Source: Perkinsus chesapeaki ATCC PRA-425 (taxonomy: Eukaryota; Protista; Perkinsozoa). From it: a stretch of 59,678 nucleotides of DNA. The stretch spans positions 1-59,678 of the forward strand of contig JAAPAO010000161.1 in assembly GCA_013115145.1 (NCBI GenBank), in the 5' to 3' direction. The notes beneath the pieces are model-generated. The model was not told the origin of the DNA and did not search any database. It saw only the letters and a program-made list of their open reading frames with translations. Below, piece by piece: positions 1 to 59,678 of this stretch. Position 1 is the first letter of the stretch; the number at the start of each line of letters is the position of its first letter. A program made the translations under genes and the position numbers.

Positions 1-129
1 GAAGACTGGTTATAACGCCAGCGGTCCAGAAGACAGGTTATAACGACAGCGGTCCAGAAGACTGGTTATAACGCCAGCGGTCCAGAAGACAGGTTATAAC
101 GACAGCGGTCCAGAAGACTGGTTATAACG
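1..129. repeat. Minisatellite, 28-bp unit, about 4.6 copies, two alternating variants (56-bp higher-order unit); may continue left of the window
   Basis: GAAGACTGGTTATAACGCCAGCGGTCCA at 1 and 57; GAAGACAGGTTATAACGACAGCGGTCCA at 29 and 85; partial copy 113-129. Confidence 0.97.
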
Positions 130-133
130 TTAC

Positions 134-1250
134 CAAGTCTTGCCGCCTCTCGCATGATAATGCTGGGAAGGAGTCGACAGCACAACCAAGTTTGCAAGTT
201 GCTCTCCTCTCGCATTCAACACCGAACTCTCGGGCGTTGGGGGACATCAGAGGACCAGTTATAGCACCAAAACTAAGGCAGCAGCAGCGGTAGGCAGCAC
301 GCGAACGAGCTAATCCTCATTACATAAGAAGATATAGTATTAGTCGACATATCCTGGTGACCCCCCTCAGCTTGAAGGTAGGTGGGAGGCTGAGAACACC
401 ATAGAGCTCTTTGCTTTGTTAGCATTCTCCACCAGTGGTCTTACTTCCGATCATTCTGCCAGGATTTGAGAACAACATTATTGGCTCGTAGATGTGTGAT
501 GAGTTTCCTAGCTACTGGTGGATCGGATCTTAGGAAATCGTATGCCCACATTACCAAGGGCAAACACTATACACCGAGGGCGAATAGGAAAAAGCTAAAA
601 ATTGGAGAACCCGGGCATCGATCCCGGTGCCTCTCGCTTGCTAAGCGAGCGCTCTACCATTTGAGCTAGTCCCCCGTGTGGAATTACTCGACCTGAATCT
701 TGGTTGCCCGGTCGCAATGACCATAAAACTCGACCATACAGGCTCTTCATTCAAATCTCATATGCGTGTTGCTGGCATCTACCTCCGCATGTATCACGCA
801 TTACAACTCCAAGCAATCCTTCACACGAGGAGTGGACGAGCCGCCCTCCGTAGAGAGGATGATGGTGAATGTTACCATGATGGCTGTGTGGTTGATGAGC
901 TAAAGCGTTGGCAGCCGTAGCGTAGTCGATGGCCTGCCACAGACAGAGAGGGTCCCCAGCGGCAATGGATTCGAGAGGAAGAGAGCAGTTCTCTAAAGTC
1001 TAGCGTCCTGACCTGCCGCGTTGCATTGAGGGCCTCTTTGGCCCACAACTTGGCTGCCAGAACAACCTCGTTATCGACGTCTCCCAACTCCGAATTGTAA
1101 TCGGTGAGTAACAGCTCATGCATCATCTTCACCATCTTCTTCTTCCCCCAGTGCTTGTATACATTCCGCCCAACGCCTGTTACATGGGAACTAGACGGGC
1201 CAAGCATACTGCGGCGCCGAAAGGGCGGCGCCGGACAGTTGCATGAGTGG
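134..1250 (-). CDS. Multi-exon hypothetical protein, incomplete, continuing off the left edge; weak resemblance to core-2/I-branching glycosyltransferases (GT14)
   Basis: Exon-like frames KHWGKKKMVKMMHELL (ORF 872-1207), IHHHPLYGGRLVHSS and CLPLVMWAYDFLRSD with GT-AG-like flanks. Exon phases could not be fully reconciled. Confidence 0.3.
603..675 (-). tRNA. tRNA-Ala (AGC)
   Basis: GGGGGACTAGCTCAAATGGTAGAGCGCTCGCTTAGCAAGCGAGAGGCACCGGGATCGATGCCCGGGTTCTCCA; complete cloverleaf, AGC anticodon, G3:U70 Ala identity pair. Confidence 0.97.
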
Positions 1251-1665
1251 TGTGGTTTGCGAGTGCCAGTGAAGTTTTCATCGTTGTTGCACTAAGCTTG
1301 CCTACGGCTTACCGGCTGGATGGGTATCGAGATATCTAGGTCCACCATAGTGTCTCTTCAGTCTGCTGCAGATGATCTAAATCGACGCAAAAAGCTGCCA
1401 GCTTACGAATGCGTCCTAAATCGTCTGACTCCAGCGAATACACTAGCTGCGTGTTCCCCCGTCCCCAATGAGACTAGATCCGCATCTGATGTCCGAACAT
1501 ATAGTAAGCGAATTATCAAACGTACGACTTTGCTCAGTGTGAGGGAGTGAGTGGTAAGTCTCCAACGTATGATGTGCCGGGACGCCCATCTTATGAATAT
1601 AAAGTGTCACTAAGACTGACCGGCACCGAGCGCAACAAACGCTCGACAGATACAGCTGTACGGCA

Positions 1666-4631
1666 TCACAAATGAGCATGTTCCAAAGGTATCAGTTCAC
1701 TGCCGCTTGGCAGGCATGGGCCGGCGGTGTCATCCTCTTCAACAGAGATAGTGCTCCTGTCCTTGCTGGCCATGCCCAATGTAGCCAATAATGGAATTAT
1801 GTTGCAGATGGTACACAGAACTATTAATGAGCTCAAATTGGTGAAGTTCGTCGATGTAACCCCTAGAACCTAATGAGTTCACAGTAAGGCTGCGCTGGCA
1901 ATGCGACTTAGATATCTTGAATATGGCGGAAGGGAAACATCCCTCCCCTCGCCCGCTGTTGAGTGTCCGACCGTAAAGTTTCGTAGCATAGAACTAAAAT
2001 ATACAGCGAGCAAGCGTAAGTAAATCGATCAACCGTTTCATGCCTAGGTGCAAAGATGCCGGCGCGCGATAATTTACGGAAAATATACTGCAACGAGGAC
2101 TTGCTACACTCAAGTGTCCGACTGGGGCGTGAGAACGGTATGGAACACAGGTTTCGAGTCGAATTTTCCACAGGGACAGTAAGTTTATAGTGCCCTGCTG
2201 CGAGCAGTGATTTCGAAGGCACTCCGCTTGGGGTAACTGTAGCCGATAGGCCACAGGGGGTACTCACATTAGTGACTTCCGAAGACACAACCGAGCTCGC
2301 CAAGTTGAGTGCTTCAATACCGGATGAGAACAGTGCGAAGTATACACCAGCGCCTTCCCTTGGCGCAGACTTTGCTAGCTGTGTGGTGATGGGCAAATAC
2401 GTTAACACGGTCCCCGACTCCAGCAACACGTGCCTGTAGTCGAAGCAATGCTTGGTGAAATAGCGAGTTGGGCACCTTATGAGGGCAACGCGAATCGGGC
2501 TGAAATAGCCGTGGAACGATGGAAGGCTGAGCAAGAGGCTCGAAGCGGCCACAGGCACCGATGCCCATGTCACCGTTTTCATCTGGAAATGACTATGATC
2601 GACAAATCCCTGCGTGAAACTGCTCAGAGATGACATTGTATTTACGCGAGATGCTTAGTTCTTAACATATTTCTCCGACAACACGGTGGTGTATTTTATA
2701 CCGCGACATTATGCTGCAATTGTAGTTCTCACGCAATATGTCACATAGGTACTAAATCTACATCAGCGCTTTTACGCTACACGACTCCCACGAATTGATG
2801 CAGCCGAGAAGTAGTGCAAGGCTTGCAAAGTGCTGCAAGCTGGAAGGGAAATGCGCCTACTGTAGCTGTAAGCTTCCTTACTATTTGTTCTGCTGTATAT
2901 CTATGTGAGAGATATTTCTTATATAAGACTGCTGCTCCTACTGATGCCAGTGACCCACACACTTGGAGCCTGCCCATAACCTCTGGGGTGAAATCCAGAG
3001 AGGGTGAGGTCTAAAAGTGAAAGCAACTTCCATTGGGAACGAAAATAGTAACGAGTGATAGTGACCAGCAACATCAGGTGTTCCAAAAAGGAATGTGTTT
3101 GATATTCCCTTGTGTTCTATAGTAGCTTTGTTTCAATCACAATTTCCATTGTATGTACACTCTTTCCGAAAGCCTCAAGTATGACGTCACATGGGTCCCT
3201 GATAGTTAATACACTGTACTCTGTCATTGTACAGTACTTCTGCCCTGTCACATCGTGGAACCCATCCATGGCATAAAGTTGATATTGAGTGTGGGAATAT
3301 ATCCGTATATCATTCGCTGTATTGGCCAAACGGAGCTTGACAGTGAATTACAAAATAACCTCTCAGACAGAATGCGGATAAAGGAATGTATCATTATGAT
3401 ACATTTTTTAGAAATGCTGTAGAAATTTATCATGGTATTATACGCCCCATCATACTATTTTTGCAAAAGTTGTGCACAGCTCACTTTCAAGGCCGCGCAG
3501 AACTTTTGCTAGAACTGTGTGAAGGGGTATATATTTCTCAGTTAAGCCTTCTCCTCAAGTGCACCGTGAAGCACCTTACATAGTAGTAGAACAGAGCCGT
3601 GCCGTATGATGGCATCAGTATCGTAGCCGCCAATAGTTGCAACGGTCCACTTAGTGGGGAACATCCTTCCAATACTGATTCAAGAGATGTCGATATAGCT
3701 GCTGTCGTCCGCTGATGCTCATGGTGGACGACCGGCTGCTCGTCAATCAACAGGGCAGCGCCTGCCAAGAGGAGCGGTCCTGCAGCGGCAAGCTGCATGA
3801 GGCTTTGGCTGCTAAGAACATGGAGCAAGGCACCGGAGAGGTAGGATACCTGAGCACCACATATCCGACGAACCAACGGCTACTGCGAGAAAGTATTCTT
3901 ACCGATAGGGCTCCTCCGGTGGTCAAGATTGACATGTCTGATATCAAATGGGCTCCGTCCACACCAGGACGCTTGCTCTCCTCCAACTGAAAAGCCCATA
4001 GATTACCGCTAAATGCTGACTTGTAGAGTAATAGTCTACAGCTTACCATAAGAGTGTCCTTGACAGTGCCCACAATAGCACTAGCGGTGGACATAGCAAC
4101 CACTATCAATGCAATTGGTACAAAGCCAGCTGCTGATGGCAGGTGAGCCAAGGCCACCAAGCCCATACTGTGGGCCAATGAACCGAGAGCCTGACCAGGA
4201 CAGCATCGACAAAATCACAAAGCTCGCAAGCTGCGTAGGAAAGCTTACAATATAAGGCTTGCGACGGTAACCGAACATGGGCAGGGCATCTGATGCCACT
4301 GCAACTGCTGGCTTAAATAACATTGGAATCGAAGCGATTGCTCCCAGTAGGGCTAAAAGGGATAATTTCGACCCCTAGTCATTAACAGCTTACCAGTTTC
4401 CGCTGGATGGAGATGCATAACATCTTTAAGGAGGAATGGTACGGCAAGTGTTGTTATAGAGCCAAGACCGGTGACAAGCGCGGAGAGGTGAAGGTACTTA
4501 TGAGCGGGCAAAGGCCGAAGCCGAGTGACGGACGATACATCGAGCCAGGTTCTTTGGGGACTGTCAGGGCGGCGCTGTGGTCCACGTTTGGTAGGCGATT
4601 CTGAATTCATATGAGTTACATTGCTGCTCAC
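1666..4631 (-). CDS. Folate/biopterin transporter (BT1/FBT family, MFS), multi-exon
   Basis: Joined exons give IPMLFKPAVAVASDALPMFGYRRKPYI, MPSYGTALFYYY, DFTPEVMGRLQVCGSLASVGAAVLYKKYL, LPITTQLAKSAPREGAGVYFALFSS and VTSTNFTNLSSLIVLCTICNIIPLL; TGA at 1666-1668. Confidence 0.88.
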
Positions 4632-5454
4632 ACACTAAACTGTTAGCTAGCAGATTGCTCGAGTAGAGACCCGTCCATCTTTGGGGTGAGGTGAAATTTT
4701 GTCGGTATTCGACCAAACCGAAGAGTCAGTGAAAATACCTTCTCTATGGGAACCACTGATCAGCAATCCAGCAGTAAGTGGGTCACCGTGGGAGAGCGCC
4801 TGCCTCAGCTGCTGCCTCACCAAGGCTCACTATTCACTTTACCATCTCTCACCTCTATCCGAAGGCTCTCGTCCTATGCAGCCTCCCAGGGCAAGGACAT
4901 CTAAGTGCAGCAGCTTGATCCTCTCAAATAGCCTTACCGATCTAGTATGAACTCTAGCTGGCTCACGCAGACCAATGAAGACGAAGTCGTGACTACTAAT
5001 AAGTATCTCGGTATAAAGGCTCTACAGGGTCTACAGCTCCTCAATGCTCCAAGTGTTGCTATCAGTAGATTTTGCCAGTATTATCATCTTCGTATTCGCC
5101 CACGGCCACACAGAGAAGATACCGCCATTCAGAGAGCTAAGCGGTAAACTAATAAGCGTGGAGATACCAACTCAAATGAAAAAAACTCCAACCACGAGAG
5201 CACCATTCCTGGAAATTGCTTTAGCCAGTGAACGACACCACCGTCAAGGGCATCCATTTCGAAACACAAAGTATTGAGCGATCTCGGAGTGATTAAAGTC
5301 ACCTGCGACGTCTTGAAACACCCTTCACTTGTCGAGGCAGCACATACAGCGCCCACCTGGTGGCACTCTTTACGCCATGAAGTTTACGGGGGAACCAACT
5401 TGTAACGCAACCACACATTTAACCTTGAATGACACTTAAGCTATGACAAAGTAA

Positions 5455-6337
5455 TCAATTAGGTGTATCATCGGTCATCTCTTTGGTCACACCAAACCCG
5501 CTGCCCCTATGTGATAGGCTTACCCTCGGTGGTGTGGCCCCCTCACCAGGGCTGTACTTCTCTATTAAAGAGCTGACTCCACTGTGAGCCTTCTTCCGCG
5601 GCGTTGAGTTCTCAGTGATGACAGAGTTCTCTTTGCCCTTCTTATATTTCCCTTGTAATCTATGTTTAAGCTGTCGGCACTCATCGCGTGTCATCTTAAG
5701 TTCATTTTCCAGCCGAGATATCGTAGCGGCTTGCATTCGTACCTGATTAAACAAGAGGTAGAAAAACAACGCTATACTGTCCACGTAATGGACCAAAGTG
5801 TCCTAGCAATGACTCTTCGAGCTACATCTGTGGAATATCCATTGACTCGTGAAATACGTGCTTTCAGTTCGCTTTTTTAAACACCTTACAGGAAGGGAGT
5901 ACACTTTATTCAATTACGGAACTTCGCCTCGATCTCCCCGCGAGTAGAACTGCGTGCGTTGCGCCCAGCCAAGGTTCCTGTATTTTCACTGTAATTTTTT
6001 CAATAGCATCTTACCAGCTCGCCCATTTCCTCAGTAAGAGTCGCCACTCTTCCTTCTTTCTTGCACTTTTGCTTCAGCAAATCATTTTCTGTCTTCAATA
6101 GGTACAATTCCGACTCTAACTGACAACACAGACCACACTCCACTGCAAGCTCATGTATATTCTATAGCTCCTCCTCACATCTGGATCGGCATGAGTGGGA
6201 TAATCAACACTCGCTACTTCTCGTCTTGATTCTTCTTCTACTTTGGGCTGCTGCGGCAAATGTCTGTCAGCAAGTTCGATGAGCCTTTCAAGCCGTTCTG
6301 CAACACTGCGAGCTTCCGCGACTGTATCGTTGGACAT
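5455..6337 (-). CDS. Multi-exon coiled-coil hypothetical protein (3' end uncertain)
   Basis: Exons MSNDTVAEARSVAERLERLIEL, LKTENDLLKQKCKKEGRVATLTEEMGEL and MQAATISRLENELKMTRDECRQLKHRL separated by GT-AG introns. Confidence 0.55.
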
Positions 6338-6858
6338 AATAATACGACCAAAAATGGTCTGTCACATCTTTATTCCTACCGTCAACGAAAGACCATCAGA
6401 TTCATTCCTCAACCGACTACAGCGAGAGGGAGCAACAAACGACAGACATGCCAGGAGGCCTCCGGAAAGATCTTCTCAGCCGCGTGTCACAGAAGAACAC
6501 CAATTGACGAGCCATGGATTTCAGGTTTCCTTTGTCACTACATAAACTTGGACAAGTACCTGGAAAATCTTGTACTTCTTATCACCAGGTTTCTAGTAAC
6601 TTACCACTACTAACGCATAGGCTCACACACATTCGGCGCTACCGCAGTGTCGTAAGAACACAGACCCGCCAGTGACCAGATGAAGCTTTCGTATCGCCCA
6701 TTAACTCGACTCAACAAAAACAAGCCTGTTAAGATGGAATTAAAAACGAATAGGAGTAAATCCAGAGCAGCAGCAGCAGCAGCATCGATCTTCGATACAT
6801 AGTTTACAGCGGGGCTTACGTTATACGAACACACTGCCCGCATTAGGGTACCAAACAA

Positions 6859-8025
6859 CTATAGCGACGAGTCGTCCAAATTGTTATTTCTTCGTCCACC
6901 GTCTCCCTTGTAGACATGGAAAGCGTATAGTTCGCAACTCGCAGGGAGGGGTGCTCCGTCATGCCATTCCCGATTAGGTGACTTCCACGAACTGCCCTCG
7001 GATGGCCAGCCACTAAAGGCTGCTTTCTTTTCGGCCATAACATAAACAACATCGCTAACACCAGTAACAATCTGCTTAATGTCAATAGAGCCAATACCCT
7101 TCATGGCGCACCCAACAAAGTGACCTTCACGATCCACAACCATAAGCCAGTGGGACTTCATACCAGCTGAACTCGGTGTTATCGACAAACGTTCACCGAG
7201 TGCGCCGATCCACGAATCACCAATGAAACCGACATATTGCGCTTCTAGATTTTGCAGCCGGCCGTCTAGCTCGGGGAGCCTGGTCATGGTACACCTCGTA
7301 ACAGTCGGGGAATCGTCCGAACTGAACCTCAGAACAGCCAGACGGAACCCATCGGCTCTGGCACGGAACAGAATATCGATAATTGCTTCATCGGTCGAAC
7401 GACACTTGAGACTGGGAGAGCAGCTCACATTGGCGGCGACAGCGTGAGACCAGACCATACGAGCCAACGCACCACCACCGATGCCGTCCACTTTAATGCA
7501 GTAAACTTCAAGATTCGCCTTTTGGGTGAAAATACAATAAAGGTATCCGCGAGAGAAAGCGATAACGCCATTTGTGAGACCGTTGGGAATCCCTTTGATG
7601 GCCAGGACACTCGGCGGTCTGGTTTTATCACCAATATAATGTATCATAAGTCTACTATTGCCATCATATAAAACCATAAGCCTGTCACCATCAGCATCAT
7701 AGGCAAAGACACTCCCTCGAGGATCGCAGCCCGGCTCCAGGAGAACAGAGTCATCACCGCCGCCATCCACAACGGGCCACAGAGCGAGGTCGTTCCAGTT
7801 GGCATGGACCCCAACAACTACGCCCTTTCTTGTGAGCAAATACTTGGGCTGAGACGACAGTGTAATACGCTCCTTGGGGCAGTTGAGGGAGTATCCAACC
7901 GAAGGCATATAGTCACGGATGCAGGACTCGAGCTCAGCGATGGGACCGTTTGTCTTGGGATTACGACCCCAAAGATACTCCACCAGCTTCAACTCGAGAC
8001 TGACAACTTGGGCGTCGCTCTTCAT
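6859..8025 (-). CDS. Single-exon 388-aa hypothetical protein, beta-strand rich (possible propeller), lineage-specific type
   Basis: Uninterrupted ATG-initiated ORF; no recognisable catalytic motif. Confidence 0.7.
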   Translation of the reverse strand: MKSDAQVVSLELKLVEYLWGRNPKTNGPIAELESCIRDYMPSVGYSLNCPKERITLSSQPKYLLTRKGVVVGVHANWNDLALWPVVDGGGDDSVLLEPGCDPRGSVFAYDADGDRLMVLYDGNSRLMIHYIGDKTRPPSVLAIKGIPNGLTNGVIAFSRGYLYCIFTQKANLEVYCIKVDGIGGGALARMVWSHAVAANVSCSPSLKCRSTDEAIIDILFRARADGFRLAVLRFSSDDSPTVTRCTMTRLPELDGRLQNLEAQYVGFIGDSWIGALGERLSITPSSAGMKSHWLMVVDREGHFVGCAMKGIGSIDIKQIVTGVSDVVYVMAEKKAAFSGWPSEGSSWKSPNREWHDGAPLPASCELYAFHVYKGDGGRRNNNLDDSSL

Positions 8026-8491
8026 TGTAAATAATAGAAGAGGAACTTGGAGGGATAAAAATTAGAAATATGAAGACGGTGATAAAGAGGTTGACGATTC
8101 AACAAATGATCACCGTGCATCTATACCTCCCAGAATAAATTCTGTCGAGAAAGACATCAATTCAACGGTAAATTTCGCATCAATTTGAGCGACCCATACG
8201 TATATATTGTAGCTTTGAGTAAGTATCAAGAGAAGCTCATTCAAGAAAGACAAAGAGATTTGTTAGATAAGCATGATAGCAACTCACGAGATGTATAATT
8301 CCTGCGACTATAAGCTAAGGAAATACTAGGTATTGGTATATAATGGATATAAAACTAATCAAGCTTGAAAATAAGATATATAACGTATAATGGTAGTCTA
8401 CCACACGACCTCGACCCTCGTTGTTAAACTCAACTCTTACTGTATCTTAGACCATACCAATAATACATAACAAAAATGTGATAGTATCCCC

Positions 8492-11296
8492 TCAATGAGA
8501 TCGTCCCCTAGTAACCTCGGCTTTGGTCATAGGTTCGAAATCATACCCATCAGTTCTCACAACATTAGCAACTTGTGGTGCGGCTGGAGGCACTGACGGA
8601 TTAGACTTCACTTTGATAGAAGGTGGCGTCATGACCAGATCAAATATAGGGTCTCGGAGGATCTTAGCCTGACGCTGCTGCGCCTCAGGGGCTATCTGCG
8701 CCGGATACCGACGAGACAGTCCAGCTAGCTTCTCAGATTCCTTTTCATTTTCACTTCTATGTTCCCTATGATGATACCGATAATCAGAACTGTTAGGATC
8801 TATATTGGAAGGCGCAGCCGACTGTAGCATTATACACGTGGAAAACTTCTGGTCGTACCTTACAACGATTATAGATGGGCGAAAAAGTCACGACAAGGCA
8901 TATTCCCTAAATTACCGGGTATCCCCGCAGGTCCCATGATTTATAATGACACTATCTTTGAAGTCGTAATGAAGAATAACCCCCACGTACACATTTGCTC
9001 ATACAAACGATTATATACGCGCGAAAAAATCCGACGGAAATCGCTTTGCAGCATCTCACCGAGATGTAACTGATGCTAAGGTTAGAGTCTCAGCTGTGAC
9101 CTCCGCCAATGGCGACTGGTAAGACCGCGATGCATCATGAAAGACATGAGTGCAAACCTAAAAAATACAATAGAAATGCCTCCTGCCGGAATCGAACCCA
9201 CGACCTACTGCATGCATTGCTATACTAGGCAGTGCCGGTATAGTCATCCCATCAGGATTCCGAGTTGCCGCCAAAAATGCATCTGCCGAAGATGCCCCAG
9301 CCGCCACTGGTTGCTGGATCTGCAATAAACGGGAATATAAAAAGCGCTCGCCCAGTCGATCGATTATTACCTGCCCCTGTTTGTGCATGAGAACTACCGC
9401 GGCAGCTTTGGAGGCGGTATCCGGTGGTGCGGCCAACAATGAGGACTTCAATAATAGTGATGGGGCGATAGGGGGCTCTAAGAAAAATCATCATACTTCC
9501 AAACATTGTAACTCAAACCGAGCTCTTTCGCGAAGATATCTTTTGGAACGATATTAGCTAACCCTAGCAGCTGCATAGATTTAAATATAATTAACAGTAC
9601 GAACACTCCTACCAGCTACTGTTGCTTATCAACTTCTATAAACAGCTAGCCGTCAATAAAAGAGTGTCTCAGCTGGACATAACTCATACTCCCTCGAAGT
9701 TCAAGAGCCCAAAGCCCCGTCAGTAATGGGGAAACTGCGCCAGCGGACAATGCCTGCGCCCTAAAGCTGCTAAGCCAGACAGGTTCGTAACCGTACATGC
9801 CGGTCCCAGTGGCATTACCTTGACCATTAGCGCTGCTCGATTGCCCCATATGTGCACCTGGCATCATTGGTATGGTCGGCTCCGGTGGCAGAACCTCTGT
9901 AGTGCCGAACTCGGCCGCCTCCTCCTCAGTTAACTTCAATTGCGGGGCAACCTAACGACACAATCTCCATCAGACATGCTAACAGGTCAGGAATGTGATA
10001 AGTAACCAACTCTCCTTAAGATTATAATAAGACAATGCTGGAAATGCTATCAACCCCAGAATGGCGAACAACGCCTTGCGCCGTGGTGCCGACTAATATC
10101 TTCACAAAGAAAGCACTTCACAAGATCCCGCTGGAAATAGCCAAATCAGCTGGAAAGTGTGGTAACGGAATGATCTTTGCCTATTAGTCCAAGCCTGGCT
10201 GTCTCAGCTCGCCCTCCTTCTTATTACTACCTCCAATGGCTGCGGTATATATGGCCGGTAGTTGGATAAATCAATATAATTAAGTATGGTGCCATCATCA
10301 TCATGTGTTACTGGTTGCTCTGAGGCATACTTCATCTCACCGTCTACATCGAATGCATATTGATGGAATCCTCGAGGAATCTCTACTATCTAACATAAAA
10401 CAACAAATTCATGCTTCAACTTAAGATACACTTCTTTCCCATAGAATTAACCCAAGACGCCTTCCCCTCTATAATGGCAATTTAAGTTCAACCTAAGATA
10501 CTTTTCGATGTTATCCGGTAACTGCCTAAATCGGCCCCTTTTCACTGTCGCTACTACCTGATAGAACTCCTGTCCACTTCTAACCATCGGCAAATGAGTC
10601 TGCCAACTATTAAATGTTCCCACCAAAGATACCCTATGACCATCACCATTCCATCGAAACATAACCGGCACTCGAGGCCTCTCTGGAAAACTGCTAACTC
10701 CTGCTCCTGCTGCAGCACCACCGCCCACTGGTGGCGGTGGTGGAGTAGGTAAAGCAGAGGAATCCACATTAGCAGGGACATGAGCTAGGTCACCACTCGG
10801 TCGGGGCAATGACGGTGTACTCGGCCTGATATAATAAAACTGTATATACTATGAACCTCAGCAATCTTTACTAATCATTATATTCCCCATTATCACAAGT
10901 CGCCTATGAATCCAATTCCCCTTTACATTCTGGAAGCCACTTTAATTTCGATAAATGCTCCATCATGTTATGATCTATAAGTCAACTACCACTGAGACCA
11001 TCATTGATCTCCTCATGTACACACAATCCTGAGAATCTATTTCCGGCTGTTAACCCCCGAAATATGTACCCATGCCCGGGATCGAACCCACGCCCCTCTC
11101 TTCCTCCTCACCTAGGTCGCTGATGATGATGATGCTGCTGTTGTGGTGGTGGCCTTCCCCCTCTATGTTGTTGCCTTTGTTGTTGTAGCCTATTATTATG
11201 CATGATAGCATCATCACTTCTCGGTCTTGTTGCCGCTACTGTCCGCCCCGTCGCCGTATGACCGCCCTGTGATCGGCCCGAAGGATGGTTTCCCAT
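8492..11296 (-). CDS. AMPK/SNF1 kinase beta regulatory subunit (N-myristoylation site, CBM48 glycogen-binding domain, C-terminal ASC domain)
   Basis: MGNHPSG start at 11296; VPVMFRWNGDGHRVSLVGTFNSWQTHLPMVRSGQEFYQ|IVEIPRGFHQYAFDVDGEMKY; EPPIAPSLLLK; LPSIAMHA|VCTHVFHD; YDQKFSTCIML. Confidence 0.92.
9177..9211 (-). other. tRNA-Thr-like 3' fragment forming the 5' part of AMPK-beta intron 9158-9208
   Basis: GCA|GTAGGTCGTGGGTTCGATTCCGGCAGGAGGCA; 26/29 identical to the 3' end of the tRNA-Thr at 55465-55537; no D-arm or anticodon loop upstream. Confidence 0.85.
11065..11100 (-). other. Degenerate tRNA 3' fragment (isotype uncertain, Val-like end) in AMPK-beta intron 1 (10826-11111)
   Basis: GAGAGGGGCGTGGGTTCGATCCCGGGCATGGGTACA; B-box GGTTCGATCCC, starts 11 nt after the GT donor; T-stem imperfect. 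Confidence 0.6.
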
Positions 11297-11550
11297 ATCG
11301 GCCGAAACTACAGTAAATCCGCTCATCATCAGTTTTTCATCCCCAATGAAAACAACGTAGGTCAGATTGGAAATGAGACTTCATCAATTTCTGATATCAC
11401 TAGATTACACTCAGTAAGATACGCATTTTACAACACTCATCGCTCGCTTCTGTACCCACAAACACAATGCAACTTTCCCATTCAGAACTCCCCATTACAG
11501 TTCCTCCTCCCAGAAACCAAACAGTCGTTATACGAAACTGAAACTCTAAT

Positions 11551-14500
11551 TTACTCATGCAGGAAACTAGCAATAGACCACTTCATCATCAACCCTGCCT
11601 CGCCTGTCGCTGCCTCCACCGTATACTGTACCTCCCGATATGTTGGGGGATCCCAAGGCAGCTTACTATGTCGGCCCCTCGCAACCTGAAGCACCAACAA
11701 TTATTAGGAGCTCAGTGGAGGAGTCCATCAACTTAGCAGGGGGATTCCCAGTACTTCCCCGAACTTGAAAATTTTGCGAATATATTTCATTTCAAATAAA
11801 GTTCATCCACCCAAAAACCTTTCCCTTACATAAACCAACTTGGCCCCACTGGGAATGGCAAGACAGAGAGAACGCAAGCACTGCACAACCTAGCAACCAT
11901 AAACTGCAAATCATCTCGTATTAAAATTGAAAAATCCATCCTAAAGTTCACGGACGGGGAGTTGATGCGTCTGGCAACTGACGAGAATGGTTTATGAATC
12001 GAAGGCCTCCTTACGTGGGCATGTATTTCAGTACAAAGCTTCCAATGGTCCAAGTTATTATTGTAATCATCACCATCGAGAAGCTCTACTAAATGCCGCC
12101 AATAAACTGCTCGTGATGGTAATCCTGTTGTTGGACATATAACGTTCATTTTGAACACCTGTTACCAATAATAGCCACATTTCTAATGTAACCAAGACTG
12201 AGACTTCCAACCTAGGCCAATCTCAGCATTATCGAATGGATTACCAATCAGTATCGAAGCAAGTCGAACTATAAGGGACATAGCAGTAGACAGTTTCTAC
12301 TGCTATGTCTCTTATAGTTCGATATTAGTTTCTACCAGAAGCGTAGGGCTGCTGTATTGCCATCGACCAACCTATTACATTATCCGGATTGATCAGCCCA
12401 AACTCCTTCAACTTCTCCCTTTCCAACCTCCCCGTTAGATATCCAGCGAACACCTTAGCTTGTATCTCCATCAACGGGAATGGTATCTATCAACCGCTTA
12501 GCCTTGTACCGCTTCTAATAATATTATTAATAGTAGCATACCGCTCCCCTTTATATAAGGGAACCGTACGCCTTGGTAGGTCCAGAATACCAGCAATCAC
12601 ATATTATTTCCGTACATTTATAAACGATACATTGTACAAAGCTTCGAAGCGTGTGAAACTTTAACCCTTACAATATCTCAAATCCATTACGCCGAAAAAG
12701 CACATCAACAAGTTCATCCTACCATCAACGGAAGGAATGTGTTCCTAACGAGAATGACCGCGATTTCCTCAATAACTCATTTCCTGCCAAGATTCCCTCT
12801 ACAAAGCCCAGTGGGGTTACCCCACACCACAACCAGCCCAATTAGTACCACTCCGCTCGGCAAGCCAATAAACGCCAAAGTCGGATCCTCCGGCCACATG
12901 ATGAGCTCCAATAAATGCTCATCGACTTTTACAGTATCATCCAGGAATGGAAAGTCATAACGGTACCCCGTGCACAGAATGACGGTATCAAATGCTTCCA
13001 GCTCAGAGCGGTCTAGGTGATTCACTAGTGTACCTGCGCACGGCAAGTTCAAATTGAATAGTATGGGGGTGCAGTGACAGGTGACCAGTGATGACCTTCC
13101 TGGCATTGCCCTCAAATTGGGCTTGGGACAATCTCTCTCCTGTGAGCTAAGAGCTGACGGGCAACGCCGCCGCGTCCCAACTCCCACCACTGTTGAGGAA
13201 CAGAGCACAGATGTACTTTGAATCGAACAAATAAAACGGAAAAAAACAATTCAAATGGCAGAAAAAGTGCAAACTTCTTTGCGAATGGAAGGCCGTACGT
13301 GAAGCTCCTAGCAAGGGCCAATCTTCCATCGTTTCAGAAAGGTCCGGTAACTCGTGAGGCGCAGCAGTCACGCGAAACTCTTCAAATCCCCCCCCCTTAA
13401 TGGCCTCCATTCATCAGAACCAGAACGCAATAGAACATAACGTAGCTTTGCTCAGCTTAAAATTAGCATTCTAACTTCTTACACTTTATTAACTATTAAT
13501 CAGAGTAACTAAGACCTTAACACTATTGCACTATCAGATATTACGAAGCTCATATCACTAGCCCTATGTTTTCTCTATGCACACCCACTCTCCAGAACGA
13601 CGACTTCAACAATCAAACCACTTAATAGCAATCCTTCCCCTCTCATCACTACCTTTCTCGCTAACAATACTCTCCCCCTCATACCTCCGTCCAACCACCG
13701 TCACAGATTGCGCTACAAGACCTGCCGCGAATCTTAGCTCGAAGCCAACTCGATCTTCGCGAAGTTGAAACCGAACGCAAGCTACCTATCTTACCAACTT
13801 CATAAGCGATATCTGCCGCGCTCGGACCCGTTCCAATAACACAGACTTTTTGCCCAGTAAATGCCTTCGGTCCATCGTACTCCTTAGAATGTACCTACAG
13901 CTAGAGGTGTCAGAAAAAAAGTAAATACGTTAATACCATATTCGGCAGGTCCTCAAATTCCTTCGGTACATAAGGGACATCAAAGTGACCATTACAAATA
14001 CAAACTGCCGAGAACTCCTCCGACTTCTTCTCGACCTCCCCATCATCCGAGACCTCTTTCCAATGAACTCGCCAAGAACCATCACCTGCCATCACACTTC
14101 ATGTCCCTTAATAGATATAACCCTCTTAGAGTGCACACATCCGGAAATCGTTTCCCATTCGTGAAATTGAAACTTATGGTAAACTTTCTTATATGGGACA
14201 TGAATAGAAATGGGCCTGTATATAACAACGATATGATCGGTCGCATACAGTGCGCTTGCTTTTATTGAAAAAGTCGACTTGGATTGAATCCTTCGGGCTG
14301 AAACTATCAACTGTGAGGGCTATGAGACACGGGGAATCTACTAGTACGACTTTCATGCCAAAACTCCCATCTGTTTCATCTTAAGAGTGAACCCGATTTA
14401 CCATTCGTTGGTGTATACTTTATATTAACATTATTATCACGCACCTACAGCCCAAATTCCATCCGATGCCGCCGCCCTCCCACGAATCCTCAAGCTGGAA

Positions 14501-15400
14501 GCACGCAAGGAGAAACCGGGCCTTCCTAATACTAGTGATCATCGAAAGATATGAAGGATTCTTCCCGCAATTTCCCAGCTCAATAAAACGGTTTCAAAGA
14601 TACCATGGTCAACCTAAGATACTAGGTTTCCCATGTTCTCCAACAGTACCCCGCCTCTCACCTATATGGTCCACTTTAACGACTTCAGCCTTGAACCTTA
14701 TCAACTGCTTTATATCATCACTGAATTCTTCCAGATACCTTCCGATGGTCCAATCCATACCGGCACTGCCCATCCTGGCTCACCGCTGGACATCCTGTCG
14801 AGGCATGAATGAAGGCAAATGTGACGGGAATGCGACGTCACGAAATTGCATCACCTCCTTAGGCAGATTCGTCCTCAGTGTTGAGTACATCGCACCTGAG
14901 TACCACAAGAACCATAAGCAAACTCCTAACGTATTCCTACGCAGTAATTCCCTATTCCTTTATGAAACATCTGAAACATTCTCCTACAGTTGTTGCCCCC
15001 TTCTACTAACACGAAGTAACGAGCTCGACAGGTTGCCCGACTAATCGAGATGGCCGACAGATAATGCCTAAGACGATTCCCGCCCGCGCCCCTATACCTA
15101 CTTCATCCTTTACACAGGTAACTGTCGCGCGCCACTCAACGTGCCCTTATAAGTTACTATTACTAATTTCCCATCCTACCTTTGCCGGCGTCCCCCCTAT
15201 AGTCCCATGCTCCACCGACATTATCACTCTTTTCCAATACCAACACTCGCCTGCTCAAACACTCAGTTCCACCGATTACATCCACTGCCCTACTCAGCAG
15301 CACATTCCCTTATCGTTTTGGCTGCTACCAGTCCTCCAGCTCCGGCCCCTATGATACATACTGATCGAGAGGAATGTGGGGAAGGGGTTATCCAACACAT
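11551..15400 (-). CDS. Flavin-containing monooxygenase (FMO family), multi-exon
   Basis: VCIIGAGAGGLVAAK (FAD motif), VLEKSDNVGGAW, MYSTLRTNLPKEVMQF, FSAVCICNGHFDVP, HSKEYDGPKAFTGQKVCVIGTGPSAADIA (NADPH motif), DTVILCTGYRYDFPFL, PTLAFIGLP. Confidence 0.95.
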
Positions 15401-15651
15401 TCAAATGGTAAAAACAGCACCGATGAGATTCCAAAGTGATCAACGCAAAACTGAAGAGTTCACAGCAAAGAGGATATCATGTTACTGCCAATAGAATCGG
15501 CCCCTAAAAAGTATCTTTATCTGGAGTAAAGTGCATGGTCAAGCTCCCACCTAAAACACATAGCAGTCCTAGCTCTCATCGTAGCAATCGTAGCGCTATC
15601 TGGCTGTGTATTGTCCATGAACCTAGAAGGATAAATCCGTCACTGCGCCGC

Positions 15652-17320
15652 GAAATTAACCGCTTCTACCAGGGATATGTTGTGGTCGGACTCGTCCCAA
15701 CTGTGAGTGTCCCGGGCGACGTGTTGATGAAAAGATACTCATAAATTCTGGAATCGCTCAGATAGAAGAATTGCTGTCCATCTATCAAATCAAGCTCATA
15801 CATCAAATGCACGCTTCAACCTAAGATACTACCCTCGGCTGGTACTTGCGCTGTTGGCGGTGCAGTCCATGGCGATGCCGGATTCGGGGCACTGCGCCAC
15901 AAAGTTCAATTCCCACCAGCCTATCATCGCCTACCTGCACTGCTCGCACAATGCACTCGGTGATGAGGATGTTGGACAATAGGTACCCAACTTAGACGGG
16001 GACGCTGAGGAAAATAAAATATTAACATATATGTCAACGAGAATTCGACCGAGGTAAAATTTGTACCAGTAATAAGCGAACCAGGTGTGATCGGAATTCG
16101 CCTGGTAGTCGTAGGAAAACATTAGATGCTCCCAGAAGCGACGCATTTGATGCGCATCGGAACGCATCGGAATTCCCACAGTATCTCCTCCGCACCAGAA
16201 AGATTCTTCTGCGAAGCTGGATGGCTCCCAACTAATAGGGTTCGATAATAATAACATGCTCAGGGCTAGTACGAAATGTTACGTCTCAACCAACACGCCC
16301 GTTGAATACCCACTCAGCGCTGCAAGCCGATATAAAATAGTTACCGAAAACCCGCTTAGTAACGTCAACACTACCATTCGAGAGTCCCGATGATGAACAA
16401 CAGGCTCCCATTATTCGCCATAATTAGGATATGTCATTTTTCAAGGCGTGCAAGGGTTACAAGCGCCGCTCACTCACGGCCTTACCAAACGGCGCTGAGT
16501 TGAACGCCTGTAGTATCGGATCGCAATCCTCAAAGCATCGTACTCTATTGGATATACAACTAGCACACTCAGTGGCCAGAGCGGCAGGGCTGCTAGGGGA
16601 TACACCTGATGTGTCGGATTGGGGCAGCATTCGACAGGCCGACTCCCTACATTCGGGACAAGACGGCAGATAAGCTGTTGGTACTGCAGGAGAAAATCCA
16701 CACAGTGGCGCTGCTGGTATCTATGCTTGAAGCGTGCACTCTGCACAGAATAAGATACCAATACCTTGTCCGCTACCGGCGAGGATGGTCCCGTTGGCAT
16801 CCTAGGTGATGCATGACAAGTATGTATATCAATCCTAACCGGATCCGCGACTCCAGGTTGAACCTGTCCATATCCCTTAAACCACACTAGCAGTCTCATC
16901 CCACTATAAAGCAGCGTGGGCACTGTATTCGGCCACCCGCACACTTGTTCGAATTAGGTATCGGTATCGGGCTCGAACTGCTATCATGAGACCCCTCGGA
17001 CATGTCCAATGTGAAGGTCGGCGTTGCTGTCAAAGATGCCTTTGCTTCTTTAACTCTCTTGGCAGCTACCTGCTGTTGAGATTTGTCCGCAGCCGTAAGT
17101 ATTCTGTGTGTCCGTGAACGAGCTTGTATCAATCGAAGTAGCTGCAACGACAGCCACTCAATTTCGCACTATAAAGATTCCTTACTAGTCGATGTGAAGA
17201 TCCTCTGTGCCAGGCTCCCCCCTAGCCCAGCCAGCACTAATGCTATCCGTTGTAGCCTCGCAATGTTGCTTATGATAAGGTAAATCTCGCCCTACCCCAC
17301 AGGCGGCCACCATGCCGTTG
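15652..17320 (-). CDS. Multi-exon Cys/aromatic-rich hypothetical protein (ends approximate)
   Basis: Exon frames CAGGRIQCPRCFIVG, HASPRMPTGPSSP, FWCGGDTVGIPMRSDAHQMRRFWEHLMFSYDYQ and WELNFVAQCPNP with GT-AG flanks; family not recognised. Confidence 0.55.
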
Positions 17321-17510
17321 AAGGTAGTTGATGTAAATCTCGCTCGCCCAGCTGATCGATTGGTGACGTAGCTTTGATCACAGTTGGCAGGAAGTCCAGA
17401 CGACAGGTAGTAAGGGTGGTGATGGAGAGGCTACCGCTTAATTACGTTACTAGTCCCCCGTATAGTCCTTGGTGATGTGGTAATTATTGCTCGTGTTTTA
17501 GTAACCAACC

Positions 17511-18227
17511 ATGGCGGTCAAGTACAACAACGTTATCCCTAACATTCACTTCCGCAAGTACTGGCAGAAGCACATCAAGACCTGGTTCGACCAGCCTGCC
17601 CGGAAGCATCGTCGCCGCCTTGCTCGTCAGTCCAAGGCCGCTGCTACCTTCCCCAGGCCCACCGCTGGTCTCTTGAGGCCTGTTGTTCGCCCTCCTACTC
17701 AGAGGTACAACTACAAGCTTCGTCTTGGCCGTGGCTTCACCGTTGAGGAGCTTGCTGCTGCCGGTATCTCCGTCAAGCTCGCCCCTACTATCGGCATCAA
17801 GGTAATAGGGCTAACATAACAAACACTCAATTTAATATTAATCAGGTCGATAAGCGCCGTCACAACAAGTCTGAGGAGTCCCTTGCCATGAACGTCGATC
17901 GCTTGACCCAATACAAGGCCAAGCTCGCCGTCTTCCCCAGAGGCTCCAAGGCCAAGAAGGGTGACACTGCCCGCTCTGAGTTGGTCAATGCCACCCAGAA
18001 CACTTGCAAGGTAAATTAATGTAAAGTAACCTCAGACGTATCTATTGGTTCTCACTCAGACCATCATCCCTGTCCCCACTTCTCGTATTGTTGAGCACGC
18101 TCGTGCCATCACCAAGGAGGAGCGTGAGAGCTCTGCTTACACTACCCTTCGTCAGACTCGCGTCTTCAAGAAGATGGCTCCTAAGCGCGCTAAGGCTGCC
18201 GAGTTGAAGGCCAAGGAGGAGAAGTAA
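17511..18227 (+). CDS. RPL13: 60S ribosomal protein L13 (eL13); introns 17802-17845 and 18011-18059
   Basis: [32 protein letters not shown]...[17 protein letters not shown]...|[20 protein letters not shown]...|TIIPVP...; both introns are GT-AG and restore frame. Confidence 0.98.
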
Positions 18228-18488
18228 AGTGCAGATGATGATTTCGGAAAGGCTTCTTTGGGTGTGAATGCCACCGGTTCGTTGTTCGATCTGTGCGCTT
18301 CTGGTTCCGCCGATATCCCGAGCCTTGAGTTCATTAATTAATCCCTCTCGAGCAGTTCGAAAAGGATCTGGCAATTTACTCAATTTTACTTACTATTTGG
18401 TACTTAGTTTACTTTTAAGGATATTTTCAGCAGGCGTTTTGCTTTATTTTTGTTAACTAACGCAACACAACAATTAATAAACGTGAAT

Positions 18489-19388
18489 TTACTCTTCAGT
18501 AAAATCGATAGATGGTCTTATCTTCTCCACTTTCCTCTCAATGTCCTCAGGCATTTCCATATCACCATAAAGGCAAGCCATTAAAGTGCCGAACAGCAAA
18601 GAGTCGACCTTAGGGTGCCCCTCGAGAGGCTCCAATCCACCATAGGCAACCACCAGCGTCAAAACTCTCCGTACTTCATCCCACAATGCCGCCGGTTCCA
18701 GAACGACATTGTGAGTAACTGCAATGGTGGTGTTCATATTGCGGACTTCATGCAAGCAGCCTCTTGGAATAAACAGGAGATCGCCTGGGTTCATAACAAA
18801 GTGGTAGAGATGACGATAGCTCTTCAGTTCCTCAGTACACTCGAACAGCGGTGGTAGCTGGTCGATATTAGCCGGGGTGCCGCTGGCCATACGCCATTCT
18901 TTCCGACCATGTGTCATCCACATCCACGCCGCTGATGCCAGAGGGTCGATGTGGCACGCTGAACCGGTGCCTTTGGTGCCAATAAACACCCAACGCATCA
19001 CTTCAGAGACCTTCCTGGCGAGCATCGACTTATTATTCAGAAGCATACAGTCCTTTTCAATATCCAACTCGATGGGAGCCTGACAGCCCTGGGCAACATA
19101 CTCCCAACCTTTGATGTGAACTGACCTCCCTTCTTCGATATTCTTCAATGCTTCTTTAACCGACATGAAAGCATCTTTACCGTCGACCTTCGTACCGGCC
19201 ACAGCGTCACTGGCTACTTCCATAACGCCTCTTATAGACGCCCAAGGAGAATTCCCGTCCACAGACCTCCACTGTCGGATGATAAAAGGCTCCTTAGCTG
19301 TACGCATCTCAGCCGGATCGGAGCGCACGGGGATTGCCTCCCACTTCAGTTGGCAGCTGCCTGGACGGCAACCGTTAGGGCAAGACAT
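18489..19388 (-). CDS. JmjC-domain 2-oxoglutarate/Fe(II) oxygenase (JMJD4/JMJD6-like), single exon
   Basis: RWVFIGTKGTGSACHIDPLASAAWMWMTHGRKEW and MNPGDLLFIPRGCLHEVRN, containing the HxD...H metal triad. Confidence 0.92.
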   Translation of the reverse strand: MSCPNGCRPGSCQLKWEAIPVRSDPAEMRTAKEPFIIRQWRSVDGNSPWASIRGVMEVASDAVAGTKVDGKDAFMSVKEALKNIEEGRSVHIKGWEYVAQGCQAPIELDIEKDCMLLNNKSMLARKVSEVMRWVFIGTKGTGSACHIDPLASAAWMWMTHGRKEWRMASGTPANIDQLPPLFECTEELKSYRHLYHFVMNPGDLLFIPRGCLHEVRNMNTTIAVTHNVVLEPAALWDEVRRVLTLVVAYGGLEPLEGHPKVDSLLFGTLMACLYGDMEMPEDIERKVEKIRPSIDFTEE

Positions 19389-19452
19389 TGTGAGCAACTT
19401 GACAGGAATGATGATAAGTTGGCGAGAACACAAGGAGAAGTATGTAAGGAGA

Positions 19453-22126
19453 TCACTGAAAAATAAGATTCAAGGCCTCTTCAACGGTCGGAACTTTTGG
19501 ACGGTAATGTGCGAACACCTGAGGGGCAGCAGTGCGCTGCTGCTTCAACTCGACGGTGGCGGGCGGCTCACCTTGTCTATGTCGCTCTGAGAGATACCCA
19601 TGTCACGCAGTTGCGCCAATCGCTCTTTCGCATCGTTATCCGATGACTCTGCTGCCACCTGGGCCGAGGGACTGAAAAGATTCCTCCGAGGTTGAAAGAA
19701 TGACCTCTAGGTCTTACTCGTCTTCAATGCCGCGAGGAGTATCTGATCCCTCATCGTTCTCACTGGGGTCATCTGTGTAGTAATAACCACACAAAGGATC
19801 GCAGTCTTGAAGGCCGCGGAGGCCTCGGCTCATAAACGCCTGTAGGAAACCATAACGAGGTGGACCGGCCGTATTACGAAGGTAAGATGGAACAAGCAAA
19901 GACTGATATTAATCCGCACTATAAAGCACGCTGAGCGACGCCTCAACACTGTAGTGCTGGAATAACTAAATGCAAGTGGTCCTATGCAGCAGGAGACAGG
20001 GAAGAAATGAAACCTGTCGGGTGTACGAACGAAGCTACTATGAAGATGTACTGCTTGGATGGGCCATAAAAGTTACTGCTTTGAGCGCCGTAGCAGTAGT
20101 ACTGTGGCTCGGTGCCTATCGAACATGCACACCTTACCTTCAATGCCTCAGTTTTCAATCTTCCCGCGGCGAAGTCAAACTCCTTCTGGGGAGCATCCAG
20201 TAGAGGATCAAGCGGATCGAACACCTATCATACCGGTGATGATGCAAAGTCGGACACCCATATCCTTACTTCGACCAATTTAGTGTACACAAATACCCGA
20301 AGATGTAAGCGGTGTGCCGCGTCCGGAACCTAACCAGCAAATGTGATGCCAACACCTGCCAACGAAACCACTGGCATCGATACGCGTAGCTAGAAGCCAT
20401 ATGCCTTCAGGAGCCGCAAGAAGCAAACTCTTATTGATAACATTAGCAGTGCATTCGCCTTGGAATGTACTTTCGTAAATCACGAATGTACGCATGTACT
20501 CGGCATGTATTACGGATCGTAATCTCAGCACCATAGCAACACATTCCTTAGAGGAGTAGGTATGCTCATACCTGTCTCTTATCGGGCCATGTATCATCTT
20601 CCTCTATTTGCCTATGCCTACCACACTTCCTACATACAGTATGCTGCTTGTAATTAATATATCCACAATCTGATCCCCAGCACTCCCATTGCCCGGGCTT
20701 CAGTCTGATAAAGGCACACAGCTGCGAATACTGGCTCCAATAACTACCAGAGGCCCACGGAATGACGGCAGATGTACTAGACCATCTGGGGCAAAGTGCA
20801 ATGTATTAGTAGTACTAACACTAGGAAAATTAAACAATCAATCAACAGCGCCTATCACGTGTGTCATCACCCACAGAAAACGGCCATCATAGAACCGGTC
20901 AAATATAAATATTCAATATATATTATATTATTTTGCTGCTGCGCGCCTGACAGCCGTTTCGGATACTGTGCCAGGGCGACTGACCTTGGATATATGAGAC
21001 CTGTGACAGTCATATGCTTAATAGTTGACTCACAAAATTTCAGCTCCTAACTCGTCGTATTTCGTTAGTTATTGCGAATAAACCGATTGTTCTATTATTT
21101 TGCAGGGGGGTTTATATACCTATCTTGAATAGCTTAAAGACGTCCGAAACACTGGAATGTAGGGATGTAATCAAATACACCAGCCAATCCAGTTGAACTC
21201 CTGTCTACGGAGGCATCAAGCCTCTGAGCCCTCAGAGGTCCCTTCATTTAAAGCTGAGAAGTCGCCCCAGTGCGAAGATACGATGAAAAGATTGTTAATA
21301 ATAACAAATGATCTCCTCGTAAAACGTACCCCTATCAAATACGGTATGGTTCCCTCTACCTACCTGGGCCTCCGTCCATTTTTAATCCTATTATTTATAG
21401 TTGATCCACAACCGGTACACTCGACCGACATAACTGCCTTATTGCAGCTTTCGCACCACCAACCCTTATCTGGACTTTCGCTGACCATCAGGCTGCCAAC
21501 TGAAAAGCGTATCTTAGTTCAAATTGGGCACTCCCCAACCTACCTCCAGTATCATTGTCCACCATACTCACCGGTTTGGAGTTTATCAACGCTTCAATAT
21601 CCTTCGAATCTTGAGCTCGAACCGTGCATTCCACAGCCCACAAAGATACTTACTTTTCTCACATCTGACCGCAGCCTGCTCCTTTCCGCATCCAGTGCAT
21701 ATAACAGCGCTCGCTGGGTTCCGAACGGCGCAGTTGTCGCATTTCCAGAATCTTCCACGAATAGGCACAGCACTCGGTTCCGCCACCCCGGCGGAGATTC
21801 CACCGCCCTTCGATTGAGCCAGCAGCTCCGCTTCCTTCTCAGCCCGCTGCGACGCCGTTACACCAGAGACAATTGTGCCTTATTAAAACACGATCAGAGG
21901 AAAGTTTGGTATGACCACCCATTTGGCTACCCATGTTAACCGTGAGCGAGGTGGCCTTCTTCGGCCAGTTGCCTCTCTGGTACTCCGCCAGAAGTTGGTT
22001 CAAAAAAGGGAACACGAACTTGGGATTTTGTGAGAGAGTGTCGATGTCGTCAACGTTGTCACCGACGCCGTCCGACTCTTGATTAGCCCGCTTCTCACTC
22101 ACCATCTCCATTAAACGTTTCTCCAC
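19453..22126 (-). CDS. Multi-exon protein with RanBP2-type zinc fingers and a C-terminal UBA-like domain (may be more than one gene)
   Basis: FWKCDNCAVRNPASAVICTGCG, WWCESCNKAVMSVECTGCG and QWECWGSDCGYINYKQHTVCRKCG; C-terminal KERLAQLRDMGISQSDIDK|VFAHYRPKVPTVEEALNLIFQ*. Confidence 0.65.
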
Positions 22127-22324
22127 CCTAAAACCAGTTCTTTGTCAGACTATTGGAGGCTCTACCCCGCTCCCTTCCGATCAAATCCACTATATTGTAG
22201 ATGCAGACATGAAGTCATTACCAAGCTTTCAAGGGGCACTGTGACTCTTAATAGGCGCCCATAACTCAATTAAGGGCGCATTATCATTACCAGTAATGTG
22301 ACCCGGTCACATTACCAAAATCAA

Positions 22325-24910
22325 TCACGTATTTATAGGATGAATTCCAAAAACGAAATTGATCATGCTGCTACGTGAGCAGCTATATGCTAGCAGCACT
22401 AACGTTGTTGCTAACGTTAGCTTTGGTCTAACGTTTATACGGTTAACTACCAACGGCATGATAAACCTAAACCTGTGCGAAATCGACCAAGACGACAGCG
22501 CGTTCACTTCTATTGCCCCCATCCGAGCAAGATATTCCAACTGATATCCCTCTGCACTCACAAGTCACTCAATGACTCTGTGAATTTATCATCTAGCCTT
22601 CCTCTCTCGATCCTCTCCAGTACACTCCTAATGTCAGAGATCTGTTCCTCGTTCAGCACTCCGGCAACCCTCTTTATGATCCCGTCGACAAACGGGGAAG
22701 AGGCCATCGGCTCAAGTGAAATGTGGCCACAAACTGATCAGGTAACCGAGAATTGAATAACACAACCCCCACAAAAAACCGTCATAAGATTCTCCGCCCC
22801 AACTGCGTCCACCACATGCCTCGAATTCTGCCGCTGGCATCAGACGCACACAATCCAACATAACTCATCGTCCTCTCGCCAGCTCGACTGGTAAACGCTA
22901 CATCCTTTCTATCCAAGCACCCAGGTTCTACCCCCGCCCTCGGCATTTCTTCCTTCACCGGCCAACCTTCAGACTCTCTGCATTCCGCCAGGCATCTCCA
23001 ATACTTCTCGTTGTGCTCCTTCACAACCTGCCGATCCTCTTCCCGAACCACCACTACAGTGAAGTCGCCGCCATCTCTGCTACTAGAATTTTTAGTGACC
23101 AGAAAATCGGCCACCCGAGCCGCGCAGGGTTTCGTTCCGAAAACTACAGCATGGTCGTATTTCTCCCTTCGCCCGATCGCTCCAACCAACTCATCCGATC
23201 TCATCAAGGTGACCGCGTCATCTCGAGGCGGACGGAAATTATCCAAGTCACAGATGACTAGGACCCGATCATGCAAACGGGTCAGACAGGAATCTCGAAG
23301 CCACAGTTCAAACTCGTGGCTGAGATCGTCCATATCGGGCTCATCAAGAACGTTAATGAAAAACGAGCACATCTAAAGAAAGCACTGCAACCACACCAGC
23401 ATGGTTTGGAGTACTTCCCTCTCCTTCACTTTCGACGGTGAAATAACAACCGCGGCATCCCTAAACTGCCGAAGGAGCCTCCTTGATGGCAATGCACTTG
23501 ATAAAAGCAATACTGAAGCTCCATCGACAGCCAGCAGCTCTGACAAGAATAATGCGCTTCACTGAATACGTAAAGTGACCTGACTACCCAAAAACCCGAA
23601 CCAGAAAAACCGGTTTTTTTCCGAGGGCGGATAGATTACTAAAAACATACATCACGCTGGTAGACTTCCTTGTATCCAACATATGTTATTCTATATTATC
23701 GAATATTACAAAACTGAAACTAAGCTACTAGCATAACAGTGTTGCCAGGATTGGATGGTATAAACGAATGTATACCACAGATGGTGCCTCCCCATGGTGC
23801 TGCTGATGCTATGGGAACTCAGTGACGCCTCACCTTCCCGATTACTACCATCTAAGCACGCCCCAAGAGCAGCTGCAGCATCGCCGCCAGTGAAGGCTGC
23901 AGGCTCATCAATTATAACCAAGGAGGAAGTAGGATGCGACCCTTCCTCCGACAGCATCTCCTCACAGGTAGTGACCAATATAGGCAGGGAGCTCTGGGTA
24001 ACCGTGATAGACTTCACCTGAATCCCAAGATGTTTGTACTGCTACTTCTACTATGATAGTGATCACTAGTGATAAGCATAATAGCAACCCTTTTATACAC
24101 TTCACTGAACCCCTTCGATTGGTATATATATCATCACCAAATACATCGGCTACGGAAGGCTATGACAGGTGGACCGCCACCCTTTTTATGCACACTGTAG
24201 CAAGAGCAGCAGCAGCATTTGCCCCTGCATCACGATTGCCTATCCAGGGAACTAAGAATGCGCGTACCAGGCGACTTGGATGCCACCGGCATATGTTCTT
24301 GGCCGGGGAGATGAGCCTCATTCACAAGTTCATCAAACCTCACAGAGGTGTGTTCCCAACAAGACGGAGGCACTACAGAAATGACCATATACAAAAATAA
24401 ACATCAAATCCATTAGTCCTGGCAACACTGCTTGCTCCTATAGGAGCTTTACGTCCAACAATTATAACAACTTATGTCGTCCTTTCGGACCGGAGCGTCC
24501 ATATTGAAAGGGCAGTATTTCCCTATTACTTCACTTATAGTTATGCCTTTAACATCCAAAGCCTGCCAGCCCACTCTAGAGCAAGCCGCTACAATGCCAC
24601 TATTGTTATCGAACCATAGAGGTGACGGCACCAACGCTATGGCTGATAGTGGATGCTCGTTACCTGCCTAACAACCAGTCTCCAGAAGGCCTTACTTAAG
24701 CTACGATCAGACGGAAAATTGGTATTAAAAGTTAAAATAAGGAGAGCTCCTCATTACCTGCTTCTGTATAAGACTATTAACCAGCTGGAGTGCTCTATCG
24801 TATCGATCTTTCTCCTCAATACACCGTGGCTGCACTAGCAGTACCGCTGAAGCAAACTCCTCTCTAGTCAGACTCGATGATGATGAGGAGGAGGAGTTGG
24901 AGTAGGACAT
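22325..24910 (-). CDS. Multi-exon hypothetical protein(s) with degenerate Walker-B-like segments; possibly ORC/AAA+-related
   Basis: Exons MSYSNSSSS..., SLVIIDEPAAF, RVLVICDLDNF and ISDIRSVLERIE; no Walker A seen; one versus two genes unresolved. Confidence 0.4.
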
Positions 24911-24939
24911 GATAGAGTATAACCTCCTGCATGAGCCTC

Positions 24940-27900
24940 TATCAATTATGATACCAACAGTCTATGGCATGTACCAGTCATCAAGGGTACTCTAGAAGCA
25001 TTCGAACCCGAGGACACCTCTAGCGACACCTCTCCATGAGTGCCTACGACGCATTGCCAAAAAGCTGCCTACATCAGAGCAACGGGCCTCGTAGGTATCA
25101 ACGCCAAACAACTTCCTATAGTGCGACAGCGATACCACAATTGCCATCATAAGCAAGACGTCTGTCTTCTATCATTTAAAGTACTCCAAGCAAGTCCAAA
25201 AGGTGGAAATACTATCTTTCAAACGCAGTGTCGTTGTTAGCTTCCCTAGGGCTGACTTCAACCCACCCTCCACTGTCACCATCCAGGCTGCCAGCTCCAC
25301 TCGAAGATGCAGTTTGATTAAGCCATCCATTCGGTTCGGGTCGATCAGAAGGAGAATAACGCAGCCAATACCTTATCGGGAAAAATGCTGCAACCCAGGA
25401 TCGAACCCGGGATCTTTCGATCGCTACGCGTTCCATGTTTTCAATTGACTCGCTGAGCAGTTTGGCCTTATAATCTCACACTTATCATAGGTCCTATCAA
25501 ACACTATCTGCTACCTCCAACTGCAAATCTCCCTTACCCGTTCTTAAATCTCGCCCGATTAAGCGGGCAATCCAACCAATCCCAAAGACCCAGCGTTCTT
25601 CCCTCCACATTGTGATGCACCCTTTCCATCTCGCTGTCATAAAGGAACGTCCCGAATCTCAGGTCGTAGGAACAATCAATCAAAAACAACAGGAATTGCT
25701 CATTAAACTCGAACGCTCCGGGTAGCTGAGAGGGAATCCTGCAGCCGTTCCATCCAACCCAACAGCCCGCTTACCTGAGCCATCAACTGCCATACGCAAT
25801 GCAAGAATTGTAGAAAAATAGGGCTGTACTGGTCAGTTGGAGAGTGACCATTAGCCTGGCGAGTGTGGAACCTGTGCCCTGTCAATAGCCACTCCTGAAG
25901 GGGGGCACAATCGTACAAGGGCAAGATCCTAAGGCCCTTGCCTTTTGAATGAGATGAGAGAAGCCAATCGTTGTACGATAGAACGGGTCCATGATTAACA
26001 TAGCCAAGCACACAATCTGCGAAGTTCTGTCCCATCCGTCAGAGCAATGCACCAGAACGGGTCTAAAAATATCTTCCAAGATCAATATAGGGTCAATCAT
26101 CTCCACCATCCCCGGCGAGATACGTGAATACAGCTCGGAAATCCTGGCGCCCGCAACGTGAAGAATTAGCTTTATCCGCGAGATTATGAATGGCCATAGG
26201 ATCTCCTTTCGAGGAATTATAATATTTCGCCCTGAACCTATTGCCACAAGCCTGTCGACGGGGAGATAGTTTCACCAAAGGTTGCCATCTGTCTACTATC
26301 TGTTACCTGTCATCCATAAGTGTCTTAACAACGAGCAAGCTGGCATGCAACAAAGTCTGGATCAACTCTGACCATTTCGATTGCCAACCATAACGATCCA
26401 AGTCATCAGACCCCGGGTTAGATAGGCAATGCTAGCAAGGCCAACATCTAGAGAGCTCGATCACCTGGACCTCGGCTCACTTGCATGACTAGTAAACGCA
26501 TGGCTTCATGGCTGTCTCGGACATGCTTTATATTATGAACGTCGCCAAAGACTATCTCGGCCATCGTGTAGTAGGAGGAGGACTCGGAACCTGCTGTCAT
26601 TGATAATAAGGTGCTAACAAGGGTAACATATTAATGATAGGGCATATACAGACATTATTCAAATATCTATGTTCTCTATCATTTATATAGACGTATATTT
26701 CGATGACAAGAATACAGCTGCAAAGAGGGGCAGAGATAATAAACAAGTAGATGTTAGATATTATCTACAACTTTATAAATTAAAATTGTTTCAACTCGTT
26801 TATCCCTCAATGTCTAGTTCCATGGGATCACTAGATAGTTCATCAAATTACTTAATACTTAGTTATAATAGTTAATAGGTCGATTAGTTACCGACCATAT
26901 AGCACCGACCTTATAAACCATCAAGCACTAACCCTTACCGTGCCCCTGCATCATATTAGCATAAGCATTAATTTTGGGTCGAGCATCCAGTATAAGCAAC
27001 GGTCGTCTGTCTGGTCCAGAATCAGCGCTGCTCGAGCCTCGATCATCATAAGGCTCCGGGCTAGTTGAACGCGATCTTGGGCACCTAGGCTCCCTCACCG
27101 TGAAGGTAAGTCGAAATCAAGTTGGATTACTCGGAGACATTATCGGAGATGTCGGCAATTTCCTGCAAAAGACGCTCGTCATACGGGGAACGATTGTTAA
27201 ATGCCGACTTCGGCTGTGAGGATCTGATTAACTTGTCACAGTTGTTGACAGCACGCCACTAACCCATACCTCCACAATGCAGCCGGGCACTGCGGAGCAA
27301 ACTTGCCAGGTTTTCTTTGCCGAGGAGACAACCACGATAGAATTGGCAAACGGTTCTTTGACCTATGCTTGGCTGCGTGGATGATCTCCTGAAGACACCG
27401 AAGCGTTTGTGATGGTGGAAGCGTCGAGCATGGGTTTACTGGTATGCCGAACTTCCGCGGTAAAACTATTACAGGGGGGTAGGTTGAACAGAGTTGGAAA
27501 CGACCATTTATGGTTTCATGAACCTAGACAGGTAGGGCATGGGGCCGGATAAGTTGGTGGAAAAATGAAAATAAAACAGTCCGGCAACCCGGAATCGAAC
27601 CAGGGACCATCCGATGACTAATCACTACAGTCGGACGCTCTACCAACTGAGCTATTGCCGGTTACTATAAATAGGTCGTCAAAACGCTCAGCCAGGACTT
27701 GCTCTTATTAGAAAAAACAGACCGTAAATATCTACTGTTAAAGCCTTCGGGTACTTGGATACTCCCATCCTCTCATATTCAACCAACGCATCATAACGGA
27801 ATGTCAATGATGCTCTCTCCTCACTCCTCGTTGACTTCAATGCATCCTTCATGGCGTGCGACGTCGCGAATACATCATCTGTGGAATACATCAACGTCGT

Positions 27901-30375
27901 TCAATTCTGCTCGAACTATGCGCAAGAAGAAGTGATAGCGTGACGCACACCATGTCCCATGAAACGAGTCCATTCCTCAAGACAAGAAATCTCCCTATTA
28001 GTGACACTTATCGACTCTACTTATCCTACACTGCCACTACGTGGCGGTGGCACCAATTCCGTGCTTGCAATTATACTATTCGATCAATATCTATAGTATA
28101 GTAGTTACTATAGATATTAATCGAGTGCGACAGAACTAATAGATAATAGTGGTCATTAAAGGACATTAGTGGTCATTAAAGGACATTAGTGGTCATTAAA
28201 GGACATTAGTGGTCATTAAAGGACATTAGTGGTCATTAAAGGACATTAGTGGTCATTAAAGGACATTAGTGGTCATTAAAGGACATTAGTGGACGTAAAA
28301 ACACGATCCTCGCATCATGATCATGTTAGCAAGGTCGCCTTAAAACTCCGAGCCCCACGACCCTCACCTATCCTAGTGGCTTCCAGTGCAAGTTGCCGTA
28401 TCAAACTGCTCAACTGCCAAGACTGATCTCTATACCCTCCTCCCGCATTCGGGATATAAAACTGAAGTCGATATCCTCTGGCCACTTTCGGTACCTAGCA
28501 CCAGTCAATCTGCCCTCGACTGCACCAGCACTCATTTCCTACCAGCTCTATCACACACGACCTATCCGATAGGTTCCTTGTCGCAAGCTGGCGGATATGC
28601 CCGAGTGGGACCTCTACTGGGAACTCCAGTGCCGGAAACCTGAAAAACGAACCAGCGATAACGCTTGTCGCAATCTCTTATGAGAATTCGTTATAAGAGT
28701 AGTGTGTCGCGGAGTTATGTCGATGAGATCGGTAGGAGAAGTTAGTGAAAAATTAGTTACTACTAACAATGGCTTTGAGGTCTCCCTTAGAGGTTCTCCT
28801 TCTGGTGATTCACTAGTACCGGTGGAAACAACAACGAACATTTCAGAATTCAAATCCGTCGCGAGTAATTAAGTAGTTAAGCCCCATCTCAGCCCCGCCT
28901 CCGGCCGCTCGTGGCCAAAATTGGCGTCAAAAACTTTCTCGAAACAAAATCAGCTCTGGAATCCAACTCGAAGACGTCATTAGTCATACAAGAGACATCA
29001 TACCTTTTAAACATTGCTCTCTGATGCCTTGAATGATCCGACACCTCCAGTGGTGGTAACGGTATAAATGCCACTCGGTAGTTCGTCACCGCCAGTGTCC
29101 CAATAATCTAATACACCACCTTATAACCCATACATCAACCCTACGGCCTTACTCCACAAGCTAGCTCAGGTCTCCCCCTACTCCTTAAACTTCCCTCACC
29201 ATTAGCCTGCCCTGCTCCGTTAACCACTACTGCACTAGATATACCAGCTATCATTTGGGCTGGGATAACTACATTGACAGTTTACTAATATTAGTACCAT
29301 TCGACTTAAAGTCTATAGCGAGTAATGTTTACGGAAATTAACCCATTCCTATAATACCTACACGAGTCCAACCTCGGCGACTTGGATTGTTGCACAATAA
29401 GAGACATAAATTGCGGTAGAGCAACCAAATGAAGTTGTGGGTAGTAGAGGCACGAACAATCGTCGAAAAGCACGCTCGAGTTCACGGGTACCGCATCGAA
29501 AAATAGCATTTATGTTTCGGTCTTTAATAGCGTAAGTTTAAGGACATTGTTGGGCAGTATACTACTTACGCCCCATCGAAGCCACCGTTCCTCCCGGTAC
29601 CAGCCCCATCATAGAGGAAGCTGCTGATGATGGATCTCGACCACCAGGCACTAGCAGCTCACACCGCCCTATTCGAGCTCGAAAGCTCTCACCGGCTAAT
29701 AGTAACCTAACTCAATCATATGCACACATTCACAGTTCACGAGTGACGGCTTACGAATCAAGGACTTGATCAACATCCCACAGCCCTTCCCTGTCCACTT
29801 CAGTTGGATCACCTTCGGCTTGAGCAATAGGCAATGCTCCATGCACCCTCGGGGCACTGTACCGACGAAGCCTAACAATTAGGCTACTATTGACCGTGTG
29901 ATCTCGCACCTTCGGACTGAATAACGGCGCTTTCGACTTGAAGAAAATTGCACTCAACTGTCCGTCGGTTGTACATATAGCCAGCTATACCGTAAACATG
30001 TTCTCAGGAGCAAGTGTAGCAGTATCATTGACTTTAGACATACTGATGAGTCTACAAGAGCCACCCCCCTATTACTCCGCTACCGTCCATCCGTCCAGTG
30101 ACCCCAATGACCCCTCATCCGAGCATATAGAGCCAGCACCCATCGGCCCTAACACCATCTAAAGCTACATGGCCCTCCTATACCGTCATACCAATACAAG
30201 GGCTTGATAAGGACGGCCCTGAGCTTCCCCTTGGCTTTCGTCTTGCCACCCTTGAAGCCGCTCCCGTTAGGGGGTCAGATCCGAATTCAACCGCACTCGT
30301 CTGCAGCGATGATGACGATGATGTGCTGCTGCTGCTGCCGCTCCCCGTCTGCTGCTGCGCACCATGCTTAGACAT
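24940..30375 (-). CDS. Myotubularin-family phosphoinositide phosphatase (GRAM plus PTP-like domain), multi-exon; ends approximate
   Basis: [10 protein letters not shown] (GRAM), [36 protein letters not shown], catalytic [68 protein letters not shown]|YWLRY. Confidence 0.95.
25386..25422 (-). other. tRNA-Phe-like 3' fragment making up most of myotubularin intron 25372-25427
   Basis: GATCGAAAGATCCCGGGTTCGATCCTGGGTTGCAGCA followed by TTTTT; starts 5 nt after the GT donor. Confidence 0.8.
27580..27661 (-). tRNA. tRNA-Tyr (GTA) with a 9-nt intron (27616-27624), located inside myotubularin intron 27524-27735
   Basis: CCGGCAATAGCTCAGTTGGTAGAGCGTCCGACTGTAG[TGATTAGTC]ATCGGATGGTCCCTGGTTCGATTCCGGGTTGCCGGA; removing 9 nt after position 37 gives a canonical 73-nt cloverleaf. 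Confidence 0.95.
28147..28292. repeat. Minisatellite, 20-bp unit, 7.3 identical copies, probably intronic in the myotubularin gene
   Basis: (TAGTGGTCATTAAAGGACAT)x7 plus TAGTGG. Confidence 0.98.
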
Positions 30376-30429
30376 GCCTCTCTAAGGCACTTTACATTTG
30401 ACTTAACGCAAACCAGTTTGAATATTCGG

Positions 30430-32700
30430 CAAAAGCCAGGCAAGTTGGTAGGCATGAACGCTATGATTATTCAAACAGCACTACTCCCAGAACTGTCCCC
30501 GCACACAACGGCAGGTCCTCTAACCTGCTCACTTCCCCTCGAGCCAACGCCACTCTCGTATCTAACCAAGTTAGCAAATCCAAAATCTCCTCGGTCCTAC
30601 GTTGGCACAAAAAACTTAATGACGCGCCACGCCTCCACACCACCGGCATCTTCAAGCATCTTTAATGTATCATTAATTAATTGCGAAAGATACGCCCTGA
30701 ATATCGCACTGTGAAGAATTCGCCCATCACCACGAACATTACCTCTGCGCCTGGTGCCCTCCATAAAAGACCGTGTCCCGAATTCTGTGATGGTGATTCT
30801 TAAACAGATTAAAATGCCGCAAGAGATGTTTACAGTGTGGCAGCAGTGCTACCAAAGATTCCTCAAGATGATACAGGAAAGCAACACCCACCTTTTCCAA
30901 GCCTACCATTCCTACCAATAATGGTCTGCAAAATGACTACTGCTCGAGCAAAGATAGACGGCTCCTGAACGCAGCCATAATATCCAACACGAGTTAAAAG
31001 AAAAATTCCAAGGCCGAGGACCTCGGGCCAAGGCAGGTGCCATCCACGGGCTTATAAAGGAATCGAAAACGCTTCCATTCTATCTAGAAACGTATTTTCT
31101 TAAATTCCATTGTATCTCTGGATCATAGGAATTTTTGCATCCCTGAGGATCACATCGAGTGGCTGCTGGATGGCCCCTGAGGGAACCCAAGTGTACTGCA
31201 AGCTACTGCAAAAGATATCCTTTGCACATCGGAGTTAACTTATTTCTCAAATTTCCACTTGAAAATTTTATCGCGATAAAACCTGTTACTTTGCAAATTC
31301 AACACCGTGCCATTCTGGGCAGCGATAAATCTCGTAAGATTGCTCCATCCGTCTGCACATATATTACTAGTATACTCCAGCCCTACCCATTACTACCCGT
31401 GATCTGATAACCTTGTCAAGTGCCACCACTACAGCTGGTAGACAGCCTATAACCTAACATAACCTACATCTTACACCTGCCAATGCTTTTCTAATATCTT
31501 GCAGCACTGCATTATCGGCACACCACTACACGTCCTACTCTTTTAGCAAGCCATTTATAAACAAAGGAGCGTCGCTACAGTAACAACTACAGTAACTCGT
31601 CTACTATCAACTATAAGATATCTTTTCTTAAAACACAAAGTGTTCCCTTTTTTGTACCTCATCTTCTCTCCCATCTATACATAAGAGCTGCTTTGACCCA
31701 TTAAATGCCAATGTTGCATATGGCTCAGACTTTTCCACTAGCCCTCCAATGAAGAGTGGCAAGAAATAAGCAAGATCTAGTCGACGCGGATCAACTGTCC
31801 ATGCCAAACCAGTGCGATGCTCTGAGATATCAGACAGGTACAAGGACTAGTGCACAGTGCCCTAGCGCAGTGACCCTATTGTTGAGCAATCGGTGGCCAA
31901 CCGGTACAGATATTCAATTCAGAGATGTTTCCATGACATTAACAACCTCAAGATCTCTAGTCTGATGCATGCTCTAAGCGAAGATATCAAAAGTTAGGGA
32001 CAGACAGCTGCTGAAAAAGTGCATGTAATACAACCAAAAGAGACCCGACTTTCACCATATTTCTTCTTGTTACGAGGAGCATATTCTATTTCCCTTAGTG
32101 CTGACTAGTCCGCGGGTCACTAGTACAGTCATTCTCGACTACCATTTCTCTTCCACTACACATAAAGATAAGGTGAACATCGTTATTGGCGATAATACCA
32201 CAAATGAAGATGTCTACAAACTCAAGTGGAAGGCCAGTGGGCTACGAGTCACTAGAGATAATATCCAAGAACCGAATCCCCACATTGACCGAATGCCTTA
32301 CCATGCTGAACCATAATAGGCAAATCCCCTCGTTCATACTGCAACCGAAACAAAGTAGCTGGTGGACTCTTGGAAAGAAATATACTTGATGGCATTAATG
32401 CTCGGGGATCAATCTGACCTCAAAAATATCTTGATCGATCTATCATTATCCTTACATGGCTCTTATAAACTGTCGTCTGCGGTGGGCCATCCCCCCATGC
32501 TGATCTCAATCGTCGAGGTGTCGGTATGATCTGCACACATGCCCATAATCCTCCACGAGCCTACACAGCCGCCTACCTCAGTAATTTTAGACACGTTCTT
32601 CACCTTTCTTCTAAATCGGTTGCCTCTATTATCATCACGATTACACTCAAGCGCGCCTAAAGTTCTCATAAGCTCATAATACAACCATTACTATTACGAC
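30430..32700 (-). CDS. PACRG-like (parkin co-regulated) domain protein, multi-exon; ends uncertain
   Basis: GLAWTVDPRRLDLAYFLPLFIGGLVEKSEPYATLAFNGSKQLL matches the PACRG core W...LDY..YLPLF..GL.E...PY...A..G...LL. Confidence 0.6.
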
Positions 32701-33009
32701 ACTGTCGTGGCTGTGGTGGTATTATACCGATATACTGCCTATCATCTTTAACACTTATATTCGAGCCAACAACATCTTTCAAGAACGAACCGTTGACCAT
32801 ACTAACAGTAGCCTATCTTAAGATAACAACGCAAGGTCAATGGTGTCTAAAACCCTCTACTAGCAACATGGCTATACTCCTCAAATATTATCATCAAAAA
32901 AGGGTAATGCATTCAGTGGCAAACTGAAAGCTGTACCTAATAGGGAGCCTATACCGCCGCCAAGTCCACTGCTCACTTGTCTCACTCAGGTAGCTTCTCT
33001 CTTTCATTT

Positions 33010-33580
33010 TTATTCTTCCTGTGGTGGGTACACATACGGCACGTCTTTATAAAGTCGCTGAAAGGAAAGACCATGCAGATCCTGAAAACGTGAGCACTGA
33101 CTCACTCCCTTGTTGACCCTGATCCAGTATTGTTCCCAAAACCTACTCCAGTAGTAGGAGCCTAGGAGACCACCAATGACCATGAAGGCATAGAATCTGA
33201 CGAAGGAATCGACTATATAGGAGGAGTTCATTAACTTACCGTGGAGTTGATTTGAAGAATAGCTCGTAAAGACGAAGACGATTGAAGGCTCGGAAGAACC
33301 AATCTGATAGAATAACCGTAAAAACGATAGATTCCAGTTTCGTACCCATTCGATCAACTCCAACACGTTTTCTAGCCATCCAGTCTTCAATCCATTTAGG
33401 GTCATGAGCGTAACTTGTACCTAAGATACCACCATTAATGAAACCGCATCTTCGCCTCTTCGTACCAAAACCCGAGCCCATCCCTCCGCGGGCCACTCGG
33501 GAGACGGCGAAAAGCCCGCGGTAAGGCGGCGCAGTAGCACTGCGGGCGACGATGACAGCTCGCCCAAGGAAGCAGCTCAT
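33010..33580 (-). CDS. QCR9: Cytochrome bc1 complex subunit QCR9 (UQCR10), myzozoan type with N-terminal extension
   Basis: Spliced: MSCFLGRAVIVARS...DWFFRAFNRLRLYELFFKSTPR|FYAFMVIGGLLGSYYWSRFWEQYWIRVNKG|RLYKDVPYVYPPQEE; LY..FF.S, a single TM helix and N.G.LYKD pattern. Confidence 0.72.
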
Positions 33581-33608
33581 AGTCAACAAATAGCAACACG
33601 AACTTGTG

Positions 33609-34227
33609 TTAGAGAAGACTTTGAGTTTGGGCGTGCGAGATGCGTGGCGGAGCGAAGCATGACAACAATTCCATATTATCACGGACGTCTTTCTCGCTCG
33701 CCATCCTGCGCATTGACTGCCTCCAAGTTGTCACGGGAATCTCAAGGCGTGACGCCTTCCGAACACTCGCGAACTCGTTTCGGATTGCTCTTGCAGTATT
33801 CTTGCTATTAGACGGAACTTGAGTCCTCTTGTAGGTCTTAGAAACATCAGCATGTTCCTTTAACTTGTTATGACACTCTCCTGGTAGGCAGCCTTCCGCG
33901 ATGTCCTCTCTAGTCATAGTCGGAGTCTCGGTAAAACGTAAGCTTGTCAGAGCGTGATCCCCTGGGTCGAAGGCTCTACAGAATGACAATCTTTAAATGC
34001 GGTTACGTCATACGAGATACCTTGTGTCTATTTCTTACGCTAAAACTACTGTCTAATTCGGAGAATGTAGGATCGGTCTTCTTGTGTGCGCGTGCGATAT
34101 AATGGTAAACATGTAATGTGAGATCGAATATCGTCCAACCATTGCGACCTTTTACCGATACGTTAGGGTTGTGAAGCACCCTACAATAAATAATAAGGAG
34201 TACTAAGTGCATAAGGATATCTAGCAA
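33609..34227 (-). CDS. Hypothetical protein fragment(s)
   Basis: Adjacent open frames 34003-34227 and 33609-33989; no recognised motif. Confidence 0.3.
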
Positions 34228-34651
34228 CCGTCCCTACTCCATCCGAGAGATGAAATTTCCTACCATTTGTCAGGGTGTTATGTTAACAGTTGAAAATTCC
34301 AACTTGGAATCTACTATGATAATATGGAACCCATATTATTATCTATCATGGATAATACACAACTCGAGTCTGTAGACTATAGATCTCGGTGCATTGACAG
34401 TCAATGATTGACTCGACTCAACTCGGAAGTGTTACTATTGAAGCGGCCATTTGAGTTAACAGATACTGGCCGAGTGAAAAGCGAATACCTTACGGTGATT
34501 ACTGATACTCACATGGGCACTCATCAGAACACCAATGATCTATAAACCCTCTATGAGAACTATTTTTCGAGTTGATAAATTGTCATTGATTATCAATGAT
34601 AATCACTGATTAGTTTGATAAACCCCAGAAGATTCATCGGATAACATCATG

Positions 34652-35068
34652 TTAAGGACAATGACCAGAAGCCAAGTATACGAAGGGCTCTGGACCACAC
34701 TGCGTACGTACGGAATTGTCTGCATTGACGTAATCGAAGTTCATCAAGTCGCCTTCACTAACTTCGATGATGTCGCGGCAAACAACGTATCTAACGTAGC
34801 CCGTAAAGTATTGATGAGCTGCATACGACCCTTCGGTAATGGTATAGTGTGGAGGAGGACCTTGCTTTATATTTAGTGTGATACTATCTTGCTTATCACC
34901 GCAAATCACAAGCAAACTTATTTGTTGGGCTGCATTGCTCATCCCATTCAGCCAGTCCACTTGCACACAGGCGTCTTCACTTAAGACCTTGAAGTATTTG
35001 CCGATAGGGCCGGTACTGCCTCTCGAGAGGGAAAGTATGAGGGCGAGTACCATGAACGGATATGACAT
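34652..35068 (-). CDS. Small secreted hypothetical protein (138 aa, signal peptide), single exon; 'gene A'
   Basis: MSYPFMVLALILSLSRGS hydrophobic N-terminus; spaced Cys; decayed paralog at 38761. Confidence 0.75.
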   Translation of the reverse strand: MSYPFMVLALILSLSRGSTGPIGKYFKVLSEDACVQVDWLNGMSNAAQQISLLVICGDKQDSITLNIKQGPPPHYTITEGSYAAHQYFTGYVRYVVCRDIIEVSEGDLMNFDYVNADNSVRTQCGPEPFVYLASGHCP

Positions 35069-35917
35069 ATCACGAGGAGTTATAAACGCCTGTCAAATAA
35101 CCGACTTCACCCATCACGCGATGATATAACTGTGTATTGTACAGTGTATATACTCATCGTTATACTGGCGTCTGCACCTAACAGGCTGTGATCAGCAGCC
35201 GCAATAAATGGTGAAGAAGGGGCTATTGAAATACCTGAGATACCCGTAGTCTCTAATGGATGTGCGATAAAGCGACTCCGACATTTCCCGCACGGCGCAT
35301 AAACTGTCTCCATGCACGCATACCCCCCGCGCCGTCTCTGGTCATCTTTTGTTGTTTGGCACTTGGAGTCTCTGTAGATGATTGCTAGTAGGCCGATAAA
35401 TCATCAGGAGCCTTGAATTATGCTAGATTCTTGAACTACTTTAGCATCAGCGAGACTTCGATCTAAAGTCAGAAACTGCAGTCATGGAAATCTCTGCCAA
35501 GCAGAGATGTCTGGCTCCTGGCCAATCATTCATTTTTAGCACTGGGCCTGCTGAATCACCAGGGATGATATACGCTCTACTTAATAGGTTCCGGTAACAT
35601 GCCCACTCGTTCAACAAACCTCGTTGCGTCTGCGCTACTCGGACGTAGGAGCAGTTATCGGTACAATAGATGCAGGACAAATGCCGACCATGGAGCCGGT
35701 CACCGGTGACGCAGGCCGTGTCTTGAGTCAAGACTCTTGACCCCCCTCAGTCGACGACTCTGCCAGGGAGTAGAGGGGCAAGTTCTTGACTTCTCGTTCG
35801 CCTAGCACTTCTTCGTTGATACCCCGAGCTTGGAACGTGAACACGCTGTGCGTGGTGTCGGAGAGGTTGGTGGATAATTCACTCTCACACTGAAATTTCA
35901 GGCTTGATGTTGCTGTT

Positions 35918-36754
35918 ATGGTTACCACGTCGCTGTTTTCCCTCTTCATTCAGCGGAACCCTAATAGCCCATTCTCTAAAAGGACCGGAGCTGATTTCAT
36001 CCCAGCAGTTACATCCTTGAGCAGGCTTCATCCAGCAAGGACGAGTAGACCCTCGTACGCATGCCTCGGGCAGTATCTCGGCTGGGGCTTCTTAATAGCT
36101 TTATTCATCACTTGTTGCTTATGCGTCTCTTTCAATATTATACTTATGCTATCTAAATCTTACGTGGCTTCCTATATCATCTCAGGCTGGAAGGTTAGCC
36201 TTGAAAATTTTCACCTTGGCCCAGCACCGGCATGGTTAGACAATCCACCTGGTGACTTCCATCACGTCGTCGGCCAGTACGCTAGGTTTGCCCTGACTCT
36301 CTCTATCAGGAACAATCCATCTTGGTCGGCTATTAAGGTGAATGCTGTGCATATGTACCTTGGGGGCAGCACGATTGGCATAAATATGCGCACTAATGGT
36401 AATTTCGCTGGCGACGATGTTATCACTTTGAATCTGACAGTGCCCTTCACTGAACTCAATGAATTGAAATATCCGTGTCTTTACCATTACAGTAAAAACA
36501 TGAAGAAGGTTCCACTAACGGCAGTGCTGGTGTTTGTGCCCACAATATTAGGGCAAGATCTTGGTACTTTCGAGATGGGAACTAATTCTCAGCTGATAAG
36601 CATTTCGTCGACGAACATCTTGTCAACGTTTATTGACGAGCCTGTGGCCAAGCGCTGTGACGTGGATCTATCGGAAGATAGTGCGCTACTCGAGGGTGGC
36701 CTGAAAACTGACCTAGTTGAAGTGCGTTCTCTCGTGTACAATCTTCCTTACTAG
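35918..36754 (+). CDS. Type II membrane protein with LEA_2-like beta-sandwich, single exon; 'gene B'
   Basis: TM segment LGWGFLIALFITCCLCVSFNIILML followed by FALTLSIRNNPSW...ITLNLTVPF; paralog at about 38000-38740. Confidence 0.7.
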   Translation: MVTTSLFSLFIQRNPNSPFSKRTGADFIPAVTSLSRLHPARTSRPSYACLGQYLGWGFLIALFITCCLCVSFNIILMLSKSYVASYIISGWKVSLENFHLGPAPAWLDNPPGDFHHVVGQYARFALTLSIRNNPSWSAIKVNAVHMYLGGSTIGINMRTNGNFAGDDVITLNLTVPFTELNELKYPCLYHYSKNMKKVPLTAVLVFVPTILGQDLGTFEMGTNSQLISISSTNILSTFIDEPVAKRCDVDLSEDSALLEGGLKTDLVEVRSLVYNLPY

Positions 36755-37891
36755 TATATTGATCGGTCGATCCCGACGATAATAGTATTTTACTAGAAAT
36801 CATCACTAGTACTTGTAATCATTTGACTTGAAATGAGGAATGTTTGGCTCCATGATGAAAACTAGACATTCCATTATATGTTGCCGGGCAAGGCCTATTT
36901 CTTACTCATTGCTTATCTCAGTTTTGAGTTCCAAAACTAGTTAGTGTAACGATCGAAACATTAGGGTATATGCTCGTCTAGAATTCTGACGTCTCCAAAT
37001 ACGCAGTTATTGCAAGGTATTGATTAAGCAACCCGACAAGTTGTCTCGATACCAATGGCATAGGCATTGAGCATAATATTCAGTCCTAGTCAAAACCTGG
37101 GATTCCGAACGCTCGCGTTAGACAGCAACCCAACATCTTCACTGTGAAGTCATGCATACTGGCTTACTCAGGTAACCCTAGAAAATAGGTCGAACATGAT
37201 TCATAGCTCCGAGTCTCAGACTTTGGGAAGGGCATGTGGGTTGTAAGGAGAGGACGTATCAAGGAGACCTTGGCCTTGAGGCAAGCCGCCAATGAGGAAA
37301 TTATGATCCTCCTGAGATATACAATGGCTCAAGCAGCACACATCTCTCTACCGGGAATGAAGGGTTCGAACAAATAAAATATCCTTAGCCTCACGGATCA
37401 TCTATATACATCCGAATGCACGACAGTAGAGACAAAGGCAGCGTTAGACAGTCTGCTTGATTGCGACAAGACGGTTGGGAACAAGGCTCCCGTGATCAGA
37501 TAGCATTGACGCTTTATGGTTGGATTGAATTTCGCGTGCGGGATGCGCTGCCCCGCGAAGTCCGAATGTTCCCCGCACTGCAACAGTGGCAGCGGTTCAC
37601 CCTAATAAGATGGTCCCATTGGCGTCACTTCGGCCGAGCAGTCCTCGACTAGGTGAGCTACCTGGGTACCTCCTATTGACCTCCGAATTCTCGCACGGTT
37701 GTGACGCGCAACCCATGGCATCGGACGACCAGGGGTGCAACTTGCACGTCACTTAATAAGCTTACAGCAAGGCTCTTCCCTTGGCTGGTGTCTAGTGAAT
37801 AGTACTGCCCCAGTACTCTGCTTGGCGTGCTCTCAATATACTCTAGAAGGGACAGATCAAGTCATGTCGGATACTTGCACGCACCCTGTGC

Positions 37892-38740
37892 ATGAGTGCA
37901 GATCCTAGCTTTACTAACCATGGCGTCTCATCGGGCTTCGTAACGCACCCCTACTTCCCTATTATGTCTAATCTACATTCCTGCAATTCCAGTCAACCTC
38001 CGAAAAGTTCCCTCCTTACTGGAATGAGCCTGGTCTCATGGGGTCACGCGAAAGGAACCAATATGATATCCTGGCGTATGATATCCCACAAAGGAGAATC
38101 AATTCCACAAGAATTGGTCGTCATTCGTTGGTTCGATATGTTATCGAAACAATATATAGCTTCCTGTATCCTCTCGAACTGAAAGGTTGAGATCAAAGAC
38201 TTCAACGTTGGGCTTGTATGGCCGCGGTTAAACAATCCACCTCCTGGTTCTCGTCCCTTCGTGGATCAAAATGCTAGTTTTTCATTGACTGTATCTGTCA
38301 CAAACAACCCACTCCGGCTGGCGGGTGAGATGGAGTATGCCTATCTACTTCACGCAGGTGGCTTGCTATGTATGCCTCGAAGGGTCAGAGCGAAGTTGGT
38401 TGGAGATTTCGAAGTTTCTTTCAACTTCACGGTGCCTCTTTCCGAAATTAACGAGTTTGGATATATTTGCTTATGTCATCGCATTCGAAAAAAGTATGCC
38501 ACTCTTGCGCTTGAAGCTAGACTTTTACTTCTCGGTGAAGAGATGGAACCAGCTGAGATCTTGTTTGAGAGTCCGCTAACAATCGAAGCTGATTGCTTCA
38601 TGCGCGTACCCGCCGATGAGGCTTTCACCAATCCTTGTGGAGTCTATGTCCAGGCTGGTTCAAAACGATTCTCTACATGTAGAGTAGCCTCCAGGTTTGA
38701 CAAAGGATTGGTGATGCCTATTGTGGGCATTGAACCATGA
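37892..38740 (+). pseudogene. Pseudogene paralog of gene B (35918-36754)
   Basis: MLSKQYIASCILSN*KVEIKDF...NASFSLTVSVTNNP...FNFTVPLSEINEFGYICL aligns with MLSKSYVASYIISGWKVSLENF...YARFALTLSIRNNP...LNLTVPFTELNELKYPCL; TGA at 38180-38182 where B has TGG; TM segment not recognisable. Confidence 0.8.
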
Positions 38741-38760
38741 TATTCATCACTTCCCGTAAT

Positions 38761-39075
38761 ATGTCATGTGTGTTCATGGTACAAGTCGATACTGGCCCTC
38801 GCGGCAGGGTGCTTGTGTGCAAGTGGACTGGTTGAACGAGATGAGTAATGTAGCAAATCAGTTTGCTTGTGATTTGCGATGTTTGCTTTGAGCAAATTGT
38901 ACTACAGTGAATATGAAGCAAGGTCCTCCTTCACACTAAGGCGTTACTGAAGGGTCGTATGCAGCTCATCAAGACTTCATGGGCTTCATTAGCGAAGCTG
39001 TTTGCGAAGGCATGATCGAAGGTGACGGACTTGCATTACTCCAACGAAAACAACCCCGTATGAACGCCTTTCAGA
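38761..39075 (+). pseudogene. Pseudogene paralog of gene A (34652-35068)
   Basis: ATGTCATGTGTGTTCATGGTA versus ATGTCATATCCGTTCATGGTA; ACVQVDWLNEMSN; KQGPPSH*GVTEGSYAAHQDF; deletions/frameshifts and TAA at 38937-38939. Confidence 0.85.
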
Positions 39076-39767
39076 CGGGAACTGAAAGAGTTGAGAGTCT
39101 GAACTGTTCGGTCCAGGGCCATTTGTAGGCTTGGTTTCTGGTCATTCTCCCTAGTATGATGTTTCCCGGCGAACACTTGAGGTGCATCGAGTTCACGGAT
39201 GATTTATCAACATGAGAATATTTGGTTCCCTGTTAGGCTTGAGTCTGTATTTTATCATACGTCTCGTTCATGAAGCCTACGCGTTAAGTTGAGCTAAAGT
39301 ACAATTGCCCCAGTTGCAGGCAAAATAGCCCAGGTGTAGACACGACATATGTACCATATCCGTAGGGGAGCTCGACTGACACGAAACCCGCGAACAATCC
39401 CACCATGACAATGGGTCGTACTCAGCGGCTTGTCTATCGGGTTTGTGTTAGGACTTACCAGCAACTCAATATCACCAGAGGTGGTTCCGTACGACAACGA
39501 TGGTGCGAGTGACAGAGGCAAATACGCCATCTGTTGTTCGTCGGCGGTCTTCAAGTGGGACATCGTTACATGCGGCCCGTAACGGTCCAGCACGAGTGCT
39601 TCTCATGTTCGACGACTAAGAGATTCCTCTGCGCGCATGGCATACTGCCAGAAGATTTGCTTACGTGATGTAAGCTACGCATGACACTTCGGCACCCTGC
39701 TAGCGTCAAACTCACACCACCAGTGGTGGTGTGAGAGATACCACCAGAGACATACCTACAATGACGA

Positions 39768-40187
39768 ATGAGAGTCCCCGCACGTGTACAGTATATTCAA
39801 GAGAAAGAAGAAGGAAGTGCAAAAAAATATCGAGGTGCGTGTATAAGTTATGTCTCATATCCATGTAAATCTGTAGTCTATGTGTGTCTCGTATCAATAC
39901 CCATAATTGTCTATTATGGTGTGTTTCACTCGTCAATCCCCGGAGCCGATTTGCGTATGTCGTTGAACTTGCTCCCTCACAGAACCGACAATCTCTGTAT
40001 TATGCAAGCCCTATCGGATATCGGGCTGTTAGTCTTTGTGGACGAGCTAGGAATACTTCAAGGTGCTCGCAAGGTATGTAAGGATACGGTGACCCTTCAC
40101 GGAGCGCCTCGAACATTCGTCTTTCTCATTCGTGATCAAAAACGCATCTATTGCCTCTCCGCCGAAGTGAGCAAGTTCCACACTTGA
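39768..40187 (+). CDS. Hypothetical protein or remnant of a lineage-specific beta-rich family
   Basis: 139-aa ORF with LLVFVDELG...TFVFLIRDQKRIYCL; context unclear. Confidence 0.3.
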   Translation: MRVPARVQYIQEKEEGSAKKYRGACISYVSYPCKSVVYVCLVSIPIIVYYGVFHSSIPGADLRMSLNLLPHRTDNLCIMQALSDIGLLVFVDELGILQGARKVCKDTVTLHGAPRTFVFLIRDQKRIYCLSAEVSKFHT

Positions 40188-40481
40188 GAGATGAGAACTA
40201 GCAGAGCTCCCAATCGTGGTGGTATACAGGAGATTCTTGCACTTAAGCAGTTACCGTCATATGAGCCGGTCCGAGATATCCGATCGGACGATCCGCTTCG
40301 GATCGAATGGTGTTATAATGGCACTGTCATTCGCGTAACACTCGTATGTGTACCCTCCCACACTGGCGAGCAGCGCTCGATTAACATCAATTAGGTCAAG
40401 ATCGACATGGTATACCAGTATCAGAAACATGTCATAGAAACTTGATCGTAGCAAATGTGAATTCTGTAATCAACGTAAGTG

Positions 40482-43400
40482 TTAGATAAACCTTTCAGCA
40501 ATAAGGTTGGGCTGCGGTTTGTCACGCATCTTGGCGTAGAACTCTCCGCCTTTCTTCTTCATCTGTCTGTACTGTTCATATGGCAGTGATGGATCCTTCC
40601 CTCCGGTCTTTCGACCAATATGATCCCAATATCTGATTCATGTGCATTTAAGAACATCAACGCCTAGCAGACTCCTCACCGTTCCCGAGCGTCATGCAAG
40701 GGAGTAGCGTCTCGTGTGGTGAGACCTTCCTTAGCTAGTAGTAGTTCATGTTGGCGGATTTCCAACTCATCTAGCTTCTTCCGCTTGCTGACCTTTTCAA
40801 ACATCTGTGAGATATCTTATTAAATACTAAATTGAGTTCTCCAGCCATCTCACCTGCTGCCGGTTCTTCGCCACGAGTTTCCCTATCATATGGTGCAACT
40901 GAACCACCTTCCTTCCAACTTTCGCCAGCCTTCCAGCTTGATATGGCAACGGCATAACTCCGCGAGCATACCTGCAAAGACGCCAACTCAAAGCCGATAA
41001 TATCAAAACCATGTTCGCATACATATCGTCAAGAACTGCTAGTGTAGCACGGCTGCTCTTTGAGTTCATAGCCACATCCAGCGCGAGCCGAAGCATCTCT
41101 TCGCTCATTCGAGAAGGACAAGCTTCCGGATCATATGGCGCCACAGCGTCGCTCTAATTGGACGAAAGATAACTCCTATCAATTCTCAACCATACCTTTC
41201 CAACTTGGACCAAAGCATTTTCACCATGCGGCTCCTTGGCTTTTTCTAATTCATATTTTTTCAGTTCTATTGCCTTGAAGTGTTCCTTCATTTGTTTATA
41301 TAAGGCCATGAATCTAGCGTTATCTCCCATTCCCTTGCCGAGCATCCTCAGTAACGTTTCATACCTGATATTCCCATCTCATGGCTCCCACAAGTGCCTT
41401 ACGTTCGAACAGTCGGTGAAACTCCAAATGAGGCATACTGTTGCACCATGTCAATAGCATGACTAGCAAACCCACCCGCTGCATACACCTGTAAATAATA
41501 GAGATATACAAAATAGTACGAACAGTAGGTATTAAAAGTCGGCTTAATGCGAAGGAATTCCGGAATTGAGGCAGTTTCACTTGAAAATACTGGACGAGCG
41601 AGAAATGCATCACTGGCATATCTGTGATGATTTATACAGTCTAGAGGCTTAACTGTTAAAGAAACACCAACAAACTCGTCAATTATGGATTGACTTGAAA
41701 GCTTAATTTGTCGGAATTAGTTAAAAGTTATGGGACTTTCTCTTATTTTCTAACGGGGTTTATATCCATGTGCGCGTCCATCTATGCTAGCAATGAAAAA
41801 ACAGAATTCCCACAAAACTGCGGTCGATTTTCACATTTTTTGATATGAACGAATTTATGTTATAGAAAAATTCGGCGGGGAAGTTCTGCGGCTCGGTTGA
41901 GGAAGGCTTTGTCCAACACCTGTCGAAATATGCTGAGATCGAGCGAGGTAAAGAGCAGCGTTCCTGGCGGTATTGAATATCATCTCACCTTCGTGATCTC
42001 ATCAAGCACATCAGCTGTTAGCTTATTATTGCTCTCTCGAAGAGCTGCTATAATATGCCATGCACAGCGAAGATGAGATACTCGCTCAAAATCAGTTGTT
42101 CCTTTCAATTGCATGGCCGATCCAAATACTCGGATACATAAACTAATAAAAACACACTGACCGACCTTGCCTCTTCGCAAAACTAACCCGTGCATTTGAG
42201 TGTTCATAGGTATCCCAGCCAGTCTGATAGCTCTCACAGTTGCCTGCAATCTTGGTACCTTGCACCAGAGACAAAGTGCATGCATAGTGTAATTGTTACG
42301 TACATCACCGAGGGTAGCGCAGGCCTGGAGGAGCCCTCGCGCTATCGGGATTGTCATCGGCATGTCTTCCGCCTGCATTTGATTCCAAATCTCGAATGCT
42401 CGTGGGGCAAAATACTTGTCAGTACTATAACAGAGAATCAATTCCTGACATTAACAAAGATATCTGGAGAGAAGACTATGAATTCTTCTATACGCGAAAT
42501 ACCAATGTTCAGTAGAGTCTTTGGAGCATCAACGACAACCAGGGAGTCAAATAGGAACATTCAGATAATAGACGCATCTGGTCTAGGAACACATCTTCTC
42601 GAAAAGTTATCTTCGCGTGAGATCTAGTGTGAATCTCATGGAGTGTGAGATATTGTCTACACATTTCTATGAGACTAGATGTCCGCATGGTCACAGTAAA
42701 ATTGGGCCTCTTGGTATCGAAGGAGGCTTCAATTCGAAGCCTAACTTACCTGATATGTTATATCAGTTGGGAACTGCCCACTCTGTTTCATGTCCTCAAA
42801 TATACCCATAGCTCTTTCACATTCTTCCTTCTTCCTACATGCCTTAATCATTACAGTAAACAACACCGAGTCCTATGCAATGATATATATTATCTTAACA
42901 GAAGCTTCGACACCTACCGGGTGAATCTCTTTGAATGACCGCGCGTCCCAAAACTGCTCCCATGCGACTTCGTATTTCCCGGACTTCACTAAGCCATCTA
43001 TTAGCATCGTATATATCTCGACTCCTATAGACTGATTTCTCCAATTCACGATGTTGTGCTCACTTACCTGCTTTAAGGCCCTCATCCTCCATTTTCCTCA
43101 GGAGTGCGAATCCACTTGTCACATCGTGGGCGCGGATATGCGCTTTTATGAGAGCTCCGTACACCTGATGTGACATAGATCTATATCTCTCCCGCTGGCG
43201 GCTAAGTTCCCATCATCTCTTTCTCCATGTTATATGCCCGAATGCTCCCGCTCAATCTCGAGGCTGGTTTGAAAGGGACTTTCATTTCTACGGACGAGTG
43301 GCCCGGGGATGTATGAACACGCGTTACGCGAATTGTGATCGATATCTTCTTATCTGCGAGTCTGGGTGAATTATTCATCCTATATAATACATGGGAGCAG

Positions 43401-46400
43401 TACGCGACAAACGCTCCGTTCCCAGGCATTCTCGAGGCCTACTGTTAGATACTGAAGATCTATATCTGTATTCGACTAACTAACTACTATTAGATTCTTA
43501 GTATTGCTCAGTATAACCATACGCAGATTCTTTATAGTGCGTGACAGTATCCTTAATATTTTCTCGCCCGCCATACTGTAACCGTCGCGTATGTTATAGT
43601 TGAGTGTTTGCTGAATGAGATTAAGCAAGATTCTGTTGATATTATTATCATTATCTATTTTACCGACTCGAGTTAACATCTCCTACAACTGGTTAAATCT
43701 AACATACCTTCTGACTGGGTGCAATGAGCTGCTCTCTCATTTTCAGGTACACCTTCCGCGCCAGCTCCGCATTATCATCACAAGCTATCATCAAACTAAC
43801 CTGAGACACCCAGAAAGCTCCTCGCCGCTTTACTTCACTTGGCGGCTCTAGAAAATAACAATCATGAATCTGGCTACTGCCAGGCAAGGATTCTAAGATA
43901 CCCCTACGGGAGAGATTACAAAAGACAATCATCGTCTGGTCGAATCCCACTTCAATCTTGACCCTGGCGACAGGCACTGAAGCTTACATAAGTTCCTTCA
44001 TTTGTTTCAAAACCATGTTCGATCATCTTGTCGTGAATCTGCAACGCTTTCGCCAGTAACTTCACTTTCTTTTTAGGTCGCCTCTCCATCGCAATTCGAC
44101 TTCCAATAGATCTTACCAAGAAATTGATGCTCTCAGTGGAGCCCTCCCCAGACTCGAGGAGCTAAGACCAGAACTCTCGCCATTGAGCTCTAATCATCGC
44201 ATACCTTCACGAAGGATCCTCGCTTCTGTGCCGCCAACTCCTGCGCTCTCCTTGTGTGCTCAATACCTCCTCCTGTCCCACAATATCCTTCCCGTAGTAG
44301 CATATCAGGTGAGATGCCAGTGGCAGCATATTTAGCCGCCGCTGCTCGCAATTGCCCTATTATCTGACACACGATCGTCTTTGAAAAGATAATATAAAAG
44401 TAAAGGCTTGTTGAATTTCACGGCTGGAATAACCACAAAAATGCATTCTTCAATGCGGCGCGAACTCGCATTAATTGAGCGGAACAATGCCTGTGAATTG
44501 CCTCTCCTTGGCGTAGTTGATTGATTGATACATGTAAAAAGTACAAAGTAAATTACACTTCCCTCCTCCCCATTCAATTCATCTCCTTACATTGGCGCCC
44601 ACATCAGTTATAAGCTTCTTATCAGTTGCTGTGAGAGCAGAGTCATCCACCATCGGCTCCTTCTCCTCTTTATTGTATCTCCCCTTCTCCATCCTCTCAT
44701 ATTCGGCCGGCTCCGTTTTCTCAGTCGTCTTCTTCTTCGGTAAGCAGTCTTGTATCGCAGCTGCTTCGGCGTTGATATCGACACTCTTCGGGTCCCCCAA
44801 GTATTTCCGGGCGAATCGAGTTGGTGAAACAGACTAAACAGAAAAGATAAAATGGTACCGATAATCTCGTAATCACTTCCCGAGTTCTCGCGCTTATCTC
44901 CGATGGCTGTTTCCCGACCAAATCGACAATACCGCCCATCAGTGCTCCCGGTGAGTCCTCCTCCTCGTGTGATTTTTTAGGCTTGCTCTCCGGTCCTATC
45001 ATTCACATTCGGTTACACATTGCTCCACCCTTCACCTTTCTCGTTGAATGTTCGACCATCAGCCCACTCGCCCGACCACTCCAGCGTTCCGGCTTCTTTC
45101 TTGCGCTGTCGCCTCTTCTTGTGCCAGAACCACTCCGATGCTGGCACCTTATCCCCCATTTTCCTTCTATATAAATCTTTAACCTATAAAGGCGATTTCT
45201 CATACCAACCAAATGGGGCCATTGATGCGATTTCGAAGTCCTAGTTCATTCTGAATGACTAGGACTGAACGAATGAATCGTTCATTTTCTTCTATGTGTT
45301 TTTATGAAACCAAATTCCCGACTTTCGAGAGTCTTTTTTCGATAACCAATTAGAACCCATTCATGCATGTGAGCAACTCGGCGATTGCTCGTCAATGAGC
45401 TTCTGCTCCTCACCAACGAGAAGCAAGTCCTGCATGTTATAAGCGACAATCCCACGAAGATCGATTTTTGCACCTACATTCGTTGCCGAAAACAAGAGCT
45501 CGAAGCTGCTCAGGAAGTGTTGAAACTCTCTTTTACTAATTTTCAACAAACCCTTCTTCTCCTTCTCCTCCTCTTTACCTTCTGAACTCCATCTTCTCTA
45601 AATACACTTGACGCCGGCAGCCCAAGATCCTCCAGATGCATCGACTCTCCTCCACCTTGTATCAACACCCGGTGATCCCGAGGCATGTCCGCCACTGGTC
45701 GGACAACCATCCTTCTTAAACGTGAACTATTCCTCTGCTGTATAGCCTCCAGTCTCTTGCGGCCCTCAGGCGTGGAAAGGTCAGGGAAGTCTCTGGCGCT
45801 GCTGGCTATGTCCGAAGAGCTCTCGATTAAACCTGACAACAACGAACGACGTTACCAAACGCCCTTATTCCATGGCACTTCTATAAAGGAGAAAAGTAAA
45901 GCTTAAGCCGCAAAAACACTGAAGCTCAGCGGCTGAACGCTATAATGGATTTCGAGCCCAAGTCCGATATTAACGCAAGCACCCTTGGCCAGGAGTTACA
46001 AGAATACAGCTGCAAGCTGGGTGGAATTGAAATAGCCTGGCCGCCGCAGGTTTGACTTGATTCGGAAGATTTTGCCTATCCCCGACGGGAGTTCAATAAA
46101 CAAGTATTCCTAATGCGGGAATACGAAATTACTGTAAAATAAATTAAAAATTGCTTCTAGACCGGAGGTCATACTCGATCTAGGATCTGTTGCACCCAGA
46201 CTGTCCGCCGAGCCCCTGACCACAGACATACCAGCATTGATGCCTCGTACGACTCTCTGTTCCTCAGGTGCTAGACGCCTCCCTTCCCGTCCTTTGATGA
46301 CCCACGGTTTGAAATGACCAAGTGGAGCCTTTCGTTTAGGCCGTTTACTCAATGTTGGGGCATCGAAGAAGTTACTTCTGAAACAGATATATAACACGGA

Positions 46401-46661
46401 GAAATAATATAGTGATATAGTGGCAAGTGAACTGAGCTTCCTTGCATGCATATCCTCAATATCCAACCCCCAGTCCAAAACCCTAGTCACTCAACCCTAA
46501 TTTCCTCGAACAGCCCCTCACCTGTAAAAAGTAGCTCCTGCAGAAGAAGAAGAAGTCCTCCTGGCAGCCGCAGCAGTAGCTTGGGCGTATCCTCTTATAA
46601 ACGACTTCAGTAAGACAGGCCGATGCAAGCCCACACTAGACCCAATTAGGGTAGTCATCAT
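40482..46661 (-). CDS. Large multi-exon pentatricopeptide-repeat (PPR) protein, probably mitochondrion-targeted (could be two genes)
   Basis: N-terminus MMTTLIGSSVGLHRPVLLKSFIRGYAQATAAAARRTSSSS (Arg/Ser/Ala-rich, no acidic residues); PPR motifs VEIYTMLIDGLVKSGKYEVAWEQFWDARSFKEIHP and SVLFTVMIKACRKKEECERAMGIFEDMKQSGQFPTDITYQ; TAA at 40482-40484. Confidence 0.8.
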
Positions 46662-46985
46662 TGCAGCACTACAAAACTATGTCAGGAAATATAACCAGAT
46701 AATACCGACCAACAAAATTAGCTATGGAACTTCCCTCATGGAACGCCACTGACCGAAGTATTGTGGTATTGAGTGGCAATCGCTCTTGCGCCACAGTCCA
46801 GTTCTGTTTCTATAGAATCGCCTCACTTGTGTGTTTACCCCAGAAAGTGACTGCAAAAATTTCACAGAAACTTTTTGACGAAAAATAGTCTATTACTGCA
46901 TTTTAGTATTACACGAAGGCATACGCAATACCCCCCAAGTAGAACACTAACATAACGCAACTCGAACCGAGCCGAAACGCAGAGC

Positions 46986-49900
46986 TCAGAAACACTGTGG
47001 CTTCCATTTAAATTGAAGATTTAAAGGAGCATGATCGCTTGGTATGTCTGAATTGGGGAGGGTACCCTGCTTGGTAAGGACGTCAATCGATGGGAGAGGA
47101 TCGGCGGATATACCTGTGGAGGCGGAGCGAAGCTCTAAACGACATTCTTTCATTCCCAGAGCTCGGCGCCAATAACAAGTGCAAAAGAGGTTGTCTCCTT
47201 CCACTGTCACTATGGCCTTAGCTCCCTATCGGACCAGGCGTTTCATACGTTAGTTAAGACAGACAAATTGCGGACGAGAGAACTTGAAGGCAGACAAGCT
47301 CTTAAGCTATTAAATTATACCCTATACACATGATTTAATAAATCGTTATTATAAATGGGAGTGTTTATGATACCATATTTTACCACGCTCGAGTCATTGA
47401 GCAATATTATACTTCTTCACATCTATTTACAATGTTCTTTCAGCTCCTCTCCGACGTGCTTCGGAGTTTCACTTGATTCAAAGCAAACTCAGTCCCTACA
47501 TTCCAAAGAGGCCTGCTTGCTATCCTTATAGAAAACATAGTCAAGACAGCCTTGCCAAGTTGGAGTGTGATTGGTGAACTCCGGTTCGAATCCCAGTAGC
47601 GACATCATGCCGCTCCTGTACGCTCTACCATCTAACAGTGCCAAACGGCCGACTGCATCCTCGCTCACGCCTGGTATCTGGAACTATGTTATACTGTCAT
47701 TCCCGAACGTCCTACTATTTTGTTGCCTGGTCGTAGTGAGACAGGATGGTCGGGGTGATCCACTTCAACTGCACCGCGCGTTAGCAATTCATACCTAGAA
47801 AAAATTTTCTTTTCTGACACAAAATTTCCGCACAGTCAAGAGTGACGCAATTTCTGGTGGAGGATTCTCAGGCTCACCCACTATTACGACAAGAGACACG
47901 TCAAAACGGACATGTCGAAACAGAGGAACTTGTCGAGAACACAGCCCGACGGGGCTTTGATAACATATAGAAACTCGTATTTTCCATTACCACAGTCGAC
48001 ATTGAGTATCGGAATATAAAACTTAATCCACAGTAAGTACCACAACGAAGTACCAAATCGATCGACCGTTTCAAGATTCATTATTGATATCTAGGCGCGG
48101 GGCGTGTAATACGATTTTCCCATGGTAGGTGAATGCATTCTAGTTGTGGTAATATTATCCTCCTCGTAAATCTTGGGTCCCAACTTCACAGCAAACTAAC
48201 ATCTCATCAGAACAACTATTCCTGCTCGGAATCTACTGCGCAGTGCATAAGCCATAGAAGCCAACCCAAGTGTTACACAGCGCTGTCATCTGGGGTACTG
48301 TTGAAATCGCCACCCAACAGAACTGCTGGTCCAGACGGAAGGCTACCTAAGGATACCAGAATCCTCCGGGCACCCCAATTGGAAAAATAATAGCAGAGCA
48401 ACCGTCAGGAGATTTACTTTCGAAGTCCTCCAGTTGGCGAGCCAATAGATACGCCTGAAGCAGCTTGACATCGGGGAACCTGAAAATTAGTAGAGACAGG
48501 GCGAGGTTGATGCTTGCTTTGGACTCCAGAAAAGATGCGTTGTCGCTGCCAGGAGATTCCTGCCGGTGATCTTGTCCCGCAAAACCGCTGCTACACATAA
48601 ATTGAGTTTCTCTCGAGTCTCCCTGTATCTGTTATACACACGGATGAGCTCTTCCCCAGCCGAGATTGCTTACAATGCTCCAGCCAGACCACTCGTCGAC
48701 TGGGCCAGTGAATGAAGATATTTATCCAAGGAGTGACACATCCTAAATTCAGTGGTAGCAAGCGGCTCGAAACGATCAGACTTGCAGAAAATAGCGCAGC
48801 CGTCCTGAAATCAATCGGATCGCCAGGAAATCTTCGACATTGTTCGTAGGCTACTTTCGCTTGAACAGCCTCGTTGATCATAGCCGTCGCCATTCGGTAG
48901 CCACCCTTGGCTTCTAGTGTGCCCTTCAGTATCGGTAGTGTTGTTATGTCTAATTCCTGAGTGAATATAACAACTTCTGACACCAACTTAAAAGGTAATT
49001 TCCCGGAACAGCGGGAGATTCATACGGTCATTAAGAAAAAATTATGAAAATTCGGTTTCTCAGTTTGTAAAACTCCAGCCGATTCTTGCAGCAGAAAAAG
49101 CCTTATTTGCTAGGGAGATCCTTCCAATTGCCCCGGAAGTTCAGATGAGTCTTAATCGGAAATAATCCTTCGGGCTAATGAGCAGGTTATATTCTTAGTG
49201 ACTACCGAAAAGTTCCGACCCCTCCTCAGTGATACCGGTACTGAGAGGAGCTACCCTTACCTGTAGAGCCACAATGTCAGCATTCATCCTCAGAATGCTG
49301 TTGGTTAGATTCACTAATCTTGCTGATGGCGATAGGGCCCTGAAAAGACTCACTTCACCGGATGTCCACTAAAAAGAGCTTCTGGTACGGGAACAATTTT
49401 TCTATCAAAAAACTGCAAAATGCGTCCCCATTGAGGAGATGTTCCTTTATAGCTGCCCTACCTCCTCTTCGGGTTGTTAAAAGCAGGGTCAGCAAGCAAC
49501 CGCTGATAATGTGCAGAGTGGAGTATATTCCACGTTACGAAGGAGAACGTTGAGGTCGCTGCCGCCACGGTCGCCGGGTTGGGTATCGGAAGAGGCGGCA
49601 TACTAGTGCCAATTATAGCTACTATATAATATACACTATGTTGAAGGCATCTAAAGCTACCAAAGGTGTTATATAATATACACTATGTTGAAGGCATCTA
49701 AAGCTACCAAGGGTGTTATATAATATACACTATGTTGAAGGCATCTAAAGCTACCAAGGGTGTTATATAATATACACTATGTTGAAGGCATCTAAAGCTA
49801 CCAATTGTGGTAATATGTACTGCAGCCATTTCATTGCTATGTCACCCGGACACCCTATCGTTGACGTTGAACTTGGATGAACACAACGAGACCAAAGGAG

Positions 49901-50059
49901 AGACGCAGCCTTTATAGGTAAATGGCAATCAAACGAGCATGTCACTGCCGTAGCAAAGACGGTAAGTGACGAAGCTCTAGACAGCTCTTGAATATCTTTT
50001 CGAACATGAACAGCGACAACAAGTCTGGGTTTGTGCTTCAGCCAAAACCGAAGACACAA
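46986..50059 (-). CDS. EEP-superfamily nuclease (CCR4/PDE12/angel-like), multi-exon; 5' end uncertain
   Basis: FSFVTWNIL, NADIVALQ|E, VKLLQAYLL, VLLGGDFNSTPDDS and TLPNSDIPSDHAPLNLQF in the canonical order. Confidence 0.88.
47477..47736 (+). CDS. Small spliced antisense ORF nested in the EEP gene; weak dynein light chain LC8-like pattern; start not located
   Basis: ENIVKTALPSWSVI|VPNGRLHPRSRLVSGTMLYCHSRTSYYFVAWS* via intron 47574-47638 (GT...CTAACAG); in-frame TGA upstream at 47474-47476. Confidence 0.4.
47574..47604 (+). other. Degenerate tRNA 3' fragment (His-like end) at the 5' end of putative intron 47574-47638
   Basis: GTGAACTCCGGTTCGAATCCCAGTAGCGACA; B-box GGTTCGAATCC, then a 5-nt T-stem strand, 7-nt acceptor-like strand TAGCGAC and discriminator A. 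Confidence 0.55.
49623..49804. repeat. Minisatellite, 47-bp unit, about 3.9 copies, in a probable EEP-gene intron
   Basis: TATATAATATACACTATGTTGAAGGCATCTAAAGCTACCAA(A/G)GGTGT at 49623, 49670, 49717 and partial at 49764. Confidence 0.98.
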
Positions 50060-50314
50060 TAACGGGGACAGAGTTCAACAGAACGCCTTATCGGCTGAAC
50101 TATATGAAGTCCCAGTGACAGATGAAAGATTATGATGATTACGCAGTATTATCGGTAGTGTAGAGAGAAGTAGATGGCGTAATAGGACATAGAGTCCAAG
50201 GTGGAATAACAACCATACCACTCTTAACTTTATAGCACGGCAGTCAGCAGCAGTTGAAATGAGATATTATTATCAATCGGTTGAATGAGTCACAACTGTC
50301 CAAACTGTTGGCTT

Positions 50315-53099
50315 CTACTTCGCACCAGCTTTAACGTCCTTCCCAATGAAGGCGAACGTGTCACCATCATCAGCTGTAGCCATCCACTCTTTCGGAGCCT
50401 CCTCCGATTCTGAGCAAACCCTCACGGGATCATCTAAATACGACCTACTGAACATGTTCCGGTCAAAGTCACCAGAGTCCTCGAACTTCGCGGCTGCCAC
50501 CGGGATGTTGTCTCCAGCAGAGGCATTGCTCTTCAGCGTGCCAGATAAGGTTCTAAAAATCTTAATCCAACACCTCCGCCGCAACCTCCGTACCTAGGCC
50601 TATCGGCGTGCTTCTGAATGTTATCGACCTTTCCCCATTGCCAAGTAGAAGTGGTCTCGCTGGCAGGGGTAGAGGTAGGGTTCTTCATGCCCGACAGAGG
50701 GTCATAGTAATGGTAACCAGGTTCATCCTTATCGGTGGTCTGATGGATGCCGCTTCCAGGGACCTAAAATTCCATTGCACAACACTGATTGCTCGCTGTC
50801 TACATTGCTGCTGAGGTTGTCCATATCAGGACCCATATCGAGATCTTCATCCAAGAAGTAAGTATTGTGAGCGGTGCTGTACTTGCTGCCGATGGTTCCA
50901 GCCTTTTTAGCCGAGGGATTGGCGGCGCCCTGAAGCGTCTGGCCCCCGGTCGGGGTGCTGCTGGCTGTGACTGCCGACGCCTTGCGTGCTGTGCTCCCGA
51001 CGATACCCTCAATCTCGTCCATGGACCTGGTCATACCTATACCACTTTAAGTCTTCTGAAGTGCTCACTTCTTCCTTATAGTCTCGTGATCTTCAAGTGT
51101 CCAATCAAATGAGCCTCGACCATAGGGATAGAAATGGTACTTCTCCTCAGAAGTGTTGGCTCCTTCACCACTCTCCTCAAAGATATCCTAACACAACATC
51201 ACCACTAATCCACCGTTCTTGCTTCTTACATTATCGTATTGGCCGCTCATTCGTCTGCTTACTTCAGGTGTTGGCACTTGTACAGACATTCGCTACTGCG
51301 CTACATTTGCACGCATGCGCATGCGCCCCACTTGAACGCAAGAACATCAATGATATAGACAACATCAGTTATTGAGGGATAAGTCCAGCCTAAACGAGCA
51401 TCCACAATAACACCTTCATCATGAAGTATCATCATAATAAGGATCGACATGTTGTTGCAGAGTTGTTCATTTCCAAGAATTTATAGCATACTCTCCATAG
51501 ATATGGATCTGTACGTCTGATCACTCGGAATGGAGAACAACAATGCAACAAAAACATCATATTCATCATACCACACTTCTTCCGAATCCTGCTGCTGCTG
51601 CCCCAACAACACTGAACATATTAACCTCTATCATCTCCCCGGCTGCCCTATCAATATTCATCGGCGACCCAACAGCGCTGCTACTAGCAGTCGTCGGCGG
51701 TGTCGAATTATCAAAATATATGTCCAACCATATAAGCCCGGGGAGTGTCGGAGTTGATGGTGGCGTACTTGGCGTGGCTGACGGAGATCTACTAGTGCCC
51801 TGCATTGGCAGTGTGACACTCAACAACAGTCGAACTTCTTCCAGTGGCGGCAAAGGCCGGAATTGTACCCTGGTTGTACGATCCAACAGGACGCGGGGCC
51901 CTCGCAGTAAGCTGTGGTTGCCCATGTGGTCAGTGGTCGAGGAGTTCATAAGTATTAAACCATACAATCACCATGACTCCCCTTAGCGCAACAACATATG
52001 CTGTAACTGCGGATCCACGTAAGGTATCCGATACAACAATAATGTACTCAAAAATGAAATCATATTGATAATCATAATAAACAAATCTTTATTCTTCATT
52101 CCCACTCGTTCTCATCTCTGGCGTTCCACTTTCCTAAACGACAACAGCCATTAACAAATGTCCAGCATGCCGCCCCCCAAGGCCAGCCGTACGCAGTTCT
52201 CGGCAGCAGCAGCAGCAGCAGCTTCCACCCCCGACTGCAGCACTGAAGCCGGCTCAGCCAAGGGGGGCGGCGACGACGACGACGGAACGACCCGGGACGA
52301 GTAAGGCGTGTAGGCATTACCTGGAGTGTCGGCATCTGCACCAGGCTCGTAACTGAGGGGACAGACTTTGTGTGCAGCTACCATACCGTTAATGTTACTG
52401 TTCGTCCAAGGTCTTAGGTGCCCTGGGGAACTTAGAGCTCAAGTGCCAGCCCATATCGACCCTCTCCTCCCACTGACGATCGTCGCCAGTTGATGCGTTC
52501 TTGTCGTAATAGTAATACCTACCCCACATATCACCACCCAAATGACTTGACCTACTCCTACTTATCATCCCAATCCCTCTCCTGCCAGTTGTAGCCCTGA
52601 AAGCCTTGGCCCAGAGTCTCCCACTGGTCCTCTTTCCAGTCATACTTTGGTGTGCTAGGAGTGTAATAGTCATATGTGTCATTGTATGCGCCTATCACCA
52701 AGCATCACATCGCCTGCAATGCCCCTAACCCTCACCTTCATCCTTCTTTCTCCATTCAACATATCCACTCTCTTTGCTCCAATACCAATCGCCATATCCA
52801 CAATACCACCAGTCACCAACCCAATAACCCTTCTCATCATCCTTCTTATTTCCCCACGAGGACTCGGACCCATAATAATCGTTCCACGAACCGTAGCGAC
52901 CTCGGGACTGACTGCGACCACCGTTGCCATAGTTATCGTTATTCCATGTGCCCCAGTCGCTGTTGTATGTCCTCCATTGCGACCTGCCCCTCGACTGGCT
53001 CCTAGGACTGGCGTCCTCTCTACGCCAGGTGTCGTAATAAGACCGGCCTCGGCCATACGAGGCCGGGGCGGCACTGTAGCTTCTGGAAAAGGTTGCCAT
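50315..53099 (-). CDS. Multi-exon low-complexity hypothetical protein(s) with a Trp/Asp/Gly/Arg-rich N-terminus
   Basis: MATFSRSYSAAPASYGRGRSYYDTW...GYWVGDWWYCGYGDWYWSKE; DDWKEDQWE; Pro/Ser-rich downstream exons. Confidence 0.5.
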
Positions 53100-53835
53100 A
53101 AAGTGAAATGCAACTGAACAAATACTTATGTTATTCATTTAAATGACCATCAATAATAATTAATACTGCCAGAGTGTAGTAATAGAGGCCGGCAGATATC
53201 CAAAGTATATCCCTAGCAGACTGCTGGGCAAGCTGCCCAGGAAAGCATTTAGGCACTCAAGCCTGGCTGCCTACAAGGCTTCTGACATTTTTCAGTCTTA
53301 ATTAGAGTTGTCCAATGGTTACACTATCATATAGGAGCATCACAGGTTCCCGGTAGGAACGCACTCGATCATTCTTTTTGCCCCAGGAACATATTCGAGA
53401 GAATTTCTACAATAGCGCCGCAAAGAGAGCAGTTAACGAGGAGGTTGGATGATTCCCTAGTAACTATATCCAACGTAAAGAAATATGCTTGCCAAACAGC
53501 CTGCCGCATTGGTCGCAGTGAAATGCATATGAACCCAACAAACCAGCAACAGCCTCAGAGCACCAGCTCGTCTCCGCCTACAACAGCACCGAAGGAAGTC
53601 TGAAAGCTTGACTAAGAATTGACAAAGTTCAAGGTGATGTGTTAGTGCGCGTAAATGGCTTCTGCACGCATGATGCGTTTCAACAGTCCATCTTGCAATC
53701 TTGCATTCTCCCAACGCCACCTCTGGGCCGTCACGTAACGTGACACCCTTTCCGAAACAACTTACTTGTTTTTAGATTATTTTGATTTAAGTTTTATATA
53801 ATCCCCAAAGTGGCGTCATCCTATACGAAATTATA

Positions 53836-54705
53836 ATGTCATCCTTTATAGCCAATAGTAGCCTGGGTCGTTCCCCGAACCCCAGCGGAGCCGAATTCCC
53901 CTCCACCACCGAGCGGCCCCAAAAAGCGTCGTGTCGTCGTCATAAGATTGTCGTCATGGGCGTGTCCGGTTCGGGGAAGACCCGTATGGTCCAGAATTTC
54001 GTGTATGGTGGTGAAAGGCCGTCGGCCGCCATCCCAGATGTTAAGGGCCTTTCGGGAGCAAGGAAGCTCTCGTCGGTCTCAACAGCCTCTATATCATCTT
54101 TGGCTTCGCAAGCATCCACAAGGTCTAAATCTCGCTATCAGTATATACCAACTTTTGTCGATCATTACACGAAAAGGGTTAATAATGACACCATTGTTGA
54201 AGTGATCGACACTGGTGGGTTAGAGCATCCACAAGTCCAAGAGGTCTTGCCCGGTCTATTGAAAGACGCTGACGGTGTGATATTCGTTTATAACACTTGG
54301 CGCGGCTTTACTGTTTTATGTGATTGGATATCGATGTTGCAAAGTCAGCGTAAAAGGCCAGCAATGGTTATGGCGTTTGACGAGAAAGATGTCAACTTCT
54401 CCTGTCCGTTTGGCCTTTTCCATAGCCCCAGAGCACAGGCATTTGATCTGTTGCTCTCGATTATGGGCATCCGTCCAGACAGTACCAAATCTGATCGATC
54501 ATCTTCCCAGATTAAACGAGGTATCTACGCGTTGCCATGTGTGTGTTTAAGTTTTATCTCAGGTGTCGTGAGAGGTCGATCAGCGTCGCATTTATCGTCG
54601 AAAGGAGAACCGTCAAGTATGGAAGAGTTGAGGCGTCTTTACCGACAGCGGAGCAGCGTTTCCACCACGGCTGTGGGGAACTCGTTGAAGAGAGCCGTTT
54701 TTTAG
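53836..54705 (+). CDS. Atypical Ras-superfamily small GTPase
   Basis: KIVVMGVSGSGKT (G1), YIPTFVDHYTK (G2), VEVIDTGGLE (G3), DADGVIFVY; G4 degenerate; no CAAX. Confidence 0.85.
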   Translation: MSSFIANSSLGRSPNPSGAEFPSTTERPQKASCRRHKIVVMGVSGSGKTRMVQNFVYGGERPSAAIPDVKGLSGARKLSSVSTASISSLASQASTRSKSRYQYIPTFVDHYTKRVNNDTIVEVIDTGGLEHPQVQEVLPGLLKDADGVIFVYNTWRGFTVLCDWISMLQSQRKRPAMVMAFDEKDVNFSCPFGLFHSPRAQAFDLLLSIMGIRPDSTKSDRSSSQIKRGIYALPCVCLSFISGVVRGRSASHLSSKGEPSSMEELRRLYRQRSSVSTTAVGNSLKRAVF

Positions 54706-55464
54706 CTTGACTAATTTCATCGGTGCATTAATGCCCGAATATATTGAGAAACAGAGTTGTTATTAGTAGTGGTGTTTATTAGCCACTACGATGTTTTGGT
54801 AACCAAACAAGGTTGTACTATTTCTCGTAGAGGGTTCCTATAGGCTTTCTACTCAGAGTTGTCTCAGTCCATGCCGTTACCAGTCAACCAATTGACTTAC
54901 AGAAACTATTAATCCGATTTATGTCCATCCTGAAGTCTACTTGTCGTTGCTAGAGGTGTTAGCACATAATCAATGGCTCATATTTCTTGGACACCTTATT
55001 TGTCCATGATTGTTCGTCATTCTAGCTCACAAGTCTTGATTTCATTGTTATTCGATTTTATTACCAACGATTATATCCCATTTTGATTTGAGTTGGTGAA
55101 GCAGTTCTACGTTAATAACCGTTACTTATCTTCTGCGGAATAACAATCGAATCGACGGCATTCAGGATAGCAAGTGAAAATGTACAAAAAGTGCGTAGCA
55201 AAGTACATCATATCTTGCTTGTTCATTCGCCACAAGATGGCACCTTGAGTGGTTTATCAGAAAAGAGACAGTGTCTAGAATTAAGCTTCTGAGAGTGAAT
55301 AGTTATTGTCATGGCCAATGGGTGCCCAAGATCCCTTAACATTCACAGAAACGAACTCTACACCTCGTTGTGGCAGCGTATTTTGAACGTGTCTTCGAAA
55401 AGAAGCTACAGTTTCCCACTTTGCTACGGCGACAAGCCCCGCCCTTGCTTGTTTTCTTTGTGTG

Positions 55465-55537
55465 GCCTTCTTAGCTTAGTTGGTAGAGCACCCGCTTAGT
55501 AAGCGGGAGGTCGTCGGTTCGACTCCGGCAGAAGGCT
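55465..55537 (+). tRNA. tRNA-Thr (AGT)
   Basis: GCCTTCTTAGCTTAGTTGGTAGAGCACCCGCTTAGTAAGCGGGAGGTCGTCGGTTCGACTCCGGCAGAAGGCT; acceptor GCCTTCT/AGAAGGC, anticodon AGT. Confidence 0.97.
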
Positions 55538-55874
55538 TTGTCAACATCACGTAATAGGCCGTTGATGAAGAAGGGCCAGGGCATGCGGCACTGTTTATGT
55601 CACAGCGCCGGTGTCAGTCACCGGTGAGCCCAGTAGAGATAGGTTTCTTGTTCATCCTTCTTCGTTTTCCCTGAAAGTATCGATCTGCCGGCCGCCGTGA
55701 ACTGTGCCAGTGTCGAGGCGACACTGCAACGTCGAATAGCATCCTCCCGATCATAACTTTGCATTGTGTTCGGGCGAATGGTCTGACCAATAGGAAATAC
55801 TGAGATAACCACAATGCCCAACTTGACTAAAACGCAACACAATTCGCTGTGCAAGACAACCATGCACTCCAGCA

Positions 55875-57378
55875 TTACTCGTCAACCAACTCATACTCAT
55901 CCGGAAAGCAGATAAGTATTTCGTGTCGTTCGAGCTGCGGGTGTTTATGACAATGGTACCTAATGGAACTAGGGTCCTAGCGTGGAAACATCACAGCTTG
56001 CCCAAGAGGTTCCACTTGTTCTACAAAAGCTCTGTCTTCTGACCAAAAGTACATCTGTCCAAACAGAAACGGAATACTCCGCAAATTTACCATCGAATAC
56101 TCACTTGATTTTCGGCATAGATGAGAGGACGATCCCTCTTGATCGTCTCGCGCGCACCCATAGCCACTAAGTGCTCCATTCCTTCTACATCGATTTTGAG
56201 AAGATCTATCTTACGACTAAATGAGAACCTGAATAGCTTTCGATGACGGTATTATAGAAATCGAAACTTTATCGGTTGTTTACGAGTCTAAACTGCGAAT
56301 TGTGATGTTCTCTACTCCACTATAGGCAACCAGTGCCACTTCCTCAGCTTGCTGCTGTGATATTCGCATAGCTCCTGGGACTTTCATTATATATGATACA
56401 CGTGTAAGGATTACTCTCAAACAGTGCCTAGTGAAGAATGAGTGGGCTTACCCAAGTTGCTGATCCGGCTCAAACTAGGCGCCTGCACTTGCACAATACG
56501 CTCAGGGCCATCCTCACCGATCCCCACATTATATGTGTAAACGTTGGATAAACCATTCAAGACCTATACAAGCGAAAGCTAGCGAGGAGATGAGAGAATC
56601 AAGTTCACCAAGAAAGCATATGAAGTTTCCTGAGAGAGTTTAAACCTCCAATCCGAGTTTGCCGGAAGGCTCGGGAGAGATTACACTGAGCATCGGACTT
56701 GCTCGATTTAAGATATAAGTTAAAATGATTTTCGATTAAAAGCGGAAATCATTTTAGGATTAGTTGGTCGCGATCATCATAACCTGCTCAGGTACTATTG
56801 CCTACCACATTAGCCGTAAGGATTTGGTACATGTATCGGAAAGGCTCGAAGCAGTGGAGTTGTCCCGAGGGACCGAGCTTCTCAGCTAATGGAATGGAAT
56901 ATCTGAAGAGGTGACTCATTGAAGGCAAACCTTGGCTGACGTACGCCCCGACATTGGCACCGATCTCGACAACAGTCTGTCCTCGCTTGATATACGATAA
57001 TAGGAAGGATTCTTCTGTGGGATCGTATGTGCCGGTCATCTTCATGAATGCCGAAACAACATAGTCATTTCCAGGAAGGGCGAGAATCTGTTAGAGTGCA
57101 GTCGACGGAATGCCAGCAATCCTGCCGAGCTAGAGTTATATCCACGAACAGCTTGAGAATTTCGCCGTTTTCCCGGCATATATCGAGCTGAAGACCTACC
57201 CGAGTTGGGCTCAACTGACTTGAACGAGCTGTAATGAGCACGGGGAAATGGCGACCAATTACTGTGTCTGGGAATGGTGCCGGTAATGAGCGCAACAGGC
57301 TGCTGCAAAAGCCATACCTACAGGATCTCTGATGGTCCAGCAGTACAGGATACAACAGAGCCGGAGCTTACTTCTCAT
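55875..57378 (-). CDS. FkbM-family SAM-dependent methyltransferase with hydrophobic N-terminus, multi-exon
   Basis: TVVEIGANVGAY|SIPLA...HCFEPFRYMYQILTANV|LNGLSNV; KIDLLKIDVEGMEHLVAMGARETIKRDRPLIYAEN; GYHC...; TAA at 55875-55877. Confidence 0.92.
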
Positions 57379-59050
57379 GGTCCCACGATTCACGCTGCAT
57401 CGTGCTATTGGCATCAATCCATATACCGAAAGTGAAGTCATGAATCTGCTAAGTACTACTAATCAAAGTCGGATAAATGAGGTACATCACTTACGAAGCT
57501 CAGACAGTTGTTATAGTCATCCTGCTGTGCACTCGAGGCCAAAATGAGGATTAAGAATACTAGATTATTTAGGAGGTTGGCAGGCTTTGGCATGAGTCTT
57601 CAAAACTGCATTTGGTCGCTTGCATACCAAGCGTAGACCCTGGGCACGACAGAGAGGCGGAAGCTCCTAATTCAGTTCACTATACACTCTACGTGATGCG
57701 ACAGTTCCATGACGACCAGGACCTCATATCAGTTTAACAGGCTACCTGTATAATGGAAGTACACATTACAAAATGACGGAAAATATATACAGGTTACTTC
57801 AAGTAACTTACTTTACAAGTAAAGTCTGCCTGTTACTAGACTGGTTGTATTGGGTAAGATACCTTATGCTGTTTTCCAGCTATCTGGGGAGTGCGTAATG
57901 TATTGAACTCTGTAGGCGACTGTAGCTACGAGTTTTCGTCTGTTTAGTAACTTTTCGCTCGTCCCCCAACGGGTTGTGTGAATCAAATACACTGCAGTGA
58001 AGTTTATTTAAAGTACAGTGGTTGTACAGTAGACGAAATGACATATTTGGAGTCTCGCTCAGAGCTTCTTGAGTGGACTGAAACTAGAACAGAAGTTTTG
58101 GCGCAGGACGTGGACGCTCTCCAGTGGTATTCTTGAAGTACTTTGAAGTTCATGGGTAGTATTTTCTACAAATACCGTATTCACCACGATCCGCTGTTGT
58201 TTTCACTTATTCAGAGACTACTTGTTTTACTAAAAAAAACTCGTCAGCTAAGAAATGGTCAAAAAGATCGGTGGTGGCACCACCGTGGTGCTCACTGGGC
58301 GCCTAATGGGTCACGTATTACGTGGCTCACTCAATGGTATCAGTTTGATACCAGCAAGCAACTCAGTTTCAACTTAAAGAATGTTCCTATGGGCTCATCA
58401 GTGCCCTAATTTCAGAATAAAGAGTAGAAACACCACCTCGAAATCGCTTGGAACAGCGTAAAGCCGAACATAAATCATCTGAAATGATAGCAGACGGAAA
58501 TGGTATTACTGGATGACAAATCACTTACACGTGTGAGAATGCGCTGTCGCTGTACGTCACAATAGTCGAAGGACTGAACTTATGTGAATTTGACAAAGCG
58601 GGCGAGATTAACACCTGCCAAGGAGCGAAGCATGAAGTTTAGCAGATTGCATGCCTGCTGGAAAAGAGTTCACATTACTCGATAAGCCAACTACACGGAA
58701 CTGAGTCGTAACTTACTTAGTCGTAAGCGTAACGCGCAGTTTCGTACAGCTCATGAGAAACCGTCAGATATCTCGCATCACGCTACGGTGACACGATTCT
58801 AAAAGTCTGTCTGACTTCCTGAGACTCGAGCTGAGTCTGCACCTATTCGCTCAATGAAAGCCTATCATTGCTCAAATTGTTCAACTAGCCCTAGTCGAAC
58901 TATTTCAGCTACCCTCGCCTTCGTATAATATCGGAGCATGTATGCTGTAGTCTTTTGCTATGTAAACCGTCACTGTATGCAGTCACGGAGCATGCTGCTC
59001 TGATAAGTTTTTCAGGAAAACCTAGTCTTGTGTAACACAAGTTGTGTTGC

Positions 59051-59345
59051 TCGGATAATTTATACGTGAATCGGATAATTGAATTCCGGTCATAAGATTC
59101 TCTCCCATTTGCGCGCGCCCACGGATAATTGGTATATCGGATATTTGAATGATGGTCGGATATTTGAGATGCACGAGTCCGTCAGATATAAGAGTGCGCG
59201 CATCCGGATATATGGGTGCGGTTCTTCGGATCTTATTCGTAGAAATTGAACGCGGGTCGGATAATTTAATGATTTTCCGGATATTTGATGCGCGCCAGTC
59301 GGTAAAAGAGTGCGCGAGTCGGAAACATGACCGGGAAATGCTGTA
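59051..59345. mobile_element. Probable DNA-transposon end: array of same-orientation CGGATA(A/T)TT motifs ending in CTG|TA (Tc1/mariner-like terminus)
   Basis: CGGAT cores at 59052, 59072, 59122, 59138, 59157, 59205, 59227, 59258 and 59278; repeated AGAGTGCGCG; reverse strand reads TA-CAGCATTTCCCGG; no partner end or transposase seen. Confidence 0.45.
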
Positions 59346-59678
59346 GTTACTCGACAGCCGGGGATCGCCAAAAGTTGGTCTAGAGTGGATAGTCTAACTA
59401 AGCCATTTTGGACGTTGGACTATAATCTCAGATACACCAAAGTGGTGGTACTGAATTATTCTTTATTCACAACCAACTCAAAAAGTGAAGTGGTCTAGCT
59501 GGACAAAAAAAGTTAATCTTGCTTGAGTCGAGTTCGGTGGATCTTGCATAATCAACAACACATGGCCCGATAGACAGCTTATCACCCGCCAACGACAAGA
59601 CCCAGCAAAAGCATCAATAGCAAGACCCAACAAATAGAAAAATCCCATTCAATAAAGTGAGCTTATTCATTTCCGTTG

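Follow-up and report, generated by a model that had tools for sequence, protein, structure and literature searches.

Where does the sequence of a spliceosomal intron come from? To our knowledge, most intron sequence is of unknown origin, and tRNA genes are named as a source in none of the reviews that we searched. The question arises at a locus of Perkinsus chesapeaki, a clam parasite whose genus is the sister lineage of dinoflagellates. Here three predicted introns of two ordinary genes, AMPK-beta and myotubularin, placed by protein homology, begin with the degraded 3' part of a tRNA gene (Table 1). The window, by which we mean the whole stretch of DNA analysed, comprises 59,678 nt of P. chesapeaki ATCC PRA-425 (assembly GCA_013115145.1, contig JAAPAO010000161.1, positions 1–59,678, forward strand). 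We found no published description of introns headed by tRNA 3' parts.

Table 1 Introns, tRNA genes and related features of the window
Feature	Position	Strand	Remarks
AMPK-beta last intron	9158..9208	-	51 nt; GT, variable loop, T-arm, acceptor 3' strand and discriminator of a Thr-like tRNA, T-rich trailer
Thr-like tRNA part of AMPK-beta last intron (fragment 1)	9206-9177	-	followed by a 19-nt T-rich trailer ending AG
AMPK-beta first intron	10826..11111	-	286 nt; perfect B-box/T-arm relic at 11096-11067
Myotubularin intron 3	25372..25427	-	56 nt; third of the tRNA-headed introns; nearly all tRNA 3' part (25421-25386) plus T-run trailer
AMPK-beta intron with multi-copy A-box/D-arm-like head motif (9365-9345)	9320..9370	-	51 nt; intron status by gene finder
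Second copy of A-box-like motif	17341..17361	-	about 150 nt upstream of plus-strand RPL13 gene
tRNA-Tyr(GTA), intact	27580..27661	-	9-nt tRNA intron; sense inside a myotubularin intron
tRNA-Ala(AGC), intact	603..675	-	12 nt behind GT donor 687; host intron predicted
tRNA-Thr(AGT), intact	55465..55537	+	closest window relative of fragment 1; apparently intergenic
EEP-family (CCR4/PDE12-like) coding exon	47500..47677	-	antisense of 47574-47638; outside the class

Protein homology and the intron junctions

We tested the AMPK-beta last intron and myotubularin intron 3 as candidates against an AMPK-beta profile (43 homologs) and a myotubularin profile, respectively. The former ranked first of 77 candidates, with 6.4 bits compared to −1.6 for the next, and the latter first of 105, with 137.3 bits compared to 131.2 for the next and 128.1 for the unspliced sequence. 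Both junctions preserve the residue spacing of the homologs and add no residues. For the AMPK-beta first intron, a stop codon lies in frame directly past the donor, and the P. olseni protein P0001 spans the site, with PR before it and PSTPS after it. When this intron was held out, the gene finder recovered its acceptor and picked 11217 or nothing as the donor. Two P. olseni gene models part exactly at this acceptor; thus the intron position looks old and is apparently shared with P. olseni. All three have GT...AG ends and their removal restores the conserved protein, which predicts them to be U2-type spliceosomal introns.

Our intron statistics (sizes, donors, flanking GT) rest on 40 curated introns, 23 of which are ≤56 nt. 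The tuned gene finder regained 3–4 of 6 held-out introns, and the 76 extra introns that it proposed are weak. Runs X6 and X7, guessed to be RNA, gave 5 and 4 contigs on 8700–28300 and none across the three junctions. In the deposited myotubularin gene model, intron 3 is passed over and a conserved C-terminal motif is missing; in practice, then, tRNA-headed introns escape gene models.

Likeness of the three introns to tRNA

The window was scanned with a covariance model built from its three intact tRNAs and with a sequence-only tRNA 3'-half profile (20 shuffles). The covariance model scored the AMPK-beta last intron at 27.2 bits (E 1e-4) and myotubularin intron 3 at 19.0 bits (E 0.016), and gave a weak score to the AMPK-beta first intron (10.9 bits, E 2.3). 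By the sequence-only profile, these introns reached 24.0, 18.8 and 19.0 bits, with 0 such scores expected in the shuffles, and they are the sole strong tRNA 3'-half matches in the window outside intact tRNAs (18.8–24 bits). All three relics are in sense with their host, and the variable loop begins 0, 13 and 10 nt past the GT in the AMPK-beta last, AMPK-beta first and myotubularin introns, respectively, close to the 0, 11 and 5 nt given in a preliminary description of this locus. The probability of finding three relics so placed at intron heads is about 5e-6 to 2e-5. They span 30–36 nt and carry no CCA; a genomic-type T-run follows.

Fragment 1 is identical to the intact tRNA-Thr at 26 of 30 bases, in agreement with the Thr likeness proposed in that description, and the intron-3 relic matches the window's tRNA-Tyr at 23 of 30. 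The T-stems are indeed imperfect, as had also been suggested: pair 51-63 is G opposite G in all three relics, whereas all five positions pair in the intact Tyr and Ala genes. The B-boxes have 0, 0 and 1 mismatches to the consensus, and 0.35 perfect B-boxes are expected by chance per window. The introns fold no better than shuffles (z 0.37 and 0.24 for the last and first AMPK-beta introns, −0.96 for intron 3), and Rfam assigned none of the three isolated sequences to a tRNA family; the nearest hit of that kind was a tmRNA T-arm at 5.1 bits. With no 5' half, a broken 51-63 pair and no call by ARAGORN or Rfam, the relics do not qualify as functional tRNA genes.

Several other assignments were considered. 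A tRNA-derived SINE has an A-box plus B-box head, a body, a tail and flanking duplications of 7–20 nt, and a copy of an LTR primer-binding site adjoins an LTR and measures about 18 nt with its CCA. The relics show no A box upstream of the B-box and no shared body, and they are 30–36 nt long, end without CCA and have a T-run behind them; the initial judgement that neither class applies therefore holds. A permuted or split tRNA was excluded by the absence of a 5' half from these introns, and an exonised 5' half by the agreement of junction spacing with homologs. Recursive splicing at the variable-loop AG/GT was likewise excluded, since the intron starts 4 nt earlier and none of the 40 curated introns has a GTC donor.

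A second copy of intron 3 and related places in the assembly

A diverged second copy of myotubularin intron 3 has lost 25408–25415 (8 nt, the T-stem 5' strand) in a deletion that stops at the B-box, and keeps 25380–25407 (28 nt, including the B-box) with zero changes among the differences listed. In this comparison, which covers one locus without control introns, 0 of 28 core nucleotides and 9 of 35 flanking third codon positions are changed among the differences listed (P 2e-4); at the whole-exon rate, the same differences give P 0.017.

Fragment 1 has matches at four other places in the assembly, with heads that are 83–96% alike, and three of these places end at the same GT. Together with the three window cases, they support the proposal of a recurrent intron class headed by tRNA 3' parts. 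One of these places agrees with fragment 1 at 22 of 23 positions, compared to only 20 of 23 for the intact tRNA-Thr. Their flanks are unrelated and their acceptor strands and trailers differ; separate tRNA gene copies likewise differ in both flanks and trailers. The short repeats seen at the AMPK-beta last intron and myotubularin intron 3 are absent from the acceptors inferred for two of the places. A metagenome scan with the fragment-1 head returned 3 loci without an ARAGORN tRNA, one of which (L001) combines a tRNA-like head with a non-tRNA tail and has no tie to Perkinsus.

A possible family of A-box-like relics

Besides the tRNA 3' relics, sequence likeness points to a possible family of A-box relics. 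The motif at the head of a further AMPK-beta intron, in frame and stop-free, matches tRNA-Tyr at 14 of 21 positions, which is not significant alone. Its second copy agrees with it at 18 of 21 positions and with tRNA-Tyr positions 6–26 at 16 of 21 (0.07 expected). The core is kept between the copies though a B-box is absent, and thus the constraint may not concern TFIIIC. The last two AMPK-beta introns, 165 nt apart, possibly carry neighbouring B-box and A-box relics.

The preliminary description held that the introns contain tRNA 3' parts only and that the window has no orphan T-arm elsewhere. We found no matching 5' half within the relic introns and no strong orphan T-arm elsewhere in the window; however, an orphan A-box-like relic exists, and this family weakens the restriction to 3' parts.

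Intact tRNA genes near donors

The intact tRNA-Tyr sits 4 or 24 nt past a donor (27665 or 27685) in the same myotubularin gene as intron 3, and the best-scoring protein model takes 27685, a weak donor. ARAGORN without intron mode names this gene as His; with -ps80 the program gave 94 calls, mostly spurious, and only the tRNA-Tyr re-reading was taken from it. The donor before tRNA-Ala scores 4.55, which is within the normal range, and an atlas search with the gene near it gave no match. Upstream of tRNA-Thr there is no good donor. This tRNA has GG where the AMPK-beta last intron has its GT; thus that GT did not come from this tRNA, and the donor looks pre-existing.

A fourth candidate lies in an exon

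Four introns in three genes had originally been described, of which the three above, in two genes, stand. The fourth, 47574–47638, had been assigned to a small plus-strand gene. It scored 8.6 bits (E 9) with the covariance model and 12.7 bits (1.0 expected) with the sequence-only profile. Its perfect B-box (47583–47593) is formed by codons G-F-E-P of a CCR4/PDE12-like exon on the minus strand, read in reverse. We reject the candidate as a chance match, and the small plus-strand gene with it. The exon matches PF03372 positions 177–204 with E 0.006, below the curated cut-off, and an upstream exon matches positions 137–161, in order. Matches of the gene in the PDB were to PDE12 only (E 0.4), and a homolog search with the exon gave nothing at E ≤ 1 among 21 candidates.

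Discussion

We hypothesize, with a probability of about one half, that these introns are what is left of larger introns in which a complete tRNA gene formerly lay just behind the donor, and that they have been kept for their sequence and not for a fold. tRNA genes would land in or near intron heads, and a deletion, possibly using the AG common to GTAG or GTGAG donors and the variable loop, would then join the donor to the variable loop; the tRNA 5' half would be lost, and the GT would be that of the old donor. The 3' part of the tRNA gene, with its T-rich terminator, would stay as the body of a 45–56-nt intron; the tRNA 3' side may be kept because the terminator serves as a pyrimidine tract, and GT plus 30 nt plus a 14–19-nt trailer amounts to the usual intron size. 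Selection would subsequently keep the sequence, most likely the B-box, as a DNA site of the extra-TFIIIC type or as a splicing element. Heading an intron with a tRNA tail in this way would be an undescribed means of building tiny introns.

In favour of a donor-anchored deletion, the intact tRNA-Tyr shows the starting arrangement, intronic and in sense, in the same gene as intron 3. There is no target-duplication rule, as GT follows 12 of the 40 curated introns anyway. Some tRNA genes are present in tens to hundreds of copies in P. marinus (PMC3706591). On the other side, the intron around tRNA-Ala is no more than a prediction and tRNA-Thr does not sit at a donor, and the closer related place (22/23) and the start shared by three of the four related places also fit a spreading family. 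We found no intermediate in the window with part of the tRNA 5' half still attached. The relics were found via their B-box, and therefore its retention is partly circular; we found no literature joining Perkinsus and TFIIIC.

Capture, in which break repair or a reverse transcriptase inserts into an exon either tRNA-gene DNA or the 3' half of a pre-tRNA (with its trailer and still lacking CCA), and only inserts that are spliced out exactly survive, is a possible origin that we lean against. It would explain the precise junctions, the missing CCA, the T-run trailers and an insert size equal to the modal intron size. Anticodon-loop cleavage and reverse-transcription stops would fall around tRNA positions 37–44, where the relic 5' ends cluster, and a GT or GTA recurs at the two ends of the AMPK-beta last intron and of intron 3. 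These repeats of 2–3 nt are, however, at background level and unseen at the acceptors inferred for two related places, the position of the AMPK-beta first intron looks common to P. olseni, and intact tRNAs occur in comparable positions. The closest tRNA lacks the donor GT, against the earlier suggestion that the captured tRNA supplies it. Alternatively, a single master intron headed by a tRNA 3' part, or a few of them, might have spread as an introner or SINE-like family. Five places, counting the window, have the fragment-1 head and four of them start at the same GT, and all three window cases have the G51 lesion; but these cases resemble different tRNAs, acceptor strands and trailers differ between places whose flanks are unrelated, and neither terminal nor target repeats occur. 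Furthermore, a published screen for introners assigned none to P. chesapeaki, P. olseni or P. marinus (PMC9860276, supplement table 4), and we regard such a family as improbable.

That the relics work as RNA, either as mascRNA-type substrates of RNase Z/P or as split-tRNA halves released from the lariat, seems to us very unlikely. The acceptor strand and discriminator are retained, and modelling allows a small cloverleaf-like shape for intron 3, yet its fold is not above shuffles and no matching 5' half occurs in the same introns. The decay of intron-resident tRNA genes, already put forward in the preliminary description, is the better supported of its two models, except in its RNase Z-substrate version, which we disfavour because the T-stem is broken at 51-63 in three relics and its 5' strand is deleted in the second copy. 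We give equally little credence to scars of Dada DNA transposons. Dada families of P. marinus insert into tRNA-Ile, Leu, Gly and Tyr genes, but the site, where PMC3706591 states it (tIA, tIB, tY), is the A box. An insertion there would leave almost all of the tRNA 3' of it and not 30–36 nt, and no transposon end is seen beside the relics.

If tRNA back ends recurrently become the bodies of minimal introns, Perkinsus would offer a datable series from intact intronic tRNA through truncated copy to decayed relic, in which a known ancestral sequence would serve as a direct reference for intron shrinkage or birth. If the B-box and not the fold is constrained, this would suggest a role for Pol III factors within Pol II genes of the lineage that is sister to dinoflagellates. 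A broader and rather doubtful extension is that tRNA-gene pieces are a standing source of new Perkinsus introns with their promoter boxes under selection, B-box and possibly A-box relics forming a genome-wide TFIIIC docking grid in protein-coding genes.

Relation to known systems

Intact tRNA genes and tRNA pseudogenes are known inside introns of protein genes. Like the relics, they are tRNA sequence without CCA and with a T-run terminator in a Pol II intron, as tRNA-Tyr is here; in contrast, the relics start at the donor, nearly fill two introns and recur with the same start at unrelated places. ETC sites are bound by TFIIIC without TFIIIB or Pol III. Introners also place related sequence at the head of introns in unrelated genes with precise junctions (PMC9860276; PMC11282704, each in its accessible part), whereas the relics are tRNA-derived from several isotypes, have divergent trailers and lack terminal inverted repeats or target-site duplications, showing only 2–3-nt repeats at background frequency; tRNA is unmentioned in the accessible main text on introners in PMC9860276. 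Introns from foreign DNA, in the accessible parts of published accounts, are likewise precise with at most very short repeats, but tRNA is never named there as a source, and here gain is only a candidate. Dada elements of P. marinus similarly break up tRNA genes in this genus, but as far as the accessible text of PMC3706591 goes their insertions fall in the A box and a transposon stays behind, and the relics show neither. The relics have the conserved B-box without a tRNA gene that marks ETC sites, although their detection is partly circular, and in the accessible text of PMC11346459 such a B-box, likewise outside any functional tRNA gene, is also preserved for its sequence and not for a fold. 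Compared with those sites, the relics, which are candidate sites, are visibly derived from tRNA and head tiny introns.

tRNA-like heads of three introns

In the preliminary description, four introns were said to open with the 3' part of a tRNA (variable loop, T-arm, acceptor 3' strand and discriminator), and this stands for three of them, here introns 1–3. A covariance model built from the 3' ends of the window's three intact tRNAs scored intron 1 at 27.2 bits (E 1e-4), intron 2 at 10.9 (E 2.3) and intron 3 at 19.0 (E 0.016). With a sequence-only profile without priors the scores were 24.0, 19.0 and 18.8 bits, none being expected in 20 shuffles. The next-best matches (13.4 and 12.7 bits) were no better than chance and fell antisense to coding exons, which agrees with the earlier remark that no orphan T-arm lies elsewhere in the window, and a profile with B-box (TFIIIC site) weights set by hand left the same gap. 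An Rfam search of the isolated introns 1–3 gave no tRNA-family match. The proposed Thr identity of intron 1 was borne out (26/30 identical to the window's tRNA-Thr); intron 3, previously called Phe-like, matches the window's tRNA-Tyr at 23/30 (28/36), and intron 2 matches any window tRNA at 18/30 or fewer. As had been noted, all three lie in the sense orientation of the host transcript. Their variable loops begin 0, 13 and 10 nt past the GT, a placement with a chance probability of 5e-6 for 116 donors or 2e-5 for 200. Such relics head 3 of 40 curated and 0 of 76 predicted introns, the curated set (34 from the deposited myotubularin model P0003, three of them swapped for homology-based versions, and six from AMPK-beta) being enriched for the finding's own genes. 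Several other intron heads or a post-stop stretch show faint variable-loop/B-box likeness; their profile scores are all within chance, and they are possible older relics.

Features of the window and their positions
Feature	Position	Strand	Remark
Intron 1, AMPK-beta	9208-9158	-	
Intron 2, AMPK-beta	11111-10826	-	
Intron 3, myotubularin	25427-25372	-	
AMPK-beta intron directly upstream of intron 1	9370-9320	-	
Fourth proposed intron	47574-47638	+	rejected
EEP phosphodiesterase gene, CCR4/PDE12/angel-like	46986-49601	-	motifs in order across predicted exons
Intact tRNA-Ala	603-675	-	ARAGORN
Intact tRNA-Tyr	27580-27661	-	
Intact tRNA-Thr	55465-55537	+	
Diverged copy, run X4	9111-9410, 10351-10354, 23475-23490, 24551-24569, 25308-25457		contigs aligned to window
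Faintly tRNA-like heads	21653-21610, 26480-26432, 28367, 20137, 25008	-	
21-nt motif	17361-17341, 9365-9345	-	
Motif of about 19 nt	15830, 14623, 10502, 10430	-	
Motif of about 19 nt	16716	+	
Intron-end motif	13897-13917	-	T-run, CTGAC, then AG
Intron with tandem array	28367-27879		AT-rich unit, roughly 18 nt

The splicing of introns 1–3 is inferred from homology, because the spliced contigs of two RNA-like runs lie away from their junctions. For intron 1, all nearby GT-AG pairs were scored with a profile built from 43 single-domain homologs of AMPK-beta, chosen from 150 matches; among the 77 candidates it came first with 6.4 bits, the runner-up reaching -1.6. Its removal restores the H-x4-H motif as HA|VCTH, the unspliced frame hits a stop, and it was predicted at all three settings by a gene finder whose training set left out AMPK-beta. 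Intron 3 likewise ranked first, of 105 GT-AG candidates, against a profile of 25 of 68 non-Perkinsus myotubularins (137.3 bits; next 131.2, unspliced 128.1), and its removal yields WNA|YW, which keeps the register of the family. Against it, P0003 spans the region with one 816-nt intron (25479-24664), thereby losing a conserved C-terminal myotubularin motif. That model, deposited as Perkinsus chesapeaki myotubularin, is encoded in the window at 100% identity (1554 aa; 30909-19456) and is an apparent fusion of several genes. At intron 2 a stop directly follows the donor, and the P. olseni protein P0001 spans the junction as PR|PSTPS. Another P. olseni model coincides with P0001 starting precisely from the junction residue, which suggests that P. 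olseni has an acceptor there too. The gene finder used donor 11217 here at two settings and predicted no intron at the third.

A fourth proposed intron is coding sequence

The fourth example, placed in a small plus-strand gene, proved false: the minus strand there is the open frame of an Exo_endo_phos-like coding exon. This frame matches Pfam Exo_endo_phos positions 177-204 (E 0.006), and the exon upstream matches 137-161 (E 0.002), both below the curated cut-off and the two collinear. PDB matches of the exon were to PDE12 only, over the EP-x-x-TN motif (E 0.4), and a homolog search with it gave no match. The proposed plus-strand acceptor scores under all 40 curated acceptors. The window holds five perfect B-boxes against 0.35 expected (tRNA-Tyr, tRNA-Thr, introns 1 and 2, and this site); the last is the reverse of codons G-F-E-P and is what chance would supply.

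Probable retention of sequence rather than fold in the relics

The T-stems are imperfect, as first described: pair 51-63 is G opposite G in all three relics, and the intact Tyr, Ala and Thr tRNAs pair all five positions. A function of the relics as RNA, which is very improbable, sits poorly with this break and with the finding that all three introns fold no better than shuffled sequences.

Run X4 contains second, diverged gene copies at depth 22-29 (main copies, 42-47), in which 104 coding nt of myotubularin carry 14 changes and 126 nt of AMPK-beta carry 8; they could represent a homeolog that has diverged, or else another lineage within the run. The exons flanking intron 3 differ at 9/35 third and 5/69 other codon positions. 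Within the intron, three changes lie near the 3' end, and a deletion of 8 nt takes the T-stem 5' strand, halting at the first B-box base. Among the listed differences, none falls in the 28 nt of 25380-25407 (P 2e-4 if the third-position rate applies, 0.017 under the rate for whole exons; one locus, without control introns). The unchanged 28 nt together with the T-stem deletion, at this one locus, suggest that selection acts on the sequence and not on the fold.

Other repeated intron motifs

The relics had been described as 3' parts only, which holds for introns 1–3. A 21-nt motif resembling a tRNA A-box/D-arm matches tRNA-Tyr positions 6-26 at 16/21 in its 17361-17341 copy (0.07 expected; 5'-side profile). 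Its sibling, which heads the AMPK-beta intron directly upstream of intron 1, is 18/21 identical to that copy and 14/21 to Tyr, not significant alone. Runs X1 and X4 hold multiple copies of the motif; the diverged copy retains the core but has a different spacer after it. Therefore the relics may not be confined to tRNA 3' halves, and constraint on them need not mean TFIIIC, whose binding would itself be conjectural.

A second intronic motif, of about 19 nt, recurs in sense at four sites, all within curated or predicted introns, and once in antisense orientation (0.2 expected); it is common to many other contigs and is not tRNA-like. The intron-end motif also recurs in several other contigs of the assembly. 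The metagenome locus L001 (360-513) has a tRNA-like head, then a non-tRNA tail, gives no ARAGORN call and is unrelated to the relic introns; it resembles an insect tRNA-derived SINE.

Origin of the introns

The intact tRNA-Tyr, called His by ARAGORN, reads as tRNA-Tyr(GTA) once a 9-nt intron is taken into account; a 60-nt contig overlying this gene reaches a depth of 3360, where single-copy DNA has about 110. The gene lies in sense inside a myotubularin intron, 24 nt behind a weak donor that gives the best protein score, or 4 nt behind a better one. A typical donor sits 12 nt upstream of tRNA-Ala, whose host intron is predicted only, and tRNA-Thr has no typical donor upstream. Capture of tRNA 3' halves, with the tRNA supplying the GT, had been one of the models offered. 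However, the closest intact tRNA carries GG at the positions of the intron 1 GT, and short junction repeats are not above background (12 of 40 exons begin with GT), so we regard capture as doubtful. Since an intact Tyr gene also lies behind a donor, the simplest account, to which we give a probability of about 0.5, is deletion from a pre-existing donor to the variable loop. Such a deletion might run via an AG common to both (16 of 40 donors start GTAG or GTGAG) and would leave the GT followed by 30 nt of tRNA sequence and a terminator trailer of 14-19 nt with a putative function, together as long as a usual intron (of the 40 curated introns, 23 are ≤56 nt).

Beyond the window, assembly contigs aligned to 9110-9410 gave six records of run X1: the source contig, three others, and two pieces of 31 nt that match another motif of this stretch. 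The aligner makes the count of related places a minimum. The three others, at about single-copy depth, match fragment 1, the tRNA-like head of intron 1, at four places (34/41, 31/35, 30/33 and 22/23). Of these matches, three stop with the donor GT or extend a single base past it, and for the fourth a GT lies 7 nt upstream. Their upstream flanks are unrelated and not tRNA-like, and at three places a T-run and then AG follow, giving candidate introns of about 45, 46 and 60 nt. That the introns are a spreading family is unlikely. Scars of Dada elements, DNA transposons that target Perkinsus tRNA genes, are as improbable as an RNA function; Dada and tRNA copy numbers are treated in PMC3706591.

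The literature covered, which leaves out most subscription papers, yielded no description of tRNA-derived spliceosomal introns or of this feature in Perkinsus, and no P. chesapeaki genome paper was among the matches. PMC3101222 puts the majority of P. marinus introns below 100 bp, and rows of the supplement to PMC9860276 score three Perkinsus species as without introners; portions of PMC11282704, PMC9399869, PMC3443670, PMC11346459 and PMC13685798 were also drawn on. Relic-headed introns are real, recurrent and apparently undescribed, the preliminary description having overstated them by one false example. They are best placed between intron-resident tRNA relics, introner-like repeats and extra-TFIIIC (ETC) sites.
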